This document shows, piece by piece, positions 1 through 63,049 of a stretch of 63,049 nt of DNA; the stretch's first letter is position 1, and every line of letters begins with the position of its first letter. The stretch lies in contig NMRA01000244.1 in NCBI GenBank assembly GCA_002633005.1, positions 501,400-564,448 on the forward strand, in the 5' to 3' direction. The position numbers and the translations under genes are program-made. This DNA is from Phoronis australis (lineage: Eukaryota > Animalia > Phoronida). The notes beneath the pieces were generated by a model, which did not search any database, was not told the DNA's origin, and saw nothing but the letters and a program-made list of their open reading frames with translations.

Positions 1-1002
1 ACTTCAACTGGGCCTGATGGCAGCTCCCACCGTCTCTCTGCTGCTGCTAGGCGGAAGACAAAGCGGGCTCGCCAGGCGGCTCAGAAGAAGCTTGAAAACC
101 TAGAAATCGATGTTCAGCAGGGTGTTAAGCGCCCTAAGTCTGACAGCTCGACTCCTGGGACATCCTCAAAACCACCCACCAAAGTGGCTAAAGTGGATAA
201 ACTACCTTACGCTAGTGTGGCTAAGAAGGATCTTAGCGTCTTTGTGGCTGCAAAAGCTGGTGAGCCACCACTAAATGAGGACGAGGCTAAGCGTCTGAAG
301 CGCCGACTACAGATGGCATTTGTCAAACCTCAGAGACCCCGTGTCCCGCTTCATATTAAGTCAGTGAGACTTGAAAAGGGCAAACTGGCGATTGCCTGTG
401 ATAACTCAGCTACCCTTGACTGGGTCAAACTTGAGTGTAAGGAACTTACTCCTGATGGTCCTGACTCTCACAGGTCAGGGTACCACGTGATGGGTCCAGG
501 CGATCTACCTCCTGTGTTCAAGGCCTTCTGTCATGTGTCAGAGGAAGTTGCCTCTAATAAGGATGAGTTCTTGTTGGTCCTTAAGGAGTGCAACGATGAC
601 CTGGATATGACAAAGGTTCATGTGGTGTCAATGACTGCCATCAAACCAACGTTAAAATATCCCTCTAAGGGATTTACCATTGTCCTAGCCTTTGAAGAGT
701 CCGCTTGGCAGGTTCTCCGGGGGATGGATTTTCGTCCCTGGTGTGGCTTTGCTGGGCGTGTGCTTTTTAGAGCTAGGGGTAAAAGCAGTAAGGGGGCCAA
801 AGCTTCTGTCCAGGCCTCAGAAGGGATGTCAACCTCGGACATAGAAGCTGACTGTGTGCCCACCACAAAGTCAGCAGAAATGGACGTGGGTGATGAAACG
901 ACTGAGGTAGGGAATGTTGCTGAGGCTTCTGAACCTGTACCATCCAATGACAGATCTTCTCTGGCTCCTTCCCCACTCACGAGTGATGTGGAGTCTGGAT
1001 AG
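1..1002 (+). CDS. LINE ORF1 (gag-like), open from base 1, N-terminus beyond window
   Basis: Frame 1 is stop-free from 1 to 1002. Basic KRPKSDSSTP motif, YASVAK and LAIACDNSATLDWVK resemble Loa/R1 ORF1 proteins. Lies directly upstream of the endonuclease ORF. Confidence 0.7.
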   Translation, partial: TSTGPDGSSHRLSAAARRKTKRARQAAQKKLENLEIDVQQGVKRPKSDSSTPGTSSKPPTKVAKVDKLPYASVAKKDLSVFVAAKAGEPPLNEDEAKRLKRRLQMAFVKPQRPRVPLHIKSVRLEKGKLAIACDNSATLDWVKLECKELTPDGPDSHRSGYHVMGPGDLPPVFKAFCHVSEEVASNKDEFLLVLKECNDDLDMTKVHVVSMTAIKPTLKYPSKGFTIVLAFEESAWQVLRGMDFRPWCGFAGRVLFRARGKSSKGAKASVQASEGMSTSDIEADCVPTTKSAEMDVGDETTEVGNVAEASEPVPSNDRSSLAPSPLTSDVESG

Positions 1003-1033
1003 ACAGTCACTGGTATATTCTTAACATGATGAA

Positions 1034-3900
1034 ATGAATCATGAGGTTAAAATCTGGCAGATAAATCTGCACCGGGCCAACAACCCATCAGTGCTTCTGC
1101 AGCAGACGCTTGAGCGCAATACCCTATTCATGGCCTTCATACAAGAGCCGTGCTGTCGGGGAAGTGCGATGATGAACACTCCTAGGAATGCCAAATCTTA
1201 TATTGCTTCACTGGGTAACAACATCAAGCCCAGGGCTGCGATTCTGGTATCCAAGGACATAACCTCAAGAATCCTTCCTGAGTTTTGTGACAGGGACACT
1301 GTGGCAGTGTCCTGTGATACACTAAGACCAAATGGTCTAATATGCACAGTATGGTGGGTCTCATCCTATATGCCAGGGGACTCTGCCGAGAACCCACCCT
1401 TACCTAAACTGAAAAAATCACCAATCAATGCAGAGCCAAGAATATCCCTTTGGTTATCTGTCGTGATGCCAATTCACATCACGAGGTGTGGCACAGCCCT
1501 GACACCAACCCAAGAGGTGAGGCACGTCTGGAGTTCATTGTCAGCTCTCAACTTTTAATATGCAACAAGGGCCATGAGTCCACATTTGTTGTCAAAAATC
1601 GGCAGGAGGTTATAGACCTTACTCTGGTTAATTTGCCTGCTGTTGTTGTGGTAACTAATTGGAGAGTGGATTCTGCACCTTCTTTATCTGACCACAGATA
1701 CATCAGGTTTGAAGTGGCGACTTTCGTTGTTCCACTATTTAGTGAGTATATGAACACCAATAAGGTGAACTGGGAACTCTATCGTTCAAAGGTTTCCAAA
1801 CTCCTTTCTACTCTAGAAACAACAAATATCAGGACTCGTTTTGATGTTAACAAATTGGCAGATGACATTAACAATGCCCTGACCAAGTCACTAAATATTT
1901 CCTGCCCCAAACGCTGTATTAAGGTCACTGGGAAACCAAAACAACAGATTTGGTGGACCAAAGAACTGGCAGCACTTCGGGGTAAGGCACGTAAAGCTCA
2001 CAGAGCGGCAATTCGGACTGACACTGACGAGTGCTGGGATGCACATCATCTTGCCTATCGTATGTTTAGGTCTGCCACACGCAAAGCAAAGCGCAATTCC
2101 TGGAGGAATTTCTGTCAGCAAACTAACAGCCTCTCTGCATCTGCAAGGTTGATGCAATTGCTTAAGAAGAATCACTCCTCCAGACTCGAGGTCATTCAAA
2201 AAGAGGATGGCTCATACACACGCTCCGCCGAGGAAACACTCGAAGTAATGATGGGTAAGCACTATCCTGATAGTGTAAACCTGTCGAGCCAAAATTCAAA
2301 AGTGACGGACTCCGAGGAGTGTGAACCATTAGCTTATGCTGATATTGAAAACATAGCCACACCACATCTCGTGGAGTTAGCTCTAATTTAAAAAGTCTTT
2401 TATACCATGGAAGTCCCCAGGACTAGACATGATATATCCTATAATGTTGCAAGAAGCTTGGATAGCACTATTCCAAATACTTATAGCAACTTACAAAGCC
2501 AGTCTTAGACTAGGTTATATCCTCAAGACTTGGACTGAAGCTAGGATAGTCTTCATTCCTAAACCAGGGAAAAACTCATACCTTTTGGGTGAATCATTTA
2601 GGCCTATAACCTTAACATCCTTTCTTCTGAAAGGACTGGAAAGGCTCATTCTGTGGCATCTTCATAAACAAGGAATACAGAACAAACTTCAGAACAATCA
2701 GTAGGCTTATAGGCCTGGCTTCTCTACGGAGACCGCTCTACATGATCTGGTTGCTAGACTGGAAAGGGCTGTTTTTAATAAACAATTTGCCCTCTGTGCC
2801 TTCATTGATCTTGTTGGTGCTTTCAGCAATATCAAGCATGATGCGATCCGAATTGCACTGAACCACTTTAAAGTGAATAGGTGTCTTACCAGGTGGATCA
2901 TTAACATGCTTGGAAGTCAATCTGTGACTGCTTGTCTAGACAATGTGAGAGTGGCGGTTCGCATCACCAGAGAAACACCTCAGGGTGGCGCTGCCTCACC
3001 CACCCTCTTTAACATGGTTATAGATGGTTTGCTGCGACAATTATCTACTGACATGGGTCCAAGCTTGTATGTTCAAGCCTATGCAGATGATATTGTTCTC
3101 AGTGTGTCTAGCATCGATCCTTACACATGTCGCTATCTTGCTCAAAAAGCACTGAATACAACAGCCACATGGGCTAAGTCAGTTGGCTTAGAAATTAGTG
3201 GTAGCAAAACAAAGGTGATTATGTTCACTTGGAAGCTTAAATTGTCAATGCGGCCTTTAACTCTGAATGGTAAACATCTTGATCTTGTAGACAAGGCGAC
3301 TTACTTAGGTGTCATTTTACACCATCGTCTTTCCTGGACCCTGCATATTACAGAAAAAATCTCAAAAGCCAAATCTGCATTAGTGAGATGCAGTCGTGCG
3401 GTGGGTAAAACTTGGGGAATGTCTCCCAAGAATATGTTCTGGGTTTATACTGCTGTTATCCGACCTGTAATGTCCTATGCTTCGTCGGTATTGGTAACGG
3501 CATTAAAACAGATTACAATTATCAACAAACTTAGGCAGCTGCAACGTCTAGCTTGTCTGTGCAACATGATCGAACCAAAAGGTTCAAAATCCTTCTGAGT
3601 CTAGATAGATTGGGTATAAGACACGTCATTCAAATTTTGACGGGCCACTGCAACCTAGCCCGACACAGACACATTACTGGGCATATGGGGAGCCCTGTGT
3701 GTCCTGAGTGTGGTACTGACGTAGAATCTCTTAAACACCTGGTAGAGTCTTGCCCAGCTTTTTATAGGCTAAGGAGCAACCTACTGGGTGGCACTGTTAC
3801 ATGCCTACAACATATAGTGCATGGCAACAAATGGAAACGTCTGTCCGTTTTCCTAAAGGAGACTGGCAGACTTGAAAACTTTCTTCACGAGGAGCTATAA
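1034..3900 (+). pseudogene. LINE ORF2: APE endonuclease + reverse transcriptase + C-terminal Cys/His knuckle; frameshifted
   Basis: QINLHRA, FIQEP, DANSHH..W, IDLTL, SDHRYI (APE); IPKPGK..FRPITLTSFLLKGLER, PQGGAASPTLF, YADD, YLGV (RT); LTGHC..CPECG..ESLKHLVESC. Frameshift near 1415, stop/frameshift near 2390, in-frame TAG 2702-2704, break near 3560. Confidence 0.92.
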
Positions 3901-4049
3901 ATGGGGTCTCGTGCCTTTGCTCAGGTGTTCTGTGCAATGGGCCCAACCTTGAGGCCTGCGCACGTCTGATGCACCGCAAATGACATCAGACCACCTGCAC
4001 TGTTTTTTTTTAACTCACAATAATGTATCTTCTTTAAACTCATCCCCAG

Positions 4050-4137
4050 TACCAGCACCACTATCACCATCACCCCACCACCACCACCACCACCGTCATT
4101 ATCACGACCACCACCAAAATCACTATTATAATCATCA
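4050..4137. repeat. (CAC/CAT)n degenerate trinucleotide microsatellite; paralogous copy at about 47725-47812
   Basis: Direct reading; source of spurious poly-His / poly-Val ORFs. Confidence 0.85.
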
Positions 4138-4578
4138 GGCGGTACTTCCGGGTAGTTGTTGGCGTCTTTATCTATGGTACAAAATCTCCGTCGCTTCATC
4201 GACTGCAAGATAATGCATTACTTTGTACGTGCGAAATAGTTGGATACTTGAAAAAATATTGGGTGCGCCTATTTACGGGGCACTGGACTGTGGTCAAGGT
4301 TTCAGATTAGCCTACATAAGACAAATAAAAATCAGCGTTTTATTTCTGTTGCGTTATAACCATGTAATCAGAGTCTGGAAACTGCATGCGAAGCAATTTG
4401 AATGTCATGTATTGGCAAAGAGGCCCGGCTAAAAAATAACGTCAGTAGTGCGTATTTTCAGGGCTATCACGAGGGTTCGTCCCGTGAAAAATATGGCTGC
4501 GTCGTTCCTCTTCCCTATGCTACATCCAATACAACATACATGGGACTGCGCACGACTTCACTCGTATAAGAGTTATTA

Positions 4579-4970
4579 AAGAAAACAACAACGGTTTTAA
4601 GATTTGACATGTTTCGGTGTCAATTATTCAACACCATCATTAGAAGTGAGAATACAGTGGCCACCTAGCTAGGCCCAGCAACAAGTAATGAAGCACAGAT
4701 ACAGTCAGTTACAGGGTGTGACAATGAACTAGACCAACAATGACAACCTGTGGCGTGTCACTTGCCTGTTGAGATTGGGCTTGCACCAACTGACGTGTAA
4801 AGCCTCACGAATTTTAAGCTCCTTTGTTGTTACTGCCTGGTCTATTATTGCAAAGTCATTGAAAGAGCACTGCTGATAACAATGATTGGAGTTCTGTAGG
4901 TGAATATTTACATGTGAATTTCTGTCAGAATTTAGATGTTCCTTGGTCCTGGTTTTCAAATGGCGAACAC
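4579..4970 (-). mobile_element. Penelope-like element 3' fragment (GIY-YIG endonuclease C-terminus + 3' UTR)
   Basis: ORF 4729-4959: KTRTKEHL..SHVNIHL..FAIID..LKIREALHV..KPNLNRQ, typical of the PLE GIY-YIG end. Followed by a hammerhead-like motif. Confidence 0.8.
4601..4648 (-). ncRNA. Degenerate minimal type-I hammerhead ribozyme motif of the Penelope remnant
   Basis: Minus strand reads cactt-CTAATGA-t-GGTGT-tgaataattg-ACACC-GAAA-CATG-TC-aaatc: core (CTGATGA with G>A), perfect 5-bp stem II, palindromic CATG stem III, GUC site. Confidence 0.6.
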
Positions 4971-4974
4971 ATGG

Positions 4975-7900
4975 AAGGAATTTTGCTTGTTGAGATCAGA
5001 AGCACATTTTAAGTGTCATGAAAAATACACTTTGTTAAATCACTTTTAGCCTTTTTCACATATTTTAACTCAGTTATTAAATAAGACTTGGGTACAAAGA
5101 TTATTAGTTTCTACATATAAACATGAAGATGAAACGTCAAGTATGTTCTGCCTTACAAAAGTAGTTTGTCTTGTGTTTTCTTTTATAATTTTCTAATATT
5201 TCTCCTACTATTCTGTTACAGGTGAGAGAAAACAACTGAAACCAACCGCTTGACCATCTATTTTACCTTTGGACAAAGTGAAAAGCAATCCTTCAGCAAT
5301 AACCTGAGAGAAATGAACCTAATTCAGGAATTCACCACTTGATATGGCTGATTATGAACTCCATTGCAATGTTGTTTCTTTGTATGTATGTGCTTGTTCA
5401 GTTTGCCATTTTGTTTTTTAAATACACTGATAATTGTTTATTCTGGAACCTTGTGCATAGCAGATACTTGTCCAGCTAGCTACAATTGAAAACATAGTAT
5501 TATTTTTCTTGCATGTGGAACTTTTGTTCATAGACAAGTTAACACAAACCATAAAATTGTTCAAAGGCCTTCTTGAAAAAGCTCTAAAAATAATTACACA
5601 CACAAACAAATCAAATGCAAACAAAGGGAATACTTCATTTTGATCGCTGAACATTTCTATAGGTCAACAGGAAAGTGACAGTTCGCCAGCGTATTCGATA
5701 ATCATTTCAGCTTTATCAAGAATAAGCACAACTACACTGTATGGGGCTTTAAAACTGAAGAAATATTGTGGTTTCAATAATTAGTGACAAACTTGCCTGT
5801 TGATTAAAAATTTATTTGATCATCAAAGTGTAACATTAACGGGCTTTCTACTGACGATAAGACAATCGATGCAGTCACTGAATGTCATTTACCCATAATG
5901 TGTACCAAAATGAAAAGGTTTTACCATTAGTATGAAGCCTTTCTTCTGAAAGGAAAAGTTAATGTCACTCACTGAGAAAAGACAGGTAATTTACACCAGA
6001 TGCTTTTGGTTTCCATTTCACTGGGATCTAGTTTCAATGGCCTATCAAAGCTTTTGTAAAAAGGTCCAGTTTCGGCATGTGGCTTTCTTTCACGTAACCT
6101 CATTCAGCCTCAATAACATCCACAATTAGACCCTTGAAGGTAAACACAACAGCATATCACTTGAATCGTTTTGTGCCCAAAAACGGACCCTGAACTAAAC
6201 CAGAGTGTCACTAGGTCTTCTTTAGCTTCAGTCCCTCATGTTTCTTCCAGGAAAGGAAATAAGCTACTGTCCACACATGACTCATTGCCTATTAAAGGAC
6301 ATTTTCACCGACGAGGCTCACTTGTGGCGCAGTCAGATATAGTTCCTCTTCACACACAAACAATCCACTGACACATAGTATTATGGTAACTTAGCATTGC
6401 GATTCACATTTCTCCAGGGCCACTGACTTCTGCATTGTGCCATGCATCACTACTGGTGTGTGGAAGTGCTGTGGGAAGAGAACGGAGTAACAAAGCTTGT
6501 CTATGTTGCGGCTTTAAATGGCCTTGAAATATCACTAAACCTGGAACGAATATTGAAATATGAATAATTAAGTACTCCAGGTTGAGTCAAAAATGCTACC
6601 CCTGTTTTTCAAAAATATGAAATGGTCACTGCTCTACAATTTCACATAAAATCCAATAATTACTATTTTTAGAAACCAAGGGTGTTTATAATAAGTATTA
6701 CATAAAACCGCATCTCGTTTGTAGCCATAACAATTCTTTAAACGCATCACTTGTCATCAAAACATACATTTTTTTTGCGACAACTTCAAACCTTTTTTAC
6801 CAATTTTCAAGCCTTTTTATTTTTGATACTTTCAGCAATTTTAAACTCCGATTACAGATTCATGGGTCTGTCAAGCATACTTCTAGTCTAAGGCTGAGGG
6901 AACCGTTTCTCAGTCTCTATTTTTCTTTTAATTGAAGATATGAAGACTTGGGTCATTTAAAAATGATCGATAATCTTTCTATTGTTTAACAGTAATTACA
7001 AATCGTAAGGTATCATCAAAATGCAATTTTCACAAAAATGGCAGTCATTTGAATTTGTAAACGACTTGCAACATTTCGAGTTAAGACTATTCAGTCACTG
7101 AAAATTCAGAAAATGTAATATATTTTGATGTGTTTACATTTGATAGCAAAACAGTTTCATGAAATAAACTTGAAGGGACTTCAAGACGTTTAAGAATTAC
7201 CTTACCATGCTCTTTCCTCCCAGGCATGTATTACCTGTTACTTTCACACATTCATTTTCACTAAATTTTACAACCCCAACCCCCTATGCCAATCCCTCGA
7301 TAAGGACCTGAATAAGTAAATTTAACAAAACAATTTACATACATTTCTTTAAAAATAGCTGTTCCTTTTCAAAGGCTTTGTTCGTTGTCTCCGATATAGA
7401 AAGTAGGCTTTGACAACAGATCTGCACTGGATGGGAATTAAGATCTTGCTGAGCAGCAGAAACCAATTTTTGTTAATTCAGGTACGGTGCAGCCCTCAAA
7501 CGTAAAACCAAAGGTCACGTGAAAACAGACATGATAGAATTCATATTTCAACGTGTAATAGATTTCCGGAAGACATATGATAGGGAGTAAACAAGTAGTC
7601 TAATGCAATGCACATTTGTCACGTACCCTTTGCCATAGGGCTTGGATTGTAATCTTAACTCACTAACCAATATCGAGTTGACAGTATAAACATTCAGCTT
7701 AGATTGATGAAACTGTCGCTGATAAACCTGTTAGAAATCATTCCGAACAATAATAATACTTTGATGTGCGAAAAGATCCCGAGTTTTACGTCAGGTATCC
7801 TAACACGCATCACAACAAACAAAGATTAACCCGACTGGCGCCTGCCGCGAAGTCGAAATCGGCGAGTACCTCAGTTAACAGGCATCAGTAGAATAAACAT

Positions 7901-8020
7901 GGAATAATCGATAAAATAATCACAAACCTTACCTTTGTATAAGGTCGTGCTTTGTTCCTCTCATAGAAGCACCCTTTTTACCCAATCTCAGATTCAGTTG
8001 GCACGGCTGCAAGCCATTTC
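4975..8020. mobile_element. Decayed ISL2EU/Harbinger-related DNA transposon: THAP remnant (+) convergent with SAP-SWIM-YqaJ exonuclease pseudogene (-)
   Basis: Plus 5221-5275 GERKQLKPTA*PSI (THAP C-end). Minus about 7932-7980 GASMRGTKHDLIQR followed by GT donor (SAP-like). Minus about 6060-6370 SGLFVCEEELYL...VQG..VVFTFKGLIVDVI..MPKLDLF (YqaJ-like). Many stops. Confidence 0.5.
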
Positions 8021-8255
8021 ACCATGTATTTAAAGGGCTTGAGAAATCGAGGCTGCTTAATCTATCACCATTAGTACACGCGCGCCCTCTAGTTATTGAA
8101 AATTTTCCGAATAGCTCCATTAAAATATCGTTTTTATGGAAATTATGCGTCTTATTTTTCATAGCGTATAAATGTCGGGGCAATGCCCTTTGCTGAACAA
8201 GCGATTGTTGCGCGTGCTCATTTAAGTATTCTATTTTCACGTTCGATGACGTCAG

Positions 8256-8320
8256 CCGCTGAGTGGTGTAGTGGTAAAGTCGGCGACTCTTGAGGCCCGG
8301 GTTGGAATTCGGCCTCGGTT
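8256..8320 (+). mobile_element. Possible tRNA-derived SINE head fragment
   Basis: A-box-like TGGTGTAGTGG and degenerate B-box GGTTGGAATTC at tRNA-like spacing; no full cloverleaf. Confidence 0.35.
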
Positions 8321-8584
8321 TCCCGCCAAAATGTTATCTCACTAGTGAGATAACTTTATGGGTTATTACACGATTGTATCTGCCATTCGAGGCTAATATT
8401 GTGGTATAAGAGTTATTATTTTTAACTACCAATCACGGCGTGGAAGACATTTTATAAACCAGAAAAAGAACAGAAGCAGTTCATTGGTTGAGTCTTTATT
8501 CCAACGTCTGTACTCAACGTATTTTGTTTAAAAGACTTCAGTGCAAGCATAGTGGAGTGCCTCGACAACTTTCGGCAGCGTAAC

Positions 8585-11347
8585 ATGGATTTCAACTCCT
8601 GTTTTACCCTTATTCTGGGATTGTGTTCCCTGGTAAAACCTCTTCAAGCATGTACAATCAACAAAAATGCAATTGCACGCGGGGGAAATATTTTAGTAGA
8701 GTCGTGTGGAATACAGGAAGTTCTGCAAATGTTGTCTAGTGGCTTGAACTTTGTTAGTGTTAAAACGGCAAGGTTCAGAGGCAGTCAGATCAAATTTGTT
8801 CCAGGAGGAATTTTTGATGGCCTAGTACAAGTCGTGAGGTTAGATATTAGTAACAACCACATTCAGACAATCTCTGAAGCAGCGTTTACGAAGTTAGGAA
8901 ATCTGAAAATTATTTACCTTGGAAACAACAACATGTCCGTGGTGCCGGATGGAGTTTTTACTCGTTTGGAAAACCTGGAGACATTGGATTTACAGTTTAA
9001 CAGAATTCAGACGATTTCTGAAAACGCATTCTCGGAAATGTCAAGTCTCAAAGTGTTGGACTTGGGATCCAATTTAATTTCTTCATTCCCGGCCACCTGT
9101 CTTCCGGCAGTGTCCACGCCATTTAAGATATACTTGATGGATAATATCTTTACAAGTGCAAATAACACCGCTTTTAGTAGAAGAAGCCATGTTCGAGAAG
9201 TCTATTTAGAGCACAACAGTCTGTCGTCCTTGCAACCAAACTTTTTCGAAGGCTTGGAGAACGCCGAGGAAATCTATTTGGATTCTAATCAAATCGATGG
9301 ATTAATGGACTCGCCGTTTAGAAACCTTGGTGCCTTGCTCGTTCTCAGTCTCCGTCATAACAAAATCTCAACTGTTAATGTATCATCTTTCCGAGGACTG
9401 TCTCATCTCGAACGGCTGGACCTCAGTCGTAACTACATCGAACAACTTAAAAGGAGAGTGTTTGAACACCTCCCGTTGCTATGCATTCTTTACATTACTG
9501 GCAATAGACTGAAAACGATTGAAAAAGGTGCGATGGATGGTCTTCGTTTTCTGCGTCACTTGGATTTATCTGATAATGAGATTGGTCTGATTGAACAAGA
9601 CTGGACAGAAACTCCTATGGTGTGGCATATAGATTTATCCCAAAATGCGTTGAAAATTGTAACAAACGAAACTCTGTACGGCTTATATGCGATGAAGCAA
9701 CTTTATATGTCCGACAACAAAATTGCAGCGTTTAGTAACGATGCGTTTGCCACTTTATTACAACTCAAAAGGTTGTCCCTGAGTGCCAATAATATCAGGA
9801 GCTTACCAGTTTTACTTTTTAAGCCCACTCAATCACTAACTTACCTTAAGATGAATGTCAATGAATTTTCGGAAGTAAGACATGACATCTTCAAGTACTG
9901 CTCCTTGACTAAACTCGATATCCACGTACATTCACTCTCGCAACTTCCGGCGACAGCAGCTCCGACCTTAAGCATTCAATTTAATTTGCCTGGTCCTGTG
10001 CAACATGACATACATTCAGGTCAATTATCTGTCGCGTATTTCGGAAATGAACCCTTCATCCTATCATTGTCAATTATGCAGCTGGTGCGAGCTGAACGAA
10101 TAAGTATTCCAAGCAGCAAAATCTCTCATGTTGAAGATAAGGTGTTTGTACATATGGAAACTATGATGGTGTCTTCGTTGTCTTTGCAGCTTAACGAAAT
10201 CACGCGATTGACGAATAATACTTTTGTCGGTCTAACCTATCTTTCGAACTTGAATTTAAAAGGTAATCTGATTGCGGACATTCAAAAAGGAACATTTCAG
10301 TCACTGCCACGCTTAAAAAAATTGTCACTTGGAAGTAATAAATTAAACTACTTATCCCTTGGTTTGTTCAGCAATTTAAATCTATTAAATATCATTGATT
10401 TGTCAGGTAACGAAATAGTGAAAATTGACGAAAGTTGTTTTGAAGATCTTATTATGTTGGGACAAATGGATCTTAGCAATAACCGCCTTAAAAATATCAC
10501 TAGGTACACATTCAACGGCCCCCTTCAAAATTTAGTGCATCTGTCGCTAAGTCAAAACGAAATTACTTCAATAGACGAGAGCGCGTTTGCTAATCTAAGG
10601 GGCGTGGTCAACCTAAATCTGAGCCACAACAACATCGATCACGTGCCAGGAAAATTATTTGAGTCGCTCATCAATCTTCGCTATTTAGCTTTGGATAACA
10701 ACTTGATAAAAGGAATCGGAAATATTGTTCTACCAAATCTCTCAGATATGTACACTTTGGACGTGTCTAACAACCAAATACAAGTGTTGCCCAAGATCAT
10801 CATTGACCATGCTATAGCAAGACTTAGGCCTTTTGAGCTTAAACTTCAGAGGAATCCTTTTCATTGCAACTGTTTATTGAGAGATTTTCAAGATTTATTT
10901 AGGAAAAGCGGACTTACTATTCTGGAATTTGTCGAAGTACCAACTTGTCATACACCATTTTTCTCGAGTCCAAATCATGAGAAGTTTGTCAATCTCAAAC
11001 TGACATGCACCAAGCCTTCTGTTCCAGAAATCCGTTTTGAAGTAGTAAATGGCAACCTAGCAGTGTATTGCTCGTCTGATGGAGATCCCGCACCGACTGT
11101 CACAATTGTCACCCCTGCTGGAGAAACTTATGAATTCACATCTCTTCCCTCCGAATTACGCATTGAAGGGAGTGTAAATTTGACACCCCTTGACATCATC
11201 CACAGATCTAAAGGTGTACTGTGTAATGCTACGAACGAGGTTGGAACCTGGGAAAGTGTAGCAGTAGTTCCAAATCTAAGCAGTTCATTGAGATTTGCAC
11301 GAATCCTATTGTTTGCGCATGCCGTTTGGGTTTACCTCGTCTTTTAG
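8585..11347 (+). CDS. Single-exon LRR + LRRCT + Ig-like cell-surface protein, probably GPI-anchored (920 aa), paralog A
   Basis: ATG at 8585 aligns with the paralog start. Signal peptide MDFNSCFTLILGLCSLVKPLQAC; about 25 LxxLxLxxNxI repeats; NPFHCNC..C..P (LRRCT); C.SDGDP.P.V....LCNATNEVG (Ig); C-terminal NLSSS + hydrophobic tail with no cytoplasmic domain. Confidence 0.93.
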   Translation: MDFNSCFTLILGLCSLVKPLQACTINKNAIARGGNILVESCGIQEVLQMLSSGLNFVSVKTARFRGSQIKFVPGGIFDGLVQVVRLDISNNHIQTISEAAFTKLGNLKIIYLGNNNMSVVPDGVFTRLENLETLDLQFNRIQTISENAFSEMSSLKVLDLGSNLISSFPATCLPAVSTPFKIYLMDNIFTSANNTAFSRRSHVREVYLEHNSLSSLQPNFFEGLENAEEIYLDSNQIDGLMDSPFRNLGALLVLSLRHNKISTVNVSSFRGLSHLERLDLSRNYIEQLKRRVFEHLPLLCILYITGNRLKTIEKGAMDGLRFLRHLDLSDNEIGLIEQDWTETPMVWHIDLSQNALKIVTNETLYGLYAMKQLYMSDNKIAAFSNDAFATLLQLKRLSLSANNIRSLPVLLFKPTQSLTYLKMNVNEFSEVRHDIFKYCSLTKLDIHVHSLSQLPATAAPTLSIQFNLPGPVQHDIHSGQLSVAYFGNEPFILSLSIMQLVRAERISIPSSKISHVEDKVFVHMETMMVSSLSLQLNEITRLTNNTFVGLTYLSNLNLKGNLIADIQKGTFQSLPRLKKLSLGSNKLNYLSLGLFSNLNLLNIIDLSGNEIVKIDESCFEDLIMLGQMDLSNNRLKNITRYTFNGPLQNLVHLSLSQNEITSIDESAFANLRGVVNLNLSHNNIDHVPGKLFESLINLRYLALDNNLIKGIGNIVLPNLSDMYTLDVSNNQIQVLPKIIIDHAIARLRPFELKLQRNPFHCNCLLRDFQDLFRKSGLTILEFVEVPTCHTPFFSSPNHEKFVNLKLTCTKPSVPEIRFEVVNGNLAVYCSSDGDPAPTVTIVTPAGETYEFTSLPSELRIEGSVNLTPLDIIHRSKGVLCNATNEVGTWESVAVVPNLSSSLRFARILLFAHAVWVYLVF

Positions 11348-12767
11348 CCTTATTTTCTCTCACGTGATCTCAAAATACAAAGCCTATCCATGCTAAGGTT
11401 ATATAGGGCCTTATTGAAAAAACTCCATTGATCTAAATTAGTACAAAACTATAGAATTTAATTCAGCAAAAGTATATATTTTATGAAAGCAGAATTTGCG
11501 TAGAATTTAACCAAATTTTATACGATATAACCATTCAAAATATCTCCAAACACTGTTTTCGTTTCGTTTCCTGCAAAAGTTAAACATTTTAGTAAATGCA
11601 ACTTGAAAAGTGAACAAAGCATATTATCGCATTTTGCTAACAGAACCTAAGACTTCATATAGTGAACGTATAACAGTGTTTATTCATGCTCGCACCCGGG
11701 GGGAGTTGGTTCTCGGGGGGGGGGGGGGGTTTCANNNNNGGGGTTTCAATGAGGCCTCCATTTGGCGAAGTCATGGACCAAACTATCCGCCTCATAAAAA
11801 CAAAAACTCAGAGAAAAGGTTGAAAACGAGACAAAAGTCCACTAAAATGACTGGAACCACCAAAAATCGGCGAATGCACAATTCATAGCTCTGAATGTAC
11901 TCCGTGAATCTTAGTAAAGTGTTCACATTTTCAAAAAATCGGGGCCGAATTATTTTAGGCTAGGTGCGCATTAAGTCACTGTTTTCCGAGAATCACGAGT
12001 GTGTCGGTTTCGAAAAGTACCAAAACTGATTCCACGGCTTCATTTTTTCCAGAAACTCGGAGGATTCCCAGACTTCATATTTGTAGTGCACATATATAGA
12101 GGATGTAACGCTATTGGCCTCCTGTAGCGTACATCTACTGTCGCGGATACAGACCTATGTTTATCCCAGACGCTTTGAAGAAATTCAGTGCAATACCGCC
12201 ATATAGTAAAAGCATTCACTATTGCACTCCCGGGACTACTTTAACTCTGAATTGGAAATTGCCAATGGCCGGTGATTGTCGACTTGGCGTCGTCAGCCAG
12301 CTTGGTCATCAAAATTTCCTAAAATAGTTCACAGTAATATAGTTGCAGCAGTCTAAATAGCCCTCAGCACGCAATCAGGTCCCAAACATAACATTTGGTA
12401 CAAAATTGTTAATTAAATAACACTTCTGTAAATCATATCGTCAACATGAACCCATTCGCCGATTCCTCTATAACTAAAATGTTAAATATTGTTGTTATTT
12501 AATTATTTTCAGAAAATGCTACAAGTTTATTGCGCAATTAATGTCGTTCCATCTTTGTTGTTTCTTCTCAAGTAATAAATTGTTACATTTAAAACTGTTT
12601 CTTTTACTAAAGAAAACTTGTAACATAGGGCTCATGTACATACATATAGGAAGTGATCCGCCACGTGAACGGTTTGGGTTAATTATTTAAAAAGGTACGG
12701 AAAATATGAACATAATTAAGAATTCGAAGCCTATGAGATAAATAAAAACGTACCTCGATTGGCGTAG

Positions 12768-12860
12768 ACGAAGTAATATTCCCATCGACATTATTTCGCG
12801 TATCTACCGAAACCGGTCGATACGCGGAATTATGTCTCGTGGAATATTACTTCATCTACG
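12768..12860. repeat. Hairpin (foldback) dispersed repeat; relatives at about 33585-33710 and 52708-52830
   Basis: gacgaagtaatattcc...ggaatattacttcatc inverted arms; shared downstream segment atattactt....cg.c.ctctc...acgt.ttgtg in all three. Confidence 0.55.
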
Positions 12861-12969
12861 GCACTCTCGGAACGTCTTGTGTGTGTGTACGGGCTCTTCA
12901 CTTGTATAAGGACTGGCTCTACTTTCTCGTATTTCTCTGTAAATACATGTACCATGTAGTATATAATAC

Positions 12970-13745
12970 CCGTATTTTCATATAAACACATTGAAAAAGG
13001 TTCTGTCCCCTTCACAAAGTTTGTGGCATTTTCTTCAAATTACCACCAATAGGCATAGATTTTAAATCATTATTTTCTGTATTTAATGTTGGGAAATGTC
13101 CCGGTACGTGCAGCACGGAAACGCAGCAGTTTCGGTCCCGACAGCGACTTGTGATACGCGGTTGACCGTTTCGGTTTTTGTTGTTGACATCACCGTCCCG
13201 TCTGTTGTTATCTGGCTAGCAGCCTGGATACTGACTTTCGGTGAACACGAAAATGTCTGGCAACAGCAGCCAAGGTGCACCCTGATTCCACCAAACCAAT
13301 TGCACGTGCTCTTTCTAAAATTGTCAACTTCTCCACCACAGTGTTGTCAAGCAAGAGACTTTAGGCAAACGAACACCTAAGGCTGACACAGCAATGTGCT
13401 TAACCAATAGTGCTTTGGACCCACCAGCATAACGGCAAAAAATAGTCCCCTCTGTTGGTATTCATTGATCAAGACAACAATTAAGTGACCTGCCATTATG
13501 AGCTTAGGTAAGGAGTGAGGGCAATTTTGATGTTTTTGAAATTGACTTCTGTGCCTTTTCTGGGCCCCCCTATACAACGCAGTGCGCTTCATGAATAATA
13601 AAATATTTCCCAACATTCAATGAAGAAATAAATAAGCTTTGAAATGACGTATAATTTACGCGCATTGTTGGCAATTTGAAGAATATACCACACATTTTCT
13701 GAAGGGGACAGAACCTCTTTTGAGAGGATTATATATGGGATAATA
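12970..13745. mobile_element. Inverted-repeat (MITE-like) element carrying a truncated Tc1 remnant (about 13100-13572)
   Basis: 12995-13050 is the reverse complement of about 13662-13720. The inner part matches the Tc1 end at 56230-56796, including its TIR. Confidence 0.6.
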
Positions 13746-15122
13746 AAACAATATCTTCATCACCGGCAAGAGCATGCGCACAAATTAGTTCACGTTGGCC
13801 GCGCACGCACTGCCAAAGAATGTCTTAGAAATCGACGACATTTCGTGAGTCGGATCAACAAATAGTTTCGCAAAGCACGTCTCAAATCGAGATTGAAAGC
13901 TTTTAAAACTTTTTGTAGGACGTAAGTTGTGAACATTTATCATCAGGGGTCTCTGTTTCTGAAAAGTGACAACAATTTGGTCTAACGCTTTCATTTCACC
14001 ATTGTTGAAAATCGTGCAGTCAAGTAATTATGAGCGTAAGACAGTCTACAAATAATTCATAAAAATTATCCAAGTAAATATTAGTTAATATGCTTATAAT
14101 TTCAGAGACTTTGCTCGTTTGCTCACGGCAAATTTATCGCAAACTATTTTGCCAGTGGCATACCACGAACTATGTTAAAAAGTGTAACAAGACAAGCGTT
14201 GTCACCTTATGATTATGACGTAAGTAGAATGACAAGACTCTGCAAGATGGGCGTGGAAAAACCCCACGGGCATCTAATAGGAAAAGAAAAGCTGAGGGAA
14301 TTAATAATAACCTGAAGGGCTATACAGAAAATGTATGATAACAAAAAAGAAACTCGCTCCTGGGATGGAAAGTGGGAAAATTACTGAGAAAATGCGTACC
14401 ACATTTGGGCAAGTGATATTTATTGTTATTTTCAGAAATAGTGGTCTGGAGCGGAAGACCAAATTTCGGAGTTAAGACCCTGGTATTGTGAAAATGTTGC
14501 TAAGGTAACGATGAGCATTAAAATGTTTTCTACAAAGACTGTCATCATGTCTGTCAGTGACAAGAGAGTGGTGTCTACTTAAGATGTTTATTAGCAAACA
14601 ATGCCACATGTCTGAATCCATAATAAGAACGAATAAAGTATCTCTAACCCTTATATTTTTATACAATACTGCAATAATTGTAAAAAGATAATTTTAGATA
14701 GTATACAGTACAACAATGGCACTCCCTAATGATTAGAAATTTGCTTTTAAAAGAGGATGACCTAAAAGCAGCCGAGCAACTTGACAAAAGTTTAGTTGTC
14801 CAAATCATGAATATACACACCGACCTTCGTTATCAAATATACATTCAAGAGATCAGTATCTCTCCTCATGCCACATTTGGCATTACATTGGCTTTCCCCT
14901 ATAACCAAGAAGTATTGTGCCAGTGACAAATCCCTGAGAAATTTGCCTTGGGGTTCCTGATGTAGAAAAGTGAGAGAGAGAGAGAGAGGGCACTAGTTGT
15001 GCCGTGTATGACTTTCTAAAACCGCTCTGAGGTGCTGGCGTGTTATAACTATCAATAAAATCTCTATTGGTTATAGGTACCGCTACGGATTTTTAAAGTA
15101 ACTGTTGTCGTACCAAACAAAA

Positions 15123-15363
15123 GAGGAGGCAGTGTGGCCTGGTTGATGAGTGCCCGCTTTCTTTACTCGAGGTCGTGGGTTCAAGTCCCACCATGTCACC
15201 CTGCTAAACCCTTGAGCCAGGTTTATAGCTCCTCAGCTCGGTTTTAACCACATATTAGTAAAGCATAAAAATATTTCCAGGTGATCAGTGCAATGGGCCC
15301 ACATGCGAGGCCTTCGCACGTCTGATACAACGTGTATCAGACCGCCTGCAATCATTTTTTTTT
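15123..15363 (+). mobile_element. Full-length tRNA-derived SINE with LINE-derived 3' tail and 12-bp TSD
   Basis: A-box TGGCCTGGTTG (15135), B-box GGTTCAAGTCC (15178). 15278-15363 is homologous to LINE 3922-4011; T-run tail; TSD taccaaacaaaa at 15111-15122 and 15364-15375. Confidence 0.92.
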
Positions 15364-16079
15364 TACCAAACAAAACTTCACATTAATTCACAATGCAGGG
15401 GTTCAAAATAATATTGTTTATGATTCACCCGATCCTGCTCTGAGAATTTGTGTAGAAGAAGCTACAATAAAACTTATCTTACAAGAGCTGTAATCACGAC
15501 GAGAAGGACGAGTGTCAGCAATATAGAAAAACACTTATAATTGATGGTTCCCAATGATACGTGTTTGGACTCGTTCAGAAAATTTTACATTGTTATAACA
15601 TAAAGTATAGACAGTGATCGTGTAACTTCGTACTGTAGTTTACAGGCTACGCATACCGAAGTCAGCCATTACAGGAATGTCAAAAACAAAAACAGCACAG
15701 CTGTTCAGCATGGTAGTGAGCTATTCAAAGTCGTATTCGTGGGTTATATAAGGTCTGTATTTTATTAAATATGTGATGTGACATGAATTTGTTGTTTATT
15801 ATCCTAACTTGGGTTTTAATCATTTCAAATGGATCTGATCCAGCGTTGGTCATGTACTCTTATGATTTGTTTACTGTTCCCTGGAAAATCCACACATGTT
15901 CTTAACCGGATGACCCAGTGTTCACAGACACATCCCAGAGCCAATAACCATTTCCTAATATTGCAACATTGTGATGAATTTCTTATGATTTCCATTAGCT
16001 GAACTTAGTGAATCATGAAAACAATCTTAAGAACTGTTTTTAAGATTGTTTTCGTGAGTCACTTAGTTCAGTTGCACCA

Positions 16080-17110
16080 CATTAGTCTAATGTCCTAGTG
16101 ATGCCCATATCAAGCAGTCTGTTTAAAAATAGTATCAATAACCATGTTTTTAATGGACTTAAGAAAGCAAAACTATTTCTGTACTCAACTGACAATGACT
16201 TTGATCACGTTTGTTGTAGGTCAAAATAGAAGCACCAACGTTATTTACGTATGCGCTAATTTTAAAGTTCTTGACAATGACTTTTGATGACGTAGATGTG
16301 CCATACAGTGAAAGCTTTGTTGAGCAAAATGTTGCACGGTTGCGTACATTTTACTTTCAGAAATTTCTTGAACGACTCGTGGACGAAGTTGAGGCTAAGA
16401 CAATTGACTTTTGCAAAACATTTACTGACTTCACTGCTTGAAGTGCTTTGGATGTTTTTTTCCAAGCTTGCCATCTTTGAATCATATATTATGATACATG
16501 CATGCTTTGCTTCAAATACACCAGTGGTATCAATTGTAATTTCTCAAATTGTATCCCAAATGAAACAATACATGCTACCACTTGGAATGGGCAACATAAA
16601 AACTCTGGAAGACAGTCTGTGTCTTCCAAATTTTGATCTCTGTTCAGATCAGCACGTAGGTTAACAAGCCCAGCACAGACAATCAAGTAGTTGTCCACTG
16701 ATTTTGTGCTTGACACTGGAATACTGGTACTCAAAATTTTGAAAACTTTTTTGAAGTCTCCGTATTGCTCACTCCAAATGGATTCTTAATCTGGAAATGA
16801 GCGGTATTTTTGTAAGATCTTTTTGACTAATGTGTGACTTGCCTTTGGTGAAAGCTGTTATGTTTAACTTAACTCGCCTTGGAAACAGGAGGTCATCAAC
16901 AGTAAAACCTCTATCTGCCATAACTTTGTCTTTGGGTAAAACGTATTCCAGAAATCCAGATTTTTCAACAATGTATTTGTCACTCCACCTGCCCCCCACT
17001 GCTTTATATACGTACATGGTGCGCCCATTTGGTGCAATTGCAATCATACACTTTGCAGTATTGTGCTATTTGTACTGGCTATAGGTTTCACCCCTATCAA
17101 CGATTTCAAA
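16080..17110. mobile_element. ISL2EU/Harbinger-type DDE transposase pseudogene (-) convergent with YqaJ C-terminal remnant (+)
   Basis: Minus: IAIAPNG..GGRWSDKYIVEKSGFL..VMADRGF..LNI..F..RIHLE..IPVS..IVCAGLVNL (DDE_Tnp_4-like, with stops/frameshifts). Plus about 16277-16370: TFDDVDVPYSESFVEQNVARLRTFYFQKFL. Confidence 0.8.
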
Positions 17111-18431
17111 TGACCTGATCTGCTACCAAATACAAAACACAAGCAGGCACACCAGCTCAGAACGCTTGTTTTACAGACAGACGGTACTGACTCCAGTGTT
17201 TAGTCTGACATGCCTGTAATGGAGTGACCTCAACATTGCGCTCCCCAGAAATTCGGCTGTTTCCGTAATGTAATCTGTGTATTAGAGTTTCGAATCTCCA
17301 GATTTGTAAATTTGCTTACCGAATAAGTAGTCAATTACTAACTCACACATCATATGAGAATGAAGACGTAATTACGTAAAAGGTGTAATACGAGATAGAA
17401 GTTGGAGAAGAACGGGAAGAAACATCGATTAAGATAATAAATCTCAAATTTAATTGTTGTACGGGTGACATTGTGTTTCCATATTGGCGACAAATGTTGT
17501 CGCATTAGCTTTATACACAATTACCACATTTTGTTCAACTGCACGTCATAGCACATTGTTGAGCTCCTCTTTCTGATAGCCTCCTGTCGTAAGGGGTGGA
17601 AGTTAATGGTATCGAATGTGCAACCAGTGCAATTCCTCTACTTTTCCCCAAATGAATCCGGCACGGCGATTCTCTCTGTTCCGTGCAGAGAACCAGTTTC
17701 GGACAAATACTCGATGTTGCCACAACGTGGACAACAAAGGCTAGTGACGTCACCCTTTGAAGAACACTGAAGTGGCATTTCATCCCCTTACTTTACATCC
17801 CAGCTCTGTGGACAGTCACGACGTACTAGCGACAACTCGAACACGCCTTCACGATGGAATCTACCTCATCTCGTAAAACCTTCGCAAGGGGTAGCACCAA
17901 GAGAGAGGCAAGGACTCGCATTCTTGCTCACGGATATTTTGTTTTCAAATTGTCTCAAAGCCGTTGCGGTTTAACACAAATTGAAGCCTTCGCAAGGTTT
18001 TAGGAAAGAAATTGAAAGTAGTGAAATGGGGACCCTGCTAATTTGTCTTACACCTCAAAGGACGCTTCAGCTGCGCGAATTAGATAATTTCACCATAGGA
18101 ATGTTTGAAAGACGCTTCTTTAATACTATCGCTTATTCGACCCTGATATATGCACGCATACATATATGCAGAGGATATTTGTCAACTTGGTGACAAAAGC
18201 AGATGCCACGAGTCTAACCTCCGAGGAACAAGTGACTATTTGAAAATTCGAACAAAATTTGATGCTTTCTCGAAACGCATAAATACAAGAAACAATTTAA
18301 ATATCATGATTGCTACTCATGCTTTTAAACGCCTAAATATGCACGCATACACGACATTTGCATGGAGTATCAAACTAAACCTAAGGAGTGAATTTTCAAA
18401 AAAATTGTGTATTAAATTCATGGTTATGGTT

Positions 18432-18461
18432 CACTAGTGCTTCGCACGAGTACTAGCTAGT
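18432..18461 (+). mobile_element. Possible Helitron 3' terminus
   Basis: Short hairpin gtgc-ttc-gcac followed by CTAG|T; 5' TC end not identified. Confidence 0.35.
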
Positions 18462-18819
18462 GTGCGCGGAAACAAAAACATTATGTGTGTTCGTGGCGAA
18501 AAACGTTACAAACCACAGTGGTCCTCAACGAAGCAGAATTTGGCTATATCCATATATAACATTTTGTTGCATAAGTTAGTAAACATATTATCTCATTCAT
18601 CCATCTCTCAGGTAGTAACAAAAACGTAAAACGTAGCGTGAGATATCTTTAACAGAAAAACAAAATGAGAGTTGTCTTGGCCATAATTATAACGTGACTC
18701 ACTATAGCAAATTCGATTTAGGCATATGCGCCTAGTCGCACGCAAGAACGAACCGTCAAGTCAATTACTCACTCCTGTTGTGAATTCAGTATAGTTCGGT
18801 AGCAGCCTTTCGTTTACAC

Positions 18820-18975
18820 AAACTTCGTTGAAAACACTGCTTTGCTTGTTGGTTACATCTCTTGGTGTTTTACTACATATCTGCAATCCTGAAGAAAGCA
18901 GATTATTCAGACATTACGAGCGAACCAGTATCAAGCTTGCAAACAAAACGTCTAGTCTTGTTTTCAACGAAGTTT
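18820..18975. repeat. Small inverted-repeat element (17-bp perfect arms)
   Basis: aaacttcgttgaaaaca (18820-18836) / tgttttcaacgaagttt (18959-18975). Confidence 0.6.
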
Positions 18976-20098
18976 ATGTTGTGAGAAAGAAGAATTGGAG
19001 ACAGGGATCGTGACGAAACGTCGACCAAATAAAAATTTGGTCGAAATCTATCAATACTGTCTAGCACACACTAGCGTCATAGAAATCGTAAGTCGTACCG
19101 GAGACTTCTGATTTGAACTCCTGAGCTGAGTTTCTAGTATTGTGGTTAGATTATCTTGAGTCCATTTACAAAATCTACCTGTATATTTGGACGACGTATT
19201 ACGTATTAAGTTTTATAAAAATCCACGTTGAATGCAAAGAGAACTCGGCAAGTAATCCATCTTCGTTTGATCTCTCGCTTTAGTTAGACTAAATGTGATC
19301 GCACGTGAGGAGACACTGTTGGTTCACCTGGGCGATTTTTAGGTAAAATAAAATTATGATTTAAAACTATTACCCTCATAGAAACCAAACAGTCGTGCTT
19401 ATGCCAGATTTATCAGCGACTGGGTTTGGATGCTTTAAATTGTCAACTAAACTGACATAGCATGGATTTCAAATTTTCCTCCCACTTGCGCAAAACAAGA
19501 TGGCGGAAGGGTGTGTGATATTTCTTCAGACCAAGCTTATGGGTCACGGCGTGATGTGGTAATTTATCAGCTTTGCCTGAAGAAATGTCTTCCTAGCCAA
19601 GAGATCACTCCTGAGAAATGTGTTTGCTATAACAAATCCTTTTGCACATTGTTTATGCACGGTTCCAAAAATGGAATATTTCGAAAACAATTAACTCTGA
19701 AAGGCACCCTTTTGTTAGAAGTCAAGAACTATTAACTGTTACACCACGAGAGGATCAAAAGGTGGAGTCTACTGTCATAGACATAGGTCTTGAAAGAAAT
19801 GTTTGTAGATGCACCCAGGGGGGATATGTTCAAAATTTTTGGCCCATCACTTTTTTAATTAGAGCATCATGAATATTTTGGCCGAAAAGAGCCATTGTTT
19901 GGTTTAAAACGAGTCACTTAGTGGGGTTGTTTTAAATTGGCTTAAAATAACAGTAACAGCCGATAGCAAAGACATACAAACGCTTATTTTACGGTGCCTG
20001 ACTACGGGCAGTATGCAGCTGTATCTCACAAACCTCATAAAGGAGCTTCGTTAGTTTTTGCAAATATGTTCCTATGAATATTGCTGGGGACCTGGTGG

Positions 20099-23000
20099 AA
20101 GTTTCTATAATTACATTTTGGGTGAAATTTCGCGATATTTCGTCAAAACGTTTCCATCGAGGAAACGATGACACAACCATGTTTGAGATCGACGTTTCAA
20201 CAATTATCTAATCATTATGATACCATATTTTGTTTTCTGTACATTATTGTAGCTGAGTATGATTTTTTATTAATATAGAACTGTCGTTTACATGCAGCAC
20301 TCTAAGGTTGTTTTTGTTTTCCATTTCCTGCTTCTAACAATATTTTCAAGCAAGTGTTCGAATGAGTCTAACTTGTGCTGCAACCCATTTTAGCACTTTG
20401 GAAACCGTTCTATTGGTGTGTTAAGAAAATCTTCCCCTTGAAATTTTATTTTCATGAGTACGTACATTTTCACTTGCTCGTACCTAAAACGACGTACTAC
20501 GGTATTTCGACCTAGGTACGGTGTCCAACACAGAGAAGATTTAGATGGACCTGGAAAACTGGAACTTGTTGGTTTGTCGAGATTTCCCCGCGTGAACATC
20601 AGGTTGGGTTTTCTATGAGTTCACCACAAGGTTATGTTAGTCTCATTTGCTGTAAATCTGTATTGCAGGAAACTGAAGTATTTGACTGAAGGCGTGACCC
20701 GACTGCCAATATGACCGTGGCAGTCGTGACCAATTCACAGCAAGCGCAGCATTTTTTCGATGTTGCTCCTTGATTATTTGGTTCGTCAACATTAAGCACA
20801 TATCTGAACACTTTTTGATTTCATTAGAAGTCTGTTCTTAAAAGGATTATTGTCTCGTGTCTATTTTAATATTTTGGGTAATACTGAGCACATAATTATA
20901 TGAACATTTATTGATTTCAGTAGAGTTCTGTTCATGAAAGGGTTACTGCCCCTTTACTATTTTAGTACTTTTGTCATTATTAAGCACAAATATGAACAGT
21001 TATTGATCTCATTAGAACACCGTTCTAAAGAGGAATGACTCAACTCACTGTATGGTTCCCGCAAGTTTAAATTGAGTACATTTTCTTTTAACCCTTTTCT
21101 GTTTTCTTGGGAAGTGGAATTAGTTGGCGTCTTCGCACCCCAAAGTTTGCTATCCTACATGCTTTCGTTTGCTGCCTCGCTTCAGGCTTACCAAAAGCAA
21201 ACGGCTTTGGTACGTGGTTACCCGAACCGGAAAAAGCCAAAACCTTCGGATCTTTAAAAATGTAATAATTATATACACAAGTTCTGCATTAAACACCATT
21301 TCACTAATGACCTAAGTTCAATACAGTTTAATAATTAAGATTGATTCACAACAGCTTAGACACTTGATTGACAGTCTCAGTTCAACCACATTGTAATTAT
21401 GGGTTACAATAGATAAATAAAGGTATCTGTTTTTTGAAGGAAAGTCTTATCTGGGATCAAGCAAACCTCATCAAACTGTAACTAATTAAGTATTCACTTG
21501 GTCGATTGAAAGGAAGATGGAACACGTGAATACTCTTCAGATGTCTCCACATGAGATCTGCCTTCTTATAGTCAACCACTGAATTAGATGACTGATATGG
21601 CTTCTTATAGTCAACCATTGAATTAGATGACTTATATGACTTCTTATAGTCAACCACTGAATTAGATAACTGACATGGCTTCTTATAGTCAACCATTGAA
21701 TTAGATGAATGATATGGCTTCTTATAGTCAATCATTGAATTAGATGATTGATATGGCTTCTTATAGTCAACCACTGAATTAGATGACTGATATGGCTTCT
21801 TATAATGCAACGCCAAATGAGAGGAGATCTCCCTTCTTATAGTCCAACCCCAAATGAGATAACAGATCTGCCTTAAAATAGTCAAACCTCGAATGAGATG
21901 GTAGATCTGTTTTCTTATAGTCAAACCCCAAATGAGATGTCAGACCTGTTTTCTTATAGTCAAACTCCAAAAGAAATGACTGGCCTGTCTTCTTATTGTC
22001 ATTCGCCAAACGAGATGACAGATCTGCCTTCTTATAGCCACACCCCAACTGAGATGAAACGTCTGTCTTCTGATAGTTAAACACCAAATGAGATGCCTTC
22101 TTGTACTAAAATCTCAAATGACATGACAGATCTGCCTTCTTATAACCACACCCCAACTGAGATGAAACGTCTGTCTTCTGATAGTTAAACACCAAATGAG
22201 ATGCCTTCTTGTACTAAAATCTCAAATGACATGACAGATCTGCCTTTTNAAGTTTCTATAATAACATTTTGGGTGAAATTTCGCGATATTTCGTCAAAAC
22301 GTTTTCATCGAGGAAACGATGACACAACCATGTTTGAGAACGACGTTTCAATATTTATCTAACATTCTGATACCATATTTTGTTTTCTGTATATTATTTT
22401 AGCTTAGTATGACTTTTTATTAATATAGAACCGTCGTTTACATGCTGCACTCTAACGCTGTTTTTTTTACATTTCCTGCTTCTAACAATATTTTCATACA
22501 TGTTTTCGAATGAGTCTAACGTGTGCTGCAACCCATTTTAGCACTTTGGAAACCGTTCTATTGGTGTGTTAAGAAAATCTTCCCCTTGAAATTTTGTTTT
22601 CATGAGTACGTACATTAACAGTTGCTCGTACCTAAAACGACGTACTACGGTATTTCGACCTAGGTACGGTATCCAACAGAGAGAAGTTTTAGATGGACCT
22701 GGAAAACTAGAACTTGTTGGTTTGTCGAGATTTCCCCGCGTAAACATCAGGTTGGGTTTTCTATGAGTTCACCACAAGTTTATGTTAGTCTCATTTGCTG
22801 TGAATGTGTATTGCAGGAAACTGAAGTATTTGACTGAAAGCGTGACCCGACTGCCAATATGACCGTGACATGTAGACCAATTCACAGCAAGCGCAGCATT
22901 TTGTCGATGTTGCTCCTTGATTATTTGGTTCGTCAACATTAAGCACATATCTGAAAACTTTTTGATTTCATTAGAAGTCTGTTCTTAAAAGGATTATTGT

Positions 23001-24503
23001 CTCGTGTCTATTTTAGTATTTTGGGTAATACTAAGCACATAATTATCTGAACATTTATTGATTTCAGTAGAGTTCTGTTCATGAATGGGTTACTGCCCCT
23101 TTACTATTTTAGTATTTTTGTCATTATTAAGCACAAATATGAACAGTTATTGATCTCATTAGAACACCGTTCTAAAGGGGAATGACTCAACTCACTGTAT
23201 GATTCCCGCAAGCTTAAGTTGAGTACATTTTCTTTTAACCCTTTTCTGTTTTCTTGGGAAGTGGAATTAGTTGGCGTCTTCGCACCCCAAAGTTTGCTAT
23301 TCTACATGCTTTCGTTTGCTGCCTCGCTTCAGGCTTACCAAAAGCAAACGGCTTTGGTACGTGGTTACCCGAACCGGAAAAAGCCAAAACCTTCGGATCT
23401 TTAAAAATGTAATAATTATATACAAAAGTTCTGCATTAAACACCATTTCACTAATGACCTAAGTTCAATACAGTTTAATAATTAAGATTGATTCACAACA
23501 ACTTAGACACTTGATTGACAGTCTCAGTTCAACCACATTGTAATTATGGGTTACAATAGATAAATAAAGGTATCTGTTTTTTGAAGGAAAGTCTTATCTG
23601 GGATCAAGCAAACCTCATCAAACTGTAACTAATTAAGTATTCACTTGGTCGATTGAAAGGAAGATGGAACACGTGAATACTCTTCAGATGTCTCCACATG
23701 AGATCTGCCTTCTTATAGTCAACCACTGAATTAGATGACTGATATGGCTTCTTATAGTCAACCATTGAATTAGATGACTTATATGACTTCTTATAGTCAA
23801 CCACTGAATTAGATAACTGACATGGCTTCTTATAGTCAACCATTGAATTAGATGAATGATATGGCTTCTTATAGTCAATCATTGAATTAGATGATTGATA
23901 TGGCTTCTTATAGTCAACCACTGAATTAGATGACTGATATGGCTTCTTATAATGCAACGCCAAATGAGAGGAGATCTCCCTTCTTATAGTCCAACCCCAA
24001 ATGAGATAACAGATCTGCCTTAAAATAGTCAAACCTCGAATGAGATGGTAGATCTGTTTTCTTATAGTCAAACCCCAAATGAGATGTCAGACCTGTTTTC
24101 TTATAGTCAAACTCCAAAAGAAATGACTGGCCTGTCTTCTTATTGTCATTCGCCAAACGAGATGACAGATCTGCCTTCTTATAGCCACACCCCAACTGAG
24201 ATGAAACGTCTGTCTTCTGATAGTTAAACACCAAATGAGATGCCTTCTTGTACTAAAATCTCAAATGACATGACAGATCTGCCTTCTTATAACCACACCC
24301 CAACTGAGATGAAACGTCTGTCTTCTGATAGTTAAACACCAAATGAGATGCCTTCTTGTACTAAAATCTCAAATGACATGACAGATCTGCCTTCTTATAA
24401 CCACACCCCAACTGAGATGAAACGTCTGTCTCTTGATAGTTAAACACCAAATGAGATGCCTTCTTGTACTAAAATCTCAAATGACATGACAGATCTGCCT
24501 TTT
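20099..24503. repeat. About 2.15-kb tandem duplication joined by a single N at 22249 (probable haplotype overlap)
   Basis: 20099-22248 closely matches 22250-about 24500; identical ORF-track entries offset by 2147-2148. Confidence 0.85.
21548..22248. repeat. 39-bp minisatellite grading into a 108-bp higher-order repeat (copy 1)
   Basis: Unit cttcttatagtcaaccactgaattagatgactgatatgg, then diverged variants and a 108-bp composite unit. Confidence 0.9.
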
Positions 24504-24585
24504 TATAGCCATACCCCAAATCATAATAAAATGAGGGACCTGCCTTCTGATAGCCATATCCCAAATGAAAGGTCATGTCTGCCTC
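23695..24585. repeat. 39-bp minisatellite / 108-bp higher-order repeat (copy 2, one extra 108-bp unit)
   Basis: tgacagatct recurs at 24271, 24379 and 24487 (period 108). Confidence 0.9.
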
Positions 24586-24802
24586 CATTCCTAGGTGGTG
24601 ATTTGTGTTTAAGACTCAGTTGGCCCATGGTGGTCGACATTTATAACATTTGTACCAACGACGGCACTGCTGCATTGGATGATGGGTCCTCTTTTTACCA
24701 GTAAAATGTTCAAGCAAGTATTGTCTTTAATGTGATGAGCTAGTCTCTTCTAGGTACTCATGGGATTTCTTTTTCTTGAAGTAGTTCTGATCACTCGATG
24801 AA

Positions 24803-37292
<12,490 letters not shown>

Positions 37293-38389
37293 CTTGTTTC
37301 CCAGTTCTCACCAGATCTCTCACATGGATGTCTGTAAAAGCCACAACAACGTCAACAAAAGTCGAACATTTCAGTTACTAAAGGTGTAGGCCTAAAGCAA
37401 AGATATTGTATGCACTGCTACGAAGAATGAGGGCTTTAAATTTATCAGCATTGGCAAACGTTTGGTTATACTGAAACCATCTCATCGCCTCATTTGTTAA
37501 TTGTTTCTTAAAACAAAATAACTAATTCATCCCTAATTTTATCAAAGCTAATGTGCAAATATAAGCCTAGTACAGTTTGCACTAATCATTTGAATACATC
37601 GTTTATGAAAGCGTTGAACAGCTGACCCAGGATAAAGTTAGAGCTCTGGGGGTAACCTTCTGAAACATATTGTACATGAGGGTTCATAGTGCTGTCTTTT
37701 GTGTATTCCTTCTTATTTCATGGTTTCATATATTATATGGGTCACTAGCACCTCTCACTCAGGAGCAGCAGATTGTTTTGATTTCATAAACTGTCACACC
37801 AATTACTAAGTGGGGCCAACAAAACACTCACCACGCCAAAAGCGGTTGAATTCCTCGGTTCTTCACTCGACGAGTACGAAGCACTGAGTTCCCGTTAGCA
37901 GTTTTAGTTCGAATGAACGAGATGCGCTGATGGCTCAGGTAACGCCTAAATGTTATCAGAGGGATTTGGAACCAGAACGTGACCAAGCAGCTCTAGTCAC
38001 AAGGGGTCGATGCTGTACTTGAACTTGGAATTCTGGTTATCGCAAGATCGCCGTGTGAACTTGGAATTGCCTTGGAAACTTGGCAAGTTCATACCACGCT
38101 CAAATTGAAAAGAATTTGCGCTACACTAAATCAAATCACAGTTTAATGAAATTATGTAAATGTTGTTTTTGTGTTTTTCAGCATCGCACAAATTTTCAGT
38201 TATACAAAAGGTCAAAACACCCTAAACTAACCAGGAGCTGATAAGGTACAGTAGATGTTGACTAATACAAGCTTACATGAAGCATTATACATGTAACCTA
38301 GATCGCTAGGTAATGAAAGTATAGTGAGGTACGTGCAGTACAAAATCTAGATATCGAATACATGGAGATAACAAATATATACACATTTA

Positions 38390-39200
38390 CCATGAATCTA
38401 GCAAACAGGTGAAGATACAATATAGTTTGTAATTAAGTTGTAACAAAGATATGTACAATATAAAACTAAAGTCTAGCTATCAACAGTATGAGGTAAAATA
38501 AACTGACCAATAAAATATAAACGGATTTTAAAAGTAACTTACAGGAACACAAATAGGTCTCTGTATTTCCGGATTCTGTGTTTGAAAATTTGAAGTCACT
38601 TGTTTTTGGGTTTTCATGTGGTCATCTACAGAATTCTTAAGTTTGGGTGCTAAAAATCTAAAACCTTGCAGGCCATATTTTGTTGTTTTGACACTAGGAA
38701 TGCGAAGATTCATCAATCCTCTGTGATTGTAAAGATTGTCACGAGTGTTTAAAAGGTCACTGGCAGATGCGTNGGCCAGGGTTTTGCCCGTCAGACATTC
38801 GCACCCCCGAACTGACAAATAGAATCTGAGAGAGTTTTAGGGAGGCCATGGCCCCACTGCACCCTCTAAATCCGCCACTGAGTGGCGCTTGAAGATGAAG
38901 AGCTTTGTAAAGTATCGGTATGTGTTGTAGGCGTCCTATGTAGAGGGAAATTCGATTTGTTTGAACTGGAAAGTCTTTACATTCTATTCTGCCATGAAAT
39001 TTGCAGGTGGTTTTGAGGGCATATTTGAAAGCCTTTTCAAGCTTGTCAGAATTTAAAAGACGATTCGCCGCGGCGGTGAATTTTCCTACGCGACACAAGT
39101 CCCGTATAAAGGATGAAATGAGCACAGACCCAGCAATCGCTTTCGCATTATATCATTCATCCCCTTGCATACATTCACTAGTAAGACCGAGATTGGAGAA
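38390..39200 (-). mobile_element. L2/CR1-group LINE 3' fragment, interrupted by a small insertion at about 38760-38880
   Basis: KLEKAFKYALK..RLQHI..LYKALH..YNHRG..LRIPSVKTTKYGLQGFRFLAPKL.NS, typical of the CR1/L2 ORF2 C-terminus. Confidence 0.7.
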
Positions 39201-39239
39201 ATAGGAGACACCTTTTATTTGTGCAATGCTCGATTGTCA

Positions 39240-39304
39240 GCCAGTAAACCCAGGATTCGAACCCGGGTCTCCCAAATGGGAGTCGGAGCTCAAACCACTG
39301 AGCC
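39240..39304 (-). mobile_element. tRNA-derived SINE head
   Basis: Minus strand GGCTCAGTGG (A box) ... GGGTTCGAATCC (B box); no paired acceptor stem. Confidence 0.6.
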
Positions 39305-42300
39305 AAACAGTCTTCTCTTGTGATCTTGAGGTCAACAATTAGAAAAATACTTTACAGTGAACAAAAACTTCCCTCTGATTACTGTATTGAATATATATTA
39401 CCAAGTTAATCACGCATACGCTATCTAGTTTGTGAACCGGCTTATCCCTGGACTGAACATGCTGAACGGCAAGCGCACTGAGTGCAGTGCGGAAGCGGAG
39501 TCAACATGCGAGCCAGAGAGCAAAAGCCCACAGGATTGGCTAAATCGCTAGATTGTTATTGTGTGATAGTAAGGTTAGAAACAATGATGCTGACACACTC
39601 GCAGATTAACGTTCTGATGAACCGCTCGCCCAGTTCATCAGATTTTAATCTGTTTAAACACGGTTTTTCAGTCTATAATCCTAAGTGTAGGCTACTATAC
39701 TTTGGTAATCGGGCTAGTCATAAAAAAGACTCTCTCCGAGTTGGTTAGAATCAGGACCTTATTGGAGATTCTTACAGATATCTAAATTGTGTTATTAGCT
39801 GCTCGCACGGCTCAAGCCGAAGCAGTTTTGCGTGTATGTTTCTCATTGACCAGTGAAACAATTAACTTTGACACACGCGGAAAAAATTACTATTTCAACA
39901 CAAAATTTTAACGTTGTCAGAGATCCCACAAATAAAACAAACATCAATAGGGCCTAGCGAGTAAAACCCTGACTCAAAGGGCACAAATGGCCATTGCAAC
40001 GCCGAGTAGTAAGACAGTACCGTGATTTCACAAGCAAACAGGTGACTATTATACCCGTGAGCAACAGCGCCGAACGTCGACGCTCGAGTTTTCCGCGGTG
40101 GTATTCGTTCGAATTATCGAACCCCTCCATAGTAGCAGCGCGTCAGCGTTACGTAGCATACATTCATTCGACACAGAAGCAGGAAGCTGATGAGGCCCTC
40201 TCCCCACTACTTGACCTCGTCACAGTCTCTTAAATCGTGAGACAGTTGGCATTTTTTAGTCCTTATGTCTTTCGCCTCCTTCGGGCGTTATCTCTATTTA
40301 TTTATTATATCGACGTTAGTGCGCGTCTCATTACTCGAGGGACCCTCATTCATTCAATGAGTACTTAAGTAAATCCATCTCTGTTTTGACCTGCAACGCA
40401 TAGGCATATTGCAAACTTTTGAGATCTGTTCTCATACCTAAAACTGATTGAGCAAGATTTTAGACAATTGGAATATATTCCGTTAGGCCTAACGCCGCAT
40501 AGCATACTATGACATTTTATAGCTGGATATAGACGTGATGTTTAATCCGGGCATGAAGAAATTTGTTTATAAAATTGAAAAACGGCACTCCGGTGTGTTC
40601 AAGTGAAAAATCATAGGAGCGCTAGTAAATAAAATCCTTCCGATTTGTGATGAAAATGCTACGTTTTTGTAGTGTTTTACCCAAAATATTGGAATCTTCC
40701 ATAAAAACTACAGACGAAAAAGGTAACCTTCCTTAGAGATTTCATACGAAAAAGGTACCCTTTCGTAGAGGAAGGATAACTGAACTTTCCGCAGGCACAT
40801 CTCGTATACCCCACACATGTAAGTACCTCCTCCGGTATGCCCCTTTTCTGCCATCCCATGTGGATGCCCGGGACCGTCGCCCGGCGCTCCCAACCCCGCC
40901 CCTCCCTCCACGTTACTGCCTAGGGCGTCTTTGATTCACGTGGTTTATCTTGACTCCGAACGGGACGCGCAATTTCGTCAAAAAAATTACACCCACAATT
41001 CCGTCAGGTGGTGATAGGAGTGACCTACCGTGACAAAATTTTCGTCGTTAATGATGGTGCTCCTTAACATCTTCATAGAACGGGTTGTACTTCACCTAGC
41101 TAGCGGGAAGAAATAGTTGACGTTCAGTGGAAAGTAATTAATTTCATTTATACTCAGCAACTCGAACAAAACATAAACCTCTTCTGCGTGTCTCTTGAGA
41201 GTCATTCGCTAATTTTTCTACACCTCTAAAGGCAATATTTTTTCTGTTAGATTTTCTTGGTCCGGTCTCGCAATTTCATAAGTTTCTTTGTCTTTTCTCC
41301 ATTTTCAATTACTCTAATCGTTTGTCGTACTTTTCACTATTCACGTTTGATACTTGATTTAATTTTTACAATTTCAATGTCTATAGGCAGTCGATTTGCC
41401 GAGGATTACTTGGCCAACTTTGAAGTTTCTGTTTTCTTCTTCGTATCTAGCTTCAGGTTCCGTTAGAATGGACAAAAGAAAATTTTCTTTCCCCAGTTCT
41501 TCAGTGATCGACAACCGGCATCATGCCGTGACAGCATTTGCAGTCGATGTTCAACCAACAGTAACCGTTTCAGCTCAGAAACCCATCTCGTTGACATGTG
41601 TTCGAGCCGGAAACAGAACGCTTCATGACAGTGCCGATTTCGTCTGAAAGTGAAGACACTCTCATATTGTAACACGTCAGCAAAGGGGTTTTCATATCAC
41701 ACATTCGTCTTTTACACTTCATATTACTGTATGGCCATAACAAGTATGATTTGCCACATTTGTAAAGAAACTATGCGTTGTTATGCATCCACATATTTAT
41801 ATATATTTTTAATTTATATGTTGGTTCATATTGCCATCATCTCTGTCCGGCACCTGAGCCTTCGAAGTTGTATTTCAATCCTCAACCCCTAACAGAAACT
41901 TCATCACACTTTAAGTGCACCAAGCTTGGGACACAGTGGCTACCACAATTTGAAAAAGAAAGTATAATCTTCTAATTGCAATTCTCAAATTCAATTGAAC
42001 TTGATATTCACTAAGTCTACTGCAAAGACAGTCGGATCTCTGACCTAATCGTAGAATGTACATATTGATTCAAGCACCAGAGTGGGCACATTCTGGGACA
42101 AAAGAAAAAAGTATATATCATCGGACTGCATTAAAATATTGGAGTAAGGGGCTTAGCATCTCAAACGGATTTGTGATAGCACACAGTTCTATATAAAGGC
42201 ACATTTTTAGGCAATAATTTCCTAAACTTTTTGAGATTAGTTAGTCATACCATGGGATTCCGTGAAAAGCAGTACAACAGTTTGTGAATATGTGGGAGGT

Positions 42301-42379
42301 GTGTTAGTTGTCACGAAATCAAAAAAAAAACACAAGCTCCATTCAAGCCAATCATAGCATCAGGATTCAACGAGCGCTT

Positions 42380-42964
42380 GGGGTCTTGTCCCATCTTACT
42401 TATGTGCTAAGTTTAAGATGACTACTAATCGCTACAATACTAGGTCCTCATCATCATCTTATTTCAATCTTCCTAAACGCAGAAGCGAGACTGGGAAAAA
42501 ATCATTTTCCTACAGCGGGCCCTTTTTGGAACTCTCTCCCTGCAGATGTCAAATCTACATCATCCTTTCTAACCTTTAAAAAATTATAAGAAATAGACTT
42601 AACTCCATGTAATGTCTAAGAATTGCATGTTTATTCATTTGTTTTTATATAATGTCTTACTTTTATTAATTATTGATTATCTGTTTTAATTTTTTTATAT
42701 TTATATTTTTTATTTTTTAGTTTATTATCTTGTCTTAATTTCCTTATATTTTATTTATCATATTTTATTTTTTAATTAGCTTCATCAGTTTTTCCATGTT
42801 AATTTCTTATTATTTGCTCATTACTTAAAATTGTCTTTCATTTTGTATTTCTGTTTTTGTCTTACTATCTGTTTTTTACTGAGGGCCCCCATGGAATGCA
42901 GTGTGAACTGATGGGGCTACCGTCATTGTAAATATTACATTAATAATAAAACAATAATAAATAA
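42380..42964 (+). mobile_element. L2/CR1-group LINE 3' fragment with (TAA)-rich tail
   Basis: YNTRSSSSSYFNLPKRRSETGKKSFSYSGP.WNSLPADVKSTSSFLTFKK, AT-rich 3' UTR, terminal hairpin gcccccat..atggggc, aataaa repeats. Confidence 0.75.
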
Positions 42965-43039
42965 GCGCTCTCATAAACATTTTATGTCTGGTATTACAGA
43001 AATTTATGTCCTTTTCTTTGTGTATAACTGCCGTGTGTA

Positions 43040-43093
43040 GATCATTATATTAGTCTTACTGCCACATAATACAATAAGACTAATATAATGATC
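43040..43093. repeat. Perfect 19-bp-stem hairpin
   Basis: gatcattatattagtctta / taagactaatataatgatc with 16-nt loop. Confidence 0.8.
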
Positions 43094-44763
43094 CGTGTAT
43101 ATCGAACACCAGTTGACGTGGCAGTCTTGACTAACACCTTCACATTAATTTACTATTGCATATAATCCCAATGAGGAAGCAGGTGTTCATTAGTGAAACA
43201 CAATGTGTTAATAGATAGGATTATTCACAGGTAAGATCTCAATGTAGATGTTTACAGGGATGTTTATAATTGACCATTACAGTTGAAGGCAGGTGCAATG
43301 TATATACAGATGCTCTGGTTTAAATGACATGATTAGGAAAGATAGTAGGTTATTAACCCTCAACGATGATGCTTTGATGTGTCGTTAGAATGCACAGAAT
43401 CAAGGTAAAAGAAAACATGTCTATGCCGTAAGTAGCACAATAGATCATTCCATCAGTTGCAAGTCACATCATCAAGCCCTTGTCTAAAATGTTACTATCG
43501 AGTACGTGCGAAAGACAGATCCCTTGGAAAGTTAACTGCTGAAATAGAATAAAGGTTTGCAAGTGACACTAGTCTAGGTTGGTGGCATTTTCAATAACCA
43601 TTCTAGGATGAAACCTGCTTACTCAAGATGCAATTTGATAACTTCAGGCACAAAGACATGTAAGACTCAAGAGTTGGTTGTCATGCCTTCATCATTTCCA
43701 GAATAACTGAAACAACTTTTGATTAAAATAATGCTTGACAAACTTAAGTAGAAATGTCACAGTGAGACGTGGCTGCCATATTGGTAATACATGCTAGCCA
43801 GTAAGCTCCTCTCGAGATTCTTTCTTTTTAGTCACGTGACCTTGCAAAGTCTTATGATATTGCTTTTCCAGCAAGAAACCAGTTCTAGTGAACGCCCACA
43901 GATCAAACTGGGAAAGCTTTGCTTGAACACTTCAATTCCTTTCGTGATACTTTCATAAACGTCAGTGCGTTGGAGTCTAGCAATTGGCATTTTGCAATTC
44001 CATTACAGTTGTGCTAGCATGAACAAGGATCTGCATGAATGGTAGAAGATTTTCAGGAAATAAAACTCTCCCACAATGCACTTGAAAAAGGACTGACAAC
44101 AGATTTGATATCACACCATAATTTTTCAACATGTGCCTGACTCATTATGTGGACCTGATTGACAACTGGTTCTAAATTAGGCCAGTGTATATATAGTTAT
44201 TCTCTGAATCTAGGAGCCAGTAAGAGAAGGAATAGCAATGCAGTAAACTCTACTGAAACGAGCTGCGTTGCGGGCTTGCACACTTTTCAGTCAATCGGCG
44301 CACAAAACATTAGCGCCAATCAACATGTCTGTCGGGTGTTTCCGGACTAGGATGATTCACATAAATTCTCTGCAGTGACAAGAGTGCAGTCGCCATTTTG
44401 GTTGTAATAGCATTTCTGAAGTCCGTCACTGATAATGTATTCAAGTTTTATTTCGTAGATAATAGTAGTATTGATTTGAATAGTGTACTTTGCATTGGCT
44501 TTGAAGATGACGTCAGTAATTCACCTCTTTCACGAACGCGGGGCGCTGCTGTCGTGTTGATCGAAAACGAGGCGCCTTGACAAACATGGCATCGTCCTGC
44601 AAGGTGTTGTGGTCAAAAGACTTATCAACGTTACCAAAAATCAAGTTGTCTGATGTTGAATCGATCTCCAAAAAACATACCGTCCAATACTTACGGCAAC
44701 TAGACTTTTACCCTCCTCTGCCATTCCTTAGTAGTTTTCCCTCTTTTGAAAAAGTGTGGAAGT

Positions 44764-46045
44764 CAGGGATATACCCAGGCTTTTAGTCTTGAAAAACCCT
44801 GCTCGCCAGCTGGGCGAGTGCCGGAGCCAGAAAATCTACTCGCCAAGCCCGAAGTTCGGTCACCCGGCCGTTGGCGCCAGTCACCACAAACTTGCTGCTA
44901 ATTTAAATAAAAATCATCGTTTCGTGCACTGATGTCACCATCTATTNNNNNNNNNNNNNNNNNNNNNNNNNNNNNNNNNNNNNNNNNNNNNNNNNNNNNN
45001 NNNNNNNNNNNNNNNNNNNNNNNNNNNNNNNNNNNNNNNNNNNNNNNNNNNNNNNNNNNNNNNNNNNNNNNNNNNNNNNNNNNNNNNNNNNNNNNNNNNN
45101 NNNNNNNNNNNNNNNNNNNNNNNNNNNNNNNNNNNNNNNNNNNNNNNNNNNNNNNNNNNNNNNNNNNNNNNNNNNNNNNNNNNNNNNNNNNNNNNNNNNN
45201 NNNNNNNNNNNNNNNNNNNNNNNNNNNNNNNNNNNNNNNNNNNNNNNNNNNNNNNNNNNNNNNNNNNNNNNNNNNNNNNNNNNNNNNNNNNNNNNNNNNN
45301 NNNNNNNNNNNNNNNNNNNNNNNNNNNNNNNNNNNNNNNNNNNNNNNNNNNNNNNNNNNNNNNNNNNNNNNNNNNNNNNNNNNNNNNNNNNNNNNNNNNN
45401 NNNNNNNNNNNNNNNNNNNNNNNNNNNNNNNNNNNNNNNNNNNNNNNNNNNNNNNNNNNNNNNNNNNNNNNNNNNNNNNNNNNNNNNNNNNNNNNNNNNN
45501 NNNNNNNNNNNNNNNNNNNNNNNNNNNNNNNNNNNNNNNNNNNNNNNNNNNNNNNNNNNNNNNNNNNNNNNNNNNNNNNNNNNNNNNNNNNNNNNNNNNN
45601 NNNNNNNNNNNNNNNNNNNNNNNNNNNNNNNNNNNNNNNNNNNNNNNNNNNNNNNNNNNNNNNNNNNNNNNNNNNNNNNNNNNNNNNNNNNNNNNNNNNN
45701 NNNNNNNNNNNNNNNNNNNNNNNNNNNNNNNNNNNNNNNNNNNNNNNNNNNNNNNNNNNNNNNNNNNNNNNNNNNNNNNNNNNNNNNNNNNNNNNNNNNN
45801 NNNNNNNNNNNNNNNNNNTTTTTTACTGCCGGAGCATCGACACGATGACCAAACTGAACCTTAAATTCATGATAAAAACAGCACAAGGAGGAGGAAAATT
45901 ATTCATATTCATCTGGGAAACGATATATAGTGCTTTTGCGCTCTGAAATTCGCTCGCCACCGGGCGACCGGCAAGTCAACTTCTACTCGCCCAGCACCAT
46001 TTTTACTCGCATTGGCGACTGGGCGAATGGCTAAGTATATCCCTG
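44764..46045. mobile_element. Possible hAT-like non-autonomous element spanning the assembly gap
   Basis: Termini cagggatatac / gtatatccctg and repeated ctcgcc/ggcga subterminal motifs; no clean TSD; interior is N. Confidence 0.4.
44947..45817. other. Assembly gap (N run)
   Basis: Run of n. Confidence 1.
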
Positions 46046-48453
46046 GGAAGGATACCGACGAGATATTACTGGAATTGGTACGTTCAGGCACTGCACAGTA
46101 CACCATGGCCAGCTGATGATCACTCACGAGGTTTTATCAGTGTGCCTCGCTTTCGATCAGTATTTAAAGATGGCGCGGGAAGATGGCGCTTTCGTGAAAT
46201 AGGTGAATAGCAGTGATGATACTGTAGAGCAATGGGTGAAATTCAGGAAAATGGACTGGGTTGACAATGCTGAGTACATTCGGGAAACCAACTGGCGTCC
46301 GCCTAAGCATAACATTGGCTTGTTGTCGCAATCGCCTTCCACCTGTGTGATGTTAGAACAGTTAGCGCACACACACCGACACGCCAAGATTGAACGGTCT
46401 TTGTTCGCCATGAACTGTGATATAAGGGCGGTGAATTGCATTGTGGGATATGATCTAGTTTGTTTTCCCCAACACCATGTCACGGTGTCAAAGTTTCAAC
46501 ATTTCGCAGATTTTTTATTTTCGCTTTTTTAAAATAACTAAACATTCAGTTATACGATAATTTGAATAAAATACATCCAAATCGCAATATCTTGAAGATA
46601 TTATTTCAATTTAACATACTTGGACCTTGCAAATTACACTTTAAGGCTTCAACAGGATGATGTAATAGTATCAAAACATCGAGTTCACTGGAGACAGAAA
46701 GAGATAAGAAAATGTGTATTAAAGGCAATGCGCTGGTTTCTAAGCAGAAAAAAACAAATCTGAACTTTTGGAAGCGTGAGTCAATTGAATATATCAGTGC
46801 TTTTACTACTGATTTTCTTTCAGTTATAAACTGTAGAAGACCAGGCATGTAACGTCGGCATGTACAAGCACGTGAAGTAACATGAAGCAGAAAAGAAGCT
46901 TAAAATGTATGATTCATATCCTTAATGGTTGCTCATTCACAACATGCACTTGGGAGGTCGTAGTACCGGAAATGCAGTATGATGACATAACTTTGAACGT
47001 TATAATTCAAACTCAAACACCGACTTTTTTTGCTGTGGGATTGTTTTGTTACTACATGAAGTTCAACTCGTGAAAAAATTCTATAACGTAAGCTTTTTGA
47101 CATTCAGATACAAGGGAAATCTCTGTAATGATTTAATTGGCCTATCGCCAGGATTTTGAGCGACGGCTTATTTGACCAATCAGAAAGCAGCATTCTTGAC
47201 ACACCTTCATTTCCACTTTACCCGAGAAACAACACATTGCTGGGTAAACCTTATTGTTTGTCTGTCGACTTTTCGCAAAGGGGCTTGCGGTAGGTCAGTT
47301 ATCGAGGATGCAAAATTAGTTTATGCCAATTTGAATGGAAGCTACCAGTCCTAAAAATCTACAGGTCAGTGCAATACATGTGTTTGGCCGAGGGTAAAAT
47401 GCCCATCAAGTCTGTATGAGTTAGATATCGATTTGAGTGACGTTTTACTGTCAATGACAAATTTATGTTCCGCCAGTTCCATGAAGCGGCGTATTATAAA
47501 AATGATAAAAATAAACGAGTTGATTTCAAAATTCCAATTAGGATAGCAAAAATCGATAATGAGCCTACGGCAGCTGAGGTGGAAATATTACTCTAAGCGA
47601 TCGATCATATTATAATTGGCACAATCGGATATGAAGGTGCCACAGCCCACATCTTTGTATGGTTGGTTAATGGTGTCCTGAGAAAGAACTCACAATGATG
47701 TGTCTTCTTCAAATTAACCCCCGACACCACCACCATCACCACCAACACAACCATCGTCATCACAACAACCATCATCATCATCATCATCACCACAACCATC
47801 GTCATCATCAGCATTTTCGTCATCTTTTTCTTCAGGCGCCACTTAGGAGTCGTTGTCGGAGTCTTAATCTATGGTACAAAATCTTATTCGCGTGCGAAAT
47901 AACCGGATACTAAAAAAGTATTGGGTGCGCCTCTATACGAGGCACTGGACTGTGAACATGGGATCAGTTGCACCTATATGCGGGGCACTGGACTATGGTC
48001 ATGGGTTCAGATTATATCAGATAAATCAAAGTCAACGTTTTATTTGTGTTGTGTTTTTTAAATCAAATTACAGAGTCTGAAAACTGCGAAGGGATTTGAA
48101 TGTCATCTATTGGCAAAAAGGCCCATCTGCCAACGACCAAAGAAAAATACTGGGTTAGTGCAAATGTTTAGGGCTAGGACGAGGGTTTGTCTCATAAAAA
48201 ATGGGATTGCGCCGTTCCTCTTCCCCATGCTACATCATATAACATACAGTTTGGGGAGACTGCGCACAACTTCGCTCGTATGGGGGGTATTATTTTTAAC
48301 TACCAATCACGACTCGAGAGACATTTTATAATCCGTGAAAATACAGAGTTCATACGTTGAGTCATTTATCCGACGTCTTCTCTCAACGTGTTCTGTTTGA
48401 AAGACTTCAATGCAAGCATAGTGAAGTGACTTGACAAATTCCGTCAGTGTAAC

Positions 48454-51219
48454 ATGGATGTTAACTCCTGTTTTACCCTGATTCTGGGATTGTGTTCTCT
48501 GGTTAGACCATTTCAAGCATGTACAACCAACCCAGATGTCGTTGCACGCGGGGGAAATCTTTTAGTTGAGTCTTGCGGAATACTGGACATACTGGAAATG
48601 TTGTCCAGTGGTTTGAACTTTGCTCGTGTTAATGCGGCAAAGTTCAGTGATAATCAGATCAAATTTGTTCCAGGTGGAATTTTTGATGGCCTAGTACAAG
48701 TCGTAAGATTAGAACTAACCCACAACAACATTCAGACAATCTTTGAAACAGCGTTTACGAAGTTGGAGAATCTGAAAATTATTTACCTTGGAAACAACAA
48801 CATATCCATGGTGCCGGATGGAGTTTTTACTCGTTTGGAATACCTGGAAATATTGGAATTACCGTTTAACAGAATTGAGACGATTTCTGAAAACGCATTC
48901 TCGGAAATGTCGAATCTCAATGTGTTGGACTTGAGATCCAATTTGATTTCTTCATTCCCGGCCACCAGTCTTCCGGCAGTGTCCACACCATTTACGCTGT
49001 TCTTGATGGATAATATCTTTACAAGTGTAAACAACAACGCTCTCAGTACAAGAACCAATGTTCGAGAAGTCTTTTTAGAGCGCAACAAACTGTTTTTCTT
49101 GCAACCAAACATTTTAGATGGCCTGGAGAACGCCGAGGACGTCAATTTGAATTCTAATCAAATCGACAAGCTAATGGACTCGCCGTTTAGAAACCTTGGT
49201 GCCTTGCTCTCTCTCAGACTCTGTTATAACAAAATAGCAGACGTTAATGCGTCATCTTTCCAAGGACTGTCTCAACTCCACCTATTGGACCTCGGTGGTA
49301 ACTACATCGAACGGCTTGAAAAGAGATTGTTTAAACACCTCCCGTTGCTAGAATATCTTGATATTTCTGACAACAGGCTGAAAACTGTTGAAAAAGGTGC
49401 GATGGATGGTCTTCGTTTTCTGAGTCACTTGGACCTATCTGAGAATGAGATTGGTCTGATTGAACAAAACTGGATGGAAAATCCTGTTATGTGGTACCTA
49501 GATTTATCCCACAATGCGTTGAAGATTGTAACAAACGAAACTCTGTACGGCTTATTTATGTTAGAGTACCTTTTTCTGTCCAACAACAAAATTGTAATGC
49601 TTAGTAGCTATGCGTTTGCCAATTTATTACAACTCAAAAAGTTGTACCTGAGTGGCAATAGCATTAGAAGTGTATCTGCTTTACTGTTTAAGCCCACTCA
49701 ATCGTTATACCACCTTACTATGCAAGTCAGTGAATTTGCGGAAGTAAGACATGACATCTTCAAGTACTGCTCGTTTACTAATCTCCTCATCATTGTACAT
49801 TCAGCTTCGCAACTTCCGGCGATAGTCGTTAAAAAACTAACCATTAAATTTAAATTACCTGGTCCTGTACAAAATGACATACTCTCAGAGGAATTATGGC
49901 TAGACTATTTGGGAACTGAATCCTTCGTCCTATCATTGTCAATTATGCAGCAGGTGCGGACTGAACGAATGAAGTTTCAAGGCAACAAAATCTCTCATAT
50001 TGAAGATAGGGTGTTTGCACATATGGAAACTATGATGGTGTCTTCATTGTCTTTGCATATTAACGAAATCACGCGATTGACGAATAATACTTTTGTCGGT
50101 CTAAACTATCTTTCGAACTTGAATTTAAAAGGTAATTTGATTGCAGACATTCAAAAAGGAACATTTCAGTCACTGCCACGCTTAGAAAAGTTGTCACTTG
50201 GAAGTAATAGGTTAAACTACTTACCCCTTGGTTTGTTCAGCAATTTAAAACTGTTAAACTTTATTGATTTGTCAAGTAACGAAATAGTGAAAATTGAAGA
50301 AAACTGTTTCCAAGATCTTATTATGTTGGGACAAATGGATCTTAGCAATAACCGCCTTAAAAATATTACTCGATACACATTCAGTGCCTCTCTTCAAAAT
50401 TTAGCGTATCTGACGCTAAGTCACAATGAAATTTCCTCAATAGACCAGAGCGCTTTTTCTAATCTAAGGGGAGTGGCCAACCTAAATTTGAGTGACAACA
50501 ACATCGAGCACGTGCCAGAGAAATTATTTGAGTCGCTCATCAATCTTCGCTATTTAGCTTTGGATAACAATTTGATAAAAGGAATAGGAAATATTGTTCT
50601 ACCAAATCTCCCAAATATGTACACTTTGGATGTGTCATACAACCAAATACAAGTTTTGCCCAAGATCGTCATTGACCATGTTATAACAACACATCTGCCT
50701 TTTCAGTTTAAAATTAATCAGAATCCTCTTCATTGCAACTGTTTATTGAAAGATTTGCAAGATTTCTTCGCGAAATACCAACATACTGGCGCCGTGAACC
50801 GAGTCGATGCACCATCTTGTCATACACCATTTTTCTCGAGTCCGAATCGCGAGAAATTTGTTAATCTCAATCTGACCTGCATAAAGCCTTCTATTCCAGA
50901 AATCCGTTTTGAAGTAGTAAATGGCAACTTAGCAGTGTTTTGCTCGTCTGATGGAGATCCCACACCGACTATCACAATTGTCTCCCCTGCTGGCGACACT
51001 CATGAATTCACAACTCTACCCTCCAAATTACGCGTTGAAGGGAGTGTAAATTTGACACCCCTTGACATCATCCACAGATCTAAAGGTGTTCTGTGTAATG
51101 CTACGAACGAGGTTGGAACCTGGGAAAGTGTAGCAGCAGTTCCAAATCTAAGCAGTTCATTGAGATTCGCATCAATCCTGTTATTTGCGCAGGTTGTTTG
51201 GGTTTACCTCGTCCAGTAA
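48454..51219 (+). CDS. Single-exon LRR + LRRCT + Ig-like cell-surface protein, probably GPI-anchored (921 aa), paralog B
   Basis: Same architecture as 8585-11347; uninterrupted ORF; collinear with one extra residue in the LRRCT loop. Confidence 0.93.
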   Translation: MDVNSCFTLILGLCSLVRPFQACTTNPDVVARGGNLLVESCGILDILEMLSSGLNFARVNAAKFSDNQIKFVPGGIFDGLVQVVRLELTHNNIQTIFETAFTKLENLKIIYLGNNNISMVPDGVFTRLEYLEILELPFNRIETISENAFSEMSNLNVLDLRSNLISSFPATSLPAVSTPFTLFLMDNIFTSVNNNALSTRTNVREVFLERNKLFFLQPNILDGLENAEDVNLNSNQIDKLMDSPFRNLGALLSLRLCYNKIADVNASSFQGLSQLHLLDLGGNYIERLEKRLFKHLPLLEYLDISDNRLKTVEKGAMDGLRFLSHLDLSENEIGLIEQNWMENPVMWYLDLSHNALKIVTNETLYGLFMLEYLFLSNNKIVMLSSYAFANLLQLKKLYLSGNSIRSVSALLFKPTQSLYHLTMQVSEFAEVRHDIFKYCSFTNLLIIVHSASQLPAIVVKKLTIKFKLPGPVQNDILSEELWLDYLGTESFVLSLSIMQQVRTERMKFQGNKISHIEDRVFAHMETMMVSSLSLHINEITRLTNNTFVGLNYLSNLNLKGNLIADIQKGTFQSLPRLEKLSLGSNRLNYLPLGLFSNLKLLNFIDLSSNEIVKIEENCFQDLIMLGQMDLSNNRLKNITRYTFSASLQNLAYLTLSHNEISSIDQSAFSNLRGVANLNLSDNNIEHVPEKLFESLINLRYLALDNNLIKGIGNIVLPNLPNMYTLDVSYNQIQVLPKIVIDHVITTHLPFQFKINQNPLHCNCLLKDLQDFFAKYQHTGAVNRVDAPSCHTPFFSSPNREKFVNLNLTCIKPSIPEIRFEVVNGNLAVFCSSDGDPTPTITIVSPAGDTHEFTTLPSKLRVEGSVNLTPLDIIHRSKGVLCNATNEVGTWESVAAVPNLSSSLRFASILLFAQVVWVYLVQ

Positions 51220-53024
51220 CTTTATTTTCTCTCGCGTAATCACAAAATACAAAGCCTATCCATGCTAAGGTTATAAAGGGCCTCATTGAAAAGATTGTAT
51301 ATTTATCCAAATTTCTATATAACTATAGAATTTAATTCGGCAAAAGTATTTGTTTTCTAAAAGCAGAAATTGCGTAGAATCTTAAAAAAATTCATACGAT
51401 ATAACCATACAAAATATTATTTCGAAAACACTGTTACAGTTCTCTAAATTATAGTTTCGTTTTCTTTTTTGCAACTTGCGAATTTTTTCCACAAAAATCG
51501 TATGAGTCGCGCTTTTGATAATTTACTTCAAAAGTGAGACATTTTAGAAAATGGAATTTGAAAAGTGCATAAAGCAAATTATCACATTTTCTTAGGATCC
51601 TACAGAACCTAAGACGAACGTTTTACAGTGTTGATTCATGCGCGCACCCAGGGGGAGGGGCTTCTGGGGTCTCAGACTACCCCCCCCCCCATTCGGCAAA
51701 GTCATGGGCAAAAAATTCCGAATCAGAGAAACAAAAACTCAGAGTAGAAAGTAGAAAACGAGACAAAAGTCCACTAAAAAGCCTGTACCTATCAAAATTC
51801 GGCGAATGCACAATTCATAGCTCCGAACATACCCTGTAAATCTTAGTAAAAGGTCCACATTCTCAAAAATGCGAGCCCTCCATTTTTTAGGCTGGGTGCG
51901 CGGATGTGATTGCTTTCCGAGAATCACGAATGTGTTGGTTTGGAAAAGTACCAGAACTTATTCCACCGCTTCATTTATTCCGTAACCGCAGAGGATTCCC
52001 AGACTTTACATTAATCATGCACATATATAGAGGATGGAACGCTAGTGACGTCGTGTACCGCAGAGCTACTGTCGAGGATATAGGCCTATGTTTATCCCAG
52101 ACGCTTTGAATAAGTTTAGTGCAATACGGCCATTTGGTAAAGGCATTTTCTATTGCACTCCCTGGACTACCTTAACTCTGACATGGAAATTGCGAAAGGT
52201 AGGCCAACGTCGACTTAACGTCGTCAGTCCGCTGGAATATCAAAGTTTCATAAGATAGTTTAAAGTAATATAGTTGCAGCAGTCTAAATAACCCTCAGCA
52301 TGCAATCAGGTCCCAAACATAACATCTGGTACTAAACTGATAATTATATTCCTCTCCTGTAATAGTTTTATTTGCCAATTATCGTCAACATGAACCCAGT
52401 CAACGATTTCTTGGTAACTACAATGCTAAATATTGTTGTTATATAATTATTTTCAGAAAATGTTACAAGCTAATTGCACAATTACTGTTGTTTCCATCTT
52501 TGTTATATCTTTTCAAGTAATAAATCGTTACATTTAAAACTGTTTCTTTTGCTAGAGAAAACTTGTAACATAAGGCTTACGTACATACATATAGGGCTTG
52601 ATCCGCCACGTGAATAGTCTGCATGAAGTATCTAAAAATCGAAAATATGCAAAATTTTAAGAATTTAAAGCGTATGGGATAAATATAAAAAGTACCTCGA
52701 TTGGCATAGACGAAGTAATATTGCTCTCGACATTATTCCGTGTATTCAACAAAACCGAAGGTTAAGGTCGATACGCGGAATTATGTCTCGAGAGATATTA
52801 CTTCATATACGCCCCTCTCTGTACGTTTTGTGTATGTATAAAGCATCTGCAGTTGTATACGGATTGGGTTGTATTTCACAGTAAATAGTGTGACGTAATA
52901 ATATCCGTATTTTCATATAAACCCCTCGAAAAAATGTCCTCTTCAAAAAATTTGTGGTATTTTCTTCAAATTACCATCAATACGCATACATCATTTCTGC
53001 ATTGAATGTTGGGAAATGTTTTAT

Positions 53025-53912
53025 TGTTCGTGAACATAGACAGCATTGTACAGCTCGAAAAAAAATATTCAAAAACTTCAATTCAGAGCCCTACGTTTTG
53101 TTTACAACGACGACGTTAGCACTCACGAACAACTACTCTCACTAGCTAACAAACCATCCCTTCATCTACACAGGCTTCGACTTATTGCAATAGACGTATT
53201 TAAAATCCTTTATGGCGAATCACCCAAGACACTTCTTTCATTTTTAAAGAAGCGAGAAAACAATTACTCCTTTCGCCACAGCAACCTTCTAGATATTCCT
53301 CAAGTTAAATCTGTCAGATATGGTAAAAAAACTTTTCGCTTCGAGGCTGCTCGGGTCTGGAACATTGTACCGAATATGTTGTGCACAACAGAGCTTTCAC
53401 TATTTTCCGTGGACTGCTTTGGACTTGGACTGGCCCTGAATGCTGCTGTTCTCTTTGTAAACACTCCAGCTTGTTCTGTAATTAGTGTATACCATCGTTT
53501 ATACCACAATATTAGCGTCAAATGGCAGATACAACGATTTTGGAGAATTATCACCCTCGGGGCTCACGCCCCTCGGGCGATAATTCTCCAAAATCCACTC
53601 GGGCTCTAGATAAGGGGGGATAACGACTTCGCCATGTTATAACCTATATTTCTTTTATGATTTATCTTTATTATAGCATTTGCACGTGTACCTATTATCT
53701 TTTATGCTTATTAGATCCTAGTCTATACTTAAGCGATTACGACAACTTAACTTTTATTTACAATTATATCTCTGTGTTATTCTCCACCTTTAGGTTAAGT
53801 TCCATTTTCTTCATGTTTCCGTTAATTTAATGTCGTAGAAATAGCCCAACTAGCTAATGTTAATCTGTTCTCCGAACGACGTTAAATAAAGATTCCTGAG
53901 TCTTGATTCTTG
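53025..53912 (+). mobile_element. L2/CR1-group LINE 3' fragment
   Basis: IQKLQFRALRFVYND..LLSLANKPSLHLHRLR..VFKIL..YSFRHSNLLDIPQV..YGKKTFRFEAARVWN; ends aataaa + (gattcttga)-type repeat tail. Confidence 0.85.
53497..53650. mobile_element. Short hairpin-containing insertion; related terminus at about 8370-8409
   Basis: Absent from the duplicate at about 57600. Central palindrome ttttggagaattatcaccc...gggcgataattctccaaaa. Its left end is the reverse complement of 8370-8409. Confidence 0.7.
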
Positions 53913-54317
53913 TACAGGGTGTCCAGAAAGGGTACATGAGTCAATTTCAAAAATCACAAATGGTATACTGTGCAGTAAACACTCGCAGTGATGAGTATGA
54001 CAGTAAGACTTGTTCACACTGAGCGATTTCTTTGCGAGTGCAAAACTTTAACAAGAGAGAATCAATAAGACCTTTATTTGCAACAGAACTGATCACAGGC
54101 TGAGTGCCTTAGTACCCTGTATATCCACCCAGTTGTGCATTGATACATGCGATACATCTACGGCGCATGGATGAATTAGACGATCCATGTTGTTCTGACC
54201 AGTGGCATTCCACTCCCGAACTAGGACGTCCCTCAACTCTGACAGAGTGGCGTTGTCCTGGATCTGTTACCGGTCAGCCCGCGCTTTCTGGTCCCACAAC
54301 AACTCATTTGGGATTAA

Positions 54318-55618
54318 AGGCGAAGGCAACCTTTTTCATGTCAGTTTTAGCAAAAATAACGTTCGTTGATTATCCCAAACGTATTTTTCACTTATTTACT
54401 GCTTTTCATAATTCAATTAATTACTCGTCGTTTACTCAGGAAGTGACGTTTTGGGAGGCAAGAATTTCGCCCCAATTTCTTTTCATATAGTCTGACTGTG
54501 AGAGCAGTCGAGTCGGTCATTGTTCTACCTCGGTTGTGATAAGTTCGGTCGTCGTTTGCTTTTGCTTACGAGTCAGTCAACATGGCACACTGTTGCTGCG
54601 TTCTGGGATGTAATCATTATCGTCTCACGTACAGAGAAAGAACTGTCCCAGTTGCCCGAGTGTCCCGCGACACACTCCCACAGGAGGGTGATCTGAGCAC
54701 CCAAACTGCTTACATCCCGCCGTATGACTCCCTCGCCCCACACTTGGCACCTTCCAAATAGCTCCAAGACAAGTCCACAATAAACTTATCAAACTTAGGC
54801 TCACCGATGTGTTCATTGGATGATGAACTGTCCTCTTCACTGGGTGTCGAACTGGGACTGTATTCACTACCACTACTCAACATCGGTGCAGGGCTGCTTA
54901 CAGGCTGTGGGCTAGAGACAACAGCACAGGGCGAATCACTGCTAGTTCCCGGGTACGTTTGGAGGCACGGGTGACATTAGATGAAGTGCCTCCAGTCACT
55001 GTATATAGCGGCCACAGCTCGCGAGGTTTCTCGCTTCAAAAACGCACTTCTCGGGGTTAGCGACGGGGCACTGCCGGGAATCAACAGCGACGGTATGGTA
55101 CCCTTCTTCAGGCGTTGTTTCGCAGGGACCTTCATGAGTTCAGCGTATCGGTCATAATATGATGGAAGAAAATCCTTGCCACACATTCGGTAACCCTCCA
55201 TGGCTTTGTACGTTGCGTGGACGGGTAGCGCTGCGTTTTTCACATGAACGAGCTAGCCAAGTACAGCGAAGTGTGTCATCCTTCGGAAAGCGACGCAAGG
55301 TACCCAAAGCGCGTGTGAGACGATAATGAGTACATACCGGCACGCAGCAACAGCGTGGCATGTTGACTGACTTGTAAACAAAATAAAACGACGACCGAAC
55401 TTATCACAAACGAGGTAGAACAATGACTGACTCGACAGCTCTCATAGTCAGACTATAATGAAAAGAAATTGGCGCGAAACTCTTGCCTCCCAAAACGTCA
55501 CTTCCGGAGTAGAGGACGAGAAATTAATCAAATTACGAAAAGCTGTTATTAAGTGTCTGGGATGATCAACAAACTTTATTTTTGCTAAAAGTGACATGAA
55601 AAAAGGTTGCCTTCGCCT
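54318..55618 (-). mobile_element. Kolobok-type DNA transposon, internally deleted; THAP-domain transposase N-terminus
   Basis: TTAA TSD (54314-54317, 55619-55622), AGG..CCT termini, imperfect TIRs of about 245 bp. MPRCCCVPVC..RRFPKD..R..W / CGKDF..RLKKGTIPSL (THAP), then KFIV..ELFGRCQ.CG..WECVAGH..WDSS; no DDE core. Confidence 0.85.
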
Positions 55619-56297
55619 TTAAGGTCCGGTGAGAAGGAGGATCATTCCATGCGCGTGATGACATTCTGTTGCAAAATACAACCACAATTCGGGCTCTGTG
55701 AGGATGGGCATTGTCACCTGAGAGCAGGAAACCATTGCCTACTTGCAGGGCAGAGGTAAAATGTGAGGCTGCAGCAACTCCGCGACGTACCGAGGGCTGT
55801 TGAGGGTCCTAGCTATGGGGGCAATCTGAGTCCGTCCAGTTAAACGTAAGCCACCCCACACTTCCACCTCGAAACGGTCTGACTGACTGGACGCAGTAGT
55901 AGACAAATCGCCCACCTCTCCTTCTCCATACCCTCAAACTACCACAATCAACACCTCCGCTCAAACATAATCTCGACTCATCTGTAAAGAGCACATTTCT
56001 CCACTGTTGACGTGCCCTATTCCAGTGTTACCTGTCACATTGCAATCTGGCTGCTCTGTGTGTTGCTGTCCGGTCGTCAAGCAGGGCGTCGGGCTCTGAA
56101 ATCTGCCTGATGGAGTCAATTCCGTCTTTTCTCTGATCCGGCAGCACTTTCGATATCAAGCTGCATTCTACGTACAGTAAAGAGACTCCTCTTGGCAGCA
56201 ACAATTTCTATGTATTAATTCTGACGGCAAGCTGTGATACGCGGTCGACCACTTTGGTTTCTGTCGTTGAAATCACCCATCTGTCGATATCTGCCTC

Positions 56298-56440
56298 CCG
56301 TTCAGTAACGCTAGGACCTTGCTAAAAAGCGAGACTTCGCGAGATTACGTGGGATATTGCCGTGCATTTTAAATGAGAACACGTGACTTTGACTAGGTTT
56401 TAGCTGGGTCCTAGCGTAGGTCCTAGCGTCTACTGAACGC
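56298..56440. mobile_element. Small MITE within the Tc1
   Basis: TIRs cgttcagta-acgctaggacct / aggtcctagcgtctactgaacg; absent from the paralogous Tc1 remnant near 13212. Confidence 0.65.
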
Positions 56441-57525
56441 ACGCCTGGCTACCATCCTGGACACTGACTTCCCGTGTACACGAAAATGTCTGGCAACAGC
56501 AGCTTGGTTCCACCCTGATTCCATCAAACCAATTCCACGTGCTCTTTCCAAGATTGTCGACTTTGCCACTACAGTGCTGTCAAGCAATTAGAGACCTGAA
56601 GCAAAAGAACACCTAAGGCTGAAACAACAATGTATTCATCCAATAGTGTTAACTTCCCAACAGCATGACGGCAAACAATAGTCCCCTCATTGATCAAGAC
56701 GAGAATTAAGACACCAGCCAGTGCGAGCTTAGGAAAGGAGTAAGTGCAATTTTGTGATTTTTGAAATTGACTTCTGTGCCCTTTCTGGACCCTCTGTACA
56801 ACGCAGTGTGCATGAATGATAAAATATTTTCCAGTATTCGTTGTAGAAATAGATAAGCTTTGAAATGAGTTTAATTTATCCGCATTGATGGTAATTTTAA
56901 GAAAATACCACACATTTTCTGAAGGGGTCAGGACTTTTTGAGGGGTTTATATATGGGATAATAAAACAATACTAATATCTTACTCAAATTGCCCAAGAGC
57001 ATGCGCACAAGTTTGTTCACATTGGTCGCACAAGCACTGACAAATAATACACCATGGAAATCGACGATATTTCATGAGTTGGGTAAACAAATAGTTTCTT
57101 AAAGCACGTTTCAAATCGGGATTGAAAGCTTTTCAAACTTTAGGCACGAAATAAGTTGTGAACATTCATCAACAGGGGTCTCTGTTTCTGAAAATGACAA
57201 CAATGTGGTCTTACTGTTTAACTTCACCATTGCAGAAAAACGTTTAGTCAAGTAATTACGAGTGTACGACAGTATAATAAATCAAAAAAATTATCCAAGT
57301 AAATAGTAGTTGTATGCGTATATTCTCAGAGACTTTGCTCGTTTTGCTCAAGTGAAATTTGTCGTAATCTATTTTGCCCGGGGTATGCCACGAGCTATGT
57401 TAAAAAGTATAACAAGAGAAGAGTTGTCACATTATGACGTATATTATGACGTAAGTAGAAATATATGACCATGAAAGATGGGCGCGGAAAAAGCACCACC
57501 GGCGTGTACATAAAAGTTTTCTTAN

Positions 57526-58970
57526 ACTTGGACTGGCCCTGAATGCTGCTGTTCTCTTTGTAAACACTCCAGCTTGTGCTGTAATTAGTGTATACCATCG
57601 TTTCTTTTATGATTTATCTATATTATAACATTTGCACGTGTACCTATTATCTTTTATGCTTATTAGACCCTAGTCTATACTTTAGCGATTACGACAACTT
57701 AACTTTTATATACAATTATATCTCTATGTTATTCACCACCTTTAGGTTAGGTTCCATTTTCTTCATGTTTCTGTTAATTTAATGTCGTAGAAATAGCCCA
57801 ACTAGCTAATGTAAATCTGTTCTCCGAACGATGTTAAATAAAGATTCTTGAGTCTTGATTCTTGTACAGGGTGTCCAGAAAGGGCACAGGAGTCAATTTC
57901 AGAAATCACAAATGGTATACTGTGCAGTAAACACTCGTAGAGTTGAGTATGACAGTAAGACTTGTTCACACTGAGCGATTTCTTTGCGAGTGCAAAACTT
58001 TAACAAGAGAGAATTAACAAGACCTTTATTTGCAACAGATCTGATCACAGGCTGAGTGCTTTAGTGCCCTGTATATCCACCCAGTTGTGCATTGATACAT
58101 GCGATACATCTACGGCTCATGGATGAATTAGACGATCCATGTTGTTCTGACCAGTGGCATTCCACTCCCGAACTAGGACATCCCTCAACTCTACCAGAGT
58201 GGCGTTGTCCTGGATCTGTTACCGGTCAGCCCGCGCTTTCTGGTCCCACAACAACTCATTTGGGATTAAAGGCGAAGGCAACCTTTTTCATGTCAGTTTT
58301 AGCAAAAATAAGGTTCGTTGATTATCCCAAACGTATTTTTCACTTATTTACTGCTTTTCGTAATTTAATTAATTACTCGTCGTTTACTCAGGAAGTGACG
58401 TTTTGGGAGGCAAGAATTTCGCCCCAATTTCTTTTCATATAGTCTGACTGTGAGAGCAGTCGAGTAGGTCATTGTTCTACCTCGGTTGTGATAAGTTCGG
58501 TCGTCGTTTGCTTTTGCTAAGATGCCACACTGTTGCTGCGTTCTGGGGTGTACTCATTATCGTCTCACGTACAGAGAAAGAACTGTCCCACTTGTCCGGG
58601 TGTCCCGCGACACACTCCCACTGGAGGGTGATCTGAGCACCCAAACTGCTTACATCCCGCCGTATGACTCCCTCGCCACACACCTGGCACCTTCCAAATA
58701 GCTCCAATACAAGTCCACAATAAACTTATCAAACTTAGGCTCACCGATGTGTTCATTGGATGATGAACTGTCCTCTTCACTGGGTGTCGAACTGGGACTG
58801 TATTCACTACCACTACTCAACATCGCTGCAGGGCTGCTTACAGGCTCTGGGCTAGAGACAACAGCACAGGGCGAATCACTGCTAGTTCCCGGGTACGTTT
58901 GGAGGCACGGGTGACAGTAGATGAAGTGCCTCCAGTCACTGTATATAGTGGCCACAGCTCGCGAGGTTTC
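57526..58970 (+). repeat. Second copy of 53423-55030 (L2 tail, Tc1 end, Kolobok left half) after a single N at 57525
   Basis: High identity; lacks the 53497-53650 insertion; diverges abruptly after gcgaggtttc at 58970. Confidence 0.88.
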
Positions 58971-59718
58971 ATGTTAACTACATGTAACTGAATCCTCAAA
59001 AGCTTAGAAAATTCATGGTGGGAACTCTTTAAGAGCGGTATCGAAATTTCTTTCACCAATGACAGCTAATGTTGCCGCAATGACACTTAAGTAACCACTA
59101 TCATTATGCAGGATGCACGATATAACGTATTCAGTGAGCAATTAAGATATACTAATTTAACACTGTTTCTTCCTCTTCCGTTTGTATAACCAATCTCGGG
59201 TATTATCTGTGTCATGCGTCTGTATTAAGAGATGGGCAAAACACTTTTAGCGATGACAAAACATTAGAAAAATACGGCAATGCTTAGTTGATATTATGTT
59301 TAATAGACGACAACTGACGAAACGGACAGCAGCGGCGCACAACGACATCCTTTTATTATTCTCGACCGTACGTTCACAAGCCTACTCGAACAAAACGTCC
59401 GGCGTAATGTCTGTTCTATGCTCCAGCCAGTGCTGCGAAGCCTCGACTTGTGATGAACTTCTGAGACACGTTCGGCAACTCAACTGTAATTCTCTCAACT
59501 GGTTTACTGCTTTTCTTCTGGTTAACTTCTGGTTAACTAACCAATACAAACCCGTATCTGGGTATTTATAGACTAATGCATTGTTCTAGAACTTTTCACC
59601 AGTTCAAGCACGTTCTAGAACCTTCCGGAATCTACTAGTACCCAATTATATTCAACAATCATGTACTAGTCTCTAGAATATTCCAGACTGCATTAATCAC
59701 TGTCATGCTAGAGTCTTA

Positions 59719-59889
59719 TAGAAAGTTCCACACTATACTGCAGTAAACAAATTACATCATCACTACTGAACTCAGTCTACTAGAAAGTTCCGTACTATTC
59801 TGTAGTAAACAAATTACATCATCACTACTGAACTCAGTCTACTAGAAAGTTCCGTACTATTCTGTAGTAAACAAATTACATCATCACTC
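59719..59889. repeat. 62-bp tandem repeat, about 2.7 copies
   Basis: gtaaacaaattacatcatcact recurs at 59743, 59805 and 59867. Confidence 0.9.
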
Positions 59890-61145
59890 TACTTAACTCA
59901 GGGGTCACGTCAATCAAACAGAACAACAAAACAAAACAGTACAACTAAAAACATTTGTCAGTCTATATTCTGACAGGATGGGAGAAGTGCAAAACAGGTA
60001 AAAACCAAGGGGTGTGCCACATGGGTGTTGAGCCCTCCCATCGTCACACGTACATTTTGGTTGCTGGATCCTTGTGACGTTGACATTATTACGTGCTTAG
60101 GTGGTGATAAGATTTGGCCCTCGTTTTGGGCATGCACCCCCAAGGACATTTTGTAATGACCGGTGTCCATGCCCCTGTGGTTATGTCCGTACCATCCTGG
60201 CTACCGACTTTCCAAGTTTTCCTTACATGTTGCTCCCAGCTCAGTGCTGGTTTCATCTACATCCAACAGTGTCGCATGTGTTCCCTATTCAATGCATCAC
60301 GCTACTAGCAATTCAGACAACTGTTTTGTGCAGTAGATGTTACATAAATGAGAAGAAGAGAGAAAGGCAATCTATCACTACCACAATTTTGTAATCCATT
60401 CTGATGCACCCTCATACATAGTCTTAGAACATTCTATTATTTCACAGTGACACGCCAGTACAGGGTTAACTCCTCACTCTCCCACTATAGTCACTAATAG
60501 TTACAAGTCAGTTGCTAATCTGTAGAATAGCTCATAATTTATATAACAAATAATTAAGGGTTACTGAACAGTGATCAAAATATTCATTATCCACACAACG
60601 TCATAGCAAATTGAACTAAAAAGACTTGGATGACAAGACCATCGTTCCTTTTATCAATAACAGTAAATATTTCAGGTAAGTTACCGCCTGACCACGAGGT
60701 CATATATGTTACCTAGCAACAAGTGGGGCTTATATTAATCACAATCTCCAAATTCTGCATTTGGCATTGCATTGGCTTTTCCTTAAAAACAGGAAGTACT
60801 AGGTCAGGGACAAGTCCTTGAGACAGTTGCTTAGGAGACCCTGAGCAAGGAAAGCCCGGCCTAGAATATCTCTGTTATCGGAAACTTTACGAGTAAAGGA
60901 ACCAGTAGAAATGATAAGTTACAAGCCAGGTTATCAAACTCTTTGAAAAAAGAAATGACAGGTGATAATTTTAAAAGGGTTATTTGACACTGACTGCTTT
61001 TGATGGCCGAAATTACAAGGTGTCATCATTTTTGCTTCTGGAAATACTCTCATGTATATGGAGACAATTCAGACCAGAAAACGGCAAAATACACGCTCGT
61101 GTGGAATTACGAAATATATGCATGGTGACAGAATGGACAGAGAGA

Positions 61146-61377
61146 NNNNNNNNNNNNNNNNNNNNNNNNNNNNNNNNNNNNNNNNNNNNNNNNNNNNNNN
61201 NNNNNNNNNNNNNNNNNNNNNNNNNNNNNNNNNNNNNNNNNNNNNNNNNNNNNNNNNNNNNNNNNNNNNNNNNNNNNNNNNNNNNNNNNNNNNNNNNNNN
61301 NNNNNNNNNNNNNNNNNNNNNNNNNNNNNNNNNNNNNNNNNNNNNNNNNNNNNNNNNNNNNNNNNNNNNNNNNNNNN
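61146..61377. other. Assembly gap flanked by (GA)n
   Basis: Run of n. Confidence 1.
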
Positions 61378-63049
61378 GAGGGAGGGAGGGAGAGAGATAG
61401 ATCTGGTTGTGCCGTACATGCTAGGCCGTGCGTAATAGATACGGTTTTTTAAAACAGTGGAGTATGAAACGAAATTCCACATTAATTTACAATGCAGGAA
61501 CTCGAAAGACATATTGTTTGTGATGCATCCGTTCCTGCTTTGAGAACTTGTGTAAAAGAACTTATGAAACGGGTATGACATCCTCTGATCTTTACTGATG
61601 CAACTGTTACAGACTTTACCCTTTTTTGATGCCTACGACCAATAATCGTGCTGTCACCCAGTGCTAATGCATCGGTTTGCGACAATATTCAAAGTTAAAG
61701 GCAGGATTCAACTAAAATTTCATACTCCCCTGTTACAGATTGGACATTATCAAGTCCTTGGTGGGTGTCGCGTAATTCGCTGAAAGCGTAGGTCACGCTT
61801 GCACGATTTGCAGATTTTGAAATGTCGAGTTTTCGAACTTTCCTCCAAACTTTTGATGATTGTCGAAGCTTACAGAGCATGTTTTTTTCAGAGAACTGGG
61901 TGGTAAACTCGTTTAATATCAGTCAATAGGGATAAACAGGGTTTGGTGGCCTTTTAATCTAACGGAATCTGAGAGACCTCAGTTGTGTCTGACCCATCTG
62001 CAGGAAACGATGTCTATGTAGGCACAAGGAGTTGCACACAGTGGTGCAGTTGCTAGCTGTTGCTGCGAGGACATTGCATGTTTCGTGTAACGGAGGTCAA
62101 GTATGAAGCAGGCAATTTGCCATGTTGGTACACAGTGTCGTCGCTAGTTGGCGCTACGTCGTTCGTCCATTGCGCAAACAGATACACCAGGCCGCAGGAG
62201 TTCTATTCTTTTTACTCGAAATTGAACTCAAAATTATGTTTGGCATTTTCTACTTTTCTTTTTCTGCGAACTCAAGATAAGCGTCTATTATTCTATGATC
62301 GAATACATCATGACATACGTGGACAATTTTTGTCCCAGTTTGCAGTTGATAAACCCAACATCAGGTTAAAAGTACGAGTTTGAATTCGAAATTTTGAGTT
62401 TTCACTCGAGTTTGTATCACGAATGTAAGGGTCATCAAGGGCAAACTTGGACTAGAAACTCATATGCGTAAACTATAATGTATTCGAACACATTCTGATA
62501 ACCACTTATCTTGAGTTCGCTCTAAAGTAGCAGAGAAATTCCCAAAAATGATTTCGAGATCGTTTCTAGTACAAAGATTAGATTCTGGGCCCAGATCTCG
62601 CATCAGAATAAAGACGTAAAAAAGAAAGAAATTGACGAAAGTGGAAAAACTTTCTTTAAGAGAATCAAACTTATGTTATAAGAACTGTGATCATGAGAAA
62701 AAAATAAATGTCTGAGATTTTGAAAAAAAACGTATAACTGTTGATTCCCAAAGAAATATGTGTTTTGACTAGGTCTGAAATGTTGACACTTTTATAGCCT
62801 AAAGCATTAACGTTTGTGAATTAGTATCGCCGGGTATGTAAATCAGGGTATTGAATGAGCAGTCAATTGCAAGTCACATATCATATGAGAATGAAATCGT
62901 AATTATCATCAAGATATAACACAAATCCGAAATCGTACAGAATGCCACAAACAGTCATGAAGATGTTAAATCTCATGAGTCAATAATGCCACGGGTAATA
63001 ACAATAATTTTTCAAATAATCAAATGCAATAACGATAAAAATGCCCATA

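What the first reader, a model, noticed from the sequence alone, without database searches (positions are those of the whole stretch)
8585..51219. Paired intronless LRR-Ig receptors diverging specifically on the concave ligand-binding face: candidate diversified invertebrate immune receptor family
Seen: the two proteins are collinear and keep many convex/linker stretches identical (IKFVPGGIFDGLVQVVRL, VPDGVFTRLE, EKGAMDGLRFL, LKIVTNETLYGL). The exposed x positions of xxLxLxx change in almost every N-terminal LRR: RLDISNN/RLELTHN, TLDLQFN/ILELPFN, KIYLMDN/TLFLMDN, EIYLDSN/DVNLNSN, VLSLRHN/SLRLCYN, ERLDLSRN/HLLDLGGN, CILYITGN/EYLDISDN, KQLYMSDN/EYLFLSNN, TYLKMNVN/YHLTMQVS. Several C-terminal LRRs (SNLNLKGN, GQMDLSNN, RYLALDNN) and the Ig are nearly invariant. 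Established: concave beta-strand hypervariability marks ligand-recognition LRRs (agnathan VLRs, plant NLR/RLP, sea urchin TLRs). Inference: a variable N-terminal recognition module on a conserved stalk, under diversifying selection, acting in immunity or allorecognition.
Basis: partly seen in the sequence, partly recalled or inferred. Interest (0 to 1): 0.85.

Follow-up and report, generated by a model that had tools for sequence, protein, structure and literature searches.

The report
Fast-evolving GPI-type LRR-Ig receptor family
Two intact genes, likely part of a family of six or more copies in this animal, encode long leucine-rich-repeat proteins predicted to be tethered to the cell surface, whose inner binding face has changed faster than neighbouring neutral DNA, so they likely recognise changing foreign molecules, although no ligand and no clear expression has been shown.

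Summary
Confirmed. ORFs A (8585-11347) and B (48454-51219) are single-exon paralogs, 74.8% identical: signal peptide, 25 regular LRRs around an irregular island, LRRCT, one degenerate Ig, hydrophobic GPI-like tail, no cytoplasmic part. Concave sites of the 16 N-terminal repeats differ at 46 of 80 positions, convex at 51 of 209. Codon models give omega 2.2-2.4 (p<1e-4; all 25 repeats 1.6-1.7, p 0.002-0.011; rest 0.65-0.70). With the class's own synonymous rate it is 1.9, p 0.10. None of 29 control LRR pairs shows as strong a contrast. One DNA run holds six further versions, with 3-6 different residues at each of six concave sites examined; about 6-7 loci are inferred. Correction: the stalk is not uniformly conserved, as the LRRCT insert also varies. 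An Owenia LRR-Ig-GPI array shows the same design. Best reading: a germline-diversified, membrane-tethered non-self receptor family working like sea urchin TLR or VLR ectodomains (0.55). It is neither a TLR nor a VLR. Function is untested; three RNA runs give almost no reads.

The parts
8585..11347 (+). Gene A, single-exon ORF, 920 aa: signal peptide, LRR solenoid, LRRCT, Ig-like domain, GPI-like tail
48454..51219 (+). Gene B, single-exon ORF, 921 aa, paralog of A (74.8% aa; 85.8% nt over the duplicated block)
8585..8650 (+). A: predicted signal peptide (residues 1-22, judged by inspection and hydropathy; no dedicated predictor run)
8831..9907 (+). A: 15 regular N-terminal LRRs (residues 83-441), concave face under positive selection; counterpart in B 48700-49776
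9908..10168 (+). A: island of about three irregular repeats (442-502; omega 1.75, p 0.019; low model confidence) plus one semi-regular repeat (503-528)
10169..10819 (+). A: 9 conserved C-terminal LRRs (529-745); counterpart in B 50038-50688
10820..11008 (+). A: LRRCT with a variable insert (alignment columns 771-789) at the place of the VLRA/VLRB hypervariable insert; counterpart in B 50689-50880
11009..11272 (+). A: degenerate Ig-like domain (two cysteines, seven predicted strands, no canonical Trp, no Pfam hit on its own); counterpart in B 50881-51144
11273..11347 (+). A: small-residue spacer and terminal hydrophobic stretch, GPI-signal-like, no cytoplasmic tail; counterpart in B 51145-51219
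8414..14271 (+). Duplicated DNA block carrying A, homologous to 48288-57503 in three pieces (85.8%, 77.6%, 81.0%); flanks give a neutral distance of 0.165-0.233
49202..49281 (+). Stretch of B (codons 251-276) where six further versions in DNA run X1 show hypervariable concave codons

Best explanation
A and B are two members of a lineage-restricted family, inferred at about 6-7 or more loci, of single-exon LRR-Ig genes whose N-terminal concave residues have diverged faster than neutral sites, and whose products are predicted to be GPI-tethered horseshoes that likely bind fast-changing non-self molecules such as microbial or parasite surfaces. Shown: intact paralogs, domain order, omega above 1 on the concave face against gene-wide and flanking neutral rates, further copies in DNA. 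Predicted: secretion, GPI anchor, solenoid fold. Inferred: each paralog presents a different binding surface (N-terminal beta-sheet plus LRRCT insert) on a conserved stalk of 9 LRRs and Ig; lacking a cytoplasmic part, it would pass bound ligand to a signalling partner, trap it, or act after release as an opsonin. Diversity is germline-encoded, by duplication and point mutation, not by somatic assembly.
For: Omega of N-terminal concave sites 2.21-2.40 in four model variants (two codon-frequency models, with and without double-nucleotide changes; p 6e-6 to 6e-5), all 25 repeats 1.59-1.71 (p 0.002-0.011), rest of gene 0.65-0.70; 2.45 with only the N-terminal region as background (p 5e-5). dS is the same in N- and C-terminal repeat regions (0.215, 0.212) and matches flank distance (0.165-0.233), so the N-terminal part is not simply older. 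Control: 29 disjoint LRR pairs at 55-90% identity have a concave/convex ratio of 0.23-1.68 (median 0.96), A versus B 1.85 (55 of 130 against 78 of 341). Run X1 holds seven contigs over B 49216-49275, one identical to B; with A, six concave codons carry 4, 4, 4, 6, 3 and 6 residues against a mean of 1.8 for 13 convex codons; 24 of 40 listed variant rows fall in 18 of 80 bases. Aromatic/His and acidic residues are enriched on the variable face (20% and 22% against 8% and 15% on exposed convex sites). Confident model of one solenoid (pLDDT 86) matching TLR-type ectodomains. Precedent: positive selection on concave LRR strands in tandem sea urchin TLR families (PMC3367398, passages); an amphioxus LRR protein binds bacteria by concave residues (PMC4731796, passages); an oyster LRR-Ig protein is reported to bind microbial molecules (as cited in PMC7734252, passage).
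Against: No functional evidence. Three RNA runs of unknown tissue (35.1 million records read) give mean depth at most 1.9 in any ORF bin at 80% likeness, roughly ten reads for the family. If the concave class gets its own synonymous rate, omega is 1.88 with p 0.10 (bootstrap 0.85-3.76 at kappa 1). Only two full sequences were available, and the N/C split was chosen after seeing the data. Omega elsewhere is high (N-terminal convex 0.76), so constraint is loose overall. The stretch laid was picked from the variable region, and B's own changes count in it. The control pairs are probably mostly orthologs, not young paralogs. Most LRR-Ig/FN3 families of model animals are neural (PMC2235866, passages). 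Positive selection does not tell recognition from escape.
Confidence: 0.55

Rival explanations
1. The family is a self or conspecific recognition code (gamete recognition, allorecognition or neuronal identity), each paralog or allele matching a co-evolving partner of the same species.
For: Same signature of positive selection. GPI-like tail without signalling domain suits adhesion. Near silence in bulk RNA suits a rare cell type or stage. Two half-depth contigs of equal length and start (16.8 and 27.4) look like alleles of one locus and first differ at a concave codon. The C-terminal part best matches neural LRR-Ig proteins among solved structures (LRFN1, E 2.5e-5).
Against: Neural LRR-Ig genes are usually conserved across phyla, and no ortholog above 38% identity was found. 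Change is spread over about 15 repeats, more than a single partner interface needs (inference). No linked partner gene in the window; the gene between A and B is a copine.
Confidence: 0.22
2. The proteins have an ordinary host surface role, and pathogens or toxins dock on their concave face; selection is for escape or decoy action, not for recognition.
For: Escape gives the same omega above 1 on an exposed face; 20 of 46 concave changes are radical (BLOSUM62 below 0).
Against: Escape does not by itself need several paralogs with different faces, and an endogenous ligand would normally keep part of the concave face fixed; only the C-terminal repeats are partly so (12 of 45 differ).
Confidence: 0.13
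3. Relaxed constraint after duplication: exposed concave residues drift freely in redundant, barely expressed copies, and omega above 1 is a small-sample effect.
For: High background omega (0.65-0.70), near silence in RNA, p 0.10 with the local synonymous rate. The low dS of the Ig (5 changes in 68 sites, p 0.012) hints at gene conversion that could lower gene-wide dS.
Against: Concave dN 0.37-0.39 exceeds both dS (0.17-0.21) and non-coding flank distance (0.165-0.233), which drift cannot give. Both frames are intact over 920 codons, and C-terminal framework residues show 0 of 45 changes. The contrast is absent from 29 control pairs and from one Owenia pair.
Confidence: 0.1

Closest known systems
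Expanded sea urchin sccTLR subfamilies (Buckley and Rast 2012, PMC3367398; passages read)
   Same: Germline multigene family, tandem arrays, simple exon structure, 21-25 LRRs, positive selection mainly on concave beta-strands in clusters of repeats
   Different: No transmembrane helix with TIR domain here; an Ig domain and a GPI-like tail instead; about 6-10 copies at 80% likeness or more, not hundreds
Agnathan VLRA/VLRB (PMC12264053, PMC4731796, PMC10199209; passages read)
   Same: Variable concave face plus variable LRRCT insert on a conserved membrane-proximal part; GPI anchoring of VLRB is recalled, not seen in a call
   Different: Complete germline ORFs, no donor cassettes in the 63 kb window, 25 or more LRRs, an Ig domain
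Owenia fusiformis CAH1776630.1 (P0121), uncharacterised
   Same: Four LRR-LRRCT-Ig units, read here as two genes, ending in a GPI-like tail; N-terminal modules differ at 36 of 55 concave against 34 of 139 convex sites, membrane-proximal modules at 18 of 60 against 47 of 151
   Different: Only 33% identity in LRRCT-Ig, its E-value (4e-28) sums four copies; two short LRR-Ig modules, not one long solenoid; kinship or convergence not resolved; protein-level test only
LRR_Ig/FN3 class of extracellular LRR proteins (Dolan et al. 2007, PMC2235866; passages read), including LRFN/SALM, LINGO, C. elegans IGLR-2, oyster CgLRRIG-3
   Same: Signal peptide, LRRs, LRRCT, Ig; LRRCT-Ig matches LRFN1 and TrkC weakly
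   Different: 81 of 87 members in four model species are type I membrane proteins and 2 are GPI-linked; far more LRRs here; concave face under positive selection
Amphioxus FrLRR and Bf66946 (PMC10199209, PMC4731796; passages read)
   Same: TIR-less LRR proteins that bind bacteria; FrLRR has a predicted GPI anchor
   Different: Short LRR regions, no Ig; the passages read describe no diversified paralog family

Membership tests
LRR_Ig/FN3 class of extracellular LRR proteins | Extracellular LRR array with LRRCT | tested here: met
   Pfam LRR_8 E 9e-104 and 6e-93; 25 regular repeats; model
LRR_Ig/FN3 class of extracellular LRR proteins | Ig or FN3 domain and no other extracellular domain type | tested here: met
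   No Pfam hit for the domain alone, but it aligns with both cysteines to LRFN1 and TrkC LRRCT-Ig and to I-set-bearing P0121; seven strands at pLDDT 83-95. Degenerate: canonical Trp absent
LRR_Ig/FN3 class of extracellular LRR proteins | Membrane attachment by type I helix or GPI | tested here: inconclusive
   Only the last 19 residues are hydrophobic (mean 1.67 and 1.64), no cytoplasmic tail; no GPI predictor was run
Toll-like receptors | Long LRR horseshoe ectodomain | tested here: met
   Foldseek matches to TLR13, TLR8, TLR3; best query TM-score 0.55 with TLR3
Toll-like receptors | Transmembrane helix followed by a cytoplasmic TIR domain | tested here: not met
   ORFs stop right after the hydrophobic tail; no strong splice donor in the last 300 nt; five TIR-bearing proteins hit only the two ORFs and only with their LRR parts; no TIR in Pfam scan
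Variable lymphocyte receptors (VLR) | Incomplete germline gene assembled somatically from flanking LRR cassettes | tested here: not met
   Both genes are complete ORFs; tblastn finds no LRR pieces outside them in the window. The rest of the genome was not available
Variable lymphocyte receptors (VLR) | Variable concave face and variable LRRCT insert | tested here: met
   insert omega 4.2 over 19 codons, a stretch chosen after seeing the alignment and containing an indel
Variable lymphocyte receptors (VLR) | Clonal expression on lymphocyte-like cells | not testable with these tools
   Needs single-cell data
Conserved neuronal LRR-Ig orthology groups (LRIG, LINGO, LRFN, kekkon) | One-to-one or few-to-few orthology across phyla | tested here: inconclusive
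   Region 430-920 gave only generic chaoptin/artichoke-type hits at 23-36% among the 7991 candidates scored; region 740-920 none among 468; 73 hits at E 0.001 or better among 1.84 billion representatives, best scoring at 33-36%. No ortholog found, no tree built
Pattern-recognition receptors (functional class) | Binding of microbial ligands and expression in immune or barrier tissue | not testable with these tools
   RNA runs of unknown tissue give almost no reads; binding needs bench work

The most novel reading that the evidence does not exclude
An unrecognised class of germline VLR-like receptors in lophotrochozoan-grade invertebrates: GPI-tethered LRR-Ig proteins with a positively selected N-terminal recognition face and LRRCT insert on a constant stalk, present also in the annelid Owenia, and so divergent between haplotypes (allelic patches opening at concave codons, half-depth copies) that each individual carries its own receptor repertoire for non-self or allo-recognition.
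Probability: 0.25. Interest if true: 0.75.

Novelty: new variant of a known kind. Interest (0 to 1): 0.52.

Why it matters
Diversified LRR receptors of invertebrates are known mainly as TLRs and NLRs, which carry their own signalling domain. A TIR-less, likely GPI-tethered LRR-Ig family with the VLR pattern of variation (concave face plus LRRCT insert) would show that the binding design of jawless-vertebrate antibodies has a germline counterpart in another lineage, and gives a small, single-exon, easily expressed set of genes for ligand screens. The principle itself, positive selection on the concave face of expanded LRR families, is established, which caps the interest until a function is shown.

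Tried and rejected
No whole genome is held, so paralogs could not be pulled full length and PAML-type site models could not be run. The protein atlas gave no result for either query. No RNA holder was listed by the run search, and the 2015 contig run X8 laid nothing on the short stretch of B; neither is evidence on expression. Idea that the island is an internal copy of the N-terminal cap: no alignment, dropped. Idea that A and B are alleles split by the assembly: rejected, since their flanks differ by 15-20% whereas tandem doublets around single N letters are 94-97% alike, and a copine gene lies between them. Idea of a gene-conversion tract from a long identical run: longest run 55 nt, not beyond shuffles (p 0.19). 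A's own letters are missing from X1 contigs at several places; the tool drops some records, so this was not interpreted. Searching relatives of P0122 gave only three proteins, one from the annelid Paralvinella. Nine literature searches listed no paper on such a family; the library lacks most subscription journals, and the original oyster LRRIG and amphioxus immune-genome papers were not seen. No supplements were read.

Full report
Observation. The window holds two long + strand ORFs, A (8585-11347, 920 aa) and B (48454-51219, 921 aa), identical at 689 of 921 aligned residues. They lie in a duplicated block that starts 171 nt before the start codon and runs about 3 kb past the stop; the non-coding parts differ by 0.165-0.233 substitutions per site. 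A copine gene on the minus strand (about 24.8-37.3 kb) separates them.

Anatomy. Each protein has a predicted signal peptide, a cap, 15 regular LRRs (83-441), an island of about three irregular repeats and one semi-regular repeat (442-528), 9 regular LRRs (529-745), an LRRCT, one Ig-like domain and a terminal hydrophobic stretch. An AlphaFold2 model from an 87-row alignment (A, B and 85 of the proteins held) is confident (mean pLDDT 86, pTM 0.79), with low confidence in the N-terminus, residues around 346-363 and the island; it matches TLR-type and other typical LRR solenoids. The Ig has no Pfam hit alone but aligns to LRFN1 and TrkC. The only 19-residue window above hydropathy 1.6 is the very end, nothing follows it, and no TIR-coding DNA is found in the window. 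A GPI anchor is inferred by inspection, the same criterion that Dolan et al. used for tentative calls (PMC2235866, passages).

Selection. Concave sites were defined by repeat position (x2, x3, x5, x7, x8). In the 16 N-terminal repeats 46 of 80 differ, against 51 of 209 convex and 12 of 45 C-terminal concave sites. Counting gives dN 0.37 against gene-wide dS 0.21 (ratio 1.75, bootstrap 1.22-2.43). Maximum-likelihood codon models give omega 2.21-2.40 (p 6e-6 to 6e-5) for this class, 1.59-1.71 (p 0.002-0.011) for the concave sites of all 25 repeats, which removes the after-the-fact N/C split, and 0.65-0.70 for the rest. dS is equal in the N- and C-terminal repeat regions and equals the flank distance. 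Against this: with its own synonymous rate the class gives omega 1.88, p 0.10, as it has only about 50 synonymous sites. The island (1.75, p 0.019) and the LRRCT (1.65, p 0.027; its 19-codon insert 4.2, chosen after inspection) are also fast, so the stalk is not uniformly conserved. The insert lies where VLRA and VLRB carry their hypervariable antigen-binding loop (PMC4731796 and PMC10199209, passages; the positional match is my reading of the sequence).

Controls. From 248 pairs of held LRR proteins at 55-90% identity, 29 disjoint pairs were scored (pairs with under five detected repeats were skipped; their number was not printed): concave/convex ratio 0.23-1.68, median 0.96, 14 above 1 and 15 not. 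A versus B gives 1.85 with the same script. These controls are probably mostly orthologs. In the Owenia model P0121, one pair of units at 70% identity shows the contrast (36 of 55 against 34 of 139) and the other, also at 70%, does not (18 of 60 against 47 of 151), so the contrast is not automatic for paralogs.

Family size. DNA run X1 laid on A at 80% likeness gives summed contig depths of 187-462 per ORF bin against about 41-57 for single contigs, and several pieces do not match B in number of differences. Laid on B 49171-49311, seven contigs cover 49216-49275: B itself (48.5), three more at full depth (40.8, 47.5, 57.0) and three at half depth (27.1, 27.4, 16.8); A's version is not among them. 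That makes eight versions, about 6-7 loci if the sample is one diploid animal (assumed). Decoding the table by depth sums (40 of 42 rows shown; changes within about 30 nt of an end are not listed), the concave codons 252, 253, 255, 257, 258 and 276 carry 4, 4, 4, 6, 3 and 6 different residues (two of those at 276 come from loose ends), the six framework codons 1, 1, 1, 1, 2, 1, and 13 convex codons 1.8 on average (Mann-Whitney p 4e-4). Three contigs stop aligning exactly where the next concave strand begins. Two half-depth contigs share start and length and first differ at concave codon 257, as alleles of one locus would. The stretch was chosen from the variable region, and the sequences are related, so these p-values are descriptive.

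Expression. Three RNA runs of the same species label, tissue unknown, 35.1 million records read, give at most 1.9-fold mean depth in any ORF bin and none in most, roughly ten reads in all by my estimate from depth. The family is not broadly expressed in those samples.

Relatives. No close homolog was found. The best matches to the LRRCT-Ig part are uncharacterised LRR-Ig proteins at 27-40% identity; of 20 looked up, the named ones from this search are from Owenia (two), Branchiostoma and an aphid, and P0122 has a 53% relative in the annelid Paralvinella. This fits a marine lophotrochozoan-grade invertebrate but does not prove it.

Mechanism. Most likely (0.55) each paralog displays a different binding face on the cell surface for changing non-self ligands, as in sea urchin TLR subfamilies, where selected sites lie mainly on the concave strands (PMC3367398, passages); with no cytoplasmic part it would need a partner, or act as trap or released opsonin. 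Rivals: a self or conspecific recognition code (0.22), escape from or decoy for pathogens (0.13), relaxed drift (0.10). Selection on the concave face is shown; the biological role is inferred only.

Known kinds. It belongs by architecture to the LRR_Ig class, where GPI-linked members are rare (2 of 87 in four model species). It works like TLR and VLR ectodomains but fails membership of both: no TIR, and no incomplete germline gene with cassettes as defined in PMC12264053 (passages). Nine searches found no description of such a family (listings only, except the seven papers read in passages). Plant RLPs and the large amphioxus LRR-Ig set are recalled parallels, not tested. Verdict: real, well supported as a positively selected family, function open; new variant of a known kind; interest 0.52.

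Noticed in passing
P0121 (Owenia fusiformis CAH1776630.1): The 2250-aa model looks like two fused genes, each signal peptide-[LRR-Ig]-[LRR-Ig], the last ending in a GPI-like tail; the N-terminal modules are concave-variable, the membrane-proximal ones are not.
   Followed up: partly
window 24800-37300, minus strand: Spliced copine gene (C2, C2, vWA exons) between A and B.
   Followed up: partly
window 27344-29894 / 29896-32431, 20099-22246 / 22250-24393, 53649-55030 / 57601-58970: Doublets at 94-97% identity at or near single N letters, one repeating a copine C2 exon; likely both haplotypes written in tandem by the assembly, implying high heterozygosity.
   Followed up: no
window 313-3900, plus strand: Fragmented non-LTR retroelement: DUF4780 ORF1, endonuclease-like and reverse transcriptase pieces.
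   Followed up: no
window 7600-8409 and 11442-11600: Very high-copy, transcribed repeats; one ends only 175 nt before the start codon of A, where homology with B begins.
   Followed up: no
window 16769-17065, minus strand: DDE_Tnp_4 (Harbinger-like) transposase fragment.
   Followed up: no
window 21554-22246 and 23701-24519: 39-bp and 108-bp tandem arrays with an open frame of 13-residue repeats on the minus strand; coding status not tested.
   Followed up: no
window 11009-11272 versus 50881-51144: The Ig exon part has low synonymous divergence (5 changes in 68 sites against about 20% elsewhere, p 0.012), a possible gene-conversion tract.
   Followed up: partly
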